Notes under the pieces: generated by a model
The model's database searches: none
Told to the model about the DNA's origin: nothing
Seen by the model: only the letters and a program-made list of their open reading frames with translations
Part shown: positions 1 to 64,000 of the stretch, piece by piece
How the letters are laid out: every line of letters starts with the position of its first letter
Numbering within the stretch: position 1 is the first letter of the stretch
Made by a program: the position numbers and the translations under genes
DNA from: an uncultured Candidatus Saccharibacteria bacterium
GTDB lineage: Bacteria > Patescibacteriota > Minisyncoccia > Phycocordibacterales > CAIZLB01
Assembly (NCBI GenBank): GCA_964550955.1
Contig: CAZKAF010000003.1
Location: 7,489 to 71,488 of the forward strand
Direction of reading: 5' to 3'
Length of the DNA: 64,000 bases

Positions 1-51
1 TGGCGGCATATTTGCTAAATATCCAGTAATCTGGTACATTCTTGTCTACAT

Positions 52-315
52 ATGCCAATTATTCAATCAGCAAAAAAAGCTCTCCGAGGCTCTTCAAAGA
101 AGAAGGTTTTCAACCTCCGAAGGCAGAAGAACGTGGACGAAGCTATCAAGGATATCAAAAGGCTCGTTTCCGCGAAGAAAATCAAGGAAGCCGAGAAAGC
201 GCTCCCGACAGCTTACAAGGCGCTCGATAAGGCAGCCAGGGCTGGAACTATCAAGAAGGGGGAAGCTTCTCGAAGGAAGTCTCGAATGTCAGCACTGATC
301 GTTCGAAGCAAATAA
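52..315 (+). CDS. rpsT: 30S ribosomal protein S20
   Basis: 87 aa, lysine/alanine-rich; N-terminus MPIIQSAKKA and overall pattern match S20; followed by a terminator. Confidence 0.85.
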   Translation: MPIIQSAKKALRGSSKKKVFNLRRQKNVDEAIKDIKRLVSAKKIKEAEKALPTAYKALDKAARAGTIKKGEASRRKSRMSALIVRSK

Positions 316-332
316 TATCAGCAATAAGAAAA

Positions 333-360
333 AGCCTCCGGCAACGCGGAGGCTTTTTTG
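333..360 (+). terminator. rho-independent terminator after rpsT
   Basis: hairpin gcctccg-gcaacg-cggaggc followed by TTTTTT. Confidence 0.7.
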
Positions 361-369
361 TGCCAAGGC

Positions 370-927
370 TTATATTGAATTGGAATGACGCGATTCTTTC
401 ACGGCTTCCGCCCGCTTCGTGATCTCGTCTTTTGCCGCTTGCGGATTGGGCACGTCATGGAAGGCGAAGCGGTGCTCGGCCCCGGCGGTCTGCACCTCTA
501 TGTCGCCGTAACCCATCATCGTCGGAATCGCGCCCTCCATCCTTATCGATATGTCCTGAACGTTATGAAGGCTCAGCTCGGAAATTCTCCTGTCAAAGAA
601 TCCGCACTGGACGCTGTTTATGACGCGCATGTTCGTCACGATCCATGTTTCCAGCGTATACATCGTGAGTATGTAAAAGAGCGCGAACCAGAGCGCCATG
701 TAATAGCAGGAGCTCAGAAGGATGAAGACGGAAAGGAGATTGTTTTGGATGATGATTTGCCCGAAGACGATGAGCGCTCCGAGAGGAATCAGCGCTCCCA
801 CGAAAAGATATGCGACCTTGCTCGCGATGGTGAACCAGTGCCTGTGCAGAAAAAGATACACGACCTCGTCGTCCTTCTTGCCCTCGAACGTGTATGATGT
901 CTTGCTTATGAATGAAAATAAGTTCAT
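370..927 (-). CDS. membrane protein with bacterial PH domain (bPH_2/DUF304, YdbS-like)
   Basis: two N-terminal TM segments then motif RISELSLHNVQDISI...GYGDIEVQTAG typical of bPH_2. Confidence 0.55.
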   Translation of the reverse strand: MNLFSFISKTSYTFEGKKDDEVVYLFLHRHWFTIASKVAYLFVGALIPLGALIVFGQIIIQNNLLSVFILLSSCYYMALWFALFYILTMYTLETWIVTNMRVINSVQCGFFDRRISELSLHNVQDISIRMEGAIPTMMGYGDIEVQTAGAEHRFAFHDVPNPQAAKDEITKRAEAVKESRHSNSI

Positions 928-937
928 GGATTTTAGA

Positions 938-1222
938 TTAGACTGATAAGACCGCCTGGACGTAAAAGAGCGTCGTTATCAGGGAAAGAAAGATCGATCC
1001 CGCCAGGAAGGCGATGGCTATCTTTTTCGGCTGGCCGCTGACGCCGAAGCGGATAAGATGATAGAGAATAAAGAAGGCCGCGGTCCAGTAAATGAGCATC
1101 GCGAGCGTGAAGACGAAAGTTAAGAGGCTCGTAGTGCTCGCCAGCGAAGATGTTTCTGAAAGAAGTTCAAGCGTCGGATTGTTCATACGTTTAAAGTATA
1201 TCAAATGGTATACTTTAGTCAT
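938..1222 (-). CDS. small hydrophobic membrane protein, hypothetical
   Basis: 94 aa ORF with multiple TM-like stretches; no recognisable family. Confidence 0.3.
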   Translation of the reverse strand: MTKVYHLIYFKRMNNPTLELLSETSSLASTTSLLTFVFTLAMLIYWTAAFFILYHLIRFGVSGQPKKIAIAFLAGSIFLSLITTLFYVQAVLSV

Positions 1223-1229
1223 TCAGATT

Positions 1230-2330
1230 ATGTCTCAATCTGCGTTAGAAAAAATAATACAGACCGCCCTGCTCGTTCTGACCCCGCTTTGCGTCGGCAT
1301 ATTCGGCACCTATTTTGCAATGTATTTCATACGGCCGCCTGTCATTCAAAATGCATTCGCCCTGGAAATGGAGGATGAGACCGACATTCCGGACGTGCCC
1401 CTTGTAGGAAGGCTGGATTTGTCCGAAGCGTCATCTTCGGCCGAAGCTGAGATGCTGTCCTTGGAAAACATAGGCGAAGAGCATCTCGGAACGACAACTG
1501 AAATGCAGGGCGCGCCGTCATCGGCGCCAGCTGCCTCCTTGTCAGCCTCCGCCACATCTACGGCGGCATCCGCTTCGACGCCTGCGCCAAAGGCCGCGAC
1601 CTCCACGACGGCAGCCTCGCCTGCGGTTTCTGCTGCCATTGGTCCCGTGCTTCCGGCTTCAGCCCCTTCGTCCGCGCAGTCTTCACAGCCATCTTCTTCG
1701 ACTCCTCAGGTTCAGCCCGCTTCGACCGGCTTCAAGCTCAATGTCCCGTATTTTGCGCAGCAGTATGTGAACAGCTGCGAAGCCGCCGCGCTCCGCATGG
1801 CGCTGGCCTTCAAGGGCGTCTTGAAAAATTCTGACATAGAGATAATAAGCGCGATGGGATATAACCCGAGGCCGAAGGATACCGTGAACAACATCTGGGA
1901 TGATCCGCAAGAAATGTACGTCGGCGAAGTCGATGTCGTTGATATCTCGAAAGGGTATGGCGTTTATGGAAAGCCGGTCGCAAAAGCCGCTCAGGCCTTT
2001 GGAAGGCAGGCGGAATATACGAACTCCATGACCGCATCAAGAATGGCGCGGGAAATCAGCAACGGAAACCCTGTCATCTTATGGGGATACACGAGCCTGA
2101 CGGGCGAGCCTTATACGTGGACTACGCCGGCCGGGAAGACGGTCAAGGCTTTCAGGGGCGAGCATGCCCGCGTGGTGGTTGGGTTTGAGGGAACAATCGA
2201 GAACCCGACGGGCTTCTACGTTCATGACTCGACGACGGGCAAGCAGAACCAGTATTGGAGCTCCAATGTCCTGATGGCCCAGTTCCATGCGATTCCCGAA
2301 GTTACGAATCAGGCGGTCATAGTCAGATAG
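1230..2330 (+). CDS. membrane-anchored peptidase C39-like domain protein with Ser/Ala/Thr/Pro-rich linker
   Basis: start moved to the ATG at 1230 (MSQSALEK) to avoid overlap with the upstream minus-strand gene; N-terminal TM; low-complexity S/A/T/P linker (nt ~1540-1720); C-terminal VPYFAQQYVNSCEAAALRMAL...FYVHDS resembles the Peptidase_C39_2 Q/C...H/D arrangement. Confidence 0.5.
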   Translation: MSQSALEKIIQTALLVLTPLCVGIFGTYFAMYFIRPPVIQNAFALEMEDETDIPDVPLVGRLDLSEASSSAEAEMLSLENIGEEHLGTTTEMQGAPSSAPAASLSASATSTAASASTPAPKAATSTTAASPAVSAAIGPVLPASAPSSAQSSQPSSSTPQVQPASTGFKLNVPYFAQQYVNSCEAAALRMALAFKGVLKNSDIEIISAMGYNPRPKDTVNNIWDDPQEMYVGEVDVVDISKGYGVYGKPVAKAAQAFGRQAEYTNSMTASRMAREISNGNPVILWGYTSLTGEPYTWTTPAGKTVKAFRGEHARVVVGFEGTIENPTGFYVHDSTTGKQNQYWSSNVLMAQFHAIPEVTNQAVIVR

Positions 2331-2434
2331 CCGCTTTCTGCAGGAATCCCCGACTGCGCCGGCGGGCGCTCTCCTCATCCTGCCAAACTGAAAAATAAAA
2401 AGACCCGCGCAAAGGGCGAGTCATTTTATTTATG

Positions 2435-2506
2435 TGCTCTCGACAGGAATCGAACCTGTATTTTAGCTTCCGCAAAGCTATGTCCTATCCATTGAACGAC
2501 GAAAGC
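2435..2506 (-). tRNA. tRNA-Arg (anticodon GCG)
   Basis: manual cloverleaf: acceptor gctttcg/cgagagc, D-arm gttc-aatggata-ggac, anticodon stem tagct/agcta with loop ttGCGga, T-arm acagg-ttcgatt-cctgt; 72 nt, no encoded CCA. Confidence 0.7.
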
Positions 2507-2625
2507 GTATGAGGCGTCGACTGCTGCCCGCGCAGCCTGCCGACACGTATTCGCGGGCCGCACGCATGCTTACTTAAGCCCACGTTTGCGCCGCCTGCGA
2601 ATAACCTGAAAATATCACAATTCAT

Positions 2626-3099
2626 CTAAAAGCCAAAGTATTCGAGAATCTTCTGTCCAAGCGGTTCCGGGTGGTGGTCTTCGAGCAGGTTGTCGAGCAG
2701 GAAATCTCGCACGTCGTCCGGGTCTATGCCGTCGAGGGGAATGGCGATGAGGGGAACGATGGCCTTCCTCGATTTTACGATAAGCTTTGAGGGGGTGCCT
2801 ATGTGACGATTGTCCTCAACCCAGAAAGAGTCGAGCGTCGCGTACGGATACAGCGTCCGCTCGATCATGATGCCTTTCTTGCTGACTTCGAACCGGACGA
2901 CGTGAGGCCGCTTCGAGGCGAAGAGGGCCAGGGCGAACGTGCTGATGAGAATGAGGAGCGCAAAGAGCGTGTCGCCGAAAATCATCGCGAGAATCGCGAT
3001 CGAAATGCCGATGATGCCGACCACCCAGTACCAGTCAGATGTCTTCTCTTGGAAATAGTATTCCTCCGTTTCCCAAATGAAAGGATCTTTTTTTGCCAT
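2626..3099 (-). CDS. hypothetical membrane protein
   Basis: 157 aa, two central TM helices; no family recognised. Confidence 0.4.
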   Translation of the reverse strand: MAKKDPFIWETEEYYFQEKTSDWYWVVGIIGISIAILAMIFGDTLFALLILISTFALALFASKRPHVVRFEVSKKGIMIERTLYPYATLDSFWVEDNRHIGTPSKLIVKSRKAIVPLIAIPLDGIDPDDVRDFLLDNLLEDHHPEPLGQKILEYFGF

Positions 3100-3162
3100 G
3101 CAGATATTCTACCATATAAATAAATTTGTTAAGCGGGAACCGCCTGGCGGAACTGGGATTAG

Positions 3163-3750
3163 CTAGTCCTTAAAAACTTCCTGCTTGCTGGGATTGAAAA
3201 ACACGAAATACATTGCTGCCACGGACGACAAGGCTATGATGACAGCGCCTGTCCAAAAAGCTATGCCTGCGATATGCGGGGTGTATTGAAGCAGGTCCAG
3301 CCGCGTCAAGATATAATTCCAGTCATGAATGGCCGCGTCGCCCCCGAGCAAGGGAAGCTCTTTCGCGGCGGCATCCCTGATGTAAAGCGACGCGTTCACG
3401 ATGCTCTGTCCCGTCCAAAGGGATATGATCGATCCTGAATAGTAGTCTCCTCTGGCAATAAAATAGAGCGCCACGAAGACCGGTATGCCTATCTGAAAAA
3501 TAGTTCCGCCGAGCACCGACATGAAGTCTCCGAAGATGAAAAATATTGAGTGCCCGGCTTCATGGAACATCAGATTTGCGGCATCCAGGACAAAGCCCGT
3601 TTCGGGATTGACGGCATATGAGAAGAAATAGGCCGCAAGAAATAAGGTTGCGAGTCCTTGTATGGCGGCAAACAAAAATTCAAGAGGCTTTTTCATTGTC
3701 TTTAGTATATTGCCTAAGCCGAGTTTATTCAAACTGCCCTGGTCGGGCAT
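3163..3750 (-). CDS. polytopic membrane protein with HExxH (HEAGH) motif, putative membrane metalloprotease-like
   Basis: 195 aa (start could be the internal MKKPLEF); several TM segments; HEAGH lies inside a hydrophobic segment. Confidence 0.35.
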   Translation of the reverse strand: MPDQGSLNKLGLGNILKTMKKPLEFLFAAIQGLATLFLAAYFFSYAVNPETGFVLDAANLMFHEAGHSIFFIFGDFMSVLGGTIFQIGIPVFVALYFIARGDYYSGSIISLWTGQSIVNASLYIRDAAAKELPLLGGDAAIHDWNYILTRLDLLQYTPHIAGIAFWTGAVIIALSSVAAMYFVFFNPSKQEVFKD

Positions 3751-3764
3751 CTAATATGTATGAT

Positions 3765-3804
3765 GGAAAATAAAAAGCACCGGCAGGTTCGAACCTGCCG
3801 GTGC
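3765..3804 (-). terminator. rho-independent terminator (minus strand) after the 3856-4812 gene
   Basis: perfect hairpin gcaccggcagg-ttcgaa-cctgccggtgc, followed on the minus strand by a T-run; a second hairpin ccgagcaatcc...ggattgctcgg lies just upstream. Confidence 0.65.
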
Positions 3805-3855
3805 TGAATTTCCGAGCAATCCGAGCAATCCTCGGATTGCTCGGGCCGCTCGTCG

Positions 3856-4812
3856 TCACTTCGCCTTGACCCAGCTGTCCTTGTCGCATAGCGCGACGAA
3901 GGCAGGGAACGGTGATGTTCCTTTGGTTCGGATTATCACCATGAACTTCTCCTTGATCGCATATGCGGGAGGAGCCATTCCTCTGGTACGAAACACGACG
4001 GCCGAGCTTGCCTCGATGCCTGCTTCGCTCAGGTTAAGCTTGACGAACTTGAGCGCCTCGTCCACGGAGAAGGCGGGCGACGCCATTCCTTCGAGAAACG
4101 AGATGTCAATCTCTTTCTCGAAGGCGACCTTTGGAATTATCACCGCCGAAAACTTGCCGCTGATTTCGCTTGGCTTGAGGTCGGTGAGAACCTCGTTTCC
4201 AAGCGAGAGCAGTTCCTTGTCTTCGGAAATTTCTCCCTGATACTCGGTGATGAAGATTTCCCAGTCTTGCGACAGGGGCTTCATCTCAAAGACGGGCTTG
4301 TCATGCTTGGGTGACGAATGAACGCCTCCCAATTTATCAAAGCTCATTTTTGCCGCGGCGAACATGTCGTCCCCGACTTTTGTCTCGCTGGCCGCGCCTG
4401 GGACCTCCCAAGCGAGCTTGAGGTCAAAGACTGCCGCGACCGAACGGTCTCCGCTCGGCCGGACCCAGAAGCCTTTCGTTTTCAGCCACTCGTTGATGGC
4501 CGCTCCGCTTCCGGCTTTTCCTTCAAGCGCCCCCGAGTCTTTCATCGCCTTGATCCATTGAGGAGTTTCCTCGGAAGAATAGGCTTTGAAGAACTCGGCT
4601 TGCGCGGCATTCATCTGAACCCCGTCAAGGGCAGGGAATGCCTGGCTTGTAGCCTCAAGTACTGCCGGGAGGCAGTACGCTCTTGTATTCTGCGCCTGGA
4701 CATTGCCAAGGCAGAAGATATTAATGATCATGGTTACGGCTGCAAGAGATGCAGCCCTGACTTTGATGTTTTGGTATGCCCTCATGGGACCAGATATACG
4801 AAACATGTTCAT
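3856..4812 (-). CDS. secreted protein, serpin-like (possible serine protease inhibitor)
   Basis: signal-peptide-like N-terminus; C-terminal segment SEAGIEASSAVV...FMVIIRTKGTSPFPAFVAL resembles the serpin hinge/RCL and C-terminal strand; protein is shorter than typical serpins. Confidence 0.35.
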   Translation of the reverse strand: MNMFRISGPMRAYQNIKVRAASLAAVTMIINIFCLGNVQAQNTRAYCLPAVLEATSQAFPALDGVQMNAAQAEFFKAYSSEETPQWIKAMKDSGALEGKAGSGAAINEWLKTKGFWVRPSGDRSVAAVFDLKLAWEVPGAASETKVGDDMFAAAKMSFDKLGGVHSSPKHDKPVFEMKPLSQDWEIFITEYQGEISEDKELLSLGNEVLTDLKPSEISGKFSAVIIPKVAFEKEIDISFLEGMASPAFSVDEALKFVKLNLSEAGIEASSAVVFRTRGMAPPAYAIKEKFMVIIRTKGTSPFPAFVALCDKDSWVKAK

Positions 4813-4946
4813 ATGGCTAGTGCCATGAGGGATGAAACTCTATTATATATAATATCATATATTTACATATATGTCAATGTAGAATGGGGGTCTTAGGCGC
4901 TTTGCCGTGGCGTACCGAGCGGCGGAACATGACTCGCATCAGGCTC

Positions 4947-5648
4947 TCAGGAAGCGGCCTTTCTTAAGGACAGATACATTCTGATTTTGGCTATTCCTAC
5001 CGCAAAGCTGATTGCCGCGACTATGGCTATTGATGCGTACCCCTCCCGGTTTGAAACGTCATTGATGTTTATAAAAAGAGGAATGATGAACGCGACGGCT
5101 CCCACGAACAGGGTCGCGCAGAATCTTACCCAAAGAGACGAGATGAAAACTTTGAACGGATTGCCTCCCTCGACGATCTGGGCGACTTCGTAACTGGCCC
5201 TGAAGGCGGGGAACCATGTCGTCCATATTCGATGGCTTACACGGTAATCCTCATTTTCTTCCAGCCTGATTATCTTTTTTCTGTATATTTTTGCCAAATA
5301 TATGTTGATGATTCCCGAGATGCTCCAGCCGATGAAGATAAGGAATATCGTGATGAGGGAAACAAGCATTCCTTTCGTTTGAGATATGATTGCCAACAGC
5401 AAGACCAGGCTTGCGCCGGGGAAAAAGCTGCCGATAAAGTACAGCCCCTCGATGAGTATTGAAAAGAAAGCTGCCAGATAAATATACTGGTCATCTATAG
5501 TGCCTAAGAAACTGATTAGGACTTCGAGGCCTGGAATGTTTGCGTTTTGAGATATTAAAATGCCATAAATCGACAAAGCCAGGCCTGACAGCATCCAGAT
5601 GATGCCGGAATATAAGACGCCTTTTGCTTTGTTGTGTTCGACGCTCAT
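4947..5648 (-). CDS. DedA/VTT-family membrane protein
   Basis: 233 aa polytopic; LAAFFSILIEGLYFIGSFFPGASLV motif typical of DedA (SNARE-associated) proteins. Confidence 0.45.
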   Translation of the reverse strand: MSVEHNKAKGVLYSGIIWMLSGLALSIYGILISQNANIPGLEVLISFLGTIDDQYIYLAAFFSILIEGLYFIGSFFPGASLVLLLAIISQTKGMLVSLITIFLIFIGWSISGIINIYLAKIYRKKIIRLEENEDYRVSHRIWTTWFPAFRASYEVAQIVEGGNPFKVFISSLWVRFCATLFVGAVAFIIPLFININDVSNREGYASIAIVAAISFAVGIAKIRMYLSLRKAAS

Positions 5649-5778
5649 GGTTTCTTGGCAGGGATATTATACCGCAGAAAGGCGCGGCTGCTTGAGGGAT
5701 TTCGAGAGAGGGTAAGGCGGGTGCGGTCTAAATTTGTCTCAGTTCAGTCTTAATTTAGACGAAAGACTTCTATATGTT

Positions 5779-5890
5779 ACCGGGATTTCGCTTTTTCTGA
5801 AATAAATGCAATTTCCCGGTTAAATCTGCCAAAATAACCTTTAAACACACCGGGAATTATGGTAAATTGCAAAAAATACCAAATCCCGGT
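5779..5890. promoter_or_regulatory. two tandem 42-bp units, each ACCGGGA-N28-TCCCGGT; candidate operator sites upstream of the HATPase/STAS operon
   Basis: accggg at 5779-5784 pairs with cccggt at 5815-5820; a second unit has accggg at 5849-5854 and cccggt at 5885-5890; ends 15 bp before the 5905 ATG. Confidence 0.35.
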
Positions 5891-5904
5891 AGTATCTAAG
5901 GCAC

Positions 5905-6864
5905 ATGCGGATACATATACCCAACAGCGCCTTCCTGGGCAATATAGATTCTTTTCTAAGAGGATTCGATCCTGCTAATCCTAATATCTTGGAATTGACT
6001 GCAAATAAAAGCTGGATTCATGTTCACCCGGTCGTATTGACCATGCTTGCCTCACTCGGTCTTAATGTTTCAAGGGTAGTGTGTGAGAAAATAGAGGCTC
6101 GCTCAGGACATTATTTGGAAAGAATGGGTCTGTTTAATGCTCTTGGGGTTGATTCGGGTATCATTGTTACGGAACACGAGCCGTCGGGACGGTTCATTCC
6201 GCTGACCTTTATCAAGAATCCGAACGAGTTGGCGGGTTTTATAAAGGAAATGATACCTTTATTGCATCTTGAGCCGAGACAGGCTCAACCTATACAGTAC
6301 ATAGTTAGCGAACTTGTAAGGAATGTTTTGGAACATTCTCAAGCAGAGCATGGCGCGGTTGTTGCTGCCCAATACTTTGCAAAAAGCAATACTATACGGA
6401 TAGGCATCACCGATGTCGGCGTGGGAATTCGACGAACAATCAGCCGCTCGCACAAGGCCGATTCAGATACGGAAGCGCTAAGGCTTGCTTTGACGCCAGG
6501 TGTTACGGGCACTACGCCAAAAGAAGGGGGCACTGAATTCAATGCAGGCGCTGGTCTCTTCTTCATCAAGTCTGTTGCGAATGTGAACAGGGGCTTCTTC
6601 ATGATATACAGCGGATCATCCATGTATAAATTGCTGAAAAGAGATTCGAAGTCCAAGCATTTCGCTCTGGAAGCTGACCCGTTCGAAGACAGGCACTCAA
6701 AGTCTTCCGATCTTCCATACTGGCAAGGTACGGCCGTGGGGATAGACATTCCATTGGATACGACGGAAGACTTTTCAAAATTACTCGATTTAATAAGGGA
6801 AACCTACTCTCATGCAGTCAAGGCGAGAAAGAAAGAGAGGTATAAAGGGCCTCAATTCATATGA
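5905..6864 (+). CDS. GHKL-superfamily ATP-binding protein (HATPase_c), anti-sigma/RsbW-like kinase candidate
   Basis: N-box-like ELVRNVLEHS and G1-box-like GITDVGVGIRRTI; 319 aa; stop overlaps the next gene's start (ATGA). Confidence 0.5.
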   Translation: MRIHIPNSAFLGNIDSFLRGFDPANPNILELTANKSWIHVHPVVLTMLASLGLNVSRVVCEKIEARSGHYLERMGLFNALGVDSGIIVTEHEPSGRFIPLTFIKNPNELAGFIKEMIPLLHLEPRQAQPIQYIVSELVRNVLEHSQAEHGAVVAAQYFAKSNTIRIGITDVGVGIRRTISRSHKADSDTEALRLALTPGVTGTTPKEGGTEFNAGAGLFFIKSVANVNRGFFMIYSGSSMYKLLKRDSKSKHFALEADPFEDRHSKSSDLPYWQGTAVGIDIPLDTTEDFSKLLDLIRETYSHAVKARKKERYKGPQFI

Positions 6865-7151
6865 TTACAATTAATTTATTCGAAGAAGTCGGCAGCTTTG
6901 CGGAGGATAAGGATAAGGCGAGAGAAATCCGTCTCGGCATCCTAATGCCTTCAATCAAGGATGGGAAGGAAATAGTTCTTGATTTCAACAAAGTTGATTC
7001 GGCGACGCAATCTTTCGTCCACGCACTCATTAGTGATGTAATCAGGGTGCACGGCATCGATGTCTTGGAAAAGCTCTTTTTCAAGAACTGTACGGATACC
7101 GTTAAGAAGATTATAAATATCGTTGTTGAGTACATGGTCGAGAGTCAGTAA
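6861..7151 (+). CDS. small STAS-like protein (DUF4325-type), anti-anti-sigma-like partner
   Basis: 96 aa; EIVLDFNKVDSATQSFVHALI... matches the STAS-like DUF4325 pattern usually found next to HATPase ATP-binding proteins; translationally coupled. Confidence 0.45.
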   Translation: MITINLFEEVGSFAEDKDKAREIRLGILMPSIKDGKEIVLDFNKVDSATQSFVHALISDVIRVHGIDVLEKLFFKNCTDTVKKIINIVVEYMVESQ

Positions 7152-7227
7152 GGGATTTGGAAAGGTGAAAAAAAGGAGATGAGATGCTTGCAATCTCACA
7201 AGTCTTTCCGCGGGCATAAAAACAAAA

Positions 7228-7257
7228 ACCGCCCTTGCGGGCAGTCCTTGTTTTTAT
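7228..7257 (-). terminator. terminator hairpin flanking tRNA-Ser
   Basis: ccgcccttgcgggcag hairpin with an A-run on plus / T-run on minus. Confidence 0.5.
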
Positions 7258-7260
7258 GTG

Positions 7261-7347
7261 CGGAGGAGGTGAGATTCGAACTCACGGGCCCCGTAAAGGG
7301 CCTTCTGTTTTCAAGACAGACGCATTCGACCACTCTGCCACTCCTCC
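7261..7347 (-). tRNA. tRNA-Ser (anticodon TGA)
   Basis: reverse complement folds: acceptor ggaggag, anticodon stem tctgt/acaga with loop ctTGAaa, long variable arm aggccctttacggggccc, T-arm gtgag-ttcgaat-ctcac. Confidence 0.75.
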
Positions 7348-7427
7348 GAGTAAGACTATATATCAAAGCTGGCATTTTTTCAACTTTTTGACATACTGAG
7401 GACGAGAGCGCCAAAAAGCTTCTATTT

Positions 7428-7841
7428 ATGAGATATCTTGGAATCGACTACGGATCAAAAAGGATAGGCTTGGCATTGTCCGACGAGTCGGCTTTCTTTG
7501 CGTTTCCGAAAGGGGTCATCGAAAGCTCCAGGAATGCGGCCAATGAAATAAAGGCCATATGCCGGAAAGAGGGCATCTCGGAGGCGGTGGTCGGGGAGTC
7601 CAGAAACTTCAAGGGGCAGGAGAATTTGATAATGACCGATACGAAGAGGTTCGTGTCCGAGCTCGAAGCTCTCGGCCTTACGGTCATATACGAGCCGGAA
7701 ATATTCTCGACCGTGCAGGCCCAGCAGATACAGGGCGACAGCAAGGACCTGGACGCGTCAGCTGCTGCCGTAATCCTTCAAAGCTATCTTGACCGACTCA
7801 GGTTCAGGTCAGCCGGGGAGGCCGCGGCGGATGCAGAATAA
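7428..7841 (+). CDS. ruvX: Holliday-junction resolvase-like putative pre-16S rRNA nuclease YqgF/RuvX
   Basis: MRYLGIDYGSKRIGLALSD N-terminus is the RuvX signature; 137 aa. Confidence 0.8.
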   Translation: MRYLGIDYGSKRIGLALSDESAFFAFPKGVIESSRNAANEIKAICRKEGISEAVVGESRNFKGQENLIMTDTKRFVSELEALGLTVIYEPEIFSTVQAQQIQGDSKDLDASAAAVILQSYLDRLRFRSAGEAAADAE

Positions 7842-7856
7842 TTTAAAGACTAAATA

Positions 7857-8258
7857 ATGAATATGAACGAAAACAATATGAATGCCAGTGAAACTAAAAA
7901 TGAAGAAAATATCGCCCCTGCTTCCGCGCCCGCATACGCGTCCATAGACGACTTCTGCAAGATAGAGATGAAGATAGGGAAAGTGCTTGAGGCCGTTCCT
8001 GTCGAAGGGTCCGAAAAGCTTCTCAGGCTGAGCGTTGATTTCGGCGAGGAAAAGCCGAGACAGGTCCTCTCCGGCATTGCAAAGTTCGTCGCGTTGGAAG
8101 AGTTGATAGGAAATTCATTTCCCTTCGTGACGAACCTGAAGCCGAGGCCGATGATGGGCATGGAAAGCCAGGCAATGATACTTGCGGTCAATGACGATCA
8201 GAATTTTGCGTTGCTCAAGCCTACGGCTGAAATAAAAATCGGAACTCAGCTGAAATAG
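7857..8258 (+). CDS. tRNA-binding OB-fold protein (CsaA/Trbp111/MetRS-C-like)
   Basis: KIGKVLEAVPVEGSEKLLRLSVDFGEE...RQVLSGIAKF...LKPRPMMGMESQAMIL matches the tRNA-binding domain pattern. Confidence 0.6.
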   Translation: MNMNENNMNASETKNEENIAPASAPAYASIDDFCKIEMKIGKVLEAVPVEGSEKLLRLSVDFGEEKPRQVLSGIAKFVALEELIGNSFPFVTNLKPRPMMGMESQAMILAVNDDQNFALLKPTAEIKIGTQLK

Positions 8259-8392
8259 GCTTGCGCGAATCAGCCGCGCGCGTGATATTTCCAAGAATGC
8301 ATTCCGTTTGCCCGGTCCGGGCATCGGCTGACCGAAGTATTCAACAGTCGGCTCATATTTAATATGAGCATTTTGTCGTATAATGAAGCGAC

Positions 8393-9481
8393 ATGGGTAT
8401 CGCTCAAAAAATATTCAAACACTTTCCTGCTCCGAGAATCATCTCGATGCCGAGGGTCGGCGTCGAAATCACGTCAACTTCCGTCCGATACATGGAACTC
8501 GTCAAATCCGGACGCGGCTTGAGGCTGGGAAGATACGGCACCCAGGACATACCGAACGGCACCGCCGCGGGCGAATCGCTCTTGGCGAACAAGGACCTTT
8601 CTGCTGCGCTTAAGAAAATTCAGCGGGCAAACCGCTTCCAGTTCGTCGAAGTGGCAATTCCGGAAGTGGACTCGTATCTTTTTACCACCGAAATTCCCTT
8701 GGGAGATGACGATTCCATCCGAAGCCACATAGAGTTTCATCTTGAGGAAAACGTGCCGATCAATCTCGCCGACGCGGTTTTCGACTATTACATAATTCAT
8801 GAGGACGAAAAGAAAAAGACCGGCTTTGCCTCGGTCTCCGTCGTTCAGAGGGCCGTCATCGAGCAATATATAGACCTGTTCGAATCGTGCGGAATGACCC
8901 CCATATCTTTCCTCATCGAGAACCAGGCTCTTTCCCGGGCTGTCGTCTCCCAGGAAGACAGCTCCATGTGCCTTGTCGTCCACATCGGCCTGACAAAGAC
9001 GGTCCTGTCCGCCGTAAGCGAGGGGGCCGTTCAGTTTACCTCGACCATCAATATCGGAGGCAACGACCTCACGGCGGCCATCTCGAAGGAATACGGCATC
9101 ACGGCGGACGAGGCGGAGAAGATGAAGAGGGACAAGGGGTATGTCAAGAACGCCGAAAACAACGAATTTTTCATGTCATTGATCAACGCGGTCTCGGCCC
9201 TCCGGGACGAGATTCAGAGAGTCTACATGTACTGGCAATCGCACGGCGAGAAAAGCGGAAAAGATCAGAAGAAGCAGATGAAGATAGTCTTGGCGGGAAG
9301 GGACTCTTCCATCATCGGATTCAGGGAATATCTCGCCCTGTCGCTCAGGGTTCCCGTCGAGCTCGCCAATGTCTGGGCCAACGTGTTCTCTTTCGAAGAG
9401 GAGATTCCTCCGATTGAGTACTTGGAATCGCTCGATTACGCCGTCGCGGTCGGATTGGCTCTACCAAAAAATGCAGACTAG
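8393..9481 (+). CDS. pilM: type IV pilus assembly ATPase-like protein PilM
   Basis: 362 aa actin-like fold pattern; followed by two single-TM genes in PilN/PilO arrangement. Confidence 0.6.
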   Translation: MGIAQKIFKHFPAPRIISMPRVGVEITSTSVRYMELVKSGRGLRLGRYGTQDIPNGTAAGESLLANKDLSAALKKIQRANRFQFVEVAIPEVDSYLFTTEIPLGDDDSIRSHIEFHLEENVPINLADAVFDYYIIHEDEKKKTGFASVSVVQRAVIEQYIDLFESCGMTPISFLIENQALSRAVVSQEDSSMCLVVHIGLTKTVLSAVSEGAVQFTSTINIGGNDLTAAISKEYGITADEAEKMKRDKGYVKNAENNEFFMSLINAVSALRDEIQRVYMYWQSHGEKSGKDQKKQMKIVLAGRDSSIIGFREYLALSLRVPVELANVWANVFSFEEEIPPIEYLESLDYAVAVGLALPKNAD

Positions 9482-9497
9482 CGTACAATAAAAATAT

Positions 9498-10148
9498 ATG
9501 CTTCATCTTCTGACCGAAGAACATAAAAAGAAAATAGTAAGGCAATATCGAATGAGGATCTTGATCGTTCTTTGCCTCGGCATCGTCGCTACCGTCGTCG
9601 CCAGCGCCGTTTTTCTCATTCCTTCTTATGTCATTTCATTCGGAACATACGCCGAAGTCGAGAATGAAAAGGAGAACCTGAACAGGCTCATCGCCGCGAA
9701 GCAGACTGACGAGGCTGCCGGCGACATCAAGGCCGTGTCGGATACCCTGAATGCCCTGAAAGCTCATACCACCAAGCGCGACCCCACGAGGATTTTCGAG
9801 AGAATCGTCCAGGATAAGCCAAGCGGCATCTCGATCGTGAGCTTCAATTTTACTCCGGAATCTGACGCGGGCGTGACGGTGGACATTTCCGGAAGGGCGA
9901 ACACCCGGTCGGCCCTCTCGGCATACGTGGATGTCCTGAAGAAAGACGCGGCCTTCGCCGGGGTCAGCATTCCGCTTTCAAACTTTGCCCGGGAGAGGGA
10001 TATCGGATTCAACCTGAAGCTGCAGGTCAATACGAGTCCCGAATTCTGGATCGTAAGCTCGCCGCACGCGCTTGAGATCGACCTGAACGATGACGCGGAA
10101 GCAGTTATCGGGAATCCTGGCGCCTCCGAAGAAAATCAAAATGAATAA
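9498..10148 (+). CDS. pilN: PilN-like single-TM pilus assembly protein
   Basis: 216 aa, N-terminal TM, position after pilM. Confidence 0.45.
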   Translation: MLHLLTEEHKKKIVRQYRMRILIVLCLGIVATVVASAVFLIPSYVISFGTYAEVENEKENLNRLIAAKQTDEAAGDIKAVSDTLNALKAHTTKRDPTRIFERIVQDKPSGISIVSFNFTPESDAGVTVDISGRANTRSALSAYVDVLKKDAAFAGVSIPLSNFARERDIGFNLKLQVNTSPEFWIVSSPHALEIDLNDDAEAVIGNPGASEENQNE

Positions 10149-10713
10149 AACATCCCAAATATTTACATTCAGCCTGGTCCTGATGCTCGCCGCGGTCGGC
10201 GGATATGTTTATGGCGTGCGATACGTCGCCAGCTTGTCCGAAAGGACTTCGGCCTTGAAAAAAGACGTCGAGGTCATCGACATCAAGTACAGCCACATAC
10301 TTTCTCTTGAGAAGGCTGCCAAGGAGACGGGGGATGAGACATTGAGGGTTAACAAGATCCTGATTCCGGCAAACGGCGCGATAGACTTCGTCAGCCGGAT
10401 AGAAGCCAGCGCGAGCCAAAAGGGCCTGACATATAATACCGACTCGATCGAAGCCCGATCCGTTCCTGATTTGGAAAGCCATGGCAAGGAGCTCCTCGTC
10501 GTCAGCTTCACGGCAAGCGGGCGGTGGTCCTCGGTCGTTCGCCTGATAAAGAGCATCGAAAACATGCCGCACGCGATCAAGTTCGAGAAGCTGGACCTTA
10601 TCATGCTCGGCGAGAGCCAGCCTGCCGCGGGCGCCTCATCGACCGCCGCCGCCATAGACAGGAGCTGGAAGGCGTCCATCATCTTCACGGCAATAAAAGT
10701 AAAAGACAACTAA
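10141..10713 (+). CDS. pilO: PilO-like single-TM pilus assembly protein
   Basis: start set at ATG 10141 (MNKTSQIF), giving an ATGA-type overlap with pilN; N-terminal TM. Confidence 0.4.
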   Translation: MNKTSQIFTFSLVLMLAAVGGYVYGVRYVASLSERTSALKKDVEVIDIKYSHILSLEKAAKETGDETLRVNKILIPANGAIDFVSRIEASASQKGLTYNTDSIEARSVPDLESHGKELLVVSFTASGRWSSVVRLIKSIENMPHAIKFEKLDLIMLGESQPAAGASSTAAAIDRSWKASIIFTAIKVKDN

Positions 10714-10714
10714 C

Positions 10715-11029
10715 ATGTATCAAAGCTTCCTGGAAAAAATAAAAGGCATCCGAATCATAAGAAATGAGCCGGAACGGGACTGGGGGATAATCTTCTCCGT
10801 GCTTGTCGCGTTCGTCGCCGTGTCGCTGGGCTGGAGCGTCACGTTTTTCTTCAAGAACCTTAGCGACGTGAAGGCGAGCCGCGCGACGGTCGAGAAAAAC
10901 GTGCAGAGCTCGCTCGGAGAGACCGAGGTTGAATTAAGAAGCGTAATCGAGCTGTATGAGGCCAAGGAAGCTGAAAATGCGAGGGTTCAGGGAGGAGGGG
11001 CCGTACTTGGCGACCCGTCCATATTTTGA
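10715..11029 (+). CDS. small single-TM protein, possibly PilP-like
   Basis: 104 aa with N-terminal TM directly after pilO. Confidence 0.3.
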   Translation: MYQSFLEKIKGIRIIRNEPERDWGIIFSVLVAFVAVSLGWSVTFFFKNLSDVKASRATVEKNVQSSLGETEVELRSVIELYEAKEAENARVQGGGAVLGDPSIF

Positions 11030-11151
11030 TATGGTACACGTGCCAGCTGTTCGCGGCTCATCCGCGTTCCTCGGTAAAACAAGCGCGTGCCTCGGCGCTT
11101 GAATCGTTCAGCGAAGATGGAGGACAGCCATATCCGTCCCGACATATAAAT

Positions 11152-11223
11152 GCCCCTGTAGTTCAATGGATAGAACTGCGGACTTCTAAGCCGTTAATGT
11201 AGGTTCGATTCCTACCGGGGGCA
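11152..11223 (+). tRNA. tRNA-Arg (anticodon TCT)
   Basis: acceptor gcccctg/cgggggc, D-arm gttc-aatggata-gaac, anticodon loop ctTCTaa (one 31-39 mismatch), T-arm gtagg-ttcgatt-cctac; 72 nt. Confidence 0.75.
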
Positions 11224-11273
11224 CATACAAAAGAAAGAGTGTCAGCGAAAGCTGATGCTCTTTCTTTTGTATG
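11224..11273 (+). other. extended perfect hairpin immediately 3' of tRNA-Arg
   Basis: 16-bp stem catacaaaagaaagag/ctctttcttttgtatg enclosing an inner tcagc-GAAA-gctga tetraloop hairpin. Confidence 0.5.
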
Positions 11274-11387
11274 TCGTATGCAGGAGCGAGCCAACTGCTT
11301 GGCTCGCGTTAGGAATCGAAAAGGTTGAGCGTATCGCACGGAACGCAGTGAGTACGATGCGAAACCTGTACTGCGCTCGTAGAGCGA

Positions 11388-11407
11388 GATTCCTACCGGG
11401 GGCACCA
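11388..11407 (+). repeat. 17-nt direct repeat of the tRNA-Arg 3' end plus CCA (gattcctaccgggggca-cca)
   Basis: identical to 11207-11223; no complete tRNA folds around it. Confidence 0.5.
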
Positions 11408-11419
11408 GAAAAAGCAAGG

Positions 11420-11445
11420 CGCACCTGCCGGTGCGTTTTTGTTTT
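11420..11445 (+). terminator. rho-independent terminator
   Basis: cgcacc-tgcc-ggtgcg hairpin followed by tttttgtttt. Confidence 0.55.
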
Positions 11446-11494
11446 GTCACTGGGCTACTGGGCCTAGGCAAGTATCAAGAATCTGCCTGTGGCT

Positions 11495-12298
11495 TTATTT
11501 GCTTATTGCCGACGATTCCCAGCACATATTGAAGATGGTCTTCATCATGTTGTGGATTTTCTCATCCTCTATGATCGTGCCGATCGCATTTGATTTGGAG
11601 AAATTTACGATCGAAACTTTGCTCTTTCCGTATACGACAATTTCTCCGGTCATGGGAAACGCGTCTTTGGAGGCAAATCTTATGTCAGGCCAAATGCTCT
11701 TTCTAATGTCCCCATAACGGATGTCGTTGAATTGCCGGCCTTCAGGCGTGTCCGGCGTGATTCCTCTGGTGGTTATCCCGATTCTCTCCTTGCCTTTCAC
11801 ATAGTCGTCAAAGAATGTCTTTGGCAGAAACTCTCTCAATTCCGAAGTATCAGCCCAGGCGAGCATTTCATATGGCTTGCTTGTCGCCAGATGGTCTTCG
11901 TAGATGGTCGTTATCCCTTCCACTCCCTCGTAATAGGTAATTTTTGGCTTATCTCCAAGCAATCCATGAAGCTCGTTGATTTCGGGAATTATAGACTTGG
12001 CCGTATCCAATGATTCTTCCGCCTGCTTTACCTTGTTCTCGGCATATTTGATAAATCGGTCCGGCTTCTCAACCTGATAAAACAGCTTGTTCTTCTTTTC
12101 GATTTCATTTACCAATCCGCGAATAGAAAGGTTAAGGAGGATTTTGTACACAGTGCTTCTATTCAGCCCTGAATACTCGGCTATTTTAGAAGGGTAGGCT
12201 CCTCCGAGCTCCAAAAGAGCTAGGTACACAAGGGCTTCTTTGTCAGAAAAGCCGGTCTTTTCCAATTTTCTGAGGAATAAAGGGTTTTTTATATTCAT
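11495..12298 (-). CDS. TrmB-family HTH transcriptional regulator (paralog 1 of 5)
   Basis: start at ATG 12298 (MNIKNPLF); N-terminal LEKTGFSDKEALVYLALLELGGAYPSKIAEYSGLNRSTVYKIL matches the TrmB winged-HTH domain; divergent from SBP gene. Confidence 0.65.
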   Translation of the reverse strand: MNIKNPLFLRKLEKTGFSDKEALVYLALLELGGAYPSKIAEYSGLNRSTVYKILLNLSIRGLVNEIEKKNKLFYQVEKPDRFIKYAENKVKQAEESLDTAKSIIPEINELHGLLGDKPKITYYEGVEGITTIYEDHLATSKPYEMLAWADTSELREFLPKTFFDDYVKGKERIGITTRGITPDTPEGRQFNDIRYGDIRKSIWPDIRFASKDAFPMTGEIVVYGKSKVSIVNFSKSNAIGTIIEDEKIHNMMKTIFNMCWESSAISK

Positions 12299-12311
12299 GC
12301 TCTTTAACCAG

Positions 12312-12341
12312 ATTATACCGAACGGCAGCATTTTTTGTCAA
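12312..12341 (-). promoter_or_regulatory. consensus sigma70-like promoter for TrmB paralog 1 (TTGACA-N18-TATAAT)
   Basis: minus-strand reading gives TTGACA (plus 12336-12341) then an 18-nt spacer then TATAAT (plus 12312-12317), with the ATG 13 nt downstream. Confidence 0.4.
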
Positions 12342-12398
12342 CATCAACGAACAAAATATGTATTATATCAGATATATGTCTATAAATAAGCGTCTTTC

Positions 12399-12425
12399 GT
12401 GTTTATACTGTCACAGTATAAACAC
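12399..12425. promoter_or_regulatory. 27-bp perfect palindrome GTGTTTATACTGT-C-ACAGTATAAACAC, candidate TrmB operator
   Basis: perfect dyad symmetry in the divergent intergenic region between the TrmB and SBP genes. Confidence 0.4.
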
Positions 12426-12689
12426 AAGTAAGAAAATGTGTGTCATAGTTATTTCAGAATTTAAACAAGTTCTTAAGCAACCAGCAAAAGACAATCAATT
12501 TGCGGATATGGCCGTATTACGGGGCATGGCGATATGTCCGCTTGGTTACTGGAGTCGGTCTAAAAATCTCCCTGTCTCGGAATGCATGTTCCGACTGAAG
12601 AGCTCGAGAGGGCGAAACAGAGAATCTTGCTGACAAGATCAGCCAAGATAAAAGAGTAGAAGCATTATCAATTATTATTAAATTTACAA

Positions 12690-13805
12690 ATGAATAAAAC
12701 AATCAAGGTAGTCATGGGCATTATTGCGGTCATTCTTGTCGCTTGGTGCGTCGCTTCAGTTGCCGCGAAGAAGAATCCTGAGACAAGGCCGACAGTCAGG
12801 ATCGGTGTCACCCTTCCTCTTACGGGGGACGTGGCGATGCTCGGTCAAAATAGTCGACAGGCTCTGCTTCTTGCCCGGGAACAGTTGCCCAAGAACACCA
12901 AATACAATTACGAATTTGTATTCGAAGACGACCAGTTCAGGCCTCAGGCCGGAGCATCTGCTGCCAATAAGCTTATTAGCATAGATAATGTCTCGGCTCT
13001 CTTCTCATTCGGTTCGCCTGTCGGAAACGCGGTAAGCCCGATTGCAGAAAAGGCAAAGGTTCCTCACATCAACTTTTTCGCCTCTGACATGAATGTGGCA
13101 AACGGAGATTACAACTTCGTAAATTACACTCCTCCCTACAAGGATTCGGAGATGTTTATCAAGGAATTGAACAAGCGAGGGGTGAAGACGGTCGCGTTCT
13201 TCGGTCAACAGGATAATCCTGGGGTAGGGGCAATCATAGCTGCCTTTGAGAACGATATCAAGAATACCGATATCAAGGTTCTTTCTAACCAGAAGTTCAA
13301 TACCGGCTCTCGAGATTTTCGAACTCAGATTGCGGCCGTGAAGAATCTCAATCCCGATATCTACGTTCTTGAGGCAACTTCTCCGGAACTGGAAATTCTC
13401 ACCAAGCAGCTTCGTGAGGCGGGAATTCAAACGCCTGTTACCTCGATGGAAGCGTTTGAATTTTCTTCCGAACTCTCATTGTTTGAGGGAATGTGGTATG
13501 TAAATGCTGCGGATCCTCAGCAGTGGTTCGTGAATCTCTTTGCAAAAAGATACCCTAACGACACTCCGAAGTTCGGCGCGGCAAACGGATATGATTCGTT
13601 GAATCTTATTGTCCGGGCCGCAGAAGAAATAGGGGACGGAAAGACCGTTCCTACTCGAGAAGAAATCAGGGATGCCCTCTCCAAAATCAAGGGATTTGAC
13701 GGCGCGCTCGGCAACAACCTAAGCGTCGACGAACATGGAGTCGTGGTATCTGGCGCCGTCGTTCGAGAAATCAGGAATGGAAGTCCCGTGACAATCAGCA
13801 AATAA
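12690..13805 (+). CDS. ABC transporter substrate-binding protein, LivK/Peripla_BP_6 family (SBP paralog 1)
   Basis: signal/TM N-terminus; RIGVTLPLTGDVAMLGQNSRQALLLAREQL...FEDDQFRPQAGASAANKLIS follows the LivK-type architecture. Confidence 0.7.
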   Translation: MNKTIKVVMGIIAVILVAWCVASVAAKKNPETRPTVRIGVTLPLTGDVAMLGQNSRQALLLAREQLPKNTKYNYEFVFEDDQFRPQAGASAANKLISIDNVSALFSFGSPVGNAVSPIAEKAKVPHINFFASDMNVANGDYNFVNYTPPYKDSEMFIKELNKRGVKTVAFFGQQDNPGVGAIIAAFENDIKNTDIKVLSNQKFNTGSRDFRTQIAAVKNLNPDIYVLEATSPELEILTKQLREAGIQTPVTSMEAFEFSSELSLFEGMWYVNAADPQQWFVNLFAKRYPNDTPKFGAANGYDSLNLIVRAAEEIGDGKTVPTREEIRDALSKIKGFDGALGNNLSVDEHGVVVSGAVVREIRNGSPVTISK

Positions 13806-13928
13806 TCTTTATCAGAAGATGAGCTGACAAAACCGCCATACGGCGGTTTTGCGTTGAAATTTAAAGATAAATATCCGGGGCTTACGTGCATCTCCCTGGT
13901 TATTCTCGGCGGTCTTATTGCGGGATAT

Positions 13929-14711
13929 TTATTTCCCATCGCCGTTCTTCTTCCATACCATCTCGAATATCTCCTTCATGGTCTTCGCGACATCCGGGTT
14001 CTCGATCACGACCGCTTGCAAGTCTCCGTTCATGACGATTCTTACGAACGTGTCTCCCGCGTCAATGGAGACGGTCGAAGAGTATTCGGAATAGGGAACA
14101 GTCTGAATGTTGTGGCCGAGAGAAAGGTCCCTCTCGAGAGACTCTTTCGTGGAGGAATGATGCGGAGTGATGCCCCGTATCTTGATTCCATGCTTCAGCA
14201 GCTTGTCTTCCCATGAATCAAGGACTGGCAGCAGGTCGGGCGATATCCTTTCGGCTGTCGCGAAGAATCCCACGATTTCCTTGTTGTGCATGTCGGCGCA
14301 ACCGTAACTGATCGCCTCGTCTATCCCCTTGAGGCCCTCGTAATACAGCACCTTCACTTTCCGTTCGGGGTTGCCGGCGATTGATATGAGCTCGGGAAGA
14401 ACCTGTTTTGACATCTGCACTTTAAGTTCCTGATTTCGGAAGAACTCCTGCGGCGATTTGGCAACGAAATTTCGCTTTTTTGCCTTGGGAATTTTCAAGA
14501 CAAGACCCTTTTTTCTCAATTCATCCAGTATCACGTAGGTGGTAGGCCTCTTGATTCCGGACTTTTCTGCAATTGCATACGCCGAGGCGGTCCCCATTTC
14601 AAGCAAAGTAAGATACACCCGAGCCTCTTTCTCGGAAAGTCCCACGTTTTGAAGAGCCTCAAGGTGTTTGTTCACAGTGGCAACACTACCGAATTTGCAA
14701 AAAATAGTCAA
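13929..14711 (-). CDS. TrmB-family HTH transcriptional regulator (paralog 2)
   Basis: apparent TTG start at 14711; HTH VGLSEKEARVYLTLLEMGTASAYAIAEKSGIKRPTTYVILDELRKKGLV; paralogous to 11495-12298. Confidence 0.6.
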   Translation of the reverse strand: MTIFCKFGSVATVNKHLEALQNVGLSEKEARVYLTLLEMGTASAYAIAEKSGIKRPTTYVILDELRKKGLVLKIPKAKKRNFVAKSPQEFFRNQELKVQMSKQVLPELISIAGNPERKVKVLYYEGLKGIDEAISYGCADMHNKEIVGFFATAERISPDLLPVLDSWEDKLLKHGIKIRGITPHHSSTKESLERDLSLGHNIQTVPYSEYSSTVSIDAGDTFVRIVMNGDLQAVVIENPDVAKTMKEIFEMVWKKNGDGK

Positions 14712-14870
14712 TACTTATGACGACAAAACAGTACAGATATATAATATGGCTATAAATATAAGCACATTATGGGTATATAATATCTGTTCTTTTGACTAAG
14801 ATACTGATACCATGATATCAATGTAGCGTTATTAAAGGCAGGGAATTACACGAAACAATATAAAATAAAT

Positions 14871-15956
14871 ATGAATAAATTTTACAAGATTTCTGGTGCG
14901 GTACTGATTATTGCGCTGGCCACGCTGGCAATAGCGCGAATGCGCCCGGCTTCCGGAGACATTAAGATTGGCGTCATTTCACCCATGACAGGTCTTATTT
15001 CCGGAGGTTCAAACTTGGGGGAAAATTATGCCAACGGAGTCAAGCTGGCCATTGAAGACTATAAGGCGCTTCATCCGGGAATAAATATTTCATATGTTTT
15101 GGAAGATGATGGATATGATTCCAAGAAGGGGGTAAGCGCATATCAGAAGCTGGTGAATCTGGACAAAGTGGACGCCCTTCTCAATCTTTCATCGCCTACG
15201 ATTGATGCCGTGTATGAGACTGCGCGCAAGGACGGCCTTCCTATCATGCAGCTGGGAGAACAAGCCCAGTCTTCCGACGATAATATTTTCCAAGTATATC
15301 CTGGAAACAAGGCGGCAATCGAGGCTTTGGGAGCCGAGCTTCAAAATCGCGGATACCAGAAAATCGTGGTTGCATCCCAGCAGCTTGCCGCATACGAGCG
15401 GTGGGTAAACGACATAAAAACCACGTTCAAGGGGAATGTCGTGCATGAAAGAATTTCCCCGACGGAAAATGACTTGAGGCCGATTGCCCTCAAGGTGGCT
15501 CAAGAGAAGCCTGATGCCTTGGTTATCCTGATGGGATCGTCTGCCGGCGCGGAGCTCGTGAAGAACTTGCATCAGCAGAATAATCTTCCTCCTTTGTATC
15601 TCGATACGGCGCTGAACCTGGGGCTCGGCGATTTCCAAAAAGTTCTCGGCAGCGACCTCGGAGCTCTTGAGGGAACGGTCGCCGTTTCGATCACCAGCTA
15701 CACGTCAGATGATTTCAAGGAGAGATATAAGGCAAAATACGGCATGGACGCCGGAGCCTTGGCCGATTATGGATATGATTCGGCGATGATATTGCTCAGC
15801 AGTCATGATTCGAATCGAGGCAAGTGGATGGAAAATATTTCCAATGCCGACTATCAGGGCGTTTCAGGAAGGGTTTCTTTCGAGCCGGACGGCACTCGAA
15901 TTCCGGAGTATAAGCTGGTTACGGTACGAAGCGGCGCTATAGTCGATCTGAAATAA
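14871..15956 (+). CDS. ABC transporter substrate-binding protein, LivK/Peripla_BP_6 family (SBP paralog 2)
   Basis: IKIGVISPMTGLISGGSNLGENYANGVKLAIEDY...LEDDGYDSKKGVSAYQKLV; close paralog of SBP 5. Confidence 0.7.
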   Translation: MNKFYKISGAVLIIALATLAIARMRPASGDIKIGVISPMTGLISGGSNLGENYANGVKLAIEDYKALHPGINISYVLEDDGYDSKKGVSAYQKLVNLDKVDALLNLSSPTIDAVYETARKDGLPIMQLGEQAQSSDDNIFQVYPGNKAAIEALGAELQNRGYQKIVVASQQLAAYERWVNDIKTTFKGNVVHERISPTENDLRPIALKVAQEKPDALVILMGSSAGAELVKNLHQQNNLPPLYLDTALNLGLGDFQKVLGSDLGALEGTVAVSITSYTSDDFKERYKAKYGMDAGALADYGYDSAMILLSSHDSNRGKWMENISNADYQGVSGRVSFEPDGTRIPEYKLVTVRSGAIVDLK

Positions 15957-15987
15957 GCCATTCGGGCATTGTCCGCAAAAAAAGGGG

Positions 15988-17226
15988 CTAATCGAAAAAG
16001 ATATCATCATCGTCGTCGAAGCTGTCACCTCTCCCTATGGTTTCATGGCGGCTTATCCCTTCGCGATCCTCATCCAGCGAAATCACTCGATGCTTTTTCA
16101 GGCCCCTGGCCGTAAAATCAAGAGTTCTGAATACGTAGCCTAAAAATGTCTTGTTCTTTTTCCAGAGGTAGAGACACCTGTCCACGCGCTCGTTCATTTT
16201 TTCCGGATTTTGGGCGAGAGAAGCTGGGAGGGCCTCGCTATCCAGCCATTTCGTAATCGCGGGCTGCAGAAATTGGGTGAACGTCTCTTTTGCTTCCTGA
16301 TTTCCCTTGCGAATCAGGTCGATAAAATCCATGCAAATCTGATTCACCGCATCCTCTTCATGCTTGCCGGTCGATTCGTAGAAGAGATACAGCGAATCCT
16401 TGTGCTTTTCCAGCAGCTGATCAACTTCCTCCTGGTTGGAATATCCTTCCGCTACGGTGATATCCTCAAGGAATATCTTCCGTTTCCATGATGCCTGGTA
16501 TTCCGGAGGCAAGAGCGAGATAAGCCTGTCCCATTCTATGCCGCCCTTTGCATTTGTTAAATTTCTCTCGGCAAACCTGAAAACATGCCGGGCTTTTTTC
16601 GCCAGAAAAGTAGGCGACCATTCTTTGGGCTTTTCTTTCTCCAGCAATGCTTGCACCTCGGAACTTATGCTTTCCAAGGTATATTTCCGAGCCGCCTCGG
16701 CTTTTTTCTGAATGTTGCTGTCCAGCGCGCCTTCCTGCCATTTGTCTTTCCACTCGCCGATCGAGTCAATCAAATCTGCCCATATGGCGGGCCTAGGGTT
16801 TCCTGTTCCAGCCTGAGAATTCAAATACCTGTAAAGCTTCGCGTCCTGCCTGATTATCCATTTTTTATTGAACTGTGCCGGCTTATCCCGCTCGAGCAAT
16901 TGAACGAGCCGTTCTTTGGCCTTTTCGAAATCCCATTTTTCAAAGCTTTCTTTGGACCAGCGCTCTTGCCAGCTTTCGGGCAGCTGAGCGGTAAATTCGC
17001 CCCAATCCTTTATCAGGCCGGCCCTCATGCTTCTGGTAAAATATGCGTATACGTTGGGAAGCTTTTTATGAATCCACTTCGGACCAAAATTTTGAGGGTT
17101 TTCTTGCTCCAATTCATTGAGAACGAGCTGGCTGGCGGAAGCCAAATCCAAGTAAAGCCGTTTCGGCTTGTCTTCGATTGTTGACGGAGCAGGGGCTGGT
17201 TGGGGGAAACCTTCGGGCGAATGCAT
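15988..17226 (-). CDS. hypothetical protein with three ~60-aa Trp/Lys-rich internal repeats and an acidic C-terminal tail
   Basis: repeats around KWIHKKLPNVYAYF / KKWIIRQDAKLYRYL / PTFLAKKARHVFRFAERNL (possibly helicase-associated-domain-like); sits in the slot a TrmB regulator occupies in the other cassettes. Confidence 0.35.
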   Translation of the reverse strand: MHSPEGFPQPAPAPSTIEDKPKRLYLDLASASQLVLNELEQENPQNFGPKWIHKKLPNVYAYFTRSMRAGLIKDWGEFTAQLPESWQERWSKESFEKWDFEKAKERLVQLLERDKPAQFNKKWIIRQDAKLYRYLNSQAGTGNPRPAIWADLIDSIGEWKDKWQEGALDSNIQKKAEAARKYTLESISSEVQALLEKEKPKEWSPTFLAKKARHVFRFAERNLTNAKGGIEWDRLISLLPPEYQASWKRKIFLEDITVAEGYSNQEEVDQLLEKHKDSLYLFYESTGKHEEDAVNQICMDFIDLIRKGNQEAKETFTQFLQPAITKWLDSEALPASLAQNPEKMNERVDRCLYLWKKNKTFLGYVFRTLDFTARGLKKHRVISLDEDREGISRHETIGRGDSFDDDDDIFFD

Positions 17227-17302
17227 GCAGTAATTGTAGCAGATTATCTCGACGCTTGGTTCGCAAGCGCCGTCGTCAGGTTCTTTTTCCGAGAATCATG
17301 GT

Positions 17303-18193
17303 TTGCTTTTTTATGATAAAATTACATTCGTGAACATTCTGCCCCAGCTTATAATAAACAGCGTAATTGCCGGGTCGATCTATTCCCTGGTGGCTCTCGG
17401 TTTCAATCTCATTTATGGAACTACCAAATTCTTCAATCTCGCTCACGGCGCCTTGGCGGCCATCGGCGGGTATGCAGTTTTCTATCTTTCGAAGTCTTTA
17501 GGCTTTCCCTTGATGCCGAGCATTGCCGCGGGAATGCTCGTCGCCGGCCTTGCCGGATACCTGATTGACAGGAGCGTCTTTCGCGCGCTGAGAAAAAGAA
17601 AAGCTTCAGGCATGGTTTTTCTGGTGGCGTCGCTTGGAATCATGACAGCGCTTCAGGCCATTATCGCCATCCTGTTTACCAGTCAGTTTCAGACGCTTTC
17701 GTTCAGCGGCGACTTCAGGGCATATCAGATATTTGGCGGGGTCATTACTCAGGTTCAGCTGGCTATCCTCTTTTCCGTCGCGGTCATCGCTCTTGCCTTG
17801 TCCCTCGCATTCAAATATACGCGTTTTGGCAAAGTGGTGCGCGCGGTAAGCGACGATGAGGAGGTGTCAAAAATCGTGGGAATAAACACTGACAAGGTCA
17901 TCGGAAGGGTATTTTTCGCTGGATCCGCGCTCGCCGGCCTTGCCGGAATCCTAGTCGGTCTTGATACGGGCATCGAGCCGACCATGGGAACGGCGCTCCT
18001 GTTCAAGGGGGTAATAGCTTCCATTATCGGAGGGATAGGGAACGTATACGGGGGAGTGCTCGGCGCGTTCCTTCTCGGATTCGTCGAGAACTTCGGCATC
18101 TGGAAGATTTCGGGCGAATGGAAGGATGCCATCGCGTTCGGCGTGCTGCTGATTTTCCTCCTGGTCCGCCCTCAGGGAATATTTAAGAAATAG
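17303..18193 (+). CDS. livH: branched-chain amino acid-type ABC transporter permease (LivH-like)
   Basis: 296 aa polytopic; N-terminus ...LIINSVIAGSIYSLVALGFNLIYGTTKFFNLAHGAL typical of LivH. Confidence 0.7.
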   Translation: MLFYDKITFVNILPQLIINSVIAGSIYSLVALGFNLIYGTTKFFNLAHGALAAIGGYAVFYLSKSLGFPLMPSIAAGMLVAGLAGYLIDRSVFRALRKRKASGMVFLVASLGIMTALQAIIAILFTSQFQTLSFSGDFRAYQIFGGVITQVQLAILFSVAVIALALSLAFKYTRFGKVVRAVSDDEEVSKIVGINTDKVIGRVFFAGSALAGLAGILVGLDTGIEPTMGTALLFKGVIASIIGGIGNVYGGVLGAFLLGFVENFGIWKISGEWKDAIAFGVLLIFLLVRPQGIFKK

Positions 18194-18971
18194 CTTTTTT
18201 CTGCAAGAGATCCCATGTGCACATGAAAAAGCTTTTGATCATGGCCACGATGGTCTTTGATTCTATGATGACGGAATATATCTCGTTGTCCGCGAGAGAG
18301 AAAAAAGCGACCTTGTTTCCATAAATGCACAATGATCCGTCAAAATAATAGTTCTCGGGCATAAGGCGAATTTCCCGATTGCTGTCTTCCTTGTACACGG
18401 ACGATATCTCGCTTGCGCCGGCCGGCACCAAAATCATCCTTGTATGAACCTGGTGCCTCTTTTTTATCTTATCGAGCTTTTCCGGAAAACCCCGGGGGAG
18501 GATTTTGCTAAGCAGGGTATTTGAAACGGTGAATATCTGCCTAACGTCTTTTACCTGTTCCTTGCTGAATATTTCGTCAAAGACTAATTTAACCCCATCG
18601 TTGCCCGTATAGGTCCTAACGGAGGAATGGGTTCTTGCGCTCGACCGCAAGCTCTCAAGCGTCGGGAGCAGGTCTTGAAACATCCTCTGCTTTTCCTGGA
18701 GATCGTTTTGCATGCGAGAGGGATGTTCAGCCAGGAAATGGCTTACATTATTGATCTTATATAAACTTACGAGTTTGCTCGACATCAGCCTGTCTAGGTT
18801 GAGGTAAACGGTGCTTCGGGGGAGCGACAAGCTTTTTGCTACCTGAAAAGCAGTGTTCTTTGTCCTTTCGGTTCCTACTTTTAGAAGAAAAATGTAAATA
18901 TTGGCAGCTTCGGAAGAGAGGCCGATTCTGCCCAATTGTTCTATTATTTTATCATCAGGCGTTACTGTCAT
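18183..18971 (-). CDS. TrmB-family HTH transcriptional regulator (paralog 3)
   Basis: HTH region IGLSSEAANIYIFLLKVGTERTKNTAFQVAKSLSLPRSTVYLNLDRLMSSKLV; convergent 11-nt overlap with livH. Confidence 0.55.
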   Translation of the reverse strand: MTVTPDDKIIEQLGRIGLSSEAANIYIFLLKVGTERTKNTAFQVAKSLSLPRSTVYLNLDRLMSSKLVSLYKINNVSHFLAEHPSRMQNDLQEKQRMFQDLLPTLESLRSSARTHSSVRTYTGNDGVKLVFDEIFSKEQVKDVRQIFTVSNTLLSKILPRGFPEKLDKIKKRHQVHTRMILVPAGASEISSVYKEDSNREIRLMPENYYFDGSLCIYGNKVAFFSLADNEIYSVIIESKTIVAMIKSFFMCTWDLLQKKAIS

Positions 18972-19105
18972 ATTTTATGACTACATTTATACCTTATTTA
19001 GTCATTATCTGTCAACATATTTATATAACATGGCGTATATTTGTCATATTTTATATACAGTACTTCTATCTTGTTTCATAATGGTTTTGTTACAAATAAG
19101 TTCAA

Positions 19106-20179
19106 TTGCAAATGAAAAAACTAATAATTATCAGCGTTGCGGCGCTAGTCGTCGCGTCAGTCGTCGCATTTCGGTTTAAAGATGCGCAGCCCTCGGTTGT
19201 AAAAATCGGAATCGTTGCGCCCCTGACTGGCGGAGCGAGCGTGTTCGGCAACTCGCTGGTCAAAGGAGTAGAGATGGCGTTAAGGGACTTGGAGGGTTCA
19301 AAATACAATTATGAGCTGGTGATCGAAGATGATGCTACCAATATCGCGCAATCAGCCAGCGCGGCAAACAAGCTCGCGTCAATTGACAAGGTTTCCGTAA
19401 TCATCTCGGTTACCGCCGGTACCGGCTCTGCCGTGGCGCCGATTGCGGATGCGAACAAGATAGTGCACGTCTGCGTCGCTTGCGCTGACAAGAAGATTGC
19501 CTTCGGGGATTACAGCTATATAAGCAGCGTGTTGCCGGAAGATGAGGCAAAACGATGGTTCGAGGAGGCGATGCTTGCCAGCCCCCAGACAATCGGCCTG
19601 CTTACGATGAATCATCCGGGCGTAAATGCGATTACGGATGAAGTAAAAAGGCAGGCGAAAGAAAAAGGGGTCAGGATCGTTTTTGAAGAGCGATTTGACG
19701 GGACTAACCGCGATTTTAAGACAATCGTCTTGAAGGCAAAGGAAGCGAATGCTGATATCTACTATCTCCAAACGCTTCCTCCGGCGCTCGATATCATCGG
19801 CAAGGACATCAACGACCTTGGTCTTAGGAATGTTGCCGGAGGGGCGGGCACCTTTACCATCGGCGCCAACCTGCGATTGTTCGAAGGAAACTGGTATACA
19901 GAGGCGATGGTGACAGACGGGGAGTTCCAGAATCGGTTTGCTAGCTTGCATCCTGAAACCAGATTCAACATTCGTACCGCGCCTTTCGGATATGACATAT
20001 TCAACATCGTAGTCCTGGGCATTGAAAGCGACGGGGGGTTGGTTTCATATCTGAAGAATCTCGGGGGTTACTCGGGGATTGTCGGCAATCTTTCAAAAGA
20101 CGCCGATCATAACTATATAAAAGCTATTCCGGGCATCTGGAAGATTGAGAACGGGCAAGCGTTACCGATTAAAAAATAG
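19106..20179 (+). CDS. ABC transporter substrate-binding protein, LivK/Peripla_BP_6 family (SBP paralog 3)
   Basis: VKIGIVAPLTGGASVFGNSLVKGVEMALRDL...KYNYELVIEDDATNIAQSASAANKLASIDKVS; close paralog of SBP 1. Confidence 0.7.
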   Translation: MQMKKLIIISVAALVVASVVAFRFKDAQPSVVKIGIVAPLTGGASVFGNSLVKGVEMALRDLEGSKYNYELVIEDDATNIAQSASAANKLASIDKVSVIISVTAGTGSAVAPIADANKIVHVCVACADKKIAFGDYSYISSVLPEDEAKRWFEEAMLASPQTIGLLTMNHPGVNAITDEVKRQAKEKGVRIVFEERFDGTNRDFKTIVLKAKEANADIYYLQTLPPALDIIGKDINDLGLRNVAGGAGTFTIGANLRLFEGNWYTEAMVTDGEFQNRFASLHPETRFNIRTAPFGYDIFNIVVLGIESDGGLVSYLKNLGGYSGIVGNLSKDADHNYIKAIPGIWKIENGQALPIKK

Positions 20180-20187
20180 GTGTTAGA

Positions 20188-21063
20188 ATGGAGCGAATGG
20201 AATACTTCATTCACCTCGCGATTCTGGTTTCGATTTATGCGATGCTCGGCCTGTCGCTCAACCTGATTGTCGGATATGCGGGGCTCCTGTCCATGACGCC
20301 GGCCGCGTTCTATGGAATCGGGGCGTATGCGACAGCCATTCTCATGACTTCGCACGGAATGAACTTCTTCCTTTCCGTCCTTGTCGGAATGGTCGTCTCC
20401 GCCGCGATTGCCCTCTTGGTCGGCTTCGTCCTGTCAAAATTTGACGGAGATTATTTTGCTCTCGGATCGTTCGGATTCAATATCATCATTTTCAGCATCT
20501 TTCTTAATTGGCAGGAGCTTACGCGGGGCCCTCTCGGCATTCCTGGAATTGGCCGACCGACCGCGTTTGGATTTGAATTTTCAGAGAATCTCTCGTTCCT
20601 TGTCCTGAGCGTCCTTTTTGCAGCTGCGGCATACTGGGCGGCGCAGTTCATCGGGAATTCCTCGTTCGGCCGCGTGCTCAAGGCGATTCGCGAAGACGAA
20701 AGAGCCATTCAGGTGTTCGGGTACAACACTCACTATTATAAGCTCGCCATTTTTGTCATCGGCGCGATGATGGGCGCGGTCGCAGGTTCTCTTTTTGCTT
20801 CGTACATCACGTTCATTGACCCGTCTTCATTCGGCTTGACCGAATCCATCTTCATTCTCGCCATCATCATCTTGGGAGGCCTGGCAAACAACAAAGGAGC
20901 AATTCTCGGAGCGGCGTTTCTCATTCTTCTTCCCGAAGCGCTGCGCTTTGTCGGCTTTCCGTCCGACGTTGCCGCCCAGCTGCGTCAAGTCGTCTACGGC
21001 CTCATTCTCGTGGGCCTGATGCTGTACAGGCCTCAAGGGCTGGTCGGGGAATATAAGCTATAA
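20188..21063 (+). CDS. livM: branched-chain amino acid-type ABC transporter permease (LivM-like)
   Basis: 291 aa polytopic; LNLIVGYAGLLSMTPAAFYGIGAYATAIL typical of LivM. Confidence 0.65.
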   Translation: MERMEYFIHLAILVSIYAMLGLSLNLIVGYAGLLSMTPAAFYGIGAYATAILMTSHGMNFFLSVLVGMVVSAAIALLVGFVLSKFDGDYFALGSFGFNIIIFSIFLNWQELTRGPLGIPGIGRPTAFGFEFSENLSFLVLSVLFAAAAYWAAQFIGNSSFGRVLKAIREDERAIQVFGYNTHYYKLAIFVIGAMMGAVAGSLFASYITFIDPSSFGLTESIFILAIIILGGLANNKGAILGAAFLILLPEALRFVGFPSDVAAQLRQVVYGLILVGLMLYRPQGLVGEYKL

Positions 21064-21065
21064 TC

Positions 21066-21800
21066 ATGAAATCTTTAGAAATCAAAAAACTGCATAAGCA
21101 TTTTGACGGAATAAAAGCCGTGAACGGGCTGTCCGTTTCTTTTGAGGCGGGGAAAATCACGGGACTTATCGGTCCTAACGGGTCCGGCAAGTCGACGCTC
21201 ATCAATCTTCTTACGGGGGTCAATTCTTTTGATTCGGGCATCGTGGTCGTCGCGGAGACAACTTCGCTTTCAAAGATGCTTTCTCATGAGATAAGGGATT
21301 TCGGCATGACGCGGACGTTTCAGGATGTGAGGCTCTTCGAGCAAATGCCCGTGCTCGACAACGTCCTTCTTGCGCTCACTGAACGCGGCCCGACTGCGGC
21401 ATTGCTTGAGAGGCACAAGGCGTATCACCTGAAGCAGGCCGAGGAGGTCTTGGAACAGGTCGGTCTGTGGGAAAAGAGGAATGAGCTGGCCGTCAACCTG
21501 TCGTACGGGCAGCGCAAGCTTCTTGAGGTGGCGCGGGCATCGGCGATGAATGCCGGAATATATTTCTTCGACGAGCCGTTTGCGGGATTGTTTCCTGAGA
21601 TGATCAAGACGGTCGCCTCCATCTTGCGCGGGCTGCGAGATGCCGGAAAGACGGTCATACTGGTTGAGCACAACATGGAGCTTATCAGGGAGCTTTCTGA
21701 CTATTGCATCGTCATGGACGCGGGCAAGCTTTTGGCGGAAGGGAATCCGACAGAAGTCCTGTCGCGAAAAGAGGTAATTGAGGCATACTTGGGCGAATAG
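21066..21800 (+). CDS. livG: ABC transporter ATP-binding protein (LivG-like)
   Basis: Walker A GPNGSGKST, signature LSYGQRKLLEV, Walker B IYFFDEPFAGL. Confidence 0.75.
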   Translation: MKSLEIKKLHKHFDGIKAVNGLSVSFEAGKITGLIGPNGSGKSTLINLLTGVNSFDSGIVVVAETTSLSKMLSHEIRDFGMTRTFQDVRLFEQMPVLDNVLLALTERGPTAALLERHKAYHLKQAEEVLEQVGLWEKRNELAVNLSYGQRKLLEVARASAMNAGIYFFDEPFAGLFPEMIKTVASILRGLRDAGKTVILVEHNMELIRELSDYCIVMDAGKLLAEGNPTEVLSRKEVIEAYLGE

Positions 21801-21815
21801 CCGTCAATTGTCGAA

Positions 21816-22643
21816 TCAGGCTACTTTCTTTTTCCATTCTCTCATGTATTCGTTGAAGTCAATTTTCTTGCCATAGCCTTTGGCCAAAACATACAGCTCC
21901 TTCAGGAAATCAATCATGTCTTGGTTTTCGATCTTGATGCCGACTTCATTTTCCCAGTTCATGAGAAATGCATGAGATGAAGTGATGAATAATTCGGCAT
22001 TGTTGTTGAGATATTCATTGCTCACTTTCGTCACGTCCGCCCTTCTGTCCAGGAAGCTCTCGATGATCTTTTTCTGAACGCCTGGCTGTCCGGCATATGT
22101 CCGCATGTAAGAAGGGAAGCCGTCTTCTTTCATGATGGCATCCATGATCACCTTGTTTTTCTTGATAGCGTCGTTGATGGGCACGAATTCGCCCGGCTTG
22201 AATAGCTTGAGCGTATGCATAAGCGATCTTGTGGGCTGGATCACGTATATCCTCCGATTTTTTTCATATGCAAGACTTTCCCACACTTGAAGCATGGCTT
22301 TTTTGCCGTATATCAAGGTGAAGCCGGAACTCTTGCCCGTTTTGCTTATGCTGGAAACTCGGATATTGCCCTCAAGGCTGAGGGCCGCCGCGCTTTCGGC
22401 GAACAGGTCTGAGATCTTGTCGGCAGGCACGGACGATATCAGCACCGATTTGCCTTGAGGAAATTTGGCAATAAGTCCTCGGCCCTGAAGGGAAGAAATC
22501 GCGGTGTAGAGAGTCGTGCGAGGGAAACGCGTCCGCTCGGAAAGCAGGGATATGTTCGAAGGGCCGCTTTCCAGGGCCTGGAGAATCTTATATTCCTGAG
22601 GAGTAAGGTTAAGGAGAGATACTGCTTTGGGGCTAAGGGGCAT
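21816..22643 (-). CDS. TrmB-family HTH transcriptional regulator (paralog 4)
   Basis: HTH LTPQEYKILQALESGPSNISLLSERTRFPRTTLYTAISSLQGRGLIAK. Confidence 0.55.
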   Translation of the reverse strand: MPLSPKAVSLLNLTPQEYKILQALESGPSNISLLSERTRFPRTTLYTAISSLQGRGLIAKFPQGKSVLISSVPADKISDLFAESAAALSLEGNIRVSSISKTGKSSGFTLIYGKKAMLQVWESLAYEKNRRIYVIQPTRSLMHTLKLFKPGEFVPINDAIKKNKVIMDAIMKEDGFPSYMRTYAGQPGVQKKIIESFLDRRADVTKVSNEYLNNNAELFITSSHAFLMNWENEVGIKIENQDMIDFLKELYVLAKGYGKKIDFNEYMREWKKKVA

Positions 22644-22799
22644 GAGCGAAGGCTAGCATGTGACGATAATGTCGTCAATACAATGTAAAAGAATGTTCTT
22701 ATATGAAGCCGTCATGATGCGAAAGTAATCATTTCCTCGTATTATTTTGTATGTTTGCGCGCATTTCTCCATAATGGCCTCGTGAATAAAAATAAAAGC

Positions 22800-23888
22800 A
22801 TGAAAAACATCGCCGTCCTTGTCGCGCTTGCCGCCGCCATTGTTTTCGGGACGGCATTGTTCAAGGACGAAGGCGGCGATGCTGCACGCAGCGAAATTAT
22901 TAGAGTCGGCGTTATCATTCCGTTGTCTGGCCAATATGCCGCCCTGGGGGAGAGCAATCGCAATGCCATCCTCATGGCAAAAGAAGAACTCAAAGCCCAT
23001 AATATCGAGGTTTTCTTTGAGGATGACAAATACGATGCAAAGACGGCGGTTTCCGCATATCAAAAGCTGAAGAATATTGACGGCATCGATGCCGTCATAA
23101 TGACCAGCGCTCCGTCTATCCAGTCAGTCGCCCCTCTGACGAATCAGGGCAATATTCCTCTTTTGGGCCTCGGCGGCACTGTCGTTTATGAAAAAGATTC
23201 CGTTTTCCAATTGATGCCCTCGAGCAATCTGCTGTTTCCTGCGCTCGGAAAGATTTCCGGGGATATGTATAAAAAGATAGCCGTAGTTCACAGCAACGCT
23301 CCGTTGTTCCTCGAGAATGCCAAAGCTTTCATGAAAGGCGTTCCGTCCGGTACCGATGCCCGGTACGTGACTGTCAATCCGGCAAGCGATTACCGAACCG
23401 AAGTCCAAAAGATTATTGCCTCAGGTCCTGATGCTGTGACCACCCTTTTGCCGAAGGAGGACGCCATAAAATTCTTGAGGGCGCTCCGGGTGCAGGATGC
23501 CCAGGGAAAGATCAAGGTTATCTGTGATTTTGGCACTGAAATTTATCCCGATGAATATGCCGCCGCGATAGGGAAGGAAAGGCTGGAAGGATGCATTTCT
23601 ACGAACTTGGCAGATACGGCCGCCTCCGATTTCATGGAAAGATATAAGGGGAAATACGGAAGCGACCTGCAGATTACCGGAGATTTCGCGTATGACGCTC
23701 TCGGCATCATTAAAAAGTTGAGCGAAAATTATCCGAAAGATGCATGGGTTGAAAAGCTTCAGTCTCCGGATTTCGAATACCGGGGAGGCGTCTCGGGCGA
23801 TATCAGATTTAACGATGACGGAACCCGTCTTGATTTGCCGCCGAAAGTAAACGTGTTCAAGGAAGGCAAGTTTGTCCCTATGAAATAA
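22800..23888 (+). CDS. ABC transporter substrate-binding protein, LivK/Peripla_BP_6 family (SBP paralog 4)
   Basis: start chosen at MKNIAVLVALAAA (22800); IRVGVIIPLSGQYAALGESNRNAILMAKEEL...FEDDKYDAKTAVSAYQKL. Confidence 0.65.
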   Translation: MKNIAVLVALAAAIVFGTALFKDEGGDAARSEIIRVGVIIPLSGQYAALGESNRNAILMAKEELKAHNIEVFFEDDKYDAKTAVSAYQKLKNIDGIDAVIMTSAPSIQSVAPLTNQGNIPLLGLGGTVVYEKDSVFQLMPSSNLLFPALGKISGDMYKKIAVVHSNAPLFLENAKAFMKGVPSGTDARYVTVNPASDYRTEVQKIIASGPDAVTTLLPKEDAIKFLRALRVQDAQGKIKVICDFGTEIYPDEYAAAIGKERLEGCISTNLADTAASDFMERYKGKYGSDLQITGDFAYDALGIIKKLSENYPKDAWVEKLQSPDFEYRGGVSGDIRFNDDGTRLDLPPKVNVFKEGKFVPMK

Positions 23889-23889
23889 G

Positions 23890-24735
23890 CTATTCGCTGT
23901 CAAAATCGATAAGCTTTCTTGCGATTTTCTCATTCTGATCGTACTTGCCGAGCAAGTATTTGGTCGAGTTGAACATCTCCTTCACGAGTTCGAACACGTC
24001 TTTGTTCTCGATGATTACTGCAAATTCCTCGTGCCAGTTGACGATCGCCACCTTGTCTTCATAGAGATAGATTTCCGCCTTCGTCTTATTTAAGAAATTG
24101 TTCGGCAGCTTGGCCGTGTCTGCCGAACGGTTGGCGAAGCTTCTAAGCAGCTCAAGTCCTTCGTTCTCGGGCAGGGCGGCAAACATCGAATCGGTGCCTC
24201 TTTCATGAACGATTCCCTCGACTATCATTCTCTTTGCGTTTATTCTCTGATTGAAGCTGATAATTTTTTCAATCGGATTTCTTGTTACTGCCGCGATGAT
24301 GGACTGTTCTGGCTGGATGCCGAAGAAGCGGCTTTTTGGAGGCATGCTCAGGATTTCGTCGAAGACGGTCAGGACCTTTTCGTTGCCTTGGTAAAGGCCG
24401 ATTCGCGCGGCATCTGAGATTGCCCGGACCTCGCTGCTCCCTCCGCCGTTTTCGGCATCTGACGCGCCCTTAAACCTCTTCAGAGCTTCCTCGTACGCAT
24501 TGCATATGTCTTCGTCGCTCGCTTTTCTCCATAGGATTTTCCTGCTTCTCCTCACTTTTTCCAGAAACCCGCGCTCCTGCAATCTTGGCAGCATGTAGTA
24601 TAGGGAAGTGCGGGGTATTTGCGTGGAGAGTGCCAAATCGGACACGGCTTGCTCTTTGAAAGAGAGCGCTTTCAGGATGGTCACGTCATTCGCGCACAAT
24701 CCCAGAAGGACGGAAGATTTCTTGTCTATGTGCAT
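23890..24735 (-). CDS. TrmB-family HTH transcriptional regulator (paralog 5)
   Basis: HTH LGLCANDVTILKALSFKEQAVSDLALSTQIPRTSLYYMLPRLQERGFLEK. Confidence 0.55.
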   Translation of the reverse strand: MHIDKKSSVLLGLCANDVTILKALSFKEQAVSDLALSTQIPRTSLYYMLPRLQERGFLEKVRRSRKILWRKASDEDICNAYEEALKRFKGASDAENGGGSSEVRAISDAARIGLYQGNEKVLTVFDEILSMPPKSRFFGIQPEQSIIAAVTRNPIEKIISFNQRINAKRMIVEGIVHERGTDSMFAALPENEGLELLRSFANRSADTAKLPNNFLNKTKAEIYLYEDKVAIVNWHEEFAVIIENKDVFELVKEMFNSTKYLLGKYDQNEKIARKLIDFDSE

Positions 24736-24935
24736 GCTGAAATATTAGTCTTTGTCGAAAATTTAGTCAATCTAAATCCAGGAAATCCTTATCTATAAAG
24801 GGTATACAGGTATTTGTTAAAAATAATAAACTTTTTTACAAGCTCGTAATTGTGTTTTATAGTGATGCTGCTTAGGATTTATCAATAAGCCATCCTGCAG
24901 CCCGCCAGACGGCATTTAACGCAATAAAATACTTT

Positions 24936-26027
24936 ATGAAGAAAAATACAAAAATAATTTGGTCAGCGCTTGTCCTGCTGGCAGTCGTTGTCGCGCTTGG
25001 CATCGGATTTGCCAACAGTTCCAAGCAGCCGGAATCCCTTTCACTCGGCTTGATGCTTCCGTTGTCGGGCGATTATGCGGTAGCGGGCGAGAATTATCGG
25101 AAAGGAGTCGAGCTCGCGTTGGATCAGTACAAAAAAGAGCATCCTGACGCGGTCATAAGGCTGGTCGTGGAAGACGACGGCTTTGATGCCAAAAAGGGCG
25201 TGAGCGCCTACAGGAAGCTTGTTGATTTCGACAAGGTTGACGCGATCATGATGCTTTCCACGCCCGTAATAGACGCAATCCATCAGGATGCGGTCAAGAC
25301 CGGCATTCCCGTCATGCAGCTCGGAATTCAAACGGTCGGAATCGCCAAAGACAACATATTTCAGATTAGCCCTTCGGGAGAGGCTCCCATAGCTGAATTT
25401 GCCGATTATCTCACGAAAAATTATTCTTTCTCGAAAATGGCGGTCATGTACGACAACACGGCCGGCGGATTGAGTTTCTTCAAGGCGTTTCAGGATGGTT
25501 ATAAAGGAAACTTTACTCCGCTCATCGTCAATGCGAACGGAGACCTGAAGGGGTACGCCGCGAAAATCGCCGGCGAAGATTACGATGCCGTCATATTTCT
25601 CACTTCGCCGACAAATGGCGCGCTTGCGGTAAGGGAGATTCTCACGGTTGATCAGACCCCTCCGTTTTTCGGGTTCGATGCCCAGCTTCAGACGGGATTT
25701 GCGGATTACGAGAGGATTCTCGGCGATGCCAATAAATTGAACGGCGCCAGGTCGCTATGGCTGAAATCCGGCAATGCTGATCAGTTCAAGGTCGCATTCA
25801 ACGCGAAATTCGGCGAAGATCCGGGCTTCATTGCGGACTTCGGATATGACATCTTCAACGTGCTCGTAAAAAATCATGACAGCGACAATGCGAAATGGGT
25901 AAGCAATATTCAGAAAGTGAAGGAGGGCGGCGTTTCAGGACCTATCTCGTTTGATGAGAACGGGGTCAGGATTCAGCCTATCGTCGTGAACAAGATTGAG
26001 AACGGGCAAATAATGCAGATTGAATAG
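24936..26027 (+). CDS. ABC transporter substrate-binding protein, LivK/Peripla_BP_6 family (SBP paralog 5)
   Basis: LSLGLMLPLSGDYAVAGENYRKGVELALDQY...VEDDGFDAKKGVSAYRKLVDFDKVDAIMMLSTP. Confidence 0.7.
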   Translation: MKKNTKIIWSALVLLAVVVALGIGFANSSKQPESLSLGLMLPLSGDYAVAGENYRKGVELALDQYKKEHPDAVIRLVVEDDGFDAKKGVSAYRKLVDFDKVDAIMMLSTPVIDAIHQDAVKTGIPVMQLGIQTVGIAKDNIFQISPSGEAPIAEFADYLTKNYSFSKMAVMYDNTAGGLSFFKAFQDGYKGNFTPLIVNANGDLKGYAAKIAGEDYDAVIFLTSPTNGALAVREILTVDQTPPFFGFDAQLQTGFADYERILGDANKLNGARSLWLKSGNADQFKVAFNAKFGEDPGFIADFGYDIFNVLVKNHDSDNAKWVSNIQKVKEGGVSGPISFDENGVRIQPIVVNKIENGQIMQIE

Positions 26028-26072
26028 ACGGAACGAATAGATAATTACCGGGATACAAGATAGAATGGAATC

Positions 26073-26795
26073 ATGCAAAAAGAAATGCTTCTGGAACTGA
26101 AAGACGTCAGGGTGCATTACGGAGGGGTCAGGGCCTTGGATGGCGCGGCTATCAGGATTGATGGGGGCGAAATCGTGGCGCTCATGGGTCCGAACGGCGC
26201 GGGAAAATCAACAGTCCTGAAAGCCATATTTGGCCTGGCTCGCATGGAATCGGGCAGCGTAATCTGGGAAGGTCGCGAAATCAAGCTTAAGCCATACGAG
26301 GTGGTGGAGCTTGGAATATCGCTTGTTCCTCAAGGCAAGCGCGTGTTCAAGCATCTCTCGGTCTATGAAAATATTGAAATCGGCGGGCATGCGATCAAGA
26401 ATAAGGCGGTTCTGAAAGAGCGAATCAGCGAAGCCCTTGATATTTTCCCCGCGCTGAAGGAAAAATTAAATCAGAAGGCGGGACAGCTTTCAGGAGGACA
26501 GCAGCAAATGGTCGCCATTGCCCGCGGCCTGGTTACTGATCCGAAGCTTTTGCTTCTGGATGAGCCGTCCCTCGGCCTTGCTCCGAAGGTGGTAAAGGAG
26601 GTCTTTGCGAAGATAAAGGAGGCCAATGAAAAAAGAAACACGGCGATTATCATCGTGGAGCATAATCTCAAGTCGCTTTTGGAAATTACCGATAGGGCAT
26701 ACGTGCTTGATAAGGGGAAAGTTGTCGCGGAAGGAAAAGGCGGGGATTTTCTTCAGAGCGACATCCTGGAAAAGGTGTTCATGGGAAAACAATGA
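26073..26795 (+). CDS. livF: ABC transporter ATP-binding protein (LivF-like)
   Basis: Walker A GPNGAGKST, signature LSGGQQQMVAIARGL, Walker B LLLLDEPSLGL; 240 aa. Confidence 0.75.
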   Translation: MQKEMLLELKDVRVHYGGVRALDGAAIRIDGGEIVALMGPNGAGKSTVLKAIFGLARMESGSVIWEGREIKLKPYEVVELGISLVPQGKRVFKHLSVYENIEIGGHAIKNKAVLKERISEALDIFPALKEKLNQKAGQLSGGQQQMVAIARGLVTDPKLLLLDEPSLGLAPKVVKEVFAKIKEANEKRNTAIIIVEHNLKSLLEITDRAYVLDKGKVVAEGKGGDFLQSDILEKVFMGKQ

Positions 26796-26885
26796 TTGCG
26801 GTCGCAAGAATATCGCGGTCGATGCCGTGTGCCTGCCGGCTCGCCTGGATTGATGTCCGGGTTGAATCGCGCGAAGATTGATATT

Positions 26886-26925
26886 GATCAAATGAAAATG
26901 CCCTAACAGCAGTTAGGGCATTTTC
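26886..26925. terminator. bidirectional terminator-like perfect palindrome
   Basis: gaaaatgccctaac-agcag-ttagggcattttc between livF and tRNA-Val. Confidence 0.55.
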
Positions 26926-26970
26926 ATGATAAGGGCAAGCGCCTTGTCGAAAGGGCTTGTCGGCTTACGG

Positions 26971-27043
26971 TGGGGGATACAGGACTCGAACCTGTGACCT
27001 TCTCAGTGTAAATGAGTTGCTCTACCAACTGAGCTAATCCCCC
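26971..27043 (-). tRNA. tRNA-Val (anticodon TAC)
   Basis: reverse complement gggggattagctcagttggtagagcaactcatTTACActgagaaggtcacaggttcgagtcctgtatccccca aligns closely with bacterial tRNA-Val(UAC). Confidence 0.75.
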
Positions 27044-27120
27044 GATGACGCCACTATACAGCATAATTATTTTAATTTCAAACATTTGAAAACGGCCTCG
27101 CGCATGGTACTGTAACGTCA

Positions 27121-27942
27121 ATGGACCGATCTCCCGAGGAAATCTCAAAAAAAGCTCAAGATTTGAATATGCCGATTCTGCATGAAACGGCCGATTTTTT
27201 AGTGATAAACAAGCCTGCCGGCCTCGTCGTTCATTCGGACGGCAAGACCAAGGAGGCGACGCTTTGCGACTGGATACTCGAGCATTATCCAGAGGCGAAA
27301 GGGGTGGGCGAGCCTGCGCGGCTGCCTGACGGGACGTTCGTGGACAGGCCGGGCATCGTTCATCGTCTTGACCGGGACACGACGGGCGCGCTCATCATTG
27401 CCAAGAATCAGGCTTCTTTCGAATTTTTCAAGGATCTGTTCAAGAGGCATGTCATTCAGAAAAGATACAATACTATAGTATGGGGTCATCTGAAGGAAGA
27501 TAAGGGCAAGATAGACCGGCCTATCGGCAGAAGCAAGAGCGATTTCCGGAAATGGTCGGCTGAACGGTTTGCCCGCGGGGAGCTCAGAGAAGCTCTTACG
27601 GAGTATCAAGTCATTCAAAGGATCGATCTGGGCGCCACTACGAGCAGCCAGGTCCAGATGGGTCATTCTTTCAAGAATAACCAGAGCTTTCCGGAGAAAT
27701 TCACATTCCTTGACGTGTATCCCAAAACAGGCCGCACGCATCAAATCAGGGTTCATTTTAAGGCCATAAACCATCCGGTAATCGCAGACAGCCTTTATGC
27801 GCCAAATCACCCGAAAGCCCTTGGTTTTGAGCGTTTAGCGCTTCATGCACGTTCAGTTGAATTCAGCCTTCCTTCAGGCGAACGACTGCTTATCGAGGCG
27901 CCGCTGCCGCAGGACTTCAATGACGCTTTACTTAATATATAA
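27121..27942 (+). CDS. RluA-family 23S rRNA/tRNA pseudouridine synthase
   Basis: [13 protein letters not shown] and catalytic HRLDRDTTG motif. Confidence 0.75.
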
Positions 27943-27953
27943 GGTCTGCTATA

Positions 27954-28421
27954 TTGTTGTCCCATATGACAGCTACAACTAAAACAGCTAAAAAGCCTGT
28001 AAAGCTCGCTTCAGAGAAGACTGCAAGTCTCAAGGATTTCGACATGCGAGTGGGTGACACAGTACGAGTTCACCAGAAGATTCAGGAAAAGGGAAAGACG
28101 CGAGTTCAGGTTTTCGAAGGCATGATTCTTGCCCGAAAGCACGGTGCAGAAGCCGGAGCAACATTTACTGTTCGAAAGAACGCAGGCGGATACGGCGTTG
28201 AAAGAATTTTCCCTCTTTTCTCTCCAATCATCGCCAAGATTGAAGTGGTGCGACGAGCCAAGGTAAGACGAGCGAAGCTCTACTACATCCGAGACAAGGC
28301 GGCTAAGGAGATCAGCAAGCGAATGAAAATGGAAATGATGCGATCTGACAGCAGCGATGTCGCTGAGGAACCAGAAGCAGAAACTGAGGTCGCTGAAAAG
28401 GTTGAAGTTGCAGCTGAATAA
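27954..28421 (+). CDS. rplS: 50S ribosomal protein L19 with C-terminal acidic extension
   Basis: [30 protein letters not shown]...[41 protein letters not shown] matches L19. Confidence 0.85.
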
Positions 28422-28435
28422 TCTCAATGCGAACT

Positions 28436-28461
28436 AAGCCCCGCTCCCGGGGCTTTTTTCT
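28436..28461 (+). terminator. rho-independent terminator after rplS
   Basis: aagccccg-ctcc-cggggctt + TTTTTT. Confidence 0.7.
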
Positions 28462-28549
28462 TTGCCTCTTTGGGCTGCCTGCGGTTTGCAAAACAGGAGG
28501 TTTTTATGTACTATTCCGTCACAAGCATGAGCAATCCTGCTTGGAAAAT

Positions 28550-28633
28550 GCGCGGGTGTTGAAACTGGTAGACAAGCTACCTTGAGGTGGTAGTGCTCGC
28601 AAGGGCGTGGAGGTTCAAGTCCTCTCCCGCGCA
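28550..28633 (+). tRNA. tRNA-Leu (anticodon GAG)
   Basis: acceptor gcgcggg/cccgcgc, anticodon stem ctacc/ggtag with loop ttGAGgt, long variable arm, T-arm gaggttcaagtcctc; 84 nt. Confidence 0.75.
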
Positions 28634-28637
28634 CAAT

Positions 28638-28668
28638 AAAAAAGCCCGGCCTTGTGCCGGGCTTTTTC
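28638..28668 (+). terminator. rho-independent terminator after tRNA-Leu
   Basis: agcccggc-cttgt-gccgggct + TTTTT. Confidence 0.65.
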
Positions 28669-28737
28669 CGTCCTTTGCGGTTTTTGCTTGCGTGAATTTT
28701 TCATGAGGCTTTTGCGGCCTCAACTTCGGGTGAGCTG

Positions 28738-29550
28738 GTGTATAATGAAATCATGATGCAGACATTCAAAAAAAGAAATCCATTAGTCGTCGTTCTCGTG
28801 CTTGCGATCGCTCTTTTCGCCGTTGCGCTTTACGTATTCTTCAGCTCGAGGCGCCCGAGCGAGCTGCCGACGAGCGTCTTCGGCATCGCGACATCGACTC
28901 CGAGCCTGACGTCGAACGTAAAAATCGAATCTTCAAAAGAGGAGACGAACTCATATCAGATTGAGACCGGAATTCCCCAGTTCGAGAATCCCGGAGATTC
29001 GTTCGCGCTTCAGTTCATCAACAAGCAGATAAAGGACAATGTTGCCGAAGCCGTGCGGGCGTTCAAGGATGAGTTGGTTCAAATTCAGCAGGAAACGCCC
29101 GGCGGCATTTTCAATGATGCCGGCTTGCCGAAGCATTCCCTTCTCATCAATCCGGTCAAGGCTCATGAGGTAGGCGGCAGGTACTTCGTCGTCGAGCTGA
29201 AGGACTTTTCGTACATAACCGGATCGGCGCATCCTTTCACGAGCACGATCACGTACAACTTCGATCTGAAAACGGGCGATCTCATAAAGCTTGAGGACTT
29301 GTATAGGGACAAGGCGCAATTCCTGCAAGCGGTGTCCACGTATACCAGAAAGGAACTTCAGCCGAAGCTCGAATCTTTCTTTGAAGAGGGCATCGCTCCC
29401 GATGAGCGAAACTTTTCAATATTTACTTTGGAGGAAGGGGCGGTGCGTTTCGTGTTCGATCAATATCAGGTCGCTCCATACGCGGCAGGAGAACAGGAGG
29501 TCGTGATGCCGGCTTCGGCGCTTTCGGGCCTCTTGAAGATACAGCTCTAG
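28738..29550 (+). CDS. membrane-anchored hypothetical protein (DUF3298/DUF4163-like, RsiV-type fold suspected)
   Basis: N-terminal TM, extracytoplasmic domain; weak resemblance to DUF4163/DUF3298 proteins. Confidence 0.35.
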   Translation: MYNEIMMQTFKKRNPLVVVLVLAIALFAVALYVFFSSRRPSELPTSVFGIATSTPSLTSNVKIESSKEETNSYQIETGIPQFENPGDSFALQFINKQIKDNVAEAVRAFKDELVQIQQETPGGIFNDAGLPKHSLLINPVKAHEVGGRYFVVELKDFSYITGSAHPFTSTITYNFDLKTGDLIKLEDLYRDKAQFLQAVSTYTRKELQPKLESFFEEGIAPDERNFSIFTLEEGAVRFVFDQYQVAPYAAGEQEVVMPASALSGLLKIQL

Positions 29551-29720
29551 TTCTGTTGAGGTCGCGAGCACGGCTTGTGTCGAGCCGGAAGGTTGGCCTC
29601 GTGCCGCCATGCCGTTCGGGTCCTTGGCCTCAAATCATTCGCGGCGCGCCTTTCGCTAGCCATTTCTTCGAAGATTTGGTATAACTGTCAGCACGCAACG
29701 GCTTCGGCTGCGGCGCATAT

Positions 29721-29795
29721 GGTGCCCATAGCTTAGTGGTAAAGCTCCAGTCTGTGGATCTGGCTACGAGAGTTCGATCCTCTCTGGGCACCCCA
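29721..29795 (+). tRNA. tRNA-His (anticodon GTG) with encoded G-1 and CCA
   Basis: 8-bp acceptor stem including G-1:C73, anticodon loop ctGTGga, T-arm gagag-ttcgatc-ctctc, 3' CCA encoded. Confidence 0.75.
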
Positions 29796-29915
29796 TGATT
29801 CTTACTCGCAAAATTTCTTCCTGGTCCAGTTTTGCCTAGCTCGGCTATCGGGCCTTTTCCGTTTTTTCGTTTGCTCCTGATTCAGATTTCAACCCTCAGC
29901 AGAAAGGATATCGAC

Positions 29916-30302
29916 ATGACCCTCTCAGATTCTCTGGCTAAAAGCATCGTCTCGACTGCAAATGGTTACTTGGGAACGCCATTTTGCATGAAAACCTTCA
30001 ATTGCGTTCATTTTGTGCGCGAAGTGTATTGCAAGGTCGGCTTGTCCCTGCCTTTGTTGGCGAGGCATCAGCCTCCTCCTTGCGAGTTTCATCTGTCTCC
30101 TGAAAAATTTGAAATGATGCCTGCGGGACACAGCGTATTCTTCAAAAGAAAAGGGAGCCTCTCTTCGAGACATTGGACGCACGTTGCAATCATTGTCGGA
30201 TCCGATACCTTGGTGCATTGCACTCGGAATATCGGCGATGGCGTGGTCGCAACCCGCGTGCCTGAATTCTTGGAGGTATACGACTTGGCTTCATCAGCGT
30301 AA
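29916..30302 (+). CDS. NlpC/P60-family (papain-like Cys/His) putative peptidoglycan hydrolase
   Basis: start at ATG 29916 with an upstream agaaagga RBS; GTPFCMKTFNCVHFVREVYCKVGLSLP (catalytic Cys context) and HVAIIVGSDTLVHC (His). Confidence 0.45.
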   Translation: MTLSDSLAKSIVSTANGYLGTPFCMKTFNCVHFVREVYCKVGLSLPLLARHQPPPCEFHLSPEKFEMMPAGHSVFFKRKGSLSSRHWTHVAIIVGSDTLVHCTRNIGDGVVATRVPEFLEVYDLASSA

Positions 30303-30329
30303 TATAGTTCTTTGCATTGTTCTTCATTC

Positions 30330-30357
30330 AGCCCCGACCAAACGGTCGGGGCTTTTG
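30330..30357 (+). terminator. rho-independent terminator
   Basis: agccccgacc-aaac-ggtcggggct + TTTT. Confidence 0.65.
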
Positions 30358-30391
30358 TGTGCCGCTGATTGAATAGCTTTGCCCGTGAGAC

Positions 30392-31063
30392 TTGCACGAA
30401 TCAAACTGGTATAATTCTGACATGATATATCTTATCGGAGGAACCCCGCGTTGCGGCAAAACTACGGTAGCGAAGAGGCTGGCGAAACAATTAAACATAT
30501 CTTGGATAGCGACTGATTATTTAACAGCGTCAGCTTTTCAGTTTATCCCGGAACATGAACAGGGTAATAATTTTCCATTAAGCAAGGCATATGAAGAATA
30601 TGGGACGAACGATGGCGTGTATCGGCAGTATTCAGCTCAGGAAATTGCCGGTTTTTACAAAAGCCAAGCTAAAACGATGTGGCCAGCGGTCAAGATGTTC
30701 ATGCGGGCGGCAGTGCGTGACGGTGAAGATTTTGTTCTTGAGGGATATCATTTTTTACCGCAACTTGTCGCAGGGTTGGATGAAGAAATCATAAAGAATA
30801 TCAAAGTCGTGTTTTTATACAGGGAAGATGTCGCTGATATTGAAACTAATCTACGGAAGGGGAGTCATCCTGAGGATTGGGCGATACAGAATACTCAGAA
30901 TCAATCCACATTCGTCAAAATAGCAGAAATGATTTCTACGTATGGATTAGAGATAAAAAATGAGGCAGAGGAGTGCAACATGCCCGTATTCTGTATGGAT
31001 GGAAGCTTTGAAATTAATGTCAAAAAGGCGGTCGATCAGATTCTTTCAGAATCAAACGCATGA
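30392..31063 (+). CDS. P-loop NTPase/small-molecule kinase-like protein (2-phosphoglycerate kinase/AAA_33-like)
   Basis: Walker A GGTPRCGKTT near the N-terminus (true start may be MIYLIGG at 30422); ~220 aa. Confidence 0.4.
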   Translation: MHESNWYNSDMIYLIGGTPRCGKTTVAKRLAKQLNISWIATDYLTASAFQFIPEHEQGNNFPLSKAYEEYGTNDGVYRQYSAQEIAGFYKSQAKTMWPAVKMFMRAAVRDGEDFVLEGYHFLPQLVAGLDEEIIKNIKVVFLYREDVADIETNLRKGSHPEDWAIQNTQNQSTFVKIAEMISTYGLEIKNEAEECNMPVFCMDGSFEINVKKAVDQILSESNA

Positions 31064-31683
31064 AATTAATCTACTTTGTTCGTCATGGTGAGTCTGATGC
31101 GAACGTCAATCAAAATGCGCGAAGCTCCAACCTCCTGACAGAAAGGGGGCTGGGACAAGCAAGAGTCGTTGCCGAGCGGTTTAAAAATATCAGAGTCGAA
31201 AAGCTCATCGAAACGTCAAAGGCTCGCTCCAAACAAACAGCGGAAGCAATCAAGGCGGTCATACATTTGGAACCAGAAGAAAATGACCTTTTCATAGAAC
31301 GTGCAGGGGAGTTTGAGGCGATGTACGAGTATAAGCATCTTTCCGTTCCAGAGCTTACGGAAGCCATGAAGAAAAAGCTTGATAAGACCCACTGGGATTA
31401 TGAAAAGCAGGAACTCTTTGAGACGCTGAAGGAAAGGGTAAAAAAGGCAACTGAATATCTTGAGAACATCCCGGAAGAAAGAATTGCTATCGTAACGCAC
31501 GGAGCGTTTCTTAAGGTGCTGCTAGCTTATTTCATTTTCAAAGATTCGCTTACGGAAGAACAGGCGGTTCTGTTTATGAAAGGTACGGCTACAACAAATA
31601 CGGGCATTACCCTGTGCAAATTCAACACTGAGAAAAGGGAATGGAGGCTGATCACTTGGAACGACGAGTCGCATCTGGGTTAG
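31060..31683 (+). CDS. histidine phosphatase superfamily protein (phosphoglycerate mutase-like)
   Basis: RHGES catalytic motif at the N-terminus (IYFVRHGESDAN) and C-terminal VTHG; 4-nt overlap with the upstream gene. Confidence 0.65.
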   Translation: MKLIYFVRHGESDANVNQNARSSNLLTERGLGQARVVAERFKNIRVEKLIETSKARSKQTAEAIKAVIHLEPEENDLFIERAGEFEAMYEYKHLSVPELTEAMKKKLDKTHWDYEKQELFETLKERVKKATEYLENIPEERIAIVTHGAFLKVLLAYFIFKDSLTEEQAVLFMKGTATTNTGITLCKFNTEKREWRLITWNDESHLG

Positions 31684-31711
31684 TATTTTCAAATACAGAA
31701 ATCAGTCCCCT

Positions 31712-32347
31712 TTGAAAAAAAGTGTCTTAATTCAGAGAGCTTGCTATAATCTTCACATGAAAAAGCATCTCGGAAAAAGGCTGTTCGTCACGGGAATTCC
31801 CACGGCAGGGAAGTCGTATCTTTCCCGAAAACTTGCAGCAGAAGTCGGCGGCATTTCGGTTTCCCTGGATCACCATAGGCAGGCAATAAGTTCTGATCCG
31901 AGATATCAAAAATGGATTCAGTTCTATTGGAATGTGGACGAGAAGGAATACTTTTCCAAGACGATTCCTGAGCAGCAGTGGCAAAATCTAGTTAACCAAT
32001 CCGAAGCGCTTTGGCCGGCGTTTATGGAAAAGATCAATTCGTACAGCGAAGAAACGAAGCCCGTCATCTTCGAATGCGTAAACATGCTGCCTCATATCGT
32101 CAAGAAGGATATTGATTTTCCGGGCATCGTTCTGGTCGGAACTTCCTATGAGACCATTCTCGAAAGAAACATCGCTGACCCTCGATGGGGCAATACGAAA
32201 GAGCTTCAGGAGATGGAAGCCTTCTCTTTCTTTAACGTGGAACGACCGAACTATATCAAAGAGGCCGAACGGTTCGGATATCAGGTATTTCAGACGGCCG
32301 ATGAAGCGTACGAGGCGGCAAAGGCTCTCTTGATTGAAGCGCTGTAA
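31712..32347 (+). CDS. P-loop NTPase/kinase-like protein, paralogous to 30392-31063
   Basis: Walker A GIPTAGKS; start may be MKKHLGKRLFVTG at 31757. Confidence 0.4.
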   Translation: MKKSVLIQRACYNLHMKKHLGKRLFVTGIPTAGKSYLSRKLAAEVGGISVSLDHHRQAISSDPRYQKWIQFYWNVDEKEYFSKTIPEQQWQNLVNQSEALWPAFMEKINSYSEETKPVIFECVNMLPHIVKKDIDFPGIVLVGTSYETILERNIADPRWGNTKELQEMEAFSFFNVERPNYIKEAERFGYQVFQTADEAYEAAKALLIEAL

Positions 32348-32437
32348 TCACGGATTTCGCGCGGCTGTGAGTAACGTCCGCAAGATTCTCCGCGTTTGTA
32401 TGTATAATAAACATGCTTCAGCCTAAATTTAACGCAC

Positions 32438-33079
32438 ATGCCTGCACGCTCCTCTCAAAATATCTTTCAGTCATTCGTCAAGGTGGTGATGCTTCTTGTC
32501 ATATTCGGATTCTTCCCGGTCTTCCTTGCCATCGTGGTCTATAACTACAACACCAATGCGTCGTCCCTGATAAAGATAACGAACGCGCTCGATCAGGAGT
32601 ATTCGAGCGCGTCGACGGGACTGGTAGTGCTCACCCAGGAGCAGGCGAATGTTCTCAGGAAAATAAACGAATTCTCCGTCGGCGTCTGGATCGACAAGAA
32701 GGACGTCGAGTCGAAGACGGTCATCAATCCGGACAATACCTTCGCGGAATACAAGGAAAAAAGCCGGATAGCTTTCGGAACTTGGCGGGCGAAGATAATT
32801 CAGGACAAGGAGGGGGAGGCCGTGCAGACAAGGTACATGCTTCAGAAGAATCATCTTGAGCAGAACAAGAGGGTGTCGATTCTGTATGAAATAGTGCAGC
32901 TGGACACTGAACTGTTCGTTCTCAAGGCGATCGCGTCCGGATCGACGGAGGAAATCAACAAGGCTTTCGATTCCGCGACGGGCACCGATTTCATCTATAG
33001 GTATCGATTCACGGACAATCTCGAAACGACCATAACCTTGCTCAAGGCCACCACCACGTTCGACATGCCTCGCGAATAG
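32438..33079 (+). CDS. membrane-anchored hypothetical protein
   Basis: 213 aa, N-terminal TM, no recognisable family. Confidence 0.35.
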   Translation: MPARSSQNIFQSFVKVVMLLVIFGFFPVFLAIVVYNYNTNASSLIKITNALDQEYSSASTGLVVLTQEQANVLRKINEFSVGVWIDKKDVESKTVINPDNTFAEYKEKSRIAFGTWRAKIIQDKEGEAVQTRYMLQKNHLEQNKRVSILYEIVQLDTELFVLKAIASGSTEEINKAFDSATGTDFIYRYRFTDNLETTITLLKATTTFDMPRE

Positions 33080-33134
33080 CGGCTGGATTTTCCGCGACGG
33101 GCAGCCCCGGCGCCTTTTATAGTATAATTCCAAA

Positions 33135-33698
33135 ATGGTCACTCTTCCGATAAGTTCCGCCCAAAACGCCTTCAATGCCGCCATTGCCGATTTCGTCTCC
33201 CAATTCAAGTCGCCTGCGCTTACGGAACTGATGATTCTCCTGACCGACCTCGGAAGCCCGCAGAATCTCGCGATGCTTGCGCTCGTGCTCGTCTGCGTGT
33301 ATTGGCTTCATAAAAAATACGTGCACATGGCGCAGTTCATCATCGCCTTCGCTGCCGTAAACGTGATTACCACTTTGCTGAAATACTTCTTCGCCATGCC
33401 GCGTCCTGCCGACCCCGCGATTCTCGTAAGCGGCTTCAGCTTTCCGAGCGGGCACACTTCCGCGGCGACCCTGTTCTTCCTGCTGATCGCGTATACGTTC
33501 AAGAACCATTTCAGGCCCGGCTGGAAAAGGCTCTCGTTCATCGGCGCGAACGTGCTCGCCATATTCATGATAGGCGTCAGCCGGGTATATCTCAGCGTTC
33601 ACTATGCGAATGACATACTTGCGGGCATCCTGGTCGGGCTGATCGTCGCGCTGCTTTCGGTTCTCGTGACGGAATTAAAATATAAAGAAATAATATGA
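33135..33698 (+). CDS. PAP2-family phosphatase (BcrC/PgpB-like)
   Basis: PAP2 motifs KYFFAMPRP, PSGHTS, SRVYLSVHYANDILAG. Confidence 0.7.
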   Translation: MVTLPISSAQNAFNAAIADFVSQFKSPALTELMILLTDLGSPQNLAMLALVLVCVYWLHKKYVHMAQFIIAFAAVNVITTLLKYFFAMPRPADPAILVSGFSFPSGHTSAATLFFLLIAYTFKNHFRPGWKRLSFIGANVLAIFMIGVSRVYLSVHYANDILAGILVGLIVALLSVLVTELKYKEII

Positions 33699-34525
33699 TG
33701 AACTTTTTTGATGCAATCCTGCTTGGCGTAATCGAGGGCCTGACCGAGTTCTTGCCCGTTTCTTCGACGGGTCACATGATCCTGGCGAGCAACATCCTCG
33801 GCATAGCGAATGATCCGTTTACCAAGACTTTTGAAATTGTCATCCAATTGGCTGCGATTTGCGCGGTCATATTCATATATTGGAAAACCGTGCTTGCGAG
33901 CAGGGATGTCATGCTCAAGATCATAAGCGCGTTCATTCCTACGGCAATTCTCGGCTTCACGCTATATCCGTTCATAAAGGAATACCTTTTTGCCAGCCCT
34001 CTGGTGGTCGTCTCGGCTCTCTTTCTCGGAGGCGTCGCCATCATCGCGTTTGAGAAAATTTCCGCAAGAAGAACGGGCGGCATTGTCGGAAACGCCGAAG
34101 CGGCTTCGGACGTTCGACCGGGCGAGTCAGCCGCGGAGGAAAAGCCTCTCAAGGACGTGACGTACAAGAAAGCAGTTCTCATCGGCCTTTGGCAGTCATT
34201 GGCGATGATTCCGGGAGTATCAAGGTCCGCAGCCACCATCATTGGCGGGGAAGTCATGGGCATCAGCCGCAAGACGATCGTCGAATTCTCATTCCTGCTT
34301 GCCATACCGACCATGCTTGGCGCCACAGTGCTGGATCTTTACTCGACGGACCTTTCCTTCTCGAATCAGGAATGGCAGATTCTGGCGGTCGGCTGCATCG
34401 TCGCCTTCGCCGTGGCGTTCGTCGCCGTCAAGTCATTCTTGAAATACATTCAAAGCCATTCATTCTCCGCCTTCGGATATTACAGGATTCTCTTGGCTGT
34501 CGCGTACGCGCTGTTCTTCCTCTAG
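33695..34525 (+). CDS. uppP: undecaprenyl-diphosphatase UppP (BacA)
   Basis: N-terminal GVIEGLTEFLPVSSTGHMIL and overall BacA pattern; 4-nt overlap with the PAP2 gene. Confidence 0.8.
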   Translation: MMNFFDAILLGVIEGLTEFLPVSSTGHMILASNILGIANDPFTKTFEIVIQLAAICAVIFIYWKTVLASRDVMLKIISAFIPTAILGFTLYPFIKEYLFASPLVVVSALFLGGVAIIAFEKISARRTGGIVGNAEAASDVRPGESAAEEKPLKDVTYKKAVLIGLWQSLAMIPGVSRSAATIIGGEVMGISRKTIVEFSFLLAIPTMLGATVLDLYSTDLSFSNQEWQILAVGCIVAFAVAFVAVKSFLKYIQSHSFSAFGYYRILLAVAYALFFL

Positions 34526-34606
34526 TTAATTTTTATCCGCTTCCTTTTCCTTTCTTGCCGCGCCTTTCGGTTGCATCAATGTGCCGGGGATGTATACTCT
34601 GAGAAT

Positions 34607-35473
34607 ATGCCAGCCATCATTCTCGACGGAAAGAAGCTAAGGACCGAAATCGCCGACAGGCTGAGGGCTGTCGTTTCGGAAAAAGTAAAGGAAGGCTTCG
34701 TTAAGCCGTCTTTGGCCATTCTTCAGATAGGGGACAACAAGGAGTCCGAGACGTACATACGGAACAAGAAAAAATTCGGCGAAAGCGTCGGCATCAATGT
34801 CCTGCACATCCATCTGCCTGAAAATATCGAGCAGGCCGAAGCGCTCAGGGAAATCAAGAATCTCAACGATGACAATTCGGTCGACGGCATCATTCTCCAG
34901 CTGCCGATTCCGAAGCATCTGCACAAGGAGCTCCTGATTGAATCGATCTCTTCAAGGAAGGATGTCGACGGGCTGTCTTCGAGGAGCGTGAAGGGCCTGT
35001 GGATCAATTCCGAGCTGACGCTCATGCCCGCGACGACGCGGGGAATTCTCTCGCTGCTTAAAAAATACGAGATTGACATTGCCGGCAAGAAGGCGACGGT
35101 CATCGGAAGGTCCGCGCTGGTCGGAAAGCCGACCGCCATGGCATTTTTGAATCGCGGCGCCACCGTTACGGTCTGTCATTCCGAAACCAGGAATCTTGAA
35201 TTGCATACCGTCGACGCGGACATCATCGTTTCGGCTGTCGGGCGGCCGCGGCTTCTCACGCGCCACCATGTCAGGCCCGGCCAAGTCATCATCGACGTCG
35301 GGACGACCATAGAAAATCCTGACGACAAGAAATGCGTGGGCGACGTAGACTATGCGGACGTGTCCGATATCGTGAAGATGATCTCTCCCGTGCCCGGCGG
35401 CGTCGGTCCCATGACGGTCGCGTCCCTCTTTGAAAACGTCGTCGACGTGTATCTGAGAAAAATAATGATATAA
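34607..35473 (+). CDS. folD: bifunctional methylenetetrahydrofolate dehydrogenase/cyclohydrolase FolD
   Basis: MPAIILDGKKL start; VIGRSALVGKPTAMAFLNRGATVTVCHS motif. Confidence 0.85.
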   Translation: MPAIILDGKKLRTEIADRLRAVVSEKVKEGFVKPSLAILQIGDNKESETYIRNKKKFGESVGINVLHIHLPENIEQAEALREIKNLNDDNSVDGIILQLPIPKHLHKELLIESISSRKDVDGLSSRSVKGLWINSELTLMPATTRGILSLLKKYEIDIAGKKATVIGRSALVGKPTAMAFLNRGATVTVCHSETRNLELHTVDADIIVSAVGRPRLLTRHHVRPGQVIIDVGTTIENPDDKKCVGDVDYADVSDIVKMISPVPGGVGPMTVASLFENVVDVYLRKIMI

Positions 35474-35526
35474 TGACAGGCATATCTGCCAATTAATCAT
35501 TATTCAAATTACATCGCACATTACAT

Positions 35527-36429
35527 ATGAATTTTAACTTCAAGAAAAGTCACATCAATCTCTCTTCGGAAGAATTAAGCAGCTTCCTGAAGGGCGCCGG
35601 CATCATCTGCATCGGCCTGCTATCCCTCTTCATTCTCGTCAAGACCGTCAATGAAATCAAGACGTATACGACTATCGGCAGCACGCCCGAAACCCAGAAC
35701 GTCATTTCCGTAACGGGCAAGTCCGAAATGTTCATCAAGCCCGACATCACCACGTTTTCATGGACTGTCGACGGCGAGGGAAGGACCGTGGAAGCTGCTC
35801 AGACTGCGGCTTCAGAAAAAGGCAACAAGGCAATCGCATTTTTGAAAGAGAAGGGCATCAAGGAGGCGGATATCAAGACTACCAATTATTATACGAGCAC
35901 AAAATATGACACGCAGGTTCGTCCATGCGCCGTCTCCCGGCCGGCATCTCCCGCGATTGACGAGGCTCCCGACACGGCCGTCTCATCCGCGCCCATGATT
36001 GCCCCTTGCTCGAATACCGATCAGGTCGCGGTAGGCTACACGGTGCAGCAGACCGTCGAGGTCAAGGTTCGGAACGTCAACGACTATCCGAATCTGACAA
36101 GCGAGCTCGTCGCCGGCCTCGGCTCGATCGGAGCGAAAGTTTCGAATCCTTACAGCACCGTGGACAATCCTGACAAGTACCAGCAGAAAGTCAGGCAGGA
36201 AGCTATCGTCAAGGCAAGAAACGAGGCGGAAGCCTTGGCAAAATCGCTTGGCGTGAAGCTCGTCAAGGTGGTAGGATACAGCGACAACTCGTATCCCGCA
36301 TACCCCATGTACGACATGGCGATGTCCGCCCGCGGTTCGGCAGGAAACATGGCCTCTCCGGCGCCTTCATTGCCCACTGGAACAAACAAGATCTCGGCCG
36401 ACGTGATGGTCACGTATCAAATTAGATAA
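35527..36429 (+). CDS. SIMPL-domain (DUF541) secreted/periplasmic protein
   Basis: N-terminal TM/signal; ISVTGKSEMFIKPDITTFSWTV...EKGIKEADIKTTNYY pattern typical of SIMPL. Confidence 0.55.
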   Translation: MNFNFKKSHINLSSEELSSFLKGAGIICIGLLSLFILVKTVNEIKTYTTIGSTPETQNVISVTGKSEMFIKPDITTFSWTVDGEGRTVEAAQTAASEKGNKAIAFLKEKGIKEADIKTTNYYTSTKYDTQVRPCAVSRPASPAIDEAPDTAVSSAPMIAPCSNTDQVAVGYTVQQTVEVKVRNVNDYPNLTSELVAGLGSIGAKVSNPYSTVDNPDKYQQKVRQEAIVKARNEAEALAKSLGVKLVKVVGYSDNSYPAYPMYDMAMSARGSAGNMASPAPSLPTGTNKISADVMVTYQIR

Positions 36430-36442
36430 TACTTCCTCGAGA

Positions 36443-36470
36443 TTGACAAAATCTTTGAATCTAATACTAT
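36443..36470 (+). promoter_or_regulatory. candidate sigma70-like promoter upstream of secE (TTGACA-N16-TACTAT)
   Basis: TTGACA at 36443-36448, TACTAT at 36465-36470; a hairpin follows in the leader. Confidence 0.3.
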
Positions 36471-36498
36471 ATAGACAACAGCAAAGGCACCCGAAAGG

Positions 36499-36717
36499 GT
36501 GTTTTTGAATAGAAAATTAAACAAATATATGGCTATAAAACAATATATCAACGAAACAAAGGCTGAAATGAAGCACGTGACCTGGCCGACAAGAAAGCAG
36601 ACGGTCGCTTACTCCGCTCTCGTGGTAGTCATTTCATTGGTCGTGGCCGGATATCTCGGCCTTCTCGATTCGGCGTTCAGCACGGTCATCAAGCTCATCA
36701 TCCCGTCGTTCAACTAG
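36499..36717 (+). CDS. secE: preprotein translocase subunit SecE
   Basis: ~60-70 aa, MKHVTWPTRKQTVAYSALVVVISLVVAGYLGLLD matches SecE; upstream of nusG (possible start at 36529). Confidence 0.7.
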   Translation: MFLNRKLNKYMAIKQYINETKAEMKHVTWPTRKQTVAYSALVVVISLVVAGYLGLLDSAFSTVIKLIIPSFN

Positions 36718-36800
36718 GGGCCCGAATCTCAGAATCTGGAATGGCAAGGCGGCGTCGACAATGCAGGCAATATAAAAGTTTCAATTAACACAAAACCATC

Positions 36801-37343
36801 ATGTCAAAACAAGTACAAGGCGAGCGAAATTGGTACGCGATTCATACATATGCAGGGTATGAGAATGCGGTACTGCGAAATCTCAAGCAGCGAATCGAGT
36901 CTCTCGGCATGGAAGACAAGATTTTCAATGTCATCGTTCCCGTAGAAAAGAAAATCAAGATCAAGGCCGGCAAGCGAGTCGAGGAAGAGGAGAAAATCTA
37001 CCCCGGATACGTGCTCGTGGACATGTGCGTGACGGACGACTCGTGGTACGTCGTTCGAAACACTCCCCGAGTGACCGGCTTCGTCGGATCCGGGACAGTT
37101 CCCGTGCCGGTAGACAAGGCGGAAGTCGAGACTCTTTTCAAGAGGATGAATGCCGACAGCGTCAAGCACACCATCGACCTCGCGTCGGGCGACCTCATCA
37201 TCATTACGGACGGTCCGTTCAAGGAACTTGAGGGCAAGGTATCGGAAGTCGATACTGATCGAGGCAAGGTAAAGGTTCTCGTGTCGATGTTCGGGCGAGA
37301 AACTCCCGTCGAGCTCGATTTCTTGCAAGTTCGAAGGATGTAA
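36801..37343 (+). CDS. nusG: transcription termination/antitermination factor NusG
   Basis: WYAIHTYAGYEN N-terminus and C-terminal KOW region; conserved secE-nusG-rplK order. Confidence 0.85.
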   Translation: MSKQVQGERNWYAIHTYAGYENAVLRNLKQRIESLGMEDKIFNVIVPVEKKIKIKAGKRVEEEEKIYPGYVLVDMCVTDDSWYVVRNTPRVTGFVGSGTVPVPVDKAEVETLFKRMNADSVKHTIDLASGDLIIITDGPFKELEGKVSEVDTDRGKVKVLVSMFGRETPVELDFLQVRRM

Positions 37344-37394
37344 GGTATCGTACTGCTTAAGGCCAGCTCGCTCGCGCTTCTACTTGTCGAAATG

Positions 37395-37432
37395 GTCATA
37401 AATTAAACAAAAGGCTCGGCCCGTCAGGGCAT
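37395..37432 (+). terminator. terminator-like hairpin after nusG
   Basis: cggccc-gtcagggcattt-gggccg + TTTT. Confidence 0.5.
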
Positions 37433-37479
37433 TTGGGCCGTTTTAAGAACTAAGATTCAGGCTAAAACAATACAAATTT

Positions 37480-37902
37480 ATGGCAAAGAAAATAATCAAA
37501 CAGCTCAAGCTCCAGATTCCTGCAGCTAAGGCGACTCCTGCTCCGCCTATCGGTCCCGCGCTAGGTCAGGCCGGCATTCCTATCGGCGAATTCGTGAAGA
37601 AATTCAACGACGCCACTGCTCAGATGGCAGGGGACATCATCCCGACTGTCATTACGGTTTATGAAGACCGGTCTTACGACTTCGTCCTCAAGACTCCTCC
37701 TGCCGCGAACCTCGTCAAGAAGGCCGTCGGCATCGAGTCAGGTTCGGGAACTCCGAACAGCAAGAAGGCGGGCAAAATTACCAAGGCTCAGGTCCGGGAA
37801 ATCGCAGAGAAGAAGATGCCCGACCTTAATGCCAAGGACATCGAAGGCGCTATCAAGATGATCGAAGGCACGTGCCGGTCTCTCGGGGTAGAGGTGGTGT
37901 AA
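37480..37902 (+). CDS. rplK: 50S ribosomal protein L11
   Basis: [43 protein letters not shown] is the L11 signature. Confidence 0.9.
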
Positions 37903-37917
37903 ATCTCCAAATCAATT

Positions 37918-37965
37918 TAGCAAAAAAAGCGCTGGCATTGCAAAAAAATGCCAGCGCTTTTTTGA
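37918..37965 (+). terminator. rho-independent terminator after rplK
   Basis: aaagcgctggcatt-gcaaaaaa-atgccagcgcttt + TTTTT. Confidence 0.7.
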
Positions 37966-38125
37966 TTACATTTTAATCGAATCTTTGGTAAAAGACTTAT
38001 GCACAATCTGATTGCGCGAATGAGCTTGCTAATGCGGCTGCCGCGCTATAAACTTAAATCAATATCTAGCCGTCTCGTCCATAAAGCATCCATGAAGATA
38101 TTGCATGGATTGCCTCAAAAATTAA

Positions 38126-39172
38126 ATGATTTCTCGCGTATCGAAATACATAATGCTGTCCGCCTTGATTTTAATAATCGGCGCGGCGTTCTCGGCTTTC
38201 AGGCCCGCGCAGACAGAGGCCCAGGGAAGTGCAGGGAGCGACCCTCAGCTAGTCGGTTGGTCTTGGTCATCTAATATAGGCTGGATATGCTTCAGCGGCT
38301 CAACGGTCCCTGATTGTCCCGGAGCAAGAGTAACTTTTTCGCCCGCTTCCGGGGCAGGCGAGAGGATGCTTTCGGGCTGGGCATGGTCGAATAACATAGG
38401 GTGGATAAAATTCGGAGGGTTATCCTCTTTGCCTGCCGGCGGCACAAATGCAAAATATGATCCAGCAAATGGAAGGATAACTGGATTTGTTCGGGCATGC
38501 GCCGGAACTGTAAATGAGGATTGCAACAGCGCGACGAGAACTGACGGATGGGACGGATGGATATCCCTCGGAAATCTGGGTGATCCTCGGTACGGGCTCA
38601 AGGTCGATCTGGCGACGAAAAAAGTAGTTGGCGCGAATGCCCTGTCATATGGCTGGGCATGGGGTTCAACGGTCGTCGGCTGGATAAGATTCGATGACAT
38701 GAAGGTGGAGGGCGAATTGGAAAATCCAGGCGGACAATGCGCGTTTACGGATATAAACGGATCTTCCCAGGTCTTGTCGGACGGACAGTCGCTTGTTGTT
38801 CCTGATGCTTCATGCGCAGGGCGGACGCATACGTATTCGTGCGCTTGCACGAGCGGCACTTGTTCCCCTTCGGTGAGTTCGGCGGGCACAGCTTGCGTTG
38901 ACGATTCCGTCGCCTCCTGCACGCTGCCCGGTTCTGCGGTCCCTCCGGCCACTCTTCCGTCCGGCGAAACGGCTGTCAGGTACTCGAGAAATCAAGTTCG
39001 CGCCGGCCTGTCCTGCTCAGCTTTCAGGGCATCGCTCGTTTGCCGTCCGGGATCCGGAGAAGAGGCCTCGGTGCTCGGCTTTGAAACGCTCCCTGTTTCT
39101 CCAGCATCGCAAAACGTCGCCGATTACGTCTACTCCGAGTGCAGGCCTCTTCCTTCGTACATCGAATCATAA
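38126..39172 (+). CDS. secreted Cys-rich protein with G-W-x-W-S-x-N-I-G-W-I-x-F repeats (family A, copy 1)
   Basis: signal peptide; repeats VGWSWSSNIGWICFSG / SGWAWSNNIGWIKFGG / YGWAWGSTVVGWIRFDD; C-terminal ...ECRPLPSYIES shared with 41593-42678. Confidence 0.55.
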   Translation: MISRVSKYIMLSALILIIGAAFSAFRPAQTEAQGSAGSDPQLVGWSWSSNIGWICFSGSTVPDCPGARVTFSPASGAGERMLSGWAWSNNIGWIKFGGLSSLPAGGTNAKYDPANGRITGFVRACAGTVNEDCNSATRTDGWDGWISLGNLGDPRYGLKVDLATKKVVGANALSYGWAWGSTVVGWIRFDDMKVEGELENPGGQCAFTDINGSSQVLSDGQSLVVPDASCAGRTHTYSCACTSGTCSPSVSSAGTACVDDSVASCTLPGSAVPPATLPSGETAVRYSRNQVRAGLSCSAFRASLVCRPGSGEEASVLGFETLPVSPASQNVADYVYSECRPLPSYIES

Positions 39173-39186
39173 TTCTAACGACAAAC

Positions 39187-39531
39187 ATGAACATGCGATA
39201 CAATATTAATGATAAAAAGGGAGTTTCAAGGACGACGAAGACCGTCGCGCTGTATTCGGCGGTCACGATATTCTTCGGCCTGCTGCTCGGCGCGCTTTAC
39301 TTCTGGACGCTTTCTCCTCGCGTTCAGGACTCGTCTCCTCCCTCGGGAGACACGTGGTCTGAAGAGGATGCGCGGGAAAAGGAAATAATTTTAAATCAAA
39401 TCAGGCAGGATGCCGAAGACAGGGAAACGCTGGGGGCGGAAGCTTCTAAAGCCAAGGAAGACGCGCTTCGATTGATTCGAAGGGATTCGGAGACAAGGGA
39501 AGTTGAAATCGAGGATGCTGGTCAAATTTAA
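39187..39531 (+). CDS. small single-TM protein (family B, copy 1), partner of the family A protein
   Basis: SRTTKTVALYSAVTIFFGLLLGALYFW TM closely matches 42698-43021; acidic C-terminal tail. Confidence 0.5.
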   Translation: MNMRYNINDKKGVSRTTKTVALYSAVTIFFGLLLGALYFWTLSPRVQDSSPPSGDTWSEEDAREKEIILNQIRQDAEDRETLGAEASKAKEDALRLIRRDSETREVEIEDAGQI

Positions 39532-39556
39532 AAGCAGGATTAGCAATTAACATCAC

Positions 39557-40405
39557 ATGATTATTATGAAAAAACTGAATTCAAGCATGCGCAATAGCAT
39601 GATATGCAAAAGCCTTTATCAAAATGGCCGTCAGATCGCAAGTACCGTTTTAGTGGCGGCATTGACGCTCGTCGTTTTCGGATACGGCAATTCCTTCGCT
39701 CAAACCTGGTCCGCGCCGACAGGGACCGCTCCTGGCGGGAATACCCCCGCTCCGCTCAATCTCGGATCAGCTCTTCAGGAAAAGCTCGGACCCTTGGCCA
39801 TCAACACGAGCACCGTATCTCCGGCGTCCGTGGGACTGAATGTGTTCGGCAAGTCAAACTTTCATGGGCAGATTTTAGGCAAAGATGACGTATGCATCGA
39901 AGTCGATGGCGACATACGATGCTTAAGCGACGCTCTGGAGGAAGACGAGCCTGTGGTTGTCGTCCCTCCTACTTCAAGCTGTACGCAGTTATATACGTCG
40001 TTGGGTACTGGTACTCAGGTTGATCTCAGGCCGGGATGGACGTCAGTTGCGGTTCCAGCCGCCTGCAAAACGGTTACCGGATGTCTCTTGAAGCAGGAGG
40101 CGGTTCATAATAACTCAAACAACAACAAGACATTGATTTACAGGCATTTCCAGAATACCTCGACGGGCGTTTGGAGTAATGATTGGAGGCCGACGAAATC
40201 ATTTACCAACGGCGACTCGACAGTTACGCACGTGTTTCCAATGAGGCATGACGGTCATCTTGTGATTGTGGACGACAGACCGAGCATAGCCAACAACATA
40301 AATGGGGTAAAGCAAACGCTAAACTATGCCGAGACTTCAAAAGACAATATCTCAATCAGAGACACTTCCGGCGTATGGGGGACTAAGCTAAGCGTTTGCC
40401 AGTAA
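39557..40405 (+). CDS. secreted hypothetical protein (AQTWSAP... N-terminal family)
   Basis: signal peptide then AQTWSAPTGTAPGGNTPAPLNLGS; the N-terminal mature region resembles those of 43076-43429 and 43452-44567. Confidence 0.45.
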   Translation: MIIMKKLNSSMRNSMICKSLYQNGRQIASTVLVAALTLVVFGYGNSFAQTWSAPTGTAPGGNTPAPLNLGSALQEKLGPLAINTSTVSPASVGLNVFGKSNFHGQILGKDDVCIEVDGDIRCLSDALEEDEPVVVVPPTSSCTQLYTSLGTGTQVDLRPGWTSVAVPAACKTVTGCLLKQEAVHNNSNNNKTLIYRHFQNTSTGVWSNDWRPTKSFTNGDSTVTHVFPMRHDGHLVIVDDRPSIANNINGVKQTLNYAETSKDNISIRDTSGVWGTKLSVCQ

Positions 40406-40418
40406 GATTGGCCCTTGG

Positions 40419-40865
40419 CTATTTCTTGCCGCTGCTTCCGAAAGCCCCGGTTCCGCGTTCCGATTCGTTGAGCTCGTCAGCTTCGATTATCTCAACCGTC
40501 TCCACGGGCATGATGAGCATCTGGATAATCTTGTCTCCTGCTTCGAACGTGTACGGCATGTCAGTCAGATTCATCAATCCTGCGTGAAGCTCGCCCCGAT
40601 ATCCGGAGTCGATGACTCCTCCGAAAGACTTGAGCCCGTGCTTGTGCGAAAGGCCGCTCTTGTCGAGCAGCAGGCCGGCGTATCCGTATGGAATCTCCAG
40701 GGCGATGCCCAAAGGGATAGACTTCCTTTCTCCCGGTTCGATTGTCAGGGAGACCGGCGTATAGAGGTCAAAACCGGCGTCGCCGTAATGCGCATACTGG
40801 GGGATTCGGGCATCCGGATGAACCTTCTTTATTTTGAGCTTGCGTGCTTCGGTCATGTTTTCCAA
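40419..40865 (-). CDS. dut: dUTP diphosphatase
   Basis: 148 aa; GDAGFDLY, GLLLDKSGL, GVIDSGYRGE motifs of trimeric dUTPase. Confidence 0.85.
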   Translation of the reverse strand: MENMTEARKLKIKKVHPDARIPQYAHYGDAGFDLYTPVSLTIEPGERKSIPLGIALEIPYGYAGLLLDKSGLSHKHGLKSFGGVIDSGYRGELHAGLMNLTDMPYTFEAGDKIIQMLIMPVETVEIIEADELNESERGTGAFGSSGKK

Positions 40866-40869
40866 TAGC

Positions 40870-41490
40870 TTAATACTTTTCCACTTCCTTGTCCAAGACG
40901 ACCAGTTCCACTGCCGCTTCTTGGAAAACGCGCTTCGTCTGAACGGATGCCTGATAGTCTTTTTGCGCCACGACTCGCACGACGCCGGCGTTTATGATCA
41001 GCTTGGCGCAGACATAGCAAGGAACCATCTTGCAGTAAAGGTCCGCTCCCTTTACCGAGTTGCCGACCTTGGCTGCCTGGATCAGGGCGTTCTGTTCCGC
41101 ATGCACCGTCCGTATGCAATGCATCGTCTCCCTGCCGTCATCGTGGGTTACTTTGTGCATCTCATGCCCGACTTCGTCGCAATGGGGAAGTCCTGCCGGC
41201 GATCCGACATAGCCCGTCGTGATTATTCTCCTGTTCTTGACTATGATGGAACCGGATTTCCCTCGGTCGCAAGTTCCGCGGCTGCCGACTATTTCGCAAA
41301 TGGACATGAAGTACTCGTCCCAAGAAGGCCGGGCCGTTTTTGCAGCGGGCGTCTGCGTCTTGGGCATTTTGGCCTCAGGCTTTCGCGCCTTCGGGGCAAT
41401 TTTTTTCGCCAGCCCGCCTCGGGATGATTTCAAGCTGGTCTTTGCCGGCGCGGTGACGCCTCTGCTCGCCAGTTTTTTAGGATTTTTCAT
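40870..41490 (-). CDS. dCMP deaminase (ComEB-like) with Lys/Ala/Pro-rich N-terminal extension
   Basis: zinc-binding HAEQNAL and PCYVCAKLI motifs; ~45-aa basic N-terminal tail (alternative internal start MPKTQ at ~41367). Confidence 0.8.
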   Translation of the reverse strand: MKNPKKLASRGVTAPAKTSLKSSRGGLAKKIAPKARKPEAKMPKTQTPAAKTARPSWDEYFMSICEIVGSRGTCDRGKSGSIIVKNRRIITTGYVGSPAGLPHCDEVGHEMHKVTHDDGRETMHCIRTVHAEQNALIQAAKVGNSVKGADLYCKMVPCYVCAKLIINAGVVRVVAQKDYQASVQTKRVFQEAAVELVVLDKEVEKY

Positions 41491-41592
41491 TGCGCCCTAA
41501 TTATAGCTCAAATGGGGTTCATGTGTGTAACTTGATATTTACGCCAGATGTTATGTGGTAGAATTTAAGCATTAGCTATTTAAATCATTTAA

Positions 41593-42678
41593 ATGAAGAG
41601 AATTAAAAACATAATATTCGCAATGGTCCTGGTGCTGATTGCCGTGACGGCATCTCAGCTTTTCGCGCCTGAGGCAAACAAGGCAGAGGCACAAGGGTCG
41701 CCTCTCGTCGGCAAGCGGCTCGTCGGATACGCCTGGTCCGCGAATGTCGGCTGGATTTCGTTTAACGAGGCCTCGACGGCCGTAACCATTGATTCTGACT
41801 TGGCATTGAAGGGTTTTGCCTGGTCTCCAAGCATCGGCTGGATCAAGTTCGGTGGTCTGGATCGCAGGACGTCGTCATTCCTCGGGCTTACCGGTGATGC
41901 TAAAGTATACGGTCAGTCAGGTGCGGCAGGATTTCTGGGCGGTTATGCTCGAGCCTGCAACGGCATGCCTTCTTCCTCGGTTGCCAGTTGCGATGCTAAG
42001 GATTTTTTAGATGCCTCCCTTGTGTCGGAAAATGGAGGCTGGGACGGGCTCATACAACTGGGCAAGGTCACGGGCACGAGTAACCATCCTTATTCAGGCG
42101 GAACGTACGGCATCACCATAGCTTCGGACGGGACAACCTTGATTGGACAAGGCGGCAGAGGCAAGCCGTTTGCCTGGGGAGGGGACATCTTCGGCTGGAT
42201 AAGCTTTGAGAACGTCTCTGTCAGGTCTCAGAGCGAGTTCTGCGTCATTCCTACGACTGAAGGCGGAATAGTGATGGTCGGCCAGACGAAGGCTTCGGTT
42301 TCAAGGACGGGCGATACGTGCAGCGAATCTGTCTGGTCATGCCCGGTAGGCGGTCAGCCGGCAGTTCAGGTAGGGGCTTCAACGGAAGTTGATTGTAGCG
42401 ACGACGATGACGACGATGACTTTGCCGTGCCGTTCAACTGTACTCACGCAGGCTCCTTTGTCGGCGGCGGGGAAGAGGTCACTCTCTTCTCCAGGTCTCA
42501 GGTGCGAGCCGAGCAGTCTTGTTCAGATTATTCGGCCACTCTCAGATGCGAGAGGGTCGCAAATGACAATCCGGTCGGACAAATGGAGATAATTGCTCCG
42601 AATGCTCATCTTGGGGACGAGGCTCAGAATTACAAATATCAAGGATGCCGCGCGTTTCCTTCGTATATTGAACAATAA
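41593..42678 (+). CDS. secreted Cys-rich protein with G-[YF]-AWS-x-N/S-[IV]GWI-x-F repeats (family A, copy 2)
   Basis: repeats VGYAWSANVGWISFNE / KGFAWSPSIGWIKFGG / FAWGGDIFGWISFEN; poly-Asp stretch; C-terminal ...GCRAFPSYIEQ. Confidence 0.55.
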   Translation: MKRIKNIIFAMVLVLIAVTASQLFAPEANKAEAQGSPLVGKRLVGYAWSANVGWISFNEASTAVTIDSDLALKGFAWSPSIGWIKFGGLDRRTSSFLGLTGDAKVYGQSGAAGFLGGYARACNGMPSSSVASCDAKDFLDASLVSENGGWDGLIQLGKVTGTSNHPYSGGTYGITIASDGTTLIGQGGRGKPFAWGGDIFGWISFENVSVRSQSEFCVIPTTEGGIVMVGQTKASVSRTGDTCSESVWSCPVGGQPAVQVGASTEVDCSDDDDDDDFAVPFNCTHAGSFVGGGEEVTLFSRSQVRAEQSCSDYSATLRCERVANDNPVGQMEIIAPNAHLGDEAQNYKYQGCRAFPSYIEQ

Positions 42679-42697
42679 TTAGCACAGCATAATATAT

Positions 42698-43021
42698 ATG
42701 TCATATAACATGGAAAACAATAACGGAGCGTCAAGGACAGTCAAAACGATTATCCTGTATTCGGCCATAATCGTATTCTTCGGCGTCCTGCTCGGATCTG
42801 TATATTTCTTCGCAAGCCGGCCCGTGGTAGTGGACGAGGGGGAGATGCAGAACATCAGGGATTCCTGGACGCAGGAACAAAGAGATATCTATGAAGTGAA
42901 TCTGTATGAAATCGACCCTGATCTTGTCTTCGAGAGCGAAGAAGACATTCAGGCTTATATCGACAGCCATATACCGCCAGAATACACGGATGAAGAGGAT
43001 GCTGGCGGGGCTGCTCGGTAG
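42698..43021 (+). CDS. small single-TM protein (family B, copy 2)
   Basis: SRTVKTIILYSAIIVFFGVLLGSVYFF TM; acidic C-terminus; paralog of 39187-39531. Confidence 0.5.
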   Translation: MSYNMENNNGASRTVKTIILYSAIIVFFGVLLGSVYFFASRPVVVDEGEMQNIRDSWTQEQRDIYEVNLYEIDPDLVFESEEDIQAYIDSHIPPEYTDEEDAGGAAR

Positions 43022-43075
43022 AGCGTGGGAAAAATCGCCAATATTAAATTAGCTTATTAAAATTAAAAACAACGT

Positions 43076-43429
43076 ATGAAAAAACAAATTAAAGAAACAA
43101 TGTATGGGTTCGTTCTGGCAGTGATATTGCTTGGAGGCGCAAACTTCGTGTATGCGCAGTCCTGGTCGGCAACATGGAACCCGGCTCCTTCTCAGGTGCC
43201 TCCAGCTTCGACCAATGTTCCTGCCCCTATCAACACCGGTCCTACTACCCAGATTAAAAATGGTTCGTTCATTGTCAGCGGCACATTTACTACGCTCGGA
43301 AACATCCTCATGTCCGGCGGCTTGAGAATTTCAACCGGCGCCGGCAACGGAAAAGTTCTCACTTCGAATGCGACAGGCGTCGCTACATGGCAAGAGCTTC
43401 CGGCTGCCTGTGTCGCTGCTTCAAATTAG
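43076..43429 (+). CDS. small secreted protein (AQSWSA... family)
   Basis: signal peptide, AQSWSATWNPAPSQVPPAS; contains ...GNGKVLTSNATGVATW, a fibre-like motif also present in the next gene. Confidence 0.45.
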   Translation: MKKQIKETMYGFVLAVILLGGANFVYAQSWSATWNPAPSQVPPASTNVPAPINTGPTTQIKNGSFIVSGTFTTLGNILMSGGLRISTGAGNGKVLTSNATGVATWQELPAACVAASN

Positions 43430-43451
43430 CCTAGCCCGATAACCAAAAAAT

Positions 43452-44567
43452 ATGAAACTAAATATCCTTAAAAAAACGCAGACGTATCATATCCTTCTTT
43501 GGGTGCTGTTCTTCGCTGCTGGTTCGCAGGTAGTGCTTTCTTTTACAGATACGACCATCTCGCCGCCGACTGCTGCCGGTCAATCGGTACCGAGCATTAA
43601 GTATCCCGTAATGTCGGCTACGACGACCGCGACCCAGACGAAATCGGGAGGGCTTACCATCCATAACGGAAACTTTGAGGTAAAGGGCCTCACTACGCTG
43701 TCCGGACCGGTCACGATCGTTGCAGGTTCTCCTGGAATAGGAAAGGTTCTTGTTTCAGACGGTGATGGCAACGGACGATGGGCGTCGCTTGTCGTCAACG
43801 ATGCCGTCGTCAACGCTTGCCGAAGGCAGACCGAAAGCACTAACGGTTCCCAGAGGGTATCCATGTCCACCAGGACATACAAGAATGCTGCTGGTCAGCA
43901 TGTCTGGGATTTGCAGAGAGGCGGAACGGGAAAGCCTTGGTATAATGGCACCAGCAGGAAATTTCCAGCCAACGGCACTCATCTCATAGGCCGGGAAGCC
44001 TGCGTGTATTATTACTATCAAGTTCAGTCCGGCGGATCTGAGGCATATCGCTATTGCGACGGCGTCGATGTCAGAGTCAGCGCGAAAAATGAAAGCTGGG
44101 GCGACTGCACTGGCCAGGCATATGGCTTAAATGGCACGTATGCGAAAGACAAGAATGACTGCGGAGGAAACGGCGCCGCCTCGGCGGTCTGTCGGGAGGT
44201 GAATTTCAATTATGTCTACAAAACAGCCGCAGACTGCACGAATGGTTCGGGCACGGTCGGAATGGGTCATTATACCGGGACAGCTGCCGCTGCCGTGACC
44301 GACACGACGGTAAGTTCGTCTCCTATCATACCGTGCAACATGAAATTCTATCCGAAGTGGGAATGTCCTGCGGATAATGCCACGTACAGGTTCTCGAAGG
44401 AACCCAATCTTTCGACCGGAAAATGTACCAGAACCAAGATATCCAATAACCAGACAGCGGAAGTCAATGCCGTGAAGCCTGGCGCAATAAAGCAATGCAA
44501 TGTTGCGGGAGGATGGACTCCGTTTCGCGTGACGGGACGATGCATCGGAGGGACGGTTACGAATTAG
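43452..44567 (+). CDS. secreted Cys-rich hypothetical protein (same N-terminal family)
   Basis: signal peptide; ...GSPGIGKVLVSDGDGNGRWAS motif; many Cys in the C-terminal half. Confidence 0.45.
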   Translation: MKLNILKKTQTYHILLWVLFFAAGSQVVLSFTDTTISPPTAAGQSVPSIKYPVMSATTTATQTKSGGLTIHNGNFEVKGLTTLSGPVTIVAGSPGIGKVLVSDGDGNGRWASLVVNDAVVNACRRQTESTNGSQRVSMSTRTYKNAAGQHVWDLQRGGTGKPWYNGTSRKFPANGTHLIGREACVYYYYQVQSGGSEAYRYCDGVDVRVSAKNESWGDCTGQAYGLNGTYAKDKNDCGGNGAASAVCREVNFNYVYKTAADCTNGSGTVGMGHYTGTAAAAVTDTTVSSSPIIPCNMKFYPKWECPADNATYRFSKEPNLSTGKCTRTKISNNQTAEVNAVKPGAIKQCNVAGGWTPFRVTGRCIGGTVTN

Positions 44568-44617
44568 TTTAATATTGCCGGTTGTCGTCAATGACGACAG
44601 GATAAAAGCCGCTGATT

Positions 44618-44650
44618 CATACCAGCGGCTTTTATGTTTGCGGGTTCTCG
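44618..44650. terminator. bidirectional terminator hairpin between convergent genes
   Basis: aaagccgctg-attcatacc-agcggctttt with T-runs on both strands. Confidence 0.55.
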
Positions 44651-44715
44651 CTCTGTCCGTGCGGTTCAAGTTGCGCAATCTGCGCCCGATCAAAATTTAT
44701 TTAGCCAGGAGAAAT

Positions 44716-46074
44716 TTAGCTTTTCTTCACGATGTCCTGAGCGCCTCGCTTGATGTCCCATTCGTCTTCGGACATGTCGGCATGGAGCTGAATCTGCGGA
44801 ATGATTGACTTCAGGTATGCGGACATCTGCTGCGCCACGACCCTGAGCGTCGGGTGAACGGTCTGGCTTGCCCGAAGTTCCGATACGTATACCGTTTGAG
44901 GGAGGCTGTACGTTACCTCGCAGGCGATGGCAAATCCCATGGCTATGTAGTATTGCCTGACATACTCATCGCAGTTCAGACTGCTGATTTTTTCAGCCTG
45001 ATTCTTGATGGCCGTTTCGACCTCTTCCCTGAGCCCTGCCGGAAGCTGTTCCAGATACCAAGGCAGGAAGCCGTGATTTGTCGTAAGAAGAGGCATTTCG
45101 GAGATTCCGTTCCTGTGTCTTTGGATATCCCTGAATGATCCGAAGTCCAGGGGGAATTGGAAGCGGATGGAGCCGTACTTCGCGAGCTTCGCCGGAAGTT
45201 CGGTCTTTTGAGGCCGCTGTTCGAGCAGGTCGGTATGGACGCTGAGCCCTGCCAGGTCCAAGTTATGCACGGCGCTGAAGCCGGCCATGAGAGCGTTCTC
45301 TTTTCGGTCATAGAAATCGAGCTTTGAGCTCAAGTCATAAAAAGCCTCCTGTTCCGGATACAGCTTATGGCTGAAGCTGCTCGGGTATTTTGACTTAAGC
45401 GCGGTTCGGATCGTTTCGGCGATTTCTCGCACCTCGGGCAATGCATGATGCTCCATATACTTGAGGTGGTCATGCGCCTGCCTGAAGTCGGTGTGCCAGC
45501 TCGCGTATGTCGTCGCGCCGGCCGGGAGAAGCCCGCGGGCGATGTCGAACGCCTTGGCCTTGATGGCTTTTTCATACACGGTGTCTTTCTCTTCCTCTTT
45601 CTTCGGGTACTTTTCCTTGAAATGGGGAATAAGCGTTTCCAGAGCTTTGACGTACAAATTCATCCACTCCTGCTGGATGCTTTTTCCGAGCTCTTCCTGG
45701 CTCGGATCGATATCCTTGATGGGGTTCAAGACCTTTTGCGATGCCATATCCAGATATCGGGTGCTGGCTTCCTGCCCCCTGTAGAGCTGCCAATCCTGCA
45801 ATGCCTTGGCAGCCAGCATGCTGACGTTCTCTATGAAAAGCGTGGTGCTGCCGCAGTCGCCGATGCTCTTGTGCCCGTATCCTACATAAAAAGTATCCAT
45901 GAACTTCTCATATCCGACTTCGGAAATCTTCTGCAGGTGGTTGACCACGCTTTGGGGCGATCGCGAATAAAGAGCCTGGGCCATCGCTGTCGCTTCAGGA
46001 TGGAGGCCGTCAACGATAAATACTTCCGAGCCTTCCTTGGTCACGGCGTCGGGCTTGATGCTTGTTTGGTTCAT
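44716..46074 (-). CDS. thyX: FAD-dependent thymidylate synthase ThyX-like, apparent tandem-duplicated (pseudo-dimeric) form
   Basis: N-terminal half has the ThyX-like GYGHKSIGDCGSTTLFIENVSMLAAKALQDWQLYRGQEASTRY but lacks RHR; C-terminal half has FRDIQRHRNGISE (RHR motif); genomic context with dut, dCMP deaminase, glyA and tmk. Confidence 0.5.
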   Translation of the reverse strand: MNQTSIKPDAVTKEGSEVFIVDGLHPEATAMAQALYSRSPQSVVNHLQKISEVGYEKFMDTFYVGYGHKSIGDCGSTTLFIENVSMLAAKALQDWQLYRGQEASTRYLDMASQKVLNPIKDIDPSQEELGKSIQQEWMNLYVKALETLIPHFKEKYPKKEEEKDTVYEKAIKAKAFDIARGLLPAGATTYASWHTDFRQAHDHLKYMEHHALPEVREIAETIRTALKSKYPSSFSHKLYPEQEAFYDLSSKLDFYDRKENALMAGFSAVHNLDLAGLSVHTDLLEQRPQKTELPAKLAKYGSIRFQFPLDFGSFRDIQRHRNGISEMPLLTTNHGFLPWYLEQLPAGLREEVETAIKNQAEKISSLNCDEYVRQYYIAMGFAIACEVTYSLPQTVYVSELRASQTVHPTLRVVAQQMSAYLKSIIPQIQLHADMSEDEWDIKRGAQDIVKKS

Positions 46075-46204
46075 GGCTCAATTGTACCAAATACAACGCC
46101 CGTGCAAATGCAGTTTCCGGCCTTGTTCATGGCCCTTTAAATCCGCTTTACGGGCTTTCTGAAAAAGACGTATAATTAGCGCACCTTAACCATACATCAA
46201 ACCA

Positions 46205-47482
46205 ATGAAAGACATACAAATAAAGAAACTGATCGAGGCTGAAAAGAAGAGGCAGAAAGGAGTCATCAATCTCATCGCTTCCGAAAACTATTGCTCGGCA
46301 GACGCGCTCGAGGCTCTCGGTTCGGTGTTCGACAACAAGTATGCGGAGGGATATCCTCATGCGCGGTACTACGGAGGGAATCAGGTCGTCGACGAGCTTG
46401 AGGTGCTTGCTCAGACGCGCGCCTTGAAGCTCTTCGGCCTCGACTCCGGGGTTCACAAGGACAGCAAGGCTCCGCTCAAGAGCAAATGGCACGTGAATGT
46501 TCAGCCCTGGTCGGGCGCGAACGCTAACTTGGCAGCATATCTTGGGGCGGTGCCAATCGGATCGAAAATCATGGGCATGGCCCTTTCATCGGGAGGGCAT
46601 CTTTCTCATGCGCAAAAAGTCTCCATTACGGGAAAAGTTTGGCAGCCGGTTTCTTTCGTCGTCAATCCGGACACCGAAGTTCTCGATTACGATTACGTGG
46701 AGAAACTGGCAAAGGCGGAAAAGCCCGCGCTCATCGTTGCGGGATTCACCGCGTATCCCAGGGCAGTTGATTGGGCGCGATTCAGGAAAATAGCCGACGC
46801 ATGCGGCGCCCTTCTCATGGTGGACATGTCGCACCTTTCCGGGCTTGTGGCAGGCAAAGCGTATGCAAGCCCTTTTCCATATGCTGACATCGTGACGACG
46901 ACTACTCATAAGACGCTTCGGGGTCCGCGAGGGGCAATAATATTTTCCAGGATAGATTCCCGGGAGCTTCACAAGAAAATAGACAAGGCTCTTTTCCCGG
47001 GCCTTCAGGGCGGTCCGCATGAAAGCCAAGTTGCAGGCATCGCGGTGGCGCTCAAGGAAGCGGATCAGGCTTCATTCAGGGCCTACGCGAAGCAGGTCAT
47101 CAAGAATGCAAAAGTGCTTGCGAAGGAGCTTCAGAAAAAAGGGTGGCATGTAGTTTCCGGCGGCACGGACAGCCATATGGTCCTTGTCGACACGTGGATG
47201 GGCGGAGAGAAGGTAAGCGCCGAGACCGCGAAGAAGAAAAAACTTGGCAAGGATGCCGCGGGCGCCGGGGCAGTGCCTGGCAAAGCGGCGGAGCTTGCTC
47301 TCGAAAAGGCAGGCATTATCTGCAATAAGAACACGGTGCCGGGAGAGACTCGGTCGCCGTTTGATCCGTCGGGCATCCGGCTTGGAACTCCGGCAGAAAC
47401 CACGAGAGGGAAGAAAGAGGCGGACTTCAGGAAGATAGCCGAAAAGATAGACGCGGCGTTGAGAAAGGCCGATTATTCATAA
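46205..47482 (+). CDS. glyA: serine hydroxymethyltransferase
   Basis: N-terminus ...LIASENYCSADALEALGSVFDNKYAEGYP and PLP-lysine context TTTTHKTLRGPRG. Confidence 0.9.
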   Translation: MKDIQIKKLIEAEKKRQKGVINLIASENYCSADALEALGSVFDNKYAEGYPHARYYGGNQVVDELEVLAQTRALKLFGLDSGVHKDSKAPLKSKWHVNVQPWSGANANLAAYLGAVPIGSKIMGMALSSGGHLSHAQKVSITGKVWQPVSFVVNPDTEVLDYDYVEKLAKAEKPALIVAGFTAYPRAVDWARFRKIADACGALLMVDMSHLSGLVAGKAYASPFPYADIVTTTTHKTLRGPRGAIIFSRIDSRELHKKIDKALFPGLQGGPHESQVAGIAVALKEADQASFRAYAKQVIKNAKVLAKELQKKGWHVVSGGTDSHMVLVDTWMGGEKVSAETAKKKKLGKDAAGAGAVPGKAAELALEKAGIICNKNTVPGETRSPFDPSGIRLGTPAETTRGKKEADFRKIAEKIDAALRKADYS

Positions 47483-47500
47483 GCAATAAGATCCAGCAGA

Positions 47501-48199
47501 ATGAAACCATTGCACATAGTCATAGAGGGAACGGACGGGTCAGGAAAGGCGACGCAGGTGAAGCTTTTGCATGAAAGGTTTTCAAAGGATGTTGGCCCTG
47601 AAAGCAGCTTCGCGATTGATTTTCCAAGATACAAGACCCCGTCCTGCTACTTCGTCGAAAAATATCTGAACGGCGGGTTCGGGACGGCCGAGGAAGTCGG
47701 TCCCTATGCCGGATCGCTTTTTTACTCATTGGACCGGTATGATCACTCGCCGACCATCCGAAAGGAATTGGCCGCAGGCCGTCATGTCATCTGCGACAGG
47801 TTCACCTCCGCGAATATGGGGCATCAGGCCGGGAAGATATCCGACTTGAAGGAGCGGGACGCATATCTCGATTGGCTGAATCATACCGAGTTCGTCCTGC
47901 TGAACATTCCGCGTCCGGATTTCGTGATACTGCTTTACGTTGACCCTGTGACAAATCAGAGGCTCGTGGCAGACAAGCCTGACAGGGAGTACATAAAGGA
48001 GGGAAAGAAGGCCGACATCCACGAAGCCGACTTGAATCACCTGAAAAAAGCGAGCGAGGCGTTCCTGTACTGCGCTAAAAAATACGGATGGACGGTCATA
48101 GACTGCGCCCCCAAAACGGAGGCGTCTCCGGACGGCGCGCTGCTGTCTCGGGAAGAGATACACGAGCTGGTATGGAACGAGGTTCAAAAGAAAAAATAA
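47501..48199 (+). CDS. tmk: thymidylate kinase
   Basis: IVIEGTDGSGKATQ P-loop and the DRF motif in ...ICDRFTSANM. Confidence 0.85.
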   Translation: MKPLHIVIEGTDGSGKATQVKLLHERFSKDVGPESSFAIDFPRYKTPSCYFVEKYLNGGFGTAEEVGPYAGSLFYSLDRYDHSPTIRKELAAGRHVICDRFTSANMGHQAGKISDLKERDAYLDWLNHTEFVLLNIPRPDFVILLYVDPVTNQRLVADKPDREYIKEGKKADIHEADLNHLKKASEAFLYCAKKYGWTVIDCAPKTEASPDGALLSREEIHELVWNEVQKKK

Positions 48200-48318
48200 A
48201 GGAGTATACTTAATATGTACGGGTCCGGCGTGCTCCTGCGTTCTGCGGTCCTGTTTTATCAGCGGCATCTTTGCGTTTCAGGGATGCTTTTGGATTATAA
48301 CTTTAACTGCATACACAT

Positions 48319-48654
48319 ATGTCTATAACACAATGGCTGGTTTCAACTCTTGCTATCATCATCGCGACTTTGCTGGTGCCTGGCGTGACGACGACGCTTG
48401 TCGGCGCGCTGCTTCTCGCCGTCGTGTTGGCGCTCATCAACCTTTTCGTCAAGCCGTTCATTTACGTCCTGACATTGCCGATCAACGTCTTCACTCTCGG
48501 GCTCTTCTCGCTCGTAATCAACGCGCTGCTCGTATTGCTTGCCGCTGAGATCGTTCCGGGCTTCACGGTCGGCGGATTCTGGACCGCGCTCATCTTTGCT
48601 GTCGTCCTGTCCCTCATCAACATGCTGTTCGGCTCGTATCAGAAGAAAGCATAA
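48319..48654 (+). CDS. DUF360/phage-holin-family-4-like small membrane protein
   Basis: 111 aa, four TM; ...PGVTTTLVGALLLAVVLALINLFVKPFIYVLTLPINVFTLGLFSLVINALLVLLAAEIVPGFTVGGFWTA matches the DUF360 pattern. Confidence 0.55.
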   Translation: MSITQWLVSTLAIIIATLLVPGVTTTLVGALLLAVVLALINLFVKPFIYVLTLPINVFTLGLFSLVINALLVLLAAEIVPGFTVGGFWTALIFAVVLSLINMLFGSYQKKA

Positions 48655-48797
48655 ATATAAATTTCGGACATCCGCCTTTGGCCAGTTTCGGGCAGAAGGG
48701 GAGCCGGCGCGACACCGCCTTGACTATTCAAGGCGGTGTTGTATTGTTTGAGTCGGTTAGAAAATTCAGAAACATCAATCACAAACAAGGAGGTAAC

Positions 48798-49484
48798 ATG
48801 TTGACACAGTTCATTACAATGCGAAGCGTTCAGTCCAGATTCGCGGCCATTTACGGGGCAAAAAACCAGGAAATGGGCCTGACCAAGGCATATCTGCGGC
48901 TGAATTTCAGGGTGGCCAGCTTTCCGGCGGCTGTCCGGAGAAAGGATTTGGAAACGGCAAAAAGCCTCGCGGCTCAGATTTTTGCCTGGATCGCAGGCAT
49001 CGCCAATCATCCGGATATCGGCATCGATTTGTACGAGCGTCTGTTGGACAAATTCCCGAACGCTTGTCCGTACTGCGGCGATTCGCCGCATACGTGCGCG
49101 GTCACGCGACCCGAATCCAGGCTCTCCCCGGAAGAGCTGGCAAGCTTGAGAAGGGGCGTTCCCGAGGGCATCGATGTCCAGCTCATGATGCACAACATCT
49201 ATCCGGAAAACGCGCTTGATACAAGCGTCGAGCACCTGGGAGCCGAGTGCGGGGAACTGGGACAGGAGCTCGCCAAGGAATCGCTTGCCGGCATGGAGAC
49301 GGAGCTGGTGGACATGCTTGCCCACCTTTTGGCGATTGCGAATCTTCTGGATTTCAGCCTGCTGGACGAGACGCTGCTTGCCTTCAAGGAGGGCTGTCCG
49401 AGCTGCAAGGGCCAAGTTTGCGCCTGCGGCGAATTCCATCAGGAAAAAGTCGGCACTCGGCCAGCCGATCCTTTTCCTGGCTGA
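48798..49484 (+). CDS. MazG-like nucleotide pyrophosphohydrolase domain protein with Cys clusters
   Basis: start set at MLTQFITM; EHLGAECGELGQELAKE...ELVDMLAHLLAIANLLDFSL resembles the MazG/NTP-PPase helix pair; CPYCGDSPHTC and CPSCKGQVCACGEF zinc-ribbon-like. Confidence 0.4.
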   Translation: MLTQFITMRSVQSRFAAIYGAKNQEMGLTKAYLRLNFRVASFPAAVRRKDLETAKSLAAQIFAWIAGIANHPDIGIDLYERLLDKFPNACPYCGDSPHTCAVTRPESRLSPEELASLRRGVPEGIDVQLMMHNIYPENALDTSVEHLGAECGELGQELAKESLAGMETELVDMLAHLLAIANLLDFSLLDETLLAFKEGCPSCKGQVCACGEFHQEKVGTRPADPFPG

Positions 49485-49573
49485 GTCTTCGACGCAGCCG
49501 TCACGCGGCTGAAACATGCGGCGCCTCCTTTTGTGGGGCGCCGTTTTTCGTGCTATATATATGTACAAATACC

Positions 49574-51523
49574 ATGAAACTGCTTATCAAAGAAACCTTG
49601 GAAAATATCGTCCGGGAACTCGGCTTCATTCCTGGCGAGCCTGAGTCGTCCAGTTCCGATTCCGATGCCAAATCTGAATCCGCACTGCTGCAGTTTGTCA
49701 TCGAGCGTCCTGCCGACATGACTCATGGAGACTATGCGACGAATGTCGCCATGGTGCTCGGTCCGAAGCTGAAGAAATCTCCCATCTCCGTTGCGATAGA
49801 CGTCGTCGATGCCTTCAAGGGCAGGATGCAAGGCGACGCCGAACTCTCCGCTGCCGTCGAGAGCGTCGAGGTTGCCGGTCCCGGTTTCATAAACATCAAG
49901 CTCAAGCCGCAGGTGCACAAGAAAGAAATCCTGAAAATCATGGAAGCCGGCGAATCATACGGCTCTCAGGAAACTCTGTCGGGCAAAAAAATAGTTTTTG
50001 AATACACTGATCCGAATCCGTTCAAGGTTTTTCATATTGGCCACCTCATGTCCAACACGGTAGGGGAAGCGCTTTCGAGGATTGCTGAGAAAAACGGCGC
50101 GAGCGTCAGGCGGTACTGCTATCAGGGAGATGTCGGCAGGCATGTCGCGCTGACCATCTGGGGCCTCCGATTCATGAATCAGGATCTCCCGAATGATGAC
50201 GCGAGCGTTTCGGACAAGGTCGCGTACTTCGGCAAGGCATATGCGCTCGGCGCCACCGAGTATAAGCGGCTTGAAGAAGAGGCTAAAAAAAACGGGCAAG
50301 TTGATTCAGAGACGAACATGCCGAACTCGGAAGCGTTCCTTTCCGCGGACAAGGAGGTCCAGCTCATAAACAAGAAGATATATGAGAGAAGCGATGGGGA
50401 GATAAACGAATTGTACGATATCGGCAAGGAATGGAGCCTCGAGCATTTCGAGGAACTGTATGAAATCCTCGGAACGAAGTTCGATCGGTATTTCTTCGAA
50501 AGCCAGGCCGCGCCTCTCGGAATCAAGACGGTGAAAGAAAATATTTCGCCGAAGGGGCTCAAGGTTTTCGAGGAGAGCAACGGGGCCGTCATTTTTCCTG
50601 GCGAGAAATACGGACTTCATACGCGGGTGTTTCTGACGCGAAACGGCCTTCCTGGATATGAGGCCAAGGAGCTTGGCCTCATGCCGCTGAAGTACGAAGC
50701 CGAAGCATATGACAAGTCGGTCATCCTTACGGCCAGCGAGCAGAATGAATATTTCAAGGTAGTATCGAAGGCTGCCGAATTCTTGTTTCCCGAGATAGCG
50801 CCGAAGAATGTCCACGTCTCTCATGGCATGCTCAGGCTGACGACGGGCAAGATGTCTTCGCGAACGGGCGACGTGATTACCGGCGAGTCGCTGCTAAAAT
50901 CCATGATCGACCTTTCGATGGAAAAGATGCGGGAGCGGGAGATGTCCGATGAGGAAAAGAAAAGCGTCGCGGAGGCCGTAGCCGTGGCTGCCATCAAGTA
51001 CACGGTGCTCAGGCAGGCGCCGGGAAAGGATGTCATTTTCGATTCGGAAAAATCCCTGTCATTCGAGGGCGATTCCGGTCCGTACCTGCAGTACTCGTAT
51101 GTACGAGCCCTGTCTCTGCTTGATAAGGCTCAAAAAGAGGGAATCGCTGATTGTGGTTCAGAGGACATTGAGGGCCTTGCTGAAGAAGGAGACAAGGGTG
51201 TTGATGGAAAGGGCGCGGAAGTTTCCGGAAATGATAATGCCAAAGCCGCCAGTTCCCATCTGGATCAGTCGGAAAGGCTTGAGCGGCTTTTGGGCAGATA
51301 CGGGGAAATCGTGGAGAAATCATGGGACGGGATGGCGCCGCACGGCCTCGCGAATTACCTCATGGAACTTGCCGGCACGTTCAACTCATTTTACGCCTCA
51401 ACTCAGATAGTTAAGGCGAATGATGCCGGGTCGCCATATAAGGTGGCCTTGGTTAAGGCTTTCTCCGTAGTCATGAAGGACGGCTTAAATGTGCTTGGCA
51501 TCAAATCTCCTTTAAAAATGTAG
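49574..51523 (+). CDS. argS: arginine--tRNA ligase
   Basis: start at MKLLIKETLENIV; class I HIGH motif (FHIGHLMSNTVGEALSRI), ...YCYQGDVGRHV, C-terminal DALK-type anticodon-binding end. Confidence 0.85.
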   Translation: MKLLIKETLENIVRELGFIPGEPESSSSDSDAKSESALLQFVIERPADMTHGDYATNVAMVLGPKLKKSPISVAIDVVDAFKGRMQGDAELSAAVESVEVAGPGFINIKLKPQVHKKEILKIMEAGESYGSQETLSGKKIVFEYTDPNPFKVFHIGHLMSNTVGEALSRIAEKNGASVRRYCYQGDVGRHVALTIWGLRFMNQDLPNDDASVSDKVAYFGKAYALGATEYKRLEEEAKKNGQVDSETNMPNSEAFLSADKEVQLINKKIYERSDGEINELYDIGKEWSLEHFEELYEILGTKFDRYFFESQAAPLGIKTVKENISPKGLKVFEESNGAVIFPGEKYGLHTRVFLTRNGLPGYEAKELGLMPLKYEAEAYDKSVILTASEQNEYFKVVSKAAEFLFPEIAPKNVHVSHGMLRLTTGKMSSRTGDVITGESLLKSMIDLSMEKMREREMSDEEKKSVAEAVAVAAIKYTVLRQAPGKDVIFDSEKSLSFEGDSGPYLQYSYVRALSLLDKAQKEGIADCGSEDIEGLAEEGDKGVDGKGAEVSGNDNAKAASSHLDQSERLERLLGRYGEIVEKSWDGMAPHGLANYLMELAGTFNSFYASTQIVKANDAGSPYKVALVKAFSVVMKDGLNVLGIKSPLKM

Positions 51524-51697
51524 TTTTGCCGGTTCAATAAGCCCAAGAATCGGGCTTTTATGGCTGTTTTCGGCCAACGAGCTTGCGGTCGCCCAGTTTG
51601 CTAATGTGGATAAGAAAGAAGGGACATGCTAGTTTAGCATAGTACAATTAGCACATAGCAATTCATGCGTTAATTATCAATCAACCCTGCATATCCA

Positions 51698-53719
51698 ATG
51701 TTTAAATTTATAAAAAATACAGCCCTTTTCTTATCAGCACTCGCTATCTTCTTTTCAGCTTTGAGCTCCGGTCAGGCATCCGCAGCGACTTGTTACAATA
51801 TCCCTGCAAATATCAGGCCGGGAGACAAGACCGCCGACGTCAGGATGCTTCAGAATTTCCTAATAGAAAGTGGCTATCTCAGGGGCAACGCTGACGGCGC
51901 ATACGGGCCCCTGACCAAAGAAGCCGTGCTGGCATTCCAGCAGTCAAGAAATCTCGTATCGAACCCGGCCGGCTTCGTGGGCGCGGGAACAAGGCAGCAA
52001 ATAAGGGATATCTCATGCGGCACGTCAACGCCTCTCGCGAATCTTCCGCTTACGAATCCTGCGGTCGCCATCAACAACACGTCTCCGTCATATCAGCAGA
52101 CTCAGTATCTTCAGCCGAACGTCTCGACATGCCAGCCCGGAATGCTATTCAACATAATGACCGGCTTGCCATGCGTAAATGCAAATTCCGTCGTTCAATA
52201 CACGAGCGTTCCGGGATGCACCGGCACTAATCTCTTCAGCACCGTTACGGGCCGGAGATGCGCTGACGGACCGCAGGCCCCTGTCACGACGACGCTTCCT
52301 CCGGGCTGCGCTGTCGGCGCGAACTTCAGCATCACGACGGGCTTGCCCTGCTCAAATTTCGTGGACCCTTGGGATTATAACTTGAACAACAACGCGAATA
52401 ACTCAATTTCAGGCAGGCCGGACTTGACGATTTCGAACGTGCTTTGCAGTCCCGTTTCGCCTGCGGTGAACGAATCAGTCTCATGCACGATTACCGTATA
52501 TAACGCCGGCAGGAGCGGCATCGACCAGCCATTCGGCATTTCAGTCAATGGCAATTATCATTCGGTGACTTCGTCGATGTCTGCTTACTCGTCGAGAACG
52601 ATTACTGTTCCAAATGCGTTTTCGCTGGGATACGGAACGACTACGGTCACGTTTGCCGTGGATTCCAACAATACAGTCGAAGAAGAAAACGAGGGGAACA
52701 ACGTCCATACTCGAACGTTCCACATACAGCCGCTGGCTCCCGTCGATCTTACTCAGAACTATTCGACGCCGGCATGTCCTTACACGTTCTCAAGCACCCT
52801 TGAGCTCGGCTCTCGAGGACAGGACGTGATCGCTTTGCAAAATTTCCTGAAGAAATTCGGATTCTACGCAGGCAATTCGCACGGTTCGTTTGATAATGCG
52901 ACGAAGCTGGCCCTTACCGCATATCAGGCAAACAGAAGCATCTCTCCGGCAGACGGTTCTTTCGGCGCCTCCACTCGGGCTTCAGTGAACGCTTCCTGCG
53001 CGTCAGGCTCGACATCCGTTTCCATTTCAGGAAACTTGAGGCTTGAGCTCGGCTCAACGGAGGTGTACAAGAAAACGCCGGCTCGCGTCGCTTGGTACAG
53101 CAGCAACAATGTCATCCCTCAAAACAACACCATGACCATGGAAGTCTTCAGGGTATCCGACAATCAGTACATGAGCGTAAAGGATACGGGCAGGTTCAAC
53201 GCGACTGTGGGTTCGGTCACGATTCCCGCATCGCTTCCTGCCGGTCAATACAAGCTGGTAGTTTCAACTACGGTAGCGGGGACTGTCCATAAGGCTGAGA
53301 CGCCTGCGTTCACGGTGCCTGAGGCGACAGCGGTCTTTGCCAAGCCAAGCAATCCGACGATTGCCGTAACGGGAACGACTGCTGCCACGAAGGGGCTGAC
53401 AGCCGAGTTCAAGCTCAGCATGCTGGCAAAGGGCGTCGACATTCCGCTTCTCGCGGCGAATGACATCACCGTGGTGTTCATCAATCCGAATGGAAACACG
53501 ATTTCGGCAGACAGCGTCACGGTAGCGACCGATCCGAGAAAGGCCACTGCCAGCGGCTCGACTGCCCAGGTGACAATTACCGCGAAGATTTCGGGGAGCA
53601 AGCTGATTACCAGCGGCAGTTACCGAGCGGAGCTGAAAGCTGTCCGATGGGGAAGCGCTACGGAAATTGCGAACTTCTCGGGCACATACGTGACGCCGAC
53701 TGGCGTGCAGTACCCATAA
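51698..53719 (+). CDS. secreted protein with two peptidoglycan-binding (PG_binding_1) domains and three Cys-bracketed repeats
   Basis: signal peptide; DVRMLQNFLIESGYLRGNADGAYGPLTKEAVLAFQ and GQDVIALQNFLKKFGFYAGNSHGSFDNATKLALTAYQ (PG_binding_1-like); repeats CQPGMLFNIMTGLPC / CTGTNLFSTVTGRRC / CAVGANFSITTGLPC. Confidence 0.5.
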   Translation: MFKFIKNTALFLSALAIFFSALSSGQASAATCYNIPANIRPGDKTADVRMLQNFLIESGYLRGNADGAYGPLTKEAVLAFQQSRNLVSNPAGFVGAGTRQQIRDISCGTSTPLANLPLTNPAVAINNTSPSYQQTQYLQPNVSTCQPGMLFNIMTGLPCVNANSVVQYTSVPGCTGTNLFSTVTGRRCADGPQAPVTTTLPPGCAVGANFSITTGLPCSNFVDPWDYNLNNNANNSISGRPDLTISNVLCSPVSPAVNESVSCTITVYNAGRSGIDQPFGISVNGNYHSVTSSMSAYSSRTITVPNAFSLGYGTTTVTFAVDSNNTVEEENEGNNVHTRTFHIQPLAPVDLTQNYSTPACPYTFSSTLELGSRGQDVIALQNFLKKFGFYAGNSHGSFDNATKLALTAYQANRSISPADGSFGASTRASVNASCASGSTSVSISGNLRLELGSTEVYKKTPARVAWYSSNNVIPQNNTMTMEVFRVSDNQYMSVKDTGRFNATVGSVTIPASLPAGQYKLVVSTTVAGTVHKAETPAFTVPEATAVFAKPSNPTIAVTGTTAATKGLTAEFKLSMLAKGVDIPLLAANDITVVFINPNGNTISADSVTVATDPRKATASGSTAQVTITAKISGSKLITSGSYRAELKAVRWGSATEIANFSGTYVTPTGVQYP

Positions 53720-53759
53720 CAGCAAGCTGCCGCGACAGCAGCTTGAGATGGGTCAAGCA

Positions 53760-53793
53760 AAAAAACATCCCGGCAGAAGGGATGTTTTTTTGT
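53760..53793 (+). terminator. rho-independent terminator
   Basis: catccc-ggcagaa-gggatg + TTTTTTT. Confidence 0.7.
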
Positions 53794-53924
53794 TGGGGAA
53801 AGCAAACTGCCGCCCAAGTCATTGCATCCGACGCATTTTGATATTATATTAGGTGCAATTATATAAGGCTTCCGGGCCTGTGCACTATATAAGTATTAGA
53901 CGCTTCATTCTACATATATACGCC

Positions 53925-54971
53925 ATGGCTGATGCACAAAAGACGAATCAATACGAAATAATCCTGTATTACAAATACCTCGATCTTGCCGATCCGCAGG
54001 GCTTTGTCGATTGGCATAAGATGGTCTGCGAAAACCTGGGCCTCAAGGGCAGGGTGCTCATCGCAAGGGAAGGCATTAACGGCACGCTCGAAGGCCGAAC
54101 CGAAGACGCGCTTGAATACTGCAGGCTCATGCATCAGCAGGACGGTTCGGGGGGAACGTTCGGCGACTTCAGGGACGTTGTTTTCAAGCGAAGCCCGGGA
54201 ACAGGCTTCTCGTTTCCGAAGCTTAAGGTGAAGCTGCGAGACGAGGTCGTTTCTCTCAAGCTGTCTCACGGTTCCGACGTCAATCCCAATGAGACGACGG
54301 GCATACATCTGAAGCCGGAGGATCTAAAGAAATGGTATGAGACAGGCGAAGACTTCCTTGTCGTGGACATGAGGAATGACTATGAGTACAAGGTGGGACA
54401 TTTCAAGGGATCGATCAATCCGAAAATGACGAACTTCCGCGACCTGCCGGACGCGTTGCCGAAGCTCGAAGACGCGAAGAGGGCTTCAAGGGAAGGCAAG
54501 AAGATTCTCACCGTCTGCACGGGCGGCATTCGATGCGAAAAGGCATCCGGCTTTCTCCTGAAGAACGGCTTTGAAAACGTGTATCAGCTCGACGGGGGAA
54601 TGCATTCGTACATGGAGAAATTTCCCGGAGAAGATTTTCTCGGAGCGCTGTATGTTTTTGACGGAAGGGAAACCATGGCATTCACTGACAAGCGGCCCGT
54701 CATCGGCACGTGCGAGGTCTGCGGCGAGACGACGGAGCTGTTCACGAACTGCGCGAACATAAAATGTCATGGGAAAATGCTTTGCTGCGACGCATGCAAG
54801 TCGAACTCGCTTGAGGAGGCGGACCAGCTTTCCGCGCGGAATCCAGGAACGGCGGATGTCATCGAAAAGATTCTCAAGAAAGAGACCACGGCTTTCGTCT
54901 TCTGTTCCGGCCAGTGCCGCGAAAAGGTCATGAGCTTGGCGCATGCCCGGCCGGCTGTCCCGGCAAGGTAA
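53925..54971 (+). CDS. trhO: rhodanese-domain protein TrhO/YceA-like (tRNA U34 hydroxylase family) with C-terminal Cys-rich extension
   Basis: start at MADAQKTNQYEIILYYKY; rhodanese active-site CTGGIRCEKA; C-terminal CxxC clusters. Confidence 0.65.
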   Translation: MADAQKTNQYEIILYYKYLDLADPQGFVDWHKMVCENLGLKGRVLIAREGINGTLEGRTEDALEYCRLMHQQDGSGGTFGDFRDVVFKRSPGTGFSFPKLKVKLRDEVVSLKLSHGSDVNPNETTGIHLKPEDLKKWYETGEDFLVVDMRNDYEYKVGHFKGSINPKMTNFRDLPDALPKLEDAKRASREGKKILTVCTGGIRCEKASGFLLKNGFENVYQLDGGMHSYMEKFPGEDFLGALYVFDGRETMAFTDKRPVIGTCEVCGETTELFTNCANIKCHGKMLCCDACKSNSLEEADQLSARNPGTADVIEKILKKETTAFVFCSGQCREKVMSLAHARPAVPAR

Positions 54972-55565
54972 GATTCTGAAAAAAATGACCAGGCTCCCTG
55001 AATGCCCGGTCGTTTGACTTTATTATTTTTCGGGAGCAGAATGAGATTCCAGATGCTCTTTGGTTCGTGATCGCAAGTCACGAAGGGCGTCTTCTCAAAT
55101 CCAACAACACATGAAAGGCGACTAATCGCATGTTGACATCAAGCAAACTCATTCCTGGAAGCTGTGCCTATCAGCGGGCATGGAAAAAGCTCCACCCGGA
55201 TGCCACTCCTTCAACCAGCCGCATGGCCGGTTCAAGAAGCGGCGGAAATGCCCGTCAAATTCCCTTGAGGGTCAGGGTAAGGTTCCTCAGATGAGCTGCC
55301 ATTGATGCGAAACCGTCACCGACTCACCATTCCGATCTCGAAAAAAAAGAGATGCTGGTCAGCCGTGAGCTGCGTGACAAGCGCCGATAGAACCGGAGCT
55401 CCATATGAACGCTAACCCCCCGCTTGGTGCAATGCCAGGCGGGGATTTTCATTGCCTGCTCAGGCCGGTTGTCGCCGGTTCTTCGAGGTGCTAGTATGTT
55501 TTTATTGCGCGGCCGAGCCGTAAAAGCGGGCCATGCAGCTTTAGAAAATAATAAAATTTCATAAA

Positions 55566-58500
55566 ATGGCAGAGCAAACCAATCCAAAGCCCCAGACAGA
55601 GGTACATGCGGGCGATGCACTCAAGACAGTCTCTGCCCAGAGGGAAGAAGCAGTTCTTTCCTTTTGGCAGAAAAACCATATATTCGAGAAGAGCCTGAAG
55701 AAGGATTCTCCCAAGGGCAATTTCGTAATTTTTGACGGTCCTCCTTATGCGACGGGACTGCCGCACTACGGGCACATGCTGCCTTCGACCATAAAAGATA
55801 TCATCCCTCGGTACAAGACGATGCAGGGATATTTCGCGCCGCGCCGATGGGGCTGGGATTGCCACGGCCTTCCCATCGAAAACCTCATAGAAAAGCAGCT
55901 TGGACTCCGAGACAAGAAAGCTATCGAAGAGTACGGTATCGGCAATTTTAATAAAGCTGCAAAAGACAGCGTATTCGGATACGACAAGGACTGGAAGCGG
56001 ATCATCCGAAGAGTGGGCCGATGGGTCGACATGGAAAATGATTACCACACCATGGACTCAAGCTACACCGAGTCCGTCTGGTGGTCTTTCAAGGCTCTCA
56101 ATGAAAAAGGCCTCGTATACGATGCATTCAAGGTGATGCCGTACTGCCCTCGATGCGAGACATCGCTTTCAAACTTCGAAGTGGGTCAGGGATACAGAGA
56201 TATTCCTGATATTTCTGCATACGTGCTTTTCCCGGTTCTTGGAACTGATGGCAAACAGACTGAGGAAAATTTCCTTGCATGGACTACGACCCCGTGGACT
56301 CTTCCTGGAAATGCCGCACTCGCACTTAACCCGGAGCTTGAATACGTTCTCGTGAAGGCAAAAACTTCCGCAGGCTCTGCGCTCGTATGGGTTGCAAAAG
56401 ACCTTGTTGAGAAGCTTGCCTCAAAAGGGATTCTTCAGAAGCCCGAGGCAGGCGACGCTGCGGCCGATGCCGGTTCGGAATTAAGCGCCCTTAAGACAGC
56501 CAGGGGCTCGGAACTTTCCGGCCTGTCATACGCAGCGCCGTTCGACTTCTATGCGGCTGCAGGAAGCATGTCGTCCGACCAGGAGCCGAAGCGCCGGAAC
56601 GCTTGGAAATCATACGCTGCGGATTTCGTGACGGCAGAAGACGGAACTGGCATCGTGCACGTTGCTCCCGCGTTCGGAGACGACGACTCGAAGCTTGCTC
56701 AGGCAAATCATGTTCCGGTCATCCAGCATGTTGAGCGAAACGGCCAGCTTGCTCCAGGTCTCGGAAACCTCTCGGGTCTTCAGGCAAAAGCGAAAGGGGA
56801 CCATCAGTCTACTGATATCGAGGTCATCAAGCTTCTTGCCCATTCGACGACTTCGAGCGGAAACCCTCTTCTTTTCGCGAAGGAGAAGCTCGTGCACTCG
56901 TACCCGCATTGCTGGAGATGCGAGACTCCGCTTCTCAACTACGCGACAGCGTCTTGGTTTGTCGAAGTGACGAAGATCAAGGACCGGCTTATCGAGGCGA
57001 ACGACGGCGTAAATTGGGTCCCGAAAGAAGTGGGCGAAGGCCGATTCGGAAAATGGCTCGAGAACGCGCGAGATTGGGCGGTATCGAGAACGCGCTACTG
57101 GGGCGCGCCTCTTCCGGTATGGAAAGGCGAGAAGACCGGCCGGGTTGAATTCATCGGTTCTGTTGCCGAGCTCAAGGAAAAGATTTCGAGCAATGGGAAC
57201 AGCTTCCTTCTCATGCGGCATGGCGAGTCCGAATCGAACACGAAGAACGTCATAAATTCAAGCGCCAGGGACCTTGACTTGCATCCGCTGACTGAAACCG
57301 GCAAGACGCAGGTTGAATTGTCGGTCCGGAGCATAAAGGAGCGGCAGGAAAAAACGGGCAGGAGAATAACTAAGATTTACGCTTCTGACTTCAGGAGAAC
57401 GCGCGAGACGGCCGAGCGAACGGCGGAGGCGCTCGGCCTCGATCCGGCCGAGATAGTCTTCGATGCGCGCCTTCGGGAGGTGAATGCGGGGGATTTTGAC
57501 GCGGGTCCGTGGTCCGCAAGATTCGAATCCTTCGACGGCCTGCATGATGCCTTGTTCAAGAAGTGCCCGAACGGGGAATCAGTTTTTGACGTGAAAAAGC
57601 GGGCGACGGAATTCTTATACGACATCGAGGCGAAGCATCAGGACGAGGACGTTCTCATCGTGACTCACGGGCTCCCGCTCAGGCTCATGCTCTGCGCGGC
57701 CGAAGGGAAAACCGCGCGAGACCTGCTTCGGTCCGGATGGAGAGATTATTCTGATCCTCTCGCGTCGATTCATGAATGCGACTTCAAGCCGCTGCCTCAT
57801 AACGAAGATTTCGAGCTCGACCTTCATCGGCCGTTCATAGACGAGGTGACTTGGATCGCAAAGACGCCTTCCGGCGAAACGGAAATCATGCGAAGGATTC
57901 CCGACGTGTTCGACGTGTGGTATGACTCGGGATCGATGCCGTTTGCTCAGAACCATTACCCGTTCGAGGGGAAGGAGGAATTCGAGAAAAAAGGGAGCGT
58001 CCTGTTCCCGGCCGACTTCATTTCCGAAGGGATTGATCAGACGCGAGGCTGGTTCTATTCGCTCATGGTCCTTTCCGTCGCGCTTTTCGGAAAGAGCCCG
58101 TATAGGAACGTCACGGTAAGCGGTCTCATCCTCGCAGAGGACGGAAGGAAAATGTCCAAGAGCCTGAAGAATTATCCGGACCTCGAGCCCACGCTTGAAA
58201 AGTACGGCGCCGACTCCCTGCGATTCATGCTTGCTTCGTCGCCCGCGACCCATGCCGAAGAAGTCCTGTTCTCGGAGAAGTCGCTCGACGAGGTTAATAA
58301 GAAAATATTCAACAGGCTTGAAAACGTATATTCGTTCTACAAGATGTACGCGGCCGAGGGCTTGGAAGGGGAAACCCTGTCTGCAGATTCCGCGCCGCAA
58401 AGCGCGCACGTTCTCGACAGGTGGATACTCTCGCGCCTTTCGGAACTCAAGTCCGATATCGAGAGAAACCTCGACTTGTACCAGATAGACAAGGCGGTCC

Positions 58501-59285
58501 GGCCGATATCCCTTTTCGTGGACGACATATCGACATGGTATCTTCGAAGGTCCCGAGACAGGTTCAAGGGCGACGATGGGCAAGACAGGCAATTCGCCAT
58601 AGACACGACGAGGTTCGCGCTTCTGACCGTCTCGAAGCTTCTCGCCCCGTTCGTGCCGTTCATGGCAGAGCACATGTACCAGAATTTGAAGAAAGATATT
58701 TCGGAGGCGAGCTCGGCCCTCGCCATAACGATGCCTGAAAGCGTGCATTTGTGCGATTGGCCCATGCTTCCGCAGGCGGACAGCGCGCTCGTCGATTCGA
58801 TGGAGTCTCTTCGAAAGCTCGTCGAAAGCGGCTTGGCGCTCAGGTCAAAGGCCGGCATCAAGGCTCGGCAGCCGCTCGCTTCGTTCACGTATGACGCGGA
58901 CGAGCTGGTTCTCGCGGACGAGCTCGTCGAAATCATGGCCGATGAATTAAACGTGAAGAAAGTATCGGCCGGCACTGAAATTTCGCTCGATACCAGCCTG
59001 ACCAAGGAATTGAAAGACGAGGGCCTCGTCAGGGACGTGATTCGTTCCGTGCAGGAGGGCCGAAAAATCGCCGGACTTAATCCGGGCGATCCCATAATCC
59101 TTTCGCTCGGTTCTGATTCCGAGACTCGGGAAATCCTGAAGTCTCATGCGCAGATGATACGGAAGCCCGTGCTCGCGGAAGACATGCTGTTTGTCGAGCT
59201 GGACGCCGATTCGAATCATGTGCTCGAAACTGATTCTGCAAAGATAAGCATCAGCATCAATGTCCCATCACATCTATCAGACTAA
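55566..59285 (+). CDS. ileS: isoleucine--tRNA ligase (eukaryote-like type) with inserted histidine-phosphatase domain
   Basis: HYGH (HIGH) motif, WGWDCHGLPIE, KMSKS; a ~210-aa insert begins with LLMRHGESESN and ends with ...VTHGLPLRL, sitting between IGSVAELKEK and DLHRPFIDEV. Confidence 0.9.
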   Translation: MAEQTNPKPQTEVHAGDALKTVSAQREEAVLSFWQKNHIFEKSLKKDSPKGNFVIFDGPPYATGLPHYGHMLPSTIKDIIPRYKTMQGYFAPRRWGWDCHGLPIENLIEKQLGLRDKKAIEEYGIGNFNKAAKDSVFGYDKDWKRIIRRVGRWVDMENDYHTMDSSYTESVWWSFKALNEKGLVYDAFKVMPYCPRCETSLSNFEVGQGYRDIPDISAYVLFPVLGTDGKQTEENFLAWTTTPWTLPGNAALALNPELEYVLVKAKTSAGSALVWVAKDLVEKLASKGILQKPEAGDAAADAGSELSALKTARGSELSGLSYAAPFDFYAAAGSMSSDQEPKRRNAWKSYAADFVTAEDGTGIVHVAPAFGDDDSKLAQANHVPVIQHVERNGQLAPGLGNLSGLQAKAKGDHQSTDIEVIKLLAHSTTSSGNPLLFAKEKLVHSYPHCWRCETPLLNYATASWFVEVTKIKDRLIEANDGVNWVPKEVGEGRFGKWLENARDWAVSRTRYWGAPLPVWKGEKTGRVEFIGSVAELKEKISSNGNSFLLMRHGESESNTKNVINSSARDLDLHPLTETGKTQVELSVRSIKERQEKTGRRITKIYASDFRRTRETAERTAEALGLDPAEIVFDARLREVNAGDFDAGPWSARFESFDGLHDALFKKCPNGESVFDVKKRATEFLYDIEAKHQDEDVLIVTHGLPLRLMLCAAEGKTARDLLRSGWRDYSDPLASIHECDFKPLPHNEDFELDLHRPFIDEVTWIAKTPSGETEIMRRIPDVFDVWYDSGSMPFAQNHYPFEGKEEFEKKGSVLFPADFISEGIDQTRGWFYSLMVLSVALFGKSPYRNVTVSGLILAEDGRKMSKSLKNYPDLEPTLEKYGADSLRFMLASSPATHAEEVLFSEKSLDEVNKKIFNRLENVYSFYKMYAAEGLEGETLSADSAPQSAHVLDRWILSRLSELKSDIERNLDLYQIDKAVRPISLFVDDISTWYLRRSRDRFKGDDGQDRQFAIDTTRFALLTVSKLLAPFVPFMAEHMYQNLKKDISEASSALAITMPESVHLCDWPMLPQADSALVDSMESLRKLVESGLALRSKAGIKARQPLASFTYDADELVLADELVEIMADELNVKKVSAGTEISLDTSLTKELKDEGLVRDVIRSVQEGRKIAGLNPGDPIILSLGSDSETREILKSHAQMIRKPVLAEDMLFVELDADSNHVLETDSAKISISINVPSHLSD

Positions 59286-59844
59286 CGCGTTCGTGCTAAG
59301 CAGCTCGAATTCAGGCGAAGCCAACAAGACGCTGCTCCTTCTCACGGAAGAGCTCGGCGTCGTGTACGCGGCCGCTCAGGGGGTGCGCCTGCAGAAGTCA
59401 AAATTGAAGGCCTCCATTCAGGACCTTTCGTACATCAGGGTCTGCCTGGTGAAAGGCAGGGAGGTCTGGAGACTTACGAGCGCCGAGAAGCTGATATCGC
59501 TCTATGACAGGCGCCTCTCTCCCGCTTCGCGGAAAATGCTCGCTCAGGTCCTGCAGTTCGTCCAAAGGATGTCGCCCGGAGAAGGCAGGCAGAAAGACCT
59601 GTTCGAGATGCTGACGAAGCTTTGCGCGTTCGTGTTTCAGAGCAAGTCTGAACATCCGGGCCTGATTTCTTCGGTTGCCAAATTCAGGATTCTGCATGCG
59701 CTCGGATACGGTTCCGTTGACGCCGATCTCATGAAGGCATATGGCGGCTCCGCTTGGAATGAAGAATTGATGAAAGCGTCCGAAAGCGACAGGAAAGCGC
59801 TTGAGAAGCACATCGAATCCGCTCTTCGGGAAAGTCATTTATGA
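59260..59844 (+). CDS. recO: DNA repair protein RecO-like (short form)
   Basis: N-terminal OB-fold pattern TNAFVLSSSNSGEANKTLLLLTEELGVVYAAAQGVRLQKSKL; overlaps the ileS 3' end by 26 nt. Confidence 0.4.
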   Translation: MSHHIYQTNAFVLSSSNSGEANKTLLLLTEELGVVYAAAQGVRLQKSKLKASIQDLSYIRVCLVKGREVWRLTSAEKLISLYDRRLSPASRKMLAQVLQFVQRMSPGEGRQKDLFEMLTKLCAFVFQSKSEHPGLISSVAKFRILHALGYGSVDADLMKAYGGSAWNEELMKASESDRKALEKHIESALRESHL

Positions 59845-59857
59845 TATACTTTTGCAT

Positions 59858-61804
59858 ATGTCCAACGATGACAGCAGGATCGAACAGCTGAAGAAGAGGC
59901 TTTATTCTAATTCGGAAACGGAAGGCGTTCCGGTTCAAAACCGGTCAAAATTGCCAAGGCACAGCGTGCTCGTGGACAAGAGCTGGCAGGCCGAGCCGAC
60001 CGAGGAAAATCCGGTCATTCGGCCCGACTTCGTGAAGCTGAACCAATATGAAGACAGAAGCCCCTTGAAAAAGGTGCTCCTTTTCGTATTCGTGCTTTTT
60101 TTCCTGGCGCTGGCGTTCGCGGGATACATCATCTTCAGCGGCTCGAACTTCGTCTCGAACAGCAATATCGATATTCGGCTGATCGGACCCGTGACGTCTC
60201 CGGCAGGAGAAGAGCTGTCGCTCGACATCGACATAACGAATCGCAACAAGACGGATCTCCTGCTTGCCGATATCGTAGTCTCATATCCGGAGGGGACGAG
60301 AAGCGCGAGCGACAAGATAAGCCCCTTGCTGACGGACAGGGTGGCCGTCGGCACCATAAAAGCCGGCGCCTCTACTCGAATCACGGTCAAGTCGATACTC
60401 TTCGGCGAGCAGGACGTGAAGAAAAATATCAACGTCGCCTTGGAATACGGCATCCCCGGCTCAAGCAACATTTTCGTGAAGGACAAGCAGTACCCGATGT
60501 TCATCGGCTCTTCTCCCATCACGGTCAACGTCGAGGCGCTCAGGGAGATAACGCCCGAGCAGGAAGCCGATTTCAAGGTCCTGGTGAAATCAAACAGCGC
60601 TTCCATCATCAGGGGCCTCATTCTGAAAATCGAGTATCCGTTCGGATTCGAATTTATCAGCTCGTCTCCTCAGACGACGGGGGATTCGGGCACCTGGGTT
60701 CTCGGCGACGTGAATCCCGGAGAGGAGCGCGAAATCACGTTGAAGGGCAGGATTATCGGCGGAGAAAATCAGGAACGGGTCTTCCGGTTCTATACGGGCA
60801 CTGAAGATCCGAGCGACAAGACTTCCATCGGCACCATTTTCGTGACGAATACGGCCACCGTCGCCCTCAAGAAGCCGTTCCTTGGCGCGGACATCTCGCT
60901 TGACGGCAAGACATCCTCGACCTACGTGACGTACGCGGGCGAAAATGTCAAAGGGGAAATCACGTGGCAGAACAATCTCAATGTTCCCCTGAACGACGTC
61001 GTGATAGAAGCGCGCATCAACGGCGAGATGCTGGACCGGCTGAGCATTCAGGGCGATCGGGGCTTCTATCGGTCGGTAGATAACACCATCCTTTGGGACA
61101 GGACGACATTGTCCGAATTGAGGGAAGTCGGCCCCGGACAAATCGGAAGGCTGCAGTTCTCATTTTCTCCGATCGACCTGACGACGAAAACCGGATCCGA
61201 GCTTCGAAGGCAGGAGATGACAATCGACCTGACCATACGGGCCAAGCGATTCAACGAGGGCGATGTGCCCGTAGAAATTGTCTCGAACATCGCGCGCAAG
61301 GTTCAGATCGCTTCGAACCTTGATATCACGACCGGCGCGCTTCGAACTATCGGCCCGTTCCAGAACACGGGTCCGATACCTCCGATGCCCGAAGTCAAAA
61401 GCACCTATACTATATATGTCAGCGTCAAGAATTCATTTAACAGCGTGAAGGACGCGGTCTATACGGCGACGCTTCCCGCATATGTTGAATGGCTCGGCAC
61501 GACATTTCCGGACAATACCGGCGTTCGCTACAATGCGGACACGAGGCAGATTACCTGGTCCATCGGCGACATACAAGCAGGAACAGGCTACTCGTCAAGC
61601 CTCAAGGAGTTTGCGTACCAAGTGACCCTTCTTCCGAGCTTGAGCCAGATCGGATCGTCGCCGATACTCGTGAGCGGTCAAAAGCTGGTCGGCCGCGATA
61701 ATTACACGGGAACCATCGTCGAGAGCAAGGTCCAGTCCGCCGATACCAAGATAAGCACTGACCCGACGTACAAGTTCGGCGATGAGAAAGTGGGCGGCCA
61801 GTAG
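59858..61804 (+). CDS. large single-TM membrane-anchored extracytoplasmic hypothetical protein
   Basis: start set at MSNDDSRIEQL; one TM (LLFVFVLFFLALAFAGYIIF) followed by ~550 aa of predicted beta-rich extracellular domain. Confidence 0.45.
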   Translation: MSNDDSRIEQLKKRLYSNSETEGVPVQNRSKLPRHSVLVDKSWQAEPTEENPVIRPDFVKLNQYEDRSPLKKVLLFVFVLFFLALAFAGYIIFSGSNFVSNSNIDIRLIGPVTSPAGEELSLDIDITNRNKTDLLLADIVVSYPEGTRSASDKISPLLTDRVAVGTIKAGASTRITVKSILFGEQDVKKNINVALEYGIPGSSNIFVKDKQYPMFIGSSPITVNVEALREITPEQEADFKVLVKSNSASIIRGLILKIEYPFGFEFISSSPQTTGDSGTWVLGDVNPGEEREITLKGRIIGGENQERVFRFYTGTEDPSDKTSIGTIFVTNTATVALKKPFLGADISLDGKTSSTYVTYAGENVKGEITWQNNLNVPLNDVVIEARINGEMLDRLSIQGDRGFYRSVDNTILWDRTTLSELREVGPGQIGRLQFSFSPIDLTTKTGSELRRQEMTIDLTIRAKRFNEGDVPVEIVSNIARKVQIASNLDITTGALRTIGPFQNTGPIPPMPEVKSTYTIYVSVKNSFNSVKDAVYTATLPAYVEWLGTTFPDNTGVRYNADTRQITWSIGDIQAGTGYSSSLKEFAYQVTLLPSLSQIGSSPILVSGQKLVGRDNYTGTIVESKVQSADTKISTDPTYKFGDEKVGGQ

Positions 61805-61962
61805 GCCGAAGCTGAGGCCATTAAGGCGGACGGGGTTCGCGCCGGCATTGCCGGACGTCCATCGCTTTGGAAGGGCGGCGCGGCAGATGGCTTGTCTCGC
61901 TGCGGTTTGCCGGATTTCTTATTATTTACTATTCCCCTTAAAACAGATACTATAGTTGCACT

Positions 61963-63435
61963 ATGTCACATACACCAACGACTCCGGCTGCAGCGAATCC
62001 GTATCCTGAAAATACCATGGAAAAGCTCATCTCTTTGGCTAAGCGGAGAGGGTTCATTTACCAGGGTTCAGAAATCTACGGAGGGCTTGCTGGTACTTGG
62101 GATTACGGACCGCTTGGTCTCGCGCTTAAGAATAATATCCAAAATATTTGGTGGAAAAAGTTCGTGCTCGATCGCGAGGACATGTACGGCATCGATGCCG
62201 CAATCCTCATGAATCAGGAAGTATGGAAAGCCTCAGGCCACGTTGGCGGTTTTGCTGATCCTTTGATTGAAGACCTTAAGACTAAGAAGAGATACCGGGC
62301 GGATCATTTGCTTGAAGAAATGGGCGTTGATCCAAGAGAGATGACTCCTGCGCAGATGGACGCTCATATTAAGGAGCGGGGAATCAAAAGTCCTGAAGGA
62401 AATCCCCTTGGTGATGTCCGACAATTTAACATGATGCTTAAGACGAGTGTTGGCGCTAACGAAGACAGTTCATCTGTTTCGTATCTTCGACCAGAAACAG
62501 CACAGGGAATTTTCGTAAACTTTAAGAACATCGTTGATTCATTCCATCCTAAGCTCCCATTCGGTATTGCTCAAATCGGTAAGGCGTTTCGAAATGAAAT
62601 AGCGCCGCGCGACTTTATTTTCCGAGTGAGAGAATTGGAACAAATGGAAATCGAGTATTTCGTGCGACCGGAACAATGGGAAGAAATATTTGAGAAACTA
62701 TATGTAGAACAGCAGGCTTTCTTAGAGGAAATCGGCCTAAGCAAAAACAAGTTGCATAAAATAGTCGTTCCGGCTGCCGACCGAGCTCATTACTCAAAGC
62801 ACAGCATAGATACCGAGTTTGATTTTCCATTCGGTCAAAAAGAGCTTTTGGGTCTTGCGTATAGAACTGATTTTGACTTGAATGCTCATATGAGCGCATC
62901 AGGAACGGATATTTCATATTTTGACGAAGCCGAAACAGATCCTGAGAAAAAAAGATTCGTACCACATTGTATTGAGCCGACATTTGGAGTCGGAAGATTG
63001 CTCCTTGCTGTTCTTGCTGACGCATACAGAGAAGATACTCTTGGCGGCGAGCCTCGAGCATACATGCAGTTTGCGCCAAAAGTCGCACCCATACTCGTTG
63101 CAGTTTCTCCTCTTCTAAAAAATAAGCCGCAGCTTGTCGAAAAGGCTCGCGAAATTTACAGCGGACTTCGAAAGGCTTTCCCGGGACGCGTCATGTTTGA
63201 CGACAATGGAAATATCGGAAAGCGATACAGAAGACAAGATGAAATCGGAACGCCATTCTGCGTGGTTGTTGATTTCGATACAATCGAAGGGACTGATGAA
63301 GCGGGGAACGACAAGTATGATGAGGCGGGACAGCCGCTTCTTGATACCGTGACGGTCCGGCATCGAGATACGGGCGAACAGGCGCGCATGGGCATTAGCG
63401 ACGTGGAAGGATATATCAGGGCTTCATTGGCATAA
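61963..63435 (+). CDS. glyQS: glycine--tRNA ligase (alpha2 GlyQS type)
   Basis: ...GFIYQGSEIYGGLAGTWDYGPLG...; class II motifs ...FRNEIAPRDFIFRVRELEQMEIEYF...; 490 aa. Confidence 0.9.
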   Translation: MSHTPTTPAAANPYPENTMEKLISLAKRRGFIYQGSEIYGGLAGTWDYGPLGLALKNNIQNIWWKKFVLDREDMYGIDAAILMNQEVWKASGHVGGFADPLIEDLKTKKRYRADHLLEEMGVDPREMTPAQMDAHIKERGIKSPEGNPLGDVRQFNMMLKTSVGANEDSSSVSYLRPETAQGIFVNFKNIVDSFHPKLPFGIAQIGKAFRNEIAPRDFIFRVRELEQMEIEYFVRPEQWEEIFEKLYVEQQAFLEEIGLSKNKLHKIVVPAADRAHYSKHSIDTEFDFPFGQKELLGLAYRTDFDLNAHMSASGTDISYFDEAETDPEKKRFVPHCIEPTFGVGRLLLAVLADAYREDTLGGEPRAYMQFAPKVAPILVAVSPLLKNKPQLVEKAREIYSGLRKAFPGRVMFDDNGNIGKRYRRQDEIGTPFCVVVDFDTIEGTDEAGNDKYDEAGQPLLDTVTVRHRDTGEQARMGISDVEGYIRASLA

Positions 63436-63528
63436 CTCCGCGGAAATATCCTCAGGATAATCAAAGTTTGCATGCAGAAAAACCGGCACGAACGAGGCCA
63501 GTTTTTTAATCGTTAGGCTGGCCAGGCC

Positions 63529-63560
63529 GCTGAAGAATAAAAAAACTCCCCACGACTTGT
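63529..63560 (-). terminator. rho-independent terminator on the minus strand
   Basis: ctcccc-acgacttgt-ggggag with A7 on plus (T7 on minus); terminates a minus-strand transcript coming from the window end. Confidence 0.6.
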
Positions 63561-64000
63561 GGGGAGGGAGTATGGGAAAGGGTGGAACGACCCCTTGGTT
63601 TAGCCTTGCGCAGATGTGACTCTGCGCCGATTCTTGCGAGCGCCTACCGGTGCTCGCAATACTCAGGAGTACTCTAGGTGCTTGTACCTTTCGCACGCGC
63701 CGCAACTCATGTCACGACAGGCTAGGTTTTGGCTGCCACGATGAGGTCCTACAACCCCGGGATGCGCATTCGCTTCACTCGGTAAAGCGTCGCCTGATTC
63801 CCTGGGGGAGTCAGGAGGCCATCCAGGTTTGGGCTTTTGGCCTGACCAATCAGGGCCAATCGGGTCCCTGCGCCGAGGCTCGGTCCGTACCTTGCCTGCA
63901 GGGGTTCTGGTTCCCTTTCTTCCAAGGAGCCGTTCCAAAAAGAATAGTACTCTTTTGAGGCAGGGAGTCAAGAATGCGGGTTGTCGGCAAAGTTGCAGGG
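63561..64000 (-). ncRNA. unidentified structured ncRNA candidate (partial, runs off the window end)
   Basis: GC-enriched (~58%) relative to the surroundings; several strong hairpins (e.g. gcgcag-atgtgact-ctgcgc, ttgcgagcg-cctaccggt-gctcgcaa); only poor ORFs; ends at a terminator. RNase P and SRP motifs were looked for by eye and not convincingly found. Confidence 0.3.

Follow-up and report, generated by a model that had tools for sequence, protein, structure and literature searches.

A GHKL kinase/STAS gene pair with conserved operator half-sites in its own promoter, found in bacteria and archaea and probably a minimal relative of CapK/CapS and VapK/VapS

The window analysed here, a 64,000-nucleotide stretch of DNA from an uncultured Candidatus Saccharibacteria bacterium, harbors two genes, A and B, preceded by short inverted half-sites and promoter-like hexamers (Table 1). 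Both open reading frames are present as the original prediction had placed them, and the stop codon of A and the start codon of B share an ATGA overlap. The tRNA-Ser gene that marks the 3' boundary is the sole Rfam match at positions 5400–7500.

Table 1. Coordinates of the operator, promoter and coding features in the window.
Feature	Position	Strand	Details
Distal forward half-site ACCGGGA	5779–5785	+	-126 from ATG
Distal reverse half-site TCCCGGT	5814–5820	+	28 bp past forward partner
Proximal forward half-site ACCGGGA	5849–5855	+	left half of O1; -56 from ATG
-35-like hexamer TTGCAA	5867–5872	+	aligned with TTGACA of homologous loci
Proximal reverse half-site TCCCGGT	5884–5890	+	right half of O2, within the -35/-10 spacer
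-10-like hexamer TAGTAT	5890–5895	+	first T is the last half-site base; 17 bp past -35
Gene A	5905–6864	+	ORF, 319 aa
A, N-terminal alpha/beta domain, aa 1–120	5905–6264	+	AF2 secondary structure, conservation, bridged VapK alignment
A, GHKL (Bergerat-fold) kinase/ATPase domain, aa 121–288	6265–6768	+	Pfam, Foldseek, hhalign to VapK
A, C-terminal amphipathic helix and basic tail, aa 289–319, with stop codon	6769–6864	+	pI 9.9
Gene B	6861–7151	+	ORF, 96 aa; DUF4325/STAS-like
tRNA-Ser(UGA)	7260–7347	-	108 nt past B; 3' boundary of insert, outside cassette

The motifs ELVRNVLEHS and DVGVGI, which had been read as the N-box and G1-box of a GHKL protein, are both found in A, and this assignment holds: the N-box, G1 and G2 residues Glu136, Asn140, His144, Asp170, Gly172, Gly174, Gly215 and Gly217 are each present in 99/99 homologs. 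Residues 121–225 match the Pfam families HATPase_c (E 4e-5) and HATPase_c_2 (E 7e-5), both slightly under the gathering score. The AlphaFold model of A (pLDDT 82, pTM 0.86) was matched by Foldseek to the Bergerat-fold proteins Topo VI-B, Hsp90, sacsin SR1 and SpoIIAB. The A profile aligns with VapK in hhalign (96.7%, E 3.3e-10, 31% identity over 133 columns, A 133–285 with VapK 153–291), and BLASTP of A against VapK gives E 3e-11. The invariant Asn140 is the counterpart of the catalytic Asn of CapK.

The N-terminal ~120 residues of A had been described as having no recognisable domain. It is true that Pfam finds no match there, but in the AF2 model this part folds as beta-alpha-beta-alpha-beta-alpha-beta-alpha, with Trp37 (98/99), His41, Pro42, Tyr70, Arg96, Phe97 and Pro99 invariant or nearly so. 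Two intermediate homologs, P0277 and P0384, bridge it to the STAS-like domain of VapK, their own alignments to VapK beginning at residues 26–28. In the multiple alignment the segment Trp37...Pro42 lies opposite Phe54-x-x-Pro57 of VapK and the GRFIP motif opposite GHAIP; Phe54 itself falls on His39, two residues from Trp37 and ahead of the common Pro. Taken directly, the N-terminal domain and VapK 1–150 show no significant similarity (hhalign 0.2%, Smith-Waterman z 0.5), and hhalign detects no homology between this domain and B. PDB sequence searches with A, the A profile and the N-terminal profile returned nothing useful. The aromatic residues of the ssDNA groove are Trp68 in CapK and Phe54 in VapK (PMC13373217), and the N-terminal domain of A is a candidate ssDNA-sensing region.

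The assignment of B as a STAS-like, DUF4325-type protein is confirmed by Pfam (DUF4325, E 4e-13). Its profile aligns with VapS in hhalign (75.6%, E 2.4e-5) and matches the VapS entry of PDB 9z7o (E 0.022); CapS in the PDB was not detected by it. The alignment ends at residue 90 of the 116 of VapS, and B terminates at the STAS domain: it is a bare STAS domain, without a wHTH and without an inhibitory tail. Ser48 of VapS aligns to Gln50 of B, which stands between Thr49 (95/96) and Ser51 (94/96). The three residues Thr49-Gln50-Ser51 are located at the N-terminus of helix alpha-2, Gln50 being the helix start in the model.

The original prediction also coupled the two proteins, and the coupling is general. 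B follows A in 101/104 loci overall, mostly with the ATGA overlap, and in 24/24 of the genome loci; natural fusions occur as well. Fused A-DUF4325 proteins are P0363, P0367, P0373 and P0376, as well as phrog_5816 and one PADLOC DrmA profile (PDLC02567, in its N-terminal module). All of these carry the same two domains in the same order. The fused GHKL-DUF4325 proteins are, in contrast to the pair, single chains (~30–36% identical to A), and P0363 retains the B motif ATQSF.HAL. In the DrmA profile the module is joined to a ~1,400-residue helicase-type effector; A and B match positions 76–254 and 329–390 of its 1,750 positions. DrmA of DISARM is a large protein with a helicase domain that shares an operon with DrmB, DrmC and a methylase. 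An assignment of the pair as a DISARM component was rejected, as only positions 76–390 of the profile are covered and no helicase lies nearby. Another apparent fusion, P0252, was likewise rejected as a frameshift pseudo-fusion; its B-like domain is modelled with pLDDT 94–97, but the overall pTM is 0.48 and the A-B docking from this model was therefore discarded.

The remark that no function is assigned to the pair has been overtaken by a 2026 study (Chambers et al., EMBO J; PMC13373217) of its nearest relatives, VapK/VapS and CapK/CapS. In that work ssDNA activates CapK, CapK phosphorylates Ser54 of CapS, and the repressor leaves its narrow and wide palindromes; the capKS pair governs the operon that follows capS. 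VapS, a DUF4325 protein, was shown experimentally to be the antitoxin of the VapC toxin, which is released by the S48E substitution (PMC13373217). Probably (we put the chance at roughly 0.6) the present locus is a self-contained ~1.4 kb cassette of operator-promoter, kinase gene (A) and substrate gene (B), and the pair is a minimal member of the CapK/CapS–VapK/VapS kind of kinase-substrate system.

The likeness is closest to VapK/VapS of the vapKSC anti-phage toxin-antitoxin operon (PDB 9Z7O). A probably has the same plan of a STAS-like domain followed by a GHKL domain, has no HTH, and carries a conserved aromatic residue, Trp37, near the position of Phe54, of which it may be the counterpart. 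The kinase gene is directly followed by a small STAS gene, whose product is homologous to VapS and has invariant Ser/Thr residues around the position of Ser48. Unlike vapKSC, however, the cassette has neither VapC/PIN nor any other conserved third gene (25 loci), has a conserved operator upstream of the kinase gene, and occurs also in archaea and CPR bacteria, mostly outside defence islands. B (96 aa) lacks the C-terminal helix by which the 116-residue VapS blocks VapC, whereas A is extended by a basic C-terminal helix of ~34 aa that VapK does not have. A search for vapKSC in plasmids with a VapS fragment gave only a degenerate Leptotrichia locus.

With CapK/CapS the cassette shares a kinase-substrate pair, the N-box Asn, a conserved phospho-acceptor position in the STAS partner and palindromes in its own promoter, with one half-site used at two spacings (narrow 1 bp and wide 10 bp for CapS, narrow 1 bp and wide 28 bp here), which suggests autoregulation. 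CapK has an N-terminal HTH and CapS a C-terminal wHTH that recognises TTAA half-sites; both domains are missing from A and B. The sites of CapS are found in the capK–capS interval and 3' of capS, whereas those of the cassette are all upstream of the kinase gene, and instead of an immune operon the cassette is followed by unrelated housekeeping genes or tRNAs.

The sequence ACCGGGA-N28-TCCCGGT occurs upstream of A at 5779–5820 and 5849–5890. These are its only two matches in the 64 kb, there being none in 100 shuffles, and the repeat is not the generic genomic repeat for which a check had been advised. It had been proposed that these 42-bp inverted repeats are the binding sites of a dimeric regulator. 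Their operon-specific, cis-regulatory character is borne out: a half-site is found upstream of A at fixed positions in 95/99 unique loci from many phyla, with 295 half-sites in these loci (~19 per kb vs 0.6 per kb background). The 42-bp unit, on the other hand, is not the operator of one dimer, and the meaningful element is the 7–9 bp half-site. The positions are fixed, in the order O1, -35 box and O2 fused to the -10 box. In most relatives these are two compact 15-bp palindromes (ACCGGGAWTCCCGGT) on either side of the -35 box. The window retains just the two outer half-sites, the right half of O1 having decayed to ATTATGGT and the left half of O2 to ACCAAA; the outer pair is constantly 28 bp apart, and the same layout with an N28 spacer is seen in L075, L088 and L104. 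The proximal forward half-site matches the register of O1 in L010; forward sites in the 99 loci lie most often at -53 to -57. The CCCGGT core of the proximal reverse half-site starts at -20 from the ATG (modal -17 to -21). The two 70-bp units of the window agree at just 35/70 bases, chiefly in the half-sites, and the distal unit seems to have arisen by duplication of the proximal one and to have diverged since. Directly after the distal reverse half-site the sequence reads TTAAAT, a weak -10-like hexamer. Extra half-site arrays are present further upstream in L005, L008 and L022.

The promoter hexamers upstream of A are weak, the -35 and -10 together scoring 8/12 against a scan threshold of 9/12. 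The -10 box ends 9 nt ahead of the ATG, and the mRNA would accordingly be leaderless or nearly so. In most bacterial loci the GGT of the half-site is followed by ATAAT or AAAAT, and the commonest start is an ATG 11 nt past the half-site (27 loci). The same half-site that sits in sigma-70 promoters in bacteria sits in TATA-box promoters in archaea, namely in all four loci assigned to archaeal genomes (L003, L019, L020 and L021), and both promoter layouts imply leaderless mRNA. Operators differ between protein clades: all three sites of L070 read ACCGAGGA/TCCTCG, and the sister-clade locus L144 has TCTCGGTTGgCAACCGAGA at the equivalent operator position.

No recognisable DNA-binding domain was detected by Pfam or NCBIfam in A or B. 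The neighbourhood of the cassette contains neither a conserved third gene nor a conserved hidden ORF (antisense ORFs of 80 aa or more over B occur in only 23/96 loci), so the operator is most likely read by a protein that the cassette itself encodes. A is the first candidate for the reader of the half-sites, although a host factor may also play this role. B is acidic (pI 5.1) and lacks the wHTH that CapS uses on DNA, an observation that speaks against a cassette-encoded reader. Autoregulation apparently without a canonical DNA-binding domain points to a DNA-recognition surface that has not been described before. When the half-site variants (CCCGG vs CCWGG) were compared with the residues of A and B, no discriminating column was found; many loci mix the variants. 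The C-terminal tail of A was considered as the determinant of specificity and rejected, since nothing sets the tail apart in the operator-variant loci L070, L025 and L024.

A and B are ~65% identical across the 99 unique loci, which span DPANN archaea, CPR bacteria, Proteobacteria, Chlamydiae and others; the archaeal cassettes are ~60–69% identical. Such identity between DPANN archaea, CPR and ordinary bacteria implies frequent cross-domain transfer and function without a host-specific partner. The cassette is usually a solo insertion among housekeeping genes. The recurrence in accessory and defence-like contexts that had been stated does not apply to this clade, and is seen only in the sister clade and in distant relatives.

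The arrangement of a Bergerat-fold kinase with a STAS partner, and the N-box form E-x3-N-x3-H, are also those of SpoIIAB/SpoIIAA and RsbW/RsbV, to which the original prediction had likened the pair. In such partner switching A would be an anti-sigma kinase sequestering a host sigma factor, with B as the antagonist. SpoIIAB structures (1tid, 1thn, 1l0o) are indeed among the fold matches with TM to target of 0.5–0.63, NCBIfam gives a weak spIIAB match (E 1.3e-3), homologs are annotated as 'anti-sigma regulatory factor' by JGI, and an ECF sigma gene lies upstream at one locus. The sequence similarity of SpoIIAB to A is only marginal, however, A being far nearer to VapK, and A is about twice the size of an anti-sigma kinase, with additional sensor and C-terminal domains. 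The cassette has no conserved neighbour gene for a sigma factor or a PP2C phosphatase. Furthermore, cassettes of ~60–69% identity with archaeal-type promoters are found in archaea, and archaea have no sigma factors. The analogy is disfavoured on these grounds, and partner switching is regarded as very unlikely. A similarly slight chance is given to the cassette being a cis-regulator of its neighbours (ruvX and the genes following it, or the tRNA), in the way capKS acts (PMC13373217). In the window ruvX does lie downstream of the cassette, past the tRNA, but the downstream genes are unlike in every locus and frequently convergent, as with the tRNA-Ser gene here and the fumarase gene of L138, both of them on the minus strand. 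No neighbouring gene family recurs, and no conserved motif was found 3' of B, either as a regulatory or as a boundary element; half-sites within 150 nt downstream of B (13/96 loci vs ~9 expected from background) are not enriched. It could also be supposed that the inverted repeats are attC- or MITE-like recombination or mobility sites, or generic repeats travelling with the cassette. The cassette is clearly mobile and yet encodes no recombinase; in 5/83 loci (vs ~1.2 expected) the 300 nt 3' of B include a tRNA or tmRNA, and in L072 an integrase-like ORF comes after B. This explanation is nevertheless improbable, as the half-sites are confined to the 5' side, their register to the -35/-10 or TATA box and to the start codon is fixed within a few bases, and their paired arrangement occurs nowhere else in the 64-kb window. 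In 2.9 million viral contigs the 17-mer palindrome TACCGGGAWTCCCGGTA has 29 matches vs ~28 by a rough chance estimate (16 specified bases, assumed ~60 Gb), and none of the 29 adjoins a homolog of A or B. Several of them resemble terminator hairpins or sit between genes for capsid and tail.

A strict toxin-antitoxin or addiction module deserves more weight, though it too is rather unlikely and overlaps with the kinase-substrate reading more than it excludes it. A would then be a toxic kinase/ATPase and B its proteic antitoxin, the complex autoregulating by conditional cooperativity. The cassette would persist and spread since its loss is harmful, with no dedicated sensing of DNA damage. It shares with type II toxin-antitoxin systems two co-translated, overlapping genes, a patchy distribution driven by horizontal transfer and, to judge from the placement of palindromic operators in its own promoter, autoregulation. 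The solo insertion among unrelated housekeeping genes of many phyla at ~65% identity agrees with this, as does a relative on a small Acinetobacter plasmid, which adjoins BrnTA. Precedents are the VapS antitoxin (PMC13373217) and the coupling of the PIN.4 group of VapC to DUF4325 genes (PMC5499597). On the other side, B is without the C-terminal tail that VapS uses against VapC, and the conservation of the putative ssDNA-sensing region around Trp37 favours signal sensing over simple addiction. It also counts against addiction that GHKL kinases are not known to act as toxins. In type II systems the antitoxin carries a DNA-binding domain; no canonical one is detectable in A or B.

For the kinase-substrate pair the following mechanism may be proposed by analogy with its relatives. 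In the unstressed cell A and B, singly or in complex, would sit on the half-sites around and in the core promoter and keep the operon repressed. Single-stranded DNA arising from DNA damage or phage infection would bind to the STAS-like/GHKL groove of A in the region of Trp37 and activate the kinase, which would phosphorylate B at Thr49 or Ser51, at the start of helix alpha-2. Phosphorylation would alter the partnerships of B, so that the repressing complex is released and the cassette induced. The cassette encodes no partner or effector for B, and our preferred guess for the output is that the active kinase, or the freed or phosphorylated B, hits targets of the host or phage in the style of a toxin-antitoxin or abortive-infection system. 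The mRNA would be leaderless, the operator would be read by a protein of the cassette, and only the core promoter (-35/-10 or TATA box) would be host-specific. With only this last element changing, the unit should be portable across the domains of life.

A bolder version joins these elements into a free-living, cross-domain sensor-effector, in which the reader is HTH-less A or A with B, a new kind of sequence-specific DNA-binding unit that would recognise ACCGGGA/TCCCGGT in Bacteria and Archaea alike, and the ssDNA-activated kinase is itself the output and phosphorylates host or phage proteins. The candidate reader surface would be the STAS-like domain of A, its basic C-terminal helix or a surface formed jointly by A and B. 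We hold this version as tentative and, taken as a whole, doubtful. If it is true, no smaller complete module responding to DNA damage or phage would be known, and CapKS, VapKSC and the DrmA fusions would have been built from an ancestor-like unit of this kind.

The CapK/CapS and VapK/VapS pairs described earlier are accessories, one the regulator of an immune operon and the other the trigger of VapC, and the present cassette shows the kinase-STAS pair as an autonomous unit. The use of one operator with two kinds of core promoter, sigma-70 or TATA-box, and with leaderless mRNA provides a natural example of how a cassette is re-fitted for both domains. The pair also offers a simple two-protein system for studies of ssDNA-activated GHKL kinases. 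The autonomous kinase-STAS pair has ~2,450 representatives at 50% clustering.

The coordinates of the features discussed here are collected in the table. The stop codon of ORF A (GHKL kinase-like protein) overlaps the start codon of ORF B (small DUF4325/STAS-like partner) in the sequence ATGA. In Pfam, residues 121–225 of A match HATPase_c (E 4e-5) and HATPase_c_2 (E 7e-5) slightly under the gathering score, and B gives a clear match to DUF4325 (E 4e-13). The AlphaFold2 model of A built from 42 homologs (pLDDT 82, pTM 0.86) consists of an alpha/beta N-terminal domain (residues 1–120), a Bergerat-fold domain and a long C-terminal helix (residues 290–311); its top Foldseek matches are Topo VI-B, sacsin SR1, ParE, Hsp90 and SpoIIAB. 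The ATP-binding motifs are intact in the sequence. The C-terminus of A is formed by a basic helix and tail of ~34 residues (pI 9.9, consensus KAVKERKKARYRRPRFI), and B is a STAS domain alone with a pI of 5.1. Overall A is a basic and B an acidic protein. Domain profile searches detected neither an HTH or RHH nor any other DNA-binding domain in A or B. The kinase-like protein, its STAS-like partner and the upstream repeats of the original prediction are confirmed by the ORFs, Pfam, AlphaFold2 with Foldseek and a repeat scan, and its general picture (kinase, STAS partner, operators) proved correct for the most part.

Features of the cassette and its surroundings in the window
Feature	Position (nt)	Strand	Remarks
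Peptidase_C39_2 gene	1092-2330		412 aa
Four consecutive ORFs	2626-5648	minus	157, 195, 318 and 233 aa; adjoin the cassette on its upstream side
Distal 42-bp unit	5779-5820		ACCGGGA-N28-TCCCGGT
Proximal 42-bp unit	5849-5890		ACCGGGA-N28-TCCCGGT
Candidate -35 box, TTGCAA	5867-5872		17-bp spacer to -10
Candidate -10 box, TAGTAT	5890-5895		9 nt to ATG
ORF A	5905-6864	plus	319 aa
ORF B	6861-7151	plus	96 aa
tRNA-Ser(UGA)	7260-7347	minus	B side of the pair
TrmB-like regulator gene	11495-12331	minus	Pfam label from syntenic contig L001; one side of GC dip
Sharp GC dip	12000-12750		~37% GC
Periplasmic-binding-protein gene	12690-13805		Other side of GC dip

The closest known system is already published. 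In the work of Chambers et al. (EMBO J 2026, PMC13373217), ssDNA activates CapK (HTH, STAS and GHKL), which phosphorylates CapS at Ser54; CapS is a repressor with STAS and wHTH domains, and its binding sites are palindromes of one half-site in a narrow (1-bp) and a wide (10-bp) form. VapK (STAS and GHKL) was proposed there, from phospho-mimetic and mutant data, as the kinase for Ser48 of VapS, which is composed of a STAS domain with a C-terminal helix and serves as antitoxin to the VapC nuclease. With the VapK and VapS sequences of the AlphaFold 3 file in that supplement, the A profile aligned to VapK in hhalign at 96.7% (E 3.3e-10, 31% identity, 133 columns, A 133–285 to VapK 153–291; BLASTP E 3e-11), a much better match than the generic one to HATPase_c. 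The B profile aligned to VapS with a probability of 75.6% (E 2.4e-5) and weakly matched PDB entry 9Z7O, "Escherichia VapS" (E 0.022). VapS S48 falls opposite Q50 of B, flanked by the conserved T49 (95/96) and S51 (94/96). In the model of a B-like domain (from homolog P0252, pLDDT 94–97) helix alpha-2 starts at Q50, where SpoIIAA, CapS and VapS have their phospho-acceptor; structural matches of this model are weak (all E > 0.3) and mostly STAS domains (4xs5, SLC26/SULTR STAS, RsbV, SiaC). The N-box helix of A, YIVSELVRNVLEH (residues 132–147, window 6298–6345), resembles alpha-2 of B, TQSFVHALISDVIR (residues 49–62, window 7005–7046), so that MAFFT repeatedly placed B onto it; the likeness is probably a coincidence.

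Direct comparison of the A N-terminal domain with VapK 1–150 was not significant (hhalign 0.2%, Smith-Waterman z 0.5). Alignment of the intermediate homologs P0277 and P0384 to VapK begins at residues 26–28, and an alignment of 30 sequences places VapK F54-L-R-P57 opposite A W37-I-H-V-H-P42 (W37 is conserved in 98/99 loci), LKQNTFCSKLG opposite LERMGLFNALG and SHTNPGHAIP opposite EHEPSGRFIP. The domain is probably, though not provenly, a STAS-like sensor. The pair A–B is a minimal VapK/VapS-like pair and not a new category. Unlike CapS and VapS, B has neither a wHTH nor a C-terminal inhibitory helix; unlike vapKSC and CapKS, the cassette (A, B and the upstream sites) has neither VapC nor a downstream operon. 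The basic C-terminal helix and tail of A are absent from VapK. Also in contrast to the known systems, the putative operator is placed 5' of the kinase gene and the cassette is present in archaea too.

A word-index search gave 3,118 homologs of A, the best 120 of which are all ~320 aa long and 64–69% identical; those with a named source belong to Nanoarchaeota, Woesearchaeota, Aenigmarchaeota, Diapherotrites, many CPR/Patescibacteria lineages, Deltaproteobacteria, Elusimicrobiota and others. An exhaustive search of 50%-identity clusters yielded 2,452 A-like representatives at E < 1e-3. Among 104 sampled loci (24 genome, 80 metagenome; 99 unique), B directly follows A in 101, including all 24 genome loci, mostly with the ATGA overlap. 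All-against-all clustering of the flanking ORFs revealed no third conserved gene, no conserved motif was found 3' of B, and antisense ORFs were not conserved across loci. The pair had been expected in accessory or defence-like contexts, which is untrue of this clade: annotated loci are solo insertions amid unrelated housekeeping genes, such as SecDF/BacA/TPR and FtsK, alcohol dehydrogenase and fumarase, an ECF sigma factor and TPR/CsgG, or ruvX in the window. Of 83 loci, 5 have a tRNA or tmRNA gene no more than 300 nt 3' of B, against ~1.2 expected, a mild hint of island-like integration. At L072 the ORF directly 3' of B (starting MAGLYKRGKLWYVKYS) is a candidate mobility gene that may resemble a tyrosine integrase at its N-terminus; few other loci have such a gene beside the cassette.

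The motif ACCGGGA-N28-TCCCGGT occurs in the 64-kb window only as the two tabulated units and in none of 100 dinucleotide-preserving shuffles. An ACCNGG/CCNGGT half-site is found within 160 nt upstream of A in 95 of the 99 unique loci; the 295 half-sites in these regions include ACCGGGA (241), ACCAGGA (35) and ACCTGGA (8), and their density is ~19 per kb versus 0.6 per kb in the remainder of these loci. Aligning loci on the promoter-proximal half-site made the promoter layouts readable. In the bacterial one, palindrome O1 (ACCGGGAWTCCCGGT) is followed by TTGACA and, after ~3 nt, by palindrome O2, the final T of which opens the -10 box (GGTATAAT or GGTAAAAT). The commonest ATG lies 11 nt past the half-site (27 loci); the predicted transcription start thus coincides with the start codon or adjoins it, and the mRNA would be leaderless. 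One archaeal layout comprises a palindrome, ~8 nt, TTTATAAA, ~12 nt and a single half-site ending 3–5 nt before ATG; the other, a palindrome and a TATA box ~42 nt before ATG. The TATA type occurs in all four archaea-assigned genome loci (L003, L019, L020, L021) and the -35/-10 type in the bacterial genome loci inspected. Since one half-site is combined with two unrelated transcription machineries, it is not a core promoter element of either. As judged from these alignments, the inverted repeats are a cassette-specific putative operator overlapping the core promoter.

In the window, half-sites lie at -126 (forward), -90 (reverse), -56 (forward) and -20 (reverse) relative to ATG. The proximal pair matches O1, the -35 box and O2 of L010 base for base in the alignment, with the inner palindrome halves decayed to ATTATGGT and ACCAAA. 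The candidate promoter agrees with the consensus at 8/12 positions, just under the scan threshold of 9/12. The 42-bp unit proposed originally is real and recurs, as outer half-sites only, in L075, L088 and L104; it is not a single dimer site but an outer half-site pair bracketing the -35 box, and the 28-bp spacing is the same in full two-palindrome loci. The distal unit is a second, diverged copy (35/70 bases shared), and comparable upstream arrays occur in L005, L008 and L022. The exact palindrome TACCGGGAWTCCCGGTA is also present in three related IMG/VR phage contigs (L027 3461, L036 3057, L045 12933), between a ~297-aa gene and the next gene, just before a tail-like gene of ~360–380 aa, with no A or B homolog nearby; there it may be a conserved hairpin/terminator or the site of an unrelated regulator.

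As nothing else is conserved in the cassette, the half-sites are most likely read by A and/or B. At L070, of otherwise standard archaeal-type layout, all three half-sites are ACCGAGGA/TCCTCG instead of ACCGGGA/TCCCGGT. Its A protein has an ordinary C-terminal tail and carries G95D, the sole non-conservative substitution at columns at least 93% conserved, in the N-terminal domain beside R96 (98/99); its B protein carries only L69I. In L144, from a sister clade (~42% identical to A), a perfect 19-bp palindrome TCTCGGTTGgCAACCGAGA (2970–2988) ends 13 nt before ATG in the same promoter-proximal position. Operator and protein thus appear to co-diverge, hints from a sample too small to map the determinant; testing CCCGG against CCWGG variants versus A/B residues gave nothing.

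Proteins with A fused to DUF4325 (P0363, P0367, P0373, P0376, phrog_5816) and one PADLOC "DrmA" profile with an N-terminal A–B module (A at 76–254, B at 329–390) confirm that A and B work together, and show that their module can be joined to more than one kind of effector. The pair in the window does not belong to DISARM: only the N-terminal module of that one profile was matched. P0252 (JGI, 451 aa) proved to be a frameshift pseudo-fusion, reading junk (ERHGRRHRRKRR...) past LPYW until the B frame, and hence provides no Rosetta-stone evidence.

The comparisons show A–B to be homologous to an experimentally defined ssDNA-activated kinase and its STAS substrate, with an invariant acceptor position; they also show the translational coupling of the genes, the conserved sites over the core promoter, the leaderless geometry and the cross-domain spread. 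A and/or the A–B complex would repress the promoter; by analogy with CapK, A would be activated by ssDNA and phosphorylate B at T49 or S51, whereupon the complex would leave the DNA and the cassette would be induced. The original prediction likened the pair to RsbW/RsbV partner switching. An anti-sigma role of that kind is disfavoured, because the cassette has no linked gene for a sigma factor or a phosphatase and because it also occurs in archaea, which are not known to have sigma factors. For the VapK/VapS-like pair, the most plausible guess of output is a toxin-antitoxin or abortive-infection function, given that the pair stands alone in an addiction-like distribution and that VapS is an antitoxin. 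The cassette is of interest as an autonomous, minimal kinase-STAS unit, for its exceptional cross-domain conservation with the promoter re-fitted around one operator, and for apparent autoregulation without a canonical DNA-binding domain.

More distant relatives have other neighbours. In L144 these are a SacI-type restriction enzyme, a DNA methylase, Vsr and a DDE transposase. In L145 (790–4256) a sister-clade kinase gene lies 13 nt after a 227-aa ORF, itself after an RVT_1 reverse-transcriptase gene, an arrangement that may represent an RT-associated defence operon with a recruited kinase-STAS module. At the prophage end of Streptococcus phage phiGBSVK-D (L141 2806–3995) and of ~6 related prophages, the gene for a 298-aa "ATPase-like" protein overlaps one for a 99-aa protein; an integrase-family gene and paratox flank the two, which is a typical moron/defence position.

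GC content is ~42–47% at the A–B pair versus ~50–55% in the flanks. On the B side lie also ruvX, a tRNA-binding protein gene and pilMN; the four minus-strand ORFs on the opposite side, the 233-aa one divergent from the cassette promoter region, have no Pfam match. They are kept in two Logan contigs of the same organism, which share the synteny of the region. The Peptidase_C39_2 gene has the same length in L002 and is called as 366 aa in L001 (2172–3272); the 185-aa bPH_2 gene upstream and the gene next to it show small differences too, suggesting variation between strains close to the cassette.

Follow-up and report, generated by a model that had tools for sequence, protein, structure and literature searches.

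A LivHMGF-type ABC importer locus with five regulator-paired binding protein genes in a Patescibacteria bacterium

Can one ABC importer be served by five substrate-binding proteins (SBPs), each under a regulator of its own? The question is raised by a locus in a 64,000-nt stretch of DNA (the window) from contig CAZKAF010000003.1 (GCA_964550955.1) of an uncultured Candidatus Saccharibacteria, a member of the Patescibacteria. Between positions 11495 and 26795 of the window, five Peripla_BP_6 (LivJ/K-type) SBP genes each lie divergent from a gene for a regulator of 248-281 aa, and the spacers between them, which form shared divergent control regions, measure 140-390 bp (Table 1). Judged from its sequence, the locus encodes an ABC importer of the HAAT family (LivHMGF type); its host belongs to the Patescibacteria (CPR). 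All 14 genes that an initial annotation had placed here were confirmed at or near the same positions, and the gene order is identical in two independent assemblies (SRR16797981 and SRR16797977), so the locus is not an assembly artefact.

Table 1. Genes and control elements of the locus, with positions in the window
Feature	Position	Strand	Description
R1	11495..12298	-	Short TrmB-family (TrmBL2-like) regulator, 267 aa; PF01978 59 bits; ORF reaches 12331
R1 promoter	12312..12341	-	TTGACA-18-TATAAT, sigma-70; 12/12 consensus positions
Inverted repeat TTGT-N12-ACAA	12335..12354		Overlaps R1 -35 box; candidate R1 operator
CTATAAATAAG box	12380..12390	+	Probable -10 element of S1 promoter; conserved column block in orthologous-spacer alignment
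Palindrome, 31 nt	12397..12427		Near-perfect, 15-nt arms, 14 matches; just downstream of S1 -10 box
Hammerhead type III ribozyme-like element	12569..12623	+	S1 leader; Rfam RF00008
S1	12690..13805	+	Peripla_BP_6 SBP, subfamily S1/S3; 158 bits; N-terminal hydrophobic anchor or signal
Hairpin AAAACCGCC-ATAC-GGCGGTTTT	13829..13850		GC-rich, A and T runs on flanks; read from sequence
R2	13929..14711	-	Short TrmB-family regulator, ORF 260 aa; PF01978 62.5 bits
S2	14871..15956	+	Peripla_BP_6 SBP, subfamily S2/S4/S5; 135.7 bits
X412	15988..17226	-	412-aa protein, divergent from LivH; inside array, not a recurring component
LivH	17303..18193	+	LivH-type permease, BPD_transp_2 150.6 bits; own upstream spacer
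R3	18183..18971	-	Short TrmB-family regulator, 262 aa; PF01978 25.2 bits, just below cut-off
S3	19106..20179	+	Peripla_BP_6 SBP, subfamily S1/S3; 103 bits; heads probable S3-LivM-LivG operon
LivM	20188..21063	+	LivM-type permease, BPD_transp_2 165 bits
LivG	21066..21800	+	LivG-type ATPase, ABC_tran + BCA_ABC_TP_C
R4	21816..22643	-	Short TrmB-family regulator, R4/R5 subgroup, 275 aa; PF01978 26.1 bits, just over cut-off
S4	22800..23888	+	Peripla_BP_6 SBP, 362 aa; 124 bits; ORF opens at 22755
R5	23890..24735	-	Short TrmB-family regulator, 281 aa; PF01978 23.2 bits (below cut-off); HTH_IclR 25.2 bits
S5	24936..26027	+	Peripla_BP_6 SBP; 111 bits; heads probable S5-LivF operon
LivF	26073..26795	+	LivF-type ATPase, ABC_tran 119 bits

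Binding proteins and translocator genes

All five SBPs match Peripla_BP_6 at 103-158 bits (Pfam cut-off 31.7 bits), in agreement with their annotation as LivK-type proteins. S1 and S3 share 32% identity, S2 and S5 share 37%, and S4 is about 30% identical to S2 and S5, with 24-26% identity between the S1/S3 and S2/S4/S5 groups, which bears out the two subfamilies (1/3 versus 2/4/5) proposed initially. The five cassettes are old, diverged paralogs with 22-37% identity rather than recent duplicates, as had also been suggested. The closest PDB relatives of S1 and S5 are 3td9 (E 4e-24) and 4gnr (E 5e-13), respectively. In the public gene calls, S1 (363 aa), S3 (355 aa), LivH (287 aa) and R2 (248 aa, to 14675) have internal starts, and S4 (362 aa) begins at 22800. 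Ligands could not be assigned to the SBPs, as NCBIfam scores fell far under their cut-offs and the pocket comparison was weak. An N-terminal hydrophobic helix, read from the protein sequences, would tether the SBPs to the membrane, and the five may deliver different, chemically related solutes, perhaps amino-acid-like or other small organic acids or amides, to one shared translocator.

LivH, LivM, LivG and LivF occur once each in the locus. HMMs built from the locus proteins detected no extra SBP, regulator, permease or ATPase ORFs in the window, and no further copies of the locus genes lie within about 3 kb past its left edge or 10 kb past its right edge. The single copy of each translocator gene is thus confirmed for the window and its flanks, and these flanks contain no permease and ATPase sets belonging to the individual SBPs. 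A Walker A motif (GPNGSGKST), Walker B and the H-loop are readable in LivG, as are Walker A (GPNGAGKST), LSGGQ and Walker B in LivF. The 3' ends of LivH and R3 overlap by 11 nt. X412 has no Pfam or PHROGs match. A search of 5.8 billion proteins yielded only two homologs of it, both encoded less than about 2 kb away from a TrmB-like gene.

LivM, LivG and LivF are co-oriented with SBP genes at short distances (LivM 8 nt after S3, LivG 2 nt after LivM and LivF 45 nt after S5), so that co-transcription with cassette 3 or 5 is probable for three of the four translocator genes. Cassettes 3 and 5 would then be core units that supply the translocator, and cassettes 1, 2 and 4 may be add-on capture modules. 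This arrangement limits the independence of the modules: of the initial proposal of one importer with five separately regulated modules, the one translocator stands and the clean separation does not. We infer separate regulation and distinct ligands for the five modules.

A short TrmBL2-like form of regulator

Two of the five regulators, R3 and R5, score below the PF01978 (TrmB wHTH) cut-off of 25.6 bits. This gap is closed by PF01978 matches in most R5 orthologs, by alignment of the R1-family and R4/R5-family profiles (R4 included) over 230 columns (hhalign probability 98.7%, E 4.7e-16), and by AF2 models of R1 (pLDDT 88.7) and R5 (pLDDT 91.5), which match TrmBL2 along their full length as the top fold match (E 1e-14 and 4e-9). 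The regulators fall into two subgroups, R1/R2/R3 and R4/R5; R3 matches R1 and R2 at 53-60 bits across its full length in BLASTP, and R4 and R5 share 27% identity (100 bits). The regulators are TrmB-family proteins, as first annotated, of the short TrmBL2-like form: a wHTH, a coiled-coil helix and a PLD-like domain. R1 has 456 homologs in Patescibacteria, mostly of 267 aa, and its start is most likely at 12298, because the longer ORF contains a perfect TTGACA-18-TATAAT promoter and the orthologs are 267 aa long.

The initial annotation had drawn an analogy with archaeal TrmB, a sugar sensor encoded beside a MalE-type SBP. In the Thermococcus/Pyrococcus trehalose/maltose system, too, a PF01978 wHTH regulator gene adjoins an ABC-importer SBP gene, which the archaeal regulator controls, and the recognition-helix Tyr is conserved. 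The systems differ in that the SBPs here are LivK-type and not MalE-type, and that the host is a bacterium with sigma-70 promoters and five cassettes per locus. Of the seven sugar contacts of true TrmB, six are made by a C-terminal subdomain (PMC4158304). Pfam found no match to this subdomain (PF11495) in R1-R5, which at 248-281 aa are short, and in the R1 and R5 models nothing follows the PLD-like domain; the analogy therefore fails and is uninformative about the signal. A sugar-responsive system with sugar-sensing regulators, for which the name of the family and its PF01978 DNA-binding domain speak, is nevertheless extremely improbable, the more so as the transporter is of the HAAT type and not a sugar type.

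The Tyr equivalent to TrmB Y50, whose role has been described (PMC4158304), is kept in all five regulators (that of R2 was aligned to 3qph), and the position after it carries a different residue in every regulator (K, V, L, T, Y), as would suit paralogs of different DNA specificity. The invariant polar residues of the PLD-like C-domain are particular to each paralog family. This domain probably senses a small molecule to which the regulators respond. To our knowledge ligand sensing by a PLD-like domain has no precedent, since TrmBL2, the closest structural relative, has no sensor domain.

TrmBL2 (PDB 5bpd, Pyrococcus/Thermococcus) resembles the regulators in length (264 aa) and in its three-part architecture, although sequence identity is only 13-20%. 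It is a chromatin protein and global repressor that lacks an effector domain (PMC4158304), and binds DNA broadly without a particular target gene. The regulators here could likewise be general DNA-binding or chromatin proteins, or ligand-free autoregulators, with their position beside SBP genes a legacy of tandem duplication and no individual signal control. The family-specific polar residues and the varying residue beside the recognition-helix Tyr argue against this. Unlike TrmBL2, the regulators here are specific to their loci, occur as several paralogs and are co-inherited with SBP genes.

Control regions of the cassettes

Each regulator dimer would bind a site in its own spacer, autoregulate, and set the expression of the adjacent SBP gene. 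In cassette 1, the R1 promoter block is conserved across 10 orthologous spacers, and the TTGT-N12-ACAA repeat has a fixed position in eight of the ten. The exact pattern occurs seven times, versus 0.07 expected from shuffles, and has only two matches across the whole window. The 31-nt palindrome, a quality reached by none of 300 shuffles, is not conserved in orthologs and is specific to the source organism; it could serve as an operator or, alternatively, form a hairpin in the 5' leader. For cassettes 2-5, the inverted repeats seen in the spacers were no better than chance, and no operator shared by the five spacers was found. A candidate operator is thus available for at most one cassette, and the lack of significant operators in four of five spacers favours general DNA binding. 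Between S1 and R2, the hairpin is a probable bidirectional terminator, although it was not among the hits of a consensus terminator scan.

The S1 leader also contains the hammerhead-like element, which matches the full RF00008 model with every core nucleotide present, at 37.8 bits (gathering score 48.5) and E 1.5e-4 for the whole window. It lies within an organism-specific insertion of about 200 nt that is missing from nine orthologous spacers, and a related copy in locus L097 carries a compensatory change in stem II.

Recurrence of the cassettes in Patescibacteria

In a survey of 77 species-representative loci, 30 of 38 SBP genes (79%) were paired with a divergent regulator gene, and the spacer measured 166 bp in the median. 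The head-to-head pairing is therefore systematic and recurs in other species, and the layout, far from being confined to the source organism, is a widespread Patescibacteria feature. The neighbourhoods include an isolated cassette (L088), around which transporter genes are absent for 10 kb. R1 and S1 have their nearest relatives in the same foreign cassettes, where S1 orthologs (64-66% identity) always adjoin R1 orthologs; the nearest relatives of R2 and S2 likewise share cassettes (L025 and L023), and R5 orthologs are paired with SBPs in L086-L088. The counterpart of cassette 1 in L003 has a different syntenic position than in the source genome. Within arrays, regulator and SBP distances are only weakly correlated (r = 0.19), a point against the reading favoured below. 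By these comparisons of sequence and gene order, the regulator-SBP cassette is a conserved Patescibacteria unit that has been duplicated, inherited and relocated together.

The regulator family is far larger than its SBP-linked subset, with 16,209 representatives. Of the regulator genes in the surveyed loci, only 23% are paired with an SBP gene and 77% do not lie beside one, which speaks for general DNA binding. Even so, the widespread pairing, the isolated cassettes and the joint inheritance and relocation make a functional coupling of regulator and SBP hard to avoid, and we consider a general DNA-binding or ligand-free role unlikely.

Arrays in which 4-7 SBPs are accompanied by no more than one translocator set recur: at most two permease and two ATPase genes are in view in L004, L012, L018, L025 and L029, and L086 combines six SBPs with a single pair of permeases and a single pair of ATPases. 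It is quite unlikely that some of the five SBPs use translocators elsewhere, or act as surface receptors or scavengers, instead of feeding the local LivHMGF. The inspected portion of the genome was about 77 kb, the L088 cassette is far from translocator genes, and in L004 six SBP genes occur in 20 kb that lack a Liv permease; however, arrays with a translocator in view have no more than one permease pair and one ATPase pair, Pfam found no additional signalling domains in the SBPs, and translocator sharing is established behaviour of the family, LivJ and LivK with LivHMGF being the precedent (PMC12708883). The array most likely arose by cassette insertion and duplication into an ancestral regulator <-> SBP-perm-perm-ATPase-ATPase operon; this simple form persists in L048.

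The E. coli LIV-I/LS system (HAAT, TC 3.A.1.4) also combines Peripla_BP_6 SBPs with two BPD_transp_2 permeases and two ATPases, one with the BCA C-terminal motif, and its SBPs of different specificity use one translocator, as those here may do. It has two SBPs, free in the periplasm, whereas the five SBPs here are only 24-37% identical to one another and probably membrane-anchored, the translocator genes lie scattered between the SBP genes, and every SBP is accompanied by a divergent local regulator of its own, from a different family; the E. coli liv genes are under the global regulator Lrp. In the Opp system of Borrelia burgdorferi, several OppA SBPs with separate gene promoters serve one OppBCDF translocator. 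There too, a small-genome, nutrient-dependent bacterium has multiplied SBPs and not whole transporters, although the transporter is of the peptide/Opp family and no SBP has a dedicated regulator gene.

We therefore favour, as the probable reading, one LivHMGF translocator with five diverged SBPs, each with its own local TrmBL2-like regulator, in which cassettes 3 and 5 form the core and 1, 2 and 4 are add-ons. As the initial annotation had supposed, we found no published description of this modular regulator-SBP layout in the literature. The locus is a real, recurrent and apparently undescribed variant of the known design in which several binding proteins share one ABC translocator.

Composition and divergence of the locus

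ORF listing and Pfam scans bore out the gene content of the locus, which runs R1(-) <-> S1(+); R2(-) <-> S2(+); X412(-) <-> LivH(+); R3(-) <-> S3(+)-LivM(+)-LivG(+); R4(-) <-> S4(+); R5(-) <-> S5(+)-LivF(+), where R1-R5 are the regulators, S1-S5 the LivJ/K-type substrate-binding proteins (SBPs) and each divergent pair a cassette numbered accordingly. All five SBPs are Peripla_BP_6 proteins (103-158 bits in Pfam), the permeases LivH and LivM carry BPD_transp_2, and the ATPases carry ABC_tran and BCA_ABC_TP_C (LivG) or ABC_tran (LivF). The HAAT-family part set is complete (a Peripla_BP_6 SBP, two BPD_transp_2 proteins and two ABC ATPases, one with BCA_ABC_TP_C), and Walker A, signature and Walker B are intact in the LivG and LivF sequences. 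Each SBP has an N-terminal hydrophobic helix and none has a canonical lipobox, which would fit signal-anchored binding proteins of a cell that has no outer membrane.

A search of the 64 kb window with HMMs built from the locus proteins revealed no further ORF for an SBP, regulator, permease or ATPase, nor were any present in the contig for ~3 kb and ~10 kb past the window edges. The ratio of SBPs to translocators is 5:1 within the window and its ~13 kb of flanks, and related loci hold 4-7 SBPs per translocator set, with at most one such set. An assembly artefact is ruled out because gene order is identical in two independent assemblies, and recent duplication by paralog identities of 22-37%. 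We regard the architecture of the locus as solid.

Pairwise SBP identities (S1/S3 32%, S2/S5 37%, S4 ~30% to S2 and S5, cross-group 24-26%) agree with the division into groups 1/3 and 2/4/5 that the initial annotation had drawn. Among the regulators, R1 and R2 are 31% identical, R4 and R5 27%, and R3 is 22-24% identical to R1 and R2. BLAST connects the two regulator groups weakly (~30 bits). Profile-profile comparison of the R1-family alignment (A1) with the R4/R5-family alignment (A3) gave a probability of 98.7% (E 4.7e-16), the 230 aligned columns spanning both domains; PF01978 is found in most R5 orthologs, and AlphaFold models of R1 (pLDDT 88.7) and R5 (pLDDT 91.5) have a three-part architecture in common. 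The paralogs are old. Homologs of R1 and R5 come almost exclusively from Patescibacteria/CPR metagenome-assembled genomes, named as Candidatus Taylorbacteria, Pacebacteria, Nomurabacteria and 'Patescibacteria group' among others, and the rest of the window, with PilM, a bacterial L19 and many family-less genes, is consistent with that affiliation.

X412, the protein encoded between S2 and LivH, matches no family in Pfam or PHROGs. Two homologs were found among 5.8 billion proteins, both within ~2 kb of a TrmB-like gene (L089, L090). It was rejected as a sixth component of the system, being a near-orphan that does not recur in arrays. The locus lies between two tRNA genes, and the repeated 3' end of tRNA-Arg(TCT) could be an integration scar of the att-like duplication type. 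A genomic island between the tRNA genes was considered and rejected; there is no integrase, and GC content is just slightly below that of the surroundings.

Features of the window and of compared sequences
Sequence	Feature	Position	Strand	Remarks
Window	Cassette locus	11495-26795		
Window	tRNA-Arg(TCT)	11152-11224		left edge of locus
Window	last 18 nt of tRNA-Arg(TCT)	11207-11224		
Window	repeat of these 18 nt	11388-11405		164 nt downstream, then CCA
Window	R1 start (ATG)	12298	-	
Window	palindrome	12397-12427		31 nt, near-perfect, TCGTGTTTATACTGT-C-ACAGTATAAACACAA; just 3' of predicted S1 -10 box
Window	insertion, ~200 nt	~12440-12660		around hammerhead-like element
Window	hammerhead type III-like element	12569-12623	+	S1 5' leader; Rfam RF00008, 37.8 bits
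Window	GC hairpin with flanking A and T runs	13829-13850		between S1 and R2
Window	X412	15988-17226	-	412 aa; three internal ~90-aa repeats (by eye), acidic tail
Window	tRNA-Val	26969-27043	-	right edge of locus
Window	ribosomal protein L20 leader, weak match	37917-38033	-	RF00558, 32 bits against gathering 58.7, E 0.022
Window	segment shared with L003	61963-64000		compared together with L101
L003	segment shared with window	8706-11935		
L035	four TrmBL2-like genes	9182-12382		head-to-tail tandem, another metagenome-assembled genome
L066	nine TrmBL2-like genes	2253-14990		regulator-only array, 13 kb, tandem; Kerfeldbacteria contig
L086/L087	six-SBP Liv array, interrupted	11591-16944		Candidatus Taylorbacteria, MHRO01000004
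L093	two identical hammerhead-like copies	56-89, 1089-1122		
L097	hammerhead-like copy	2641-2695		metagenome contig

The cassette in related genomes

An R1-family profile retrieved 79 loci from species-representative genomes, whose ORFs were scanned with the locus HMMs; 77 had matches. In these 77 loci, 30 of the 38 SBP genes (79%) were divergently paired with a regulator, at a median spacer of 166 bp, as against 30 of 132 regulator genes (23%) paired with an SBP. The SBPs are thus nearly always accompanied by a regulator, while the regulator family has other uses too. The arrangements range from a simple operon, regulator <-> SBP-permease-permease-ATPase-ATPase (L048), and two cassettes followed by the operon (L069), to arrays in which 4-7 SBPs share the locus with no more than one permease pair and one ATPase pair, dispersed among the cassettes as in the window (L012, L018, L025, L029, L004). 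Six SBPs occur in L086/L087, and in L088 a cassette stands by itself, without a transporter gene within 10 kb.

Several observations indicate that the pair is inherited as one conserved unit. The nearest relatives of R1 and S1 share foreign cassettes (L003, L009), as do those of R2 and S2 (L025, L023), and R5 orthologs adjoin SBPs in three more loci (L086, L087, L088). In L003, which is syntenic with the right part of the window, an R1-type cassette lies between the genes for a class-II aminoacyl-tRNA synthetase and an M16 peptidase. These two genes are adjacent in the genome studied here, so the cassette relocates as a unit. Regulator and SBP distances were correlated overall (Mantel r = 0.60, reached by 0 of 2000 permutations), a value that orthologous groups and species phylogeny inflate; within arrays regulators and SBPs were weakly correlated (r = 0.19), and a co-phylogeny at that level was set aside.

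Two further observations concern these relatives. The order common to L003 and the window is IleRS, RecO, CLIPPER-like, aminoacyl-tRNA synthetase, M16 peptidase and AI-2E, then CysRS, TatD, S6, SSB, S18 and EF-P; L003 has a surplus of ~7.5 kb between the synthetase and the peptidase, holding two methyltransferases and an SBP <-> R1-ortholog-SBP cassette, whereas cassette 1 of the studied genome lies within the array. The array of L086/L087 is broken by genes for an AbiEii toxin, DUF6922 and PRiA4_ORF3, and also by RhuM and bAvd/23S_rRNA_IVP-like genes, which points to insertion of defence or mobile genes between cassettes.

Regulators and their control regions

What defines the TrmB family is its PF01978 DNA-binding domain, whose recognition helix carries Tyr50 (PMC4158304). 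In TrmB itself sugar is sensed by an effector-binding domain, and of the seven contacts with the sugar six come from its C-terminal beta-barrel subdomain; this part is missing from TrmBL2, which has 264 aa and works as a chromatin protein and global repressor (PMC4158304). With the PF01978 cutoff at 25.6 bits, R1 (59.1), R2 (62.5) and R4 (26.1) score above it and R3 (25.2) and R5 (23.2) slightly under it, and, taken with the R5 orthologs and the profile-profile comparison above, the N-terminal winged helix places all five in the family. The recognition-helix tyrosine (R-S/P/T-T/S-x-Y) is kept in R1-R5, aligns to Y50 of 3qph, and is invariant in the family alignments (Y51 in A1, Y46 in A3); the following residue, equivalent to D51, varies among the five (K, V, L, T, Y). 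An identity as sugar-sensing TrmB sensu stricto (TrmB, TrmBL1) was rejected, since Pfam gave no PF11495 match at E <= 0.01 in any of the five, the proteins are too short (248-281 aa against 338-341 aa, the models stopping at the PLD-like domain), and the NCBIfam TrmB/TrmBL1 equivalog scores, which cover the N-terminus alone, are ~30 bits against cutoffs of 600-650.

The top full-length Foldseek matches were TrmBL2 structures (5bpd, 5bqt, 5bpi; ~270 columns), with E values of 1e-14 (R1 model) and 4e-9 (R5 model), and the C-terminal domain of the R1 model also matched the PLD-fold proteins PLD3, vaccinia F13 and FAM83. The TrmBL2-type plan is present, with ~260 aa made up of a winged helix, a long helix of coiled-coil type and one PLD-like alpha/beta domain. 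A tyrosine that is kept, followed by a residue that differs in each protein, points the same way, and we read R1-R5, from sequence and predicted structure, as TrmB-family members of a short TrmBL2-like form. That they coat DNA abundantly and with low specificity is a further possibility, which locus-specificity and co-inheritance with the SBPs speak against, only indirectly.

An exhaustive profile search found 16,209 representatives of the regulator family at 50% identity with E <= 1e-3, of which 1,473 had E <= 1e-30, nearly all of 240-275 aa. Arrays of regulators in tandem were also seen on two contigs (L066, L035), and three predicted proteins of 787-1061 aa (P0263, P0272, P0287) hold 5-7 copies of the regulator profile, as fusions or mis-called tandem genes.

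The regulatory logic described here is inferred. The R1 promoter is perfect (TTGACA-18-TATAAT) and ends 13 nt ahead of the ATG, and this position, together with 267-aa orthologs, fixes the R1 start. When ten orthologous R1-S1 spacers were aligned, a conserved block, TTGTCAA-N7-ACnnACAAAATAT, was found that comprises the R1 -35 box and an upstream box; the two make up an inverted repeat, TTGT-N12-ACAA, which eight of ten spacers hold at the same position and which occurs in exact form seven times where 0.07 are expected. Among candidate operators this repeat ranks first, and R1 would autoregulate through it. Its centre, calculated from coordinates, precedes the predicted S1 transcription start by ~50 nt, so it could either raise or lower S1 expression. 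The second conserved feature is a -10-like box, CTATAAATAAG, facing the SBP gene.

The repeat is not reused at cassettes 2-5. A shared operator was rejected, since the sole string common to the five spacers, GTCAA(C/T)A, is the -35 hexamer of each regulator promoter read on the opposite strand; none would be expected, because the regulators are 20-30% identical and have different residues beside the recognition tyrosine. The best inverted repeats of cassettes 2-5 were no better than chance in shuffles and were dropped as operator candidates, and a TrmB-like TACT-N-AGTA operator was not enriched. Rfam found no riboswitch in the long R1-S1 spacer. Alone among the spacer inverted repeats, the near-perfect palindrome of that spacer beat the shuffles (0 of 300 equal); it is not conserved in orthologous spacers, and could be either an operator or a leader hairpin.

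The hairpin between S1 and R2 looks like a bidirectional terminator. Gaps are 8 nt between S3 and LivM, 2 nt between LivM and LivG and 45 nt between S5 and LivF, and LivH stands alone, with a 76-103 nt spacer in common with X412. As LivM and LivG follow closely behind S3, and LivF behind S5, three of the four translocator genes probably depend on the cassette 3 and 5 promoters. The initial picture of five independent modules and a separately expressed importer has to be qualified to that extent. L029, L018 and L086 have comparable SBP-permease-ATPase and SBP-ATPase units.

Separately, the hammerhead-like element of the S1 leader stays below the RF00008 gathering threshold (48.5; whole-window E 1.5e-4) and has GUC, CUGAAGAG, CGAAAC and all three stems; the MFE fold does not give the hammerhead fold. 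The insertion around it is found in this organism only, being absent from the nine orthologous spacers. The copy on L097 is 84% identical over 50 nt and keeps stem II via compensatory changes. Three metagenome contigs of ~1.1-1.3 kb (L093, L095, L098) each carry two identical hammerhead-like copies ~1,005-1,035 nt apart, L093 with a further copy on the opposite strand; they look like tandem or circular hammerhead-bearing elements of ~1 kb and are unrelated to the window except in the ribozyme core.

Ligands and place among known systems

The SBPs are distant from any characterised protein. The best PDB relatives are 3td9 for S1 (E 4e-24) and 4gnr for S5 (E 5e-13), and the others include both amino-acid and aromatic-acid binders. 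As to branched-chain amino-acid specificity, the NCBIfam LivJ/K subfamily models score the SBPs at 25-54 bits, where the cutoff is 477. In alignment with E. coli LivJ, at 20-25% identity, S1 keeps equivalents of S79, A101, T102 (as Ser) and E226, the residues that hold the amino-acid backbone, and S2, S3 and S5 are without them. This pattern, weak at such divergence, hints that the ligand classes of the SBPs may differ; assignment of ligands from LivJ pocket residues was set aside as suggestive only.

The sharing of one translocator by several SBPs is classical, as in LivJ/LivK with LivHMGF (PMC12708883), and a TrmB-family regulator beside the SBP gene of an ABC importer is known from archaeal sugar systems (PMC4158304). 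The design principle of several SBPs, one translocator and a local regulator is therefore already known, and the locus extends known biology; it is no new category. It differs from TrmBL2 and archaeal TrmB in that the sensor-less TrmBL2-like form appears here as a dedicated, SBP-linked local regulator with multiple paralogs, from the archaeal sugar systems in that the partner is a HAAT-type SBP and the host a bacterium, and from known systems in that the cassettes form arrays recurring across the phylum. Among the papers covered by full-text literature searches, none joins TrmB with Patescibacteria or CPR, and none describes TrmB-LivK cassettes.

Patescibacteria cannot make most building blocks and must import them, and their gene regulation is almost unstudied. 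The locus and its relatives tie a large archaeal-type regulator family (~16,000 representatives at 50% identity) to a concrete target, the individual SBP genes of an ABC importer, and suggest a cheap way to diversify uptake in a streamlined genome, in which a single membrane machine is served by many capture proteins, each under its own control. A bolder reading, which we offer tentatively and consider rather unlikely, is that the regulator-SBP pair is a portable 'sense-and-capture' module in which the PLD-like domain has become a sensor for small molecules, tuned to whatever the adjacent SBP binds; episymbionts with minimal genomes would then gain access to more nutrients by equipping one translocator with further cassettes, not by acquiring further transporters. 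If this were true, the hundreds of co-inherited pairs would constitute a natural library in which transcription factors and binding proteins are matched in ligand specificity, and what looks like a very large, possibly dominant, family of CPR transcription factors would have its first assigned function.

Follow-up and report, generated by a model that had tools for sequence, protein, structure and literature searches.

The 64-kb window (the whole stretch of DNA analysed here) carries two paralogous gene arrays (38126-40405 and 41593-44567), each with genes for a Trp-repeat secreted protein (W), for a small protein that spans the membrane once and for either one or two fibre-like proteins (AQ). 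We put at about even the chance that these arrays represent an operon-like cell-surface module, conserved across the Paceibacteria (Minisyncoccia; Patescibacteria), whose two copies diverged long ago, and the best reading of this module, judging by its sequences, is that it would display fibres or adhesins at the cell surface. All seven open reading frames (ORFs) proposed in an earlier, sequence-only reading of this DNA were recovered (Table 1). The gaps between genes inside either array are 14–54 bp, and a hairpin after rplK parts array A from the secE-nusG-rplK unit. The dUTPase and dCMP deaminase genes reported between the module copies are indeed present. The two W proteins (WA and WB) align over their full length (29% identity, E=5e-34) and the small membrane proteins are also paralogous (34% identity, E=5e-19), so the proposal that the module itself had been duplicated holds; given the low identity of the W proteins, the two copies are old. 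Copy number varies among relatives, with one copy in loci L001–L003 and L032 and two in the window. In the closest relatives (L001–L003), the W gene has no partners; L032 encodes homologues of WB (41% identity, the closest relative of WB), small protein B and AQ3 (43% identity).

Table 1. Features of the two arrays and their surroundings (positions in the window).
Feature	Position	Strand	Basis or remark
Terminator-like hairpin, intrinsic type, strong	37923..37963	+	17-bp stem then T run; recovered also as inverted repeat
WA, secreted W-domain protein, 348 aa	38126..39172	+	ORF; homologues
W domain of WA, ~residues 40-195	38243..38710	+	Alignment A1; predicted strand pairs
WA repeat 1, GWSWSSNIGWICF	38255..38293	+	Motif scan
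WA repeat 2, GWAWSNNIGWIKF	38375..38413	+	Motif scan; DNA repeat
WA repeat 3, Cys loop inserted, GFVRAC-AGTVNEDCNSATRTDGW-DGWISL	38483..38569	+	Alignment
WA repeat 4, degenerate, GWAWGSTVVGWIRF	38651..38692	+	Alignment; DNA repeat
WA C-terminal tail, CRPLPSYIES	39140..39169	+	Local form of family-wide tail
Small bitopic membrane protein A, 114 aa	39187..39531	+	Start same in public-assembly gene call
AQ1, 282 aa	39557..40405	+	Motif scan; profile; alternative start 39566 or 39587
AQ1 N-module	39698-39796	+
dUTPase	40419-40865	-
dCMP deaminase	40870-41490	-
WB, W-domain paralogue of WA, 361 aa	41593..42678	+	ORF, alignment, motif scan
WB W domain	~41713-42213	+
WB repeats	41725-41763, 41812-41850, 41941-42060 (split), 42169-42207	+
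WB C-terminal tail, CRAFPSYIEQ	42646-42675	+
Small bitopic membrane protein B, 107 aa, pI 4.05	42698..43021	+	Homologue in L032
AQ2, minimal fibre-family protein, 117 aa	43076..43429	+	Motif scan; profile
AQ2 N-module	43154-43273	+
AQ2 hairpin	43343-43390	+
AQ3, 371 aa	43452..44567	+	Motif scan; profile; L032 orthologue
AQ3 hairpin	43734-43781	+

The aromatic repeat described for the W proteins is real: the strict motif occurs twice in WA and twice in WB, with no further occurrence in a six-frame translation of the 64-kb window. Each protein also has a degenerate copy (repeat 4 of WA; FAWGGDIFGWISF in WB) and a copy split by a Cys loop of 15–25 residues (G[FY][VA]RAC...DGWDG[WL]I.L), and DNA-level repeats correspond to the codons of GWIxF and WSxNIGWI. 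The repeats are not free-standing units; they are the four β-hairpins of a single N-terminal domain of about 155 residues, the W domain, which in WA also comprises a conserved Cys125–Cys133 loop and a DGWDGW segment. WA (14 Cys) is made up of a signal peptide, the W domain, a Cys-rich β domain, a low-confidence C-terminal region and a C-terminal tail. In the AF2 model of WA, pLDDT is 83–95 in most 10-residue blocks of residues 41–250, with a single dip to 68 at 131–140, in the Cys loop; the W domain is confidently predicted to be all-β, with strand pairs 41–48/52–56, 80–88/92–96, 117–126/144–149 and 177–180/186–195. In alignment A1, G84, W87, G92, W93, F96, G120, R123, G141, W142, D143, G144 and W179 are invariant, and C125 and C133 nearly so.

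The sequence-only reading recognised no family for this repeat, in agreement with a hmmscan search (E≤1) that assigned no Pfam-A or NCBIfam family to WA or WB; CW_binding_1, ChW, SLH, CWB2, LysM, PG_binding and SH3b had no HMM match in either protein at this threshold. The A1 profile matched no PDB sequence (hmmsearch, E≤10), and Foldseek found no fold match for the W domain in PDB or BFVD. A β-propeller (Kelch, WD40, YWTD and others) was considered for the W domain and rejected, neither an HMM match nor significant superposition on a closed propeller being obtained. The W-domain family is defined in this analysis, there being no public model, by four GWAWSxNIGWIxF hairpins, a RAC..C..DGWDGW loop and a C-terminal x-E-x tail, all of which are present in WA and WB. 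A profile search of public data retrieved 9,328 cluster representatives (50% identity; E≤1e-3), and P0001 (identical to WA, which was also included in the query alignment A1) is within the top 150 matches of the family profile. At least 406 homologues of WA were found, every one unnamed or hypothetical. The 80 genome loci that were fetched all appear to come from Patescibacteria, one of them under a Flavobacteriaceae label. What could have been a private novelty of one genome is a very large class-wide family with a conserved gene neighbourhood.

The W domain is strongly conserved, the C-terminal domains being variable (PKD, Ig-like, TSP1, Flg_new_2), and a single protein may contain up to five W domains, an arrangement typical of binding modules. 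Short tandem β-hairpins rich in Trp, Tyr and Gly are also found in the choline- or cell-wall-binding repeats (CW_binding_1; pneumococcal LytA and CbpA), in which aromatic residues form the ligand pockets. Those repeats, too, are carried, together with variable functional domains, by proteins that bacteria lacking an outer membrane export through Sec. However, the choline-binding repeats form an open-ended solenoid of 20-residue units, whereas the number of hairpins in the W domain is fixed at four, recurring about every 40 residues, and they close into a single unit that includes a predicted disulfide loop and the DGWDGW segment; the W domain also differs in its usually N-terminal position and in having no sequence match to CW_binding_1. 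The formation of one compact domain from a small, fixed number of repeats, common to many paralogous surface proteins with diverse passengers, recalls the three-repeat SLH and CWB2 anchors; SLH is helical and CWB2 α/β, unlike the predicted all-β fold of the W domain.

The W and AQ proteins were proposed to be secreted, and their Sec-type N-termini and even Cys counts fit export (signal peptides and TM helices were called from hydropathy and the −3/−1 rule). A hydrophobic N-terminus was found in 86 of 91 W proteins and 51 of 56 AQ proteins. Each small protein has one hydrophobic helix, consistent with the single-TM claim, followed in protein A by an acidic region with a REKEIILNQI-type amphipathic motif; small TM proteins are enriched in amphipathic repeats, and one lies after 23 of the 91 W genes.

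The AQ proteins are more loosely related. Both AQ(T/S)WSA and GxGKVL[TV]S[ND]..G...W had been attributed to all three, and a motif scan found the former in AQ1 and AQ2 but not in AQ3, and the latter in AQ2 and AQ3 but not in AQ1. Their pairwise similarity is weak and N-terminal only (E=5e-6, 0.005, none), and a jackhmmer profile from related loci joins them into one set (AQ2, 5e-46; AQ3, 1.5e-18; AQ1, 2.4e-15). The common part is a signal peptide followed by an AWTxP..PPxxNxxAPINVG..QxKxG module, in which P, N, P, Q, K and G are each at least 90% conserved, and for which Pfam, NCBIfam and PHROG have no model. The AQ/AWT fibre family, likewise a definition of this analysis with no public model, is recognised by the pattern [AQ][ST]?W[ST]xP..PPxxNxxAP[IL]NxG..QxKxG after the signal peptide, which is present in the window AQs, only partly in AQ3. 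In AQ1, the signal peptide and N-module (AQTWSAP...PAPLNLG..QEKLG) precede a C-terminal part that is unique to it and has 7 Cys. AQ2 has a signal peptide, an N-module (AQSWSA...PPASTNVPAPINTG..QIKNG) and a hairpin (GNGKVLTSNATGVATW), and its AF2 monomer is uninformative (pTM 0.29). AQ3 has a divergent N-module lacking AQxWSA, a hairpin (GIGKVLVSDGDGNGRW) and a basic C-terminal head (12 Cys). The GKVLTSD..G...W hairpin is a motif that we take to be one of tail-fibre-like proteins.

The description of these proteins as phage-fibre-like gains support from AQ relatives with Peptidase_S74 (5), Gly_rich_2 (8), Gp53-like_C, collagen, H_lectin and Gp10_C domains, one relative being named 'tail fiber domain-containing protein' by NCBI. 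A tail-fibre domain (Peptidase_S74, PF13884, which is a C-terminal intramolecular chaperone, or other) was found in 5 of 54 related-locus members, 6 of 43 database matches and none of the three window AQs, which have no recognised fibre domain, no Pfam match and no PHROG match above noise. As in phage tail fibres and receptor-binding proteins, a conserved N-terminal module, the first 40 or so mature residues, is joined to unrelated C-terminal parts. Together with a Phage_holin_4_2 gene 4 kb downstream of the arrays, such domains could point to a degraded prophage or tailocin remnant that has kept its tail-fibre genes, but we find this barely credible. Unlike phage tail fibres, the AQ proteins have Sec signal peptides and no baseplate partner, and their genes are chromosomal; the arrays lie inside conserved housekeeping synteny, and GC content is uniform. 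Moreover, a search of 2.9 million viral contigs found no W relative and no match to the AQ pattern APINVG..Q.K, which does pick up 12 AQ genes among the loci fetched. No diversity-generating retroelement (a template/variable repeat pair with a nearby reverse transcriptase) was found, positions 36000–47000 having no long direct repeats except the codons of the protein repeats.

The linkage between W and AQ genes is reciprocal. AQ genes are present in 33 of 85 W-selected loci, and all 53 of them (a count that leaves out the window and two redundant loci) lie on the W strand, with peak gene offsets of +1/+2; conversely, of 25 metagenome loci selected for AQ and 8 kb or longer, 15 contain a W gene. 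In every one of the 26 co-occurrences overall, W and AQ share a strand, and in 18 the gap between them is ≤111 bp. The W and AQ proteins might nevertheless act independently, W attaching its own passengers to the wall or envelope non-covalently, or as a lectin module, and AQ being anchored separately, in which case adjacency would reflect co-expression without a complex. This is unlikely, but deserves serious attention: 51 of 91 W genes have neither an AQ nor a small-TM partner within three genes, W domains, where present in several copies, behave as avidity-type binding modules do, PKD and Ig-like domains are typical passengers, and the C-terminal tail is present whether or not partner genes are. 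All 13 W genes that follow a class-I aminoacyl-tRNA synthetase gene are without either partner; on long contigs, some 40% of AQ genes lack a W gene in their vicinity, and no W–AQ fusion protein was found. The complete strand identity and short gaps argue against independence, as does pairing in at least five unrelated housekeeping contexts (after nusA, between fusA and tuf, beside pheT/gyrB, before rplJ-rplL and after rplK), all of which is more than would usually be expected of loose co-regulation.

One of these contexts raises the question of type IV pili. In eight loci (L018, L026, L037, L064, L071, L082, L085 and L078), the genes run nusA< W > small > AQ > pilB > pilC (> pilin); L074 has three pilin-motif genes directly after W, and PilB is close to AQ in five metagenome loci. 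In this subset of genomes, a Sec-exported, β-rich non-pilin protein and small membrane proteins lie beside pilB/pilC, as for PilY1 and the minor pilins, and the three components could be non-pilin parts of a Paceibacteria pilus, such as a tip or base complex. We consider this distinctly improbable, as the pil linkage is largely a single inherited arrangement, most W/AQ loci lack type IV pilus genes, and pilB, pilC and class-III signal peptide genes are absent from the entire 64-kb window. The W and AQ signals are of the SPase-I type rather than G|FxxxE, and, unlike PilY1 operons, the W, AQ and small-TM proteins of the window and loci have no class-III signal peptide (regular expression G|[FM]xxxE on all ORFs), and there was no PF07963 or PilY1/Neisseria_PilC Pfam match.

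The shared C-terminus reported for WA and WB is the local form of a tail found family-wide at the extreme C-terminus ([PS]-x-hydrophobic-x-E-x-COOH). A penultimate Glu is present in 73% of W-family members, versus 4.5% of controls, and the proteins stop 1–5 residues past the conserved Glu. This tail does not resemble a sortase (LPXTG), exosortase or rhombosortase sorting signal: W proteins have no C-terminal hydrophobic helix, and NCBIfam sorting-domain models gave no matches. Conservation of both ends around a hypervariable middle, with the tail at the exact C-terminus in 73–83% of members, would be consistent with a head-to-tail polymer, in which the tail of each subunit would slot into its neighbour's W domain (donor-strand or tail-in-groove), forming a new filament that carries the fibres. 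This is very unlikely, however; it is a purely architectural argument, the tail has a pLDDT below 50 with no intramolecular docking in the AF2 model of WA, and proteins with several W domains but a single tail fit poorly.

In the surface-display reading that we prefer, a Sec-exported W protein (N-terminal Trp-rich, four-hairpin, disulfide-containing W domain, variable middle and conserved C-terminal tail) would work with a small protein that crosses the membrane once and bears an acidic, amphipathic ectodomain, and with one or two Sec-exported tail-fibre-like proteins, probably trimeric. The W domain, C-terminal tail, fibre N-module and bitopic protein would keep these proteins at the cell envelope and would probably also link them together. 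The W domain may be a lectin-like or aromatic-cradle binding module, whose ligand would be an envelope polymer, the proline-rich N-module of the fibres, or both, and the variable C-terminal parts of W and AQ would project outward and bind targets outside the cell, for example host-cell surfaces or particles. A bolder, rather improbable proposal is that the three components build an unrecognised, Patescibacteria-specific appendage other than a type IV pilus, which would serve Paceibacteria as their main means of recognising hosts, possibly a tail-into-W-domain, head-to-tail filament or pedestal bearing exchangeable trimeric adhesins docked by their proline-rich N-module. The module, which recurs throughout this class of ultrasmall, host-dependent bacteria, may belong to their machinery for attachment to other cells.

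The two arrays are surrounded by housekeeping genes in a genome of Patescibacteria type (Pfam annotation of the window). Each consists of a secreted tryptophan-repeat protein (W; copies WA and WB), a small membrane protein and one or two fibre-like secreted proteins (AQ1 to AQ3), with 14–54 bp between genes. Several features of these genes and their relatives point to an extracytoplasmic module: conserved ends joined to hypervariable remainders, tight co-directional pairs, Sec signals (signal peptides assessed by hydropathy and visual inspection), even cysteine counts and tail-fibre domains in relatives. The sequence-only reading had placed dut and a dCMP deaminase gene on the opposite strand between the two copies, and the Pfam annotation agrees. 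The GC content of the window is even (0.50–0.53). An Rfam scan gave only sub-threshold matches (Thr_leader, L20_leader), all corresponding to the rplK terminator hairpin; no template/variable repeats of the type found in diversity-generating retroelements (DGR) were detected in 36000–47000, and no tandem DNA repeats were found.

Positions of the arrays, of neighbouring features in the window and of related arrangements in fetched loci
Feature	Position	Strand	Remarks
secE, nusG, rplK	36499-37902		upstream of array A (Pfam)
Interval rplK, terminator, array A	37903-38125		rplA is not the next gene
Strong terminator hairpin	37923-37963		3' of rplK, 17-bp stem
Array A: WA	38126-39172		secreted Trp-repeat protein
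Array A: small TM protein	39187-39531		
Array A: AQ1	39557-40405		fibre-like secreted protein
dUTPase, dCMP deaminase		minus	between arrays A and B (Pfam)
Array B: WB	41593-42678		secreted Trp-repeat protein
Array B: small TM protein	42698-43021		
Array B: AQ2	43076-43429		fibre-like secreted protein
Array B: AQ3	43452-44567		fibre-like secreted protein
thyX (long form)	44716-46074	minus	first gene of thyX, glyA, tmk beyond array B (Pfam); same syntenic position as L002 9128-10697
glyA, tmk			in that order after thyX (Pfam)
Surface-type protein	51698-53719	plus	
Class-I aminoacyl-tRNA synthetase	55566-59285	plus	1,239 aa
Surface-type protein	59801-61804	plus	
c5/c9 cluster protein	L015 7501-8676	minus	
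c5/c9 cluster protein	L068 3770-5095	minus	also 17 other loci
fusA-tuf arrangement	around 6000-7600 each		L019, L045, L067, L069, L072, L079, L086
fusA-tuf arrangement, metagenome			L091, L096, L127, L150

Two other surface-type proteins are encoded further along the window, one with two PG_binding_1 domains and CARDB, the other with DUF11; from the former, it would follow that the organism also uses a classical peptidoglycan-binding anchor. The aminoacyl-tRNA synthetase is IleRS-like (tRNA-synt_1, Anticodon_1 and DUF5915), and the halves of its catalytic domain are split by a complete His_Phos_1 domain (E=4e-31, residues 548–723).

Each W protein has two strict matches to the motif G[WYF][AS]W[SG]x[NS][IV][GV]WIxF, and a six-frame translation of the 64-kb window contains no others. 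An alignment of WA with 65 database homologues and the paralogue WB (A1) reveals two further copies, one degenerate (GWAWGSTVVGWIRF) and the other interrupted by a conserved loop with cysteines (G[WF]xRACAGTxNGDCxS..RTDGW-DGWIxL); the three to four repeats first counted from the sequence are two strict, one degenerate and one split copy. The four units form a single domain of about 155 residues, the W domain, immediately behind the signal peptide. Its invariant residues in A1 include W87, W93, R123, W142, D143 and W179, and C125 and C133 are nearly invariant. The AlphaFold2 model obtained with A1 has a β-hairpin from each repeat and additional strands between repeats, with a pLDDT of 83–95 across most of residues 41–250, falling to 68 at 131–140 (the Cys loop); the final ~90 residues of WA are modelled with low confidence. 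The repeat had been thought to lie outside recognised families, and this is borne out by the database searches: the W proteins matched zero families in Pfam and NCBIfam, even at E≤1, and nothing in PHROG, the A1 profile had no match among PDB sequences, and a Foldseek search of the model against PDB and BFVD gave nothing under E=7e-3, the best PDB matches being non-significant β-propellers. With its repeated aromatic hairpins, its acidic/aromatic DGWDGW segment and its presence in multiple copies in some proteins, the W domain looks like a binding module.

A word-index search identified at least 406 W homologues, from Nomurabacteria, Paceibacterota and Parcubacteria, every one unnamed or "hypothetical". 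Most align to the N-terminal 45–60% of the query only, and their C-terminal domains differ (PKD, Ig-like PF25788, TSP1, Flg_new_2). Among 1.84 billion cluster representatives, HMMER found 9,328 W matches at E≤1e-3 and 7,125 at E≤1e-10 (clusters at 50% identity). With each GTDB species represented by one genome, a scan yielded at least 529 W loci, the best 80 of which are all from Patescibacteria-type MAGs. One fetched locus (L079, JBLHQB010000009.1) is labelled Patiriisocius sp. (Flavobacteriaceae) yet has the gene order fusA-AQ-W-small-tuf-rpsJ; this contig is probably mis-binned, because the arrangement is of the Paceibacteria type. Up to five W domains are present in some proteins, and the giant proteins P0165 (2,159 aa), P0166, P0167 and P0179 carry three to five, in tandem or dispersed. 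The C-terminus shared by WA and WB, previously described as C-R-x-[LF]-P-S-Y-I-E, proved to be the local form of a tail found throughout the family (313 W proteins), with the consensus [PS]-x-[IVFY]-x-E-[IFRQ]-COOH. The penultimate residue is Glu in 73% of these 313 proteins, versus 4.5% of 776 neighbouring non-W proteins, and about 10% have the alternative ending WxE[IVL]xP followed by 0–2 residues, most often F. The tail occurs both with and without adjacent partner genes. Polymerization of W proteins, each joined head to tail with the next, seems very improbable.

Pairwise similarity between AQ1, AQ2 and AQ3 is weak, and a profile built from related loci joins them with 53 other proteins. 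What they share is a signal peptide of Sec type and, behind it, (A/Q)(T/S)W(T/S)xP...PPxxNxxAP(I/L)NxG...QxKxGxL (N-module alignment, A2); beyond about 60 mature residues, the sequences are unrelated. Two motifs had been attributed to all three window proteins, but a motif scan found AQ(T/S)WSA in AQ1 and AQ2 and not in AQ3, and GKVL...W in AQ2 and AQ3 and not in AQ1. Their supposed phage-fibre-like character is supported by tail-fibre domains in relatives, but no recognised domain was found in the three proteins themselves. Pfam domains in 54 full-length AQ members include Gly_rich_2 (8), Peptidase_S74 (5), Gp53-like_C, collagen, H_lectin, Gp10_C and Hint, and one of the database matches is named "tail fiber domain-containing protein" by NCBI. 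At least two database relatives were found with the 117-aa AQ2 as a word-index query, and at least 43 with an alignment as the query. The AlphaFold2 monomer of AQ2 is extended (pTM 0.29), a shape that would suit an obligately oligomeric fibre but is uninformative in itself. Hom_end_hint, PT-HINT, Vint, Hint and Hint_2 each have one match within AQ members of related loci (alignment A3). Neither W relatives nor the pattern APINVG..Q.K, which matches 12 AQ genes in the fetched loci, were found in IMG/VR (2.9 million viral contigs), making it highly implausible that the module is a phage remnant.

In 23 of 91 cases, a W gene is immediately followed on its strand by a gene for a protein of 89–132 residues with one TM helix near the N-terminus. 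The ectodomain is charged, and acidic in about half of these proteins, including both window copies. Two or three amphipathic units of the type [ST]xxE(K/R)xxI(I/L)xxL often stand in tandem within it, and their density is 0.9 per 100 aa (0.16 in small control proteins); canonical units number one in copy A and zero in copy B. Mutual similarity is low, and a Pfam search gave only noise.

Linkage between W and AQ genes was assessed from both sides, with genes in the loci called by a simple longest-ORF procedure. The W-selected sample comprised 85 loci (80 genome loci, the best of at least 529, L001–L005 and the window), 33 of which contain a total of 56 AQ genes. With the window and two redundant loci left out and kinship ignored, 53 of 53 AQ genes share their strand with W, versus 67% of other genes. 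AQ genes account for 14% of genes at offset +1 from W and 23% at +2, and for none at −8 to −4. The AQ-selected sample was chosen independently of W, by an exact DNA pattern for APINVG..Q.K in metagenome contigs. Among the matches listed, 25 loci are 8 kb or longer and 15 of these contain a W gene (kinship ignored); co-occurring W and AQ genes are on the same strand in 26 of 26 cases and separated by 111 bp or less in 18 of 26, in both gene orders. The pair is found after nusA (often then followed by pilB-pilC), between fusA and tuf, adjoining pheT and gyrB, before rplJ-rplL and, in the window, after rplK, and is therefore not one inherited arrangement. Membership of a type IV pilus accessory set is backed by a subset of loci only, and the window has no pil genes; this explanation is improbable. 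W-AQ fusion proteins were looked for and none was found, nor do W and AQ share a C-terminal domain in the window. It is also conceivable, if rather unlikely, that W, AQ and the other products are surface proteins anchored independently of each other. In one clade, W and the small TM gene, with or without AQ, lie inside the str operon, between fusA (EF-G) and tuf (EF-Tu), which suggests high constitutive expression. Directly downstream of W genes without AQ or small-TM partners, convergent genes encode secreted proteins of 300–440 aa (clusters c5 and c9) with no Pfam match.

WA and WB, proposed to be paralogous, align throughout (29% identity, E=5e-34) and the small proteins are also paralogous (34% identity, E=5e-19), confirming that the module itself was duplicated. 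The two copies have different closest relatives: the lone W gene of L001/L002 for WA (40%) and that of L032 for WB (41%). Copy number varies among these relatives: L001–L003 have one W gene without partners, flanked by dCMP deaminase on one side and thyX or thyA on the other, L032 has one array, W-small-AQ-AQ, orthologous to array B, with an empty rplK-dut interval, and the window has two. The duplication is old, as shown by these layouts and by WA and WB being less similar to each other than each is to its relatives. The long thyX (452–465 aa) of the window and L001 is replaced at this position by thyA and DHFR in L002 and L003, a non-orthologous displacement of thymidylate synthase. A functional tie between the module and thymidylate genes was rejected, as the module has this context only in the nearest relatives and lies elsewhere in other clades.

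The module, as judged from its sequences, appears to be of the surface display or adhesin kind, assembled from undescribed families. The conserved parts would place the W, AQ and small proteins at the envelope, and probably also on each other, and the variable parts would bind targets outside the cell. The W domain may bind an envelope polymer or the proline-rich N-module of the fibres. The nearest functional analogues are aromatic hairpin wall-binding repeats, SLH/CWB2-type anchoring modules and phage receptor-binding fibres, but membership tests, made on the window proteins in the case of the fibres, assigned them to none of these groups.

Few bacterial groups are as abundant, or as poorly understood, as Paceibacteria (Minisyncoccia). 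Families enriched in Parcubacteria consist mostly of hypothetical proteins associated with the membrane (Méheust et al., 2019; PMC6744442). The first member of Paceibacteria to be cultivated lives as an obligate parasite on a methanogen; type IV pili have been suggested, only tentatively, as its means of attachment (PMC12281837). The searchable literature (motif strings; Parcubacteria pilus-linked genes) contains no description of the W domain, tail motif or fibre N-module, and the copies of Pfam and NCBIfam searched contain no model for either the W domain or the N-module. Two families now have names and boundaries, the W domain (>9,000 clusters at 50% identity) and the fibre N-module; the analysis also identified the family-wide C-terminal tail motif and the reciprocal W-AQ gene linkage within highly expressed housekeeping operons. 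The W and AQ families are concrete candidates for host-attachment studies, and new domain models built from them would annotate thousands of "hypothetical proteins".
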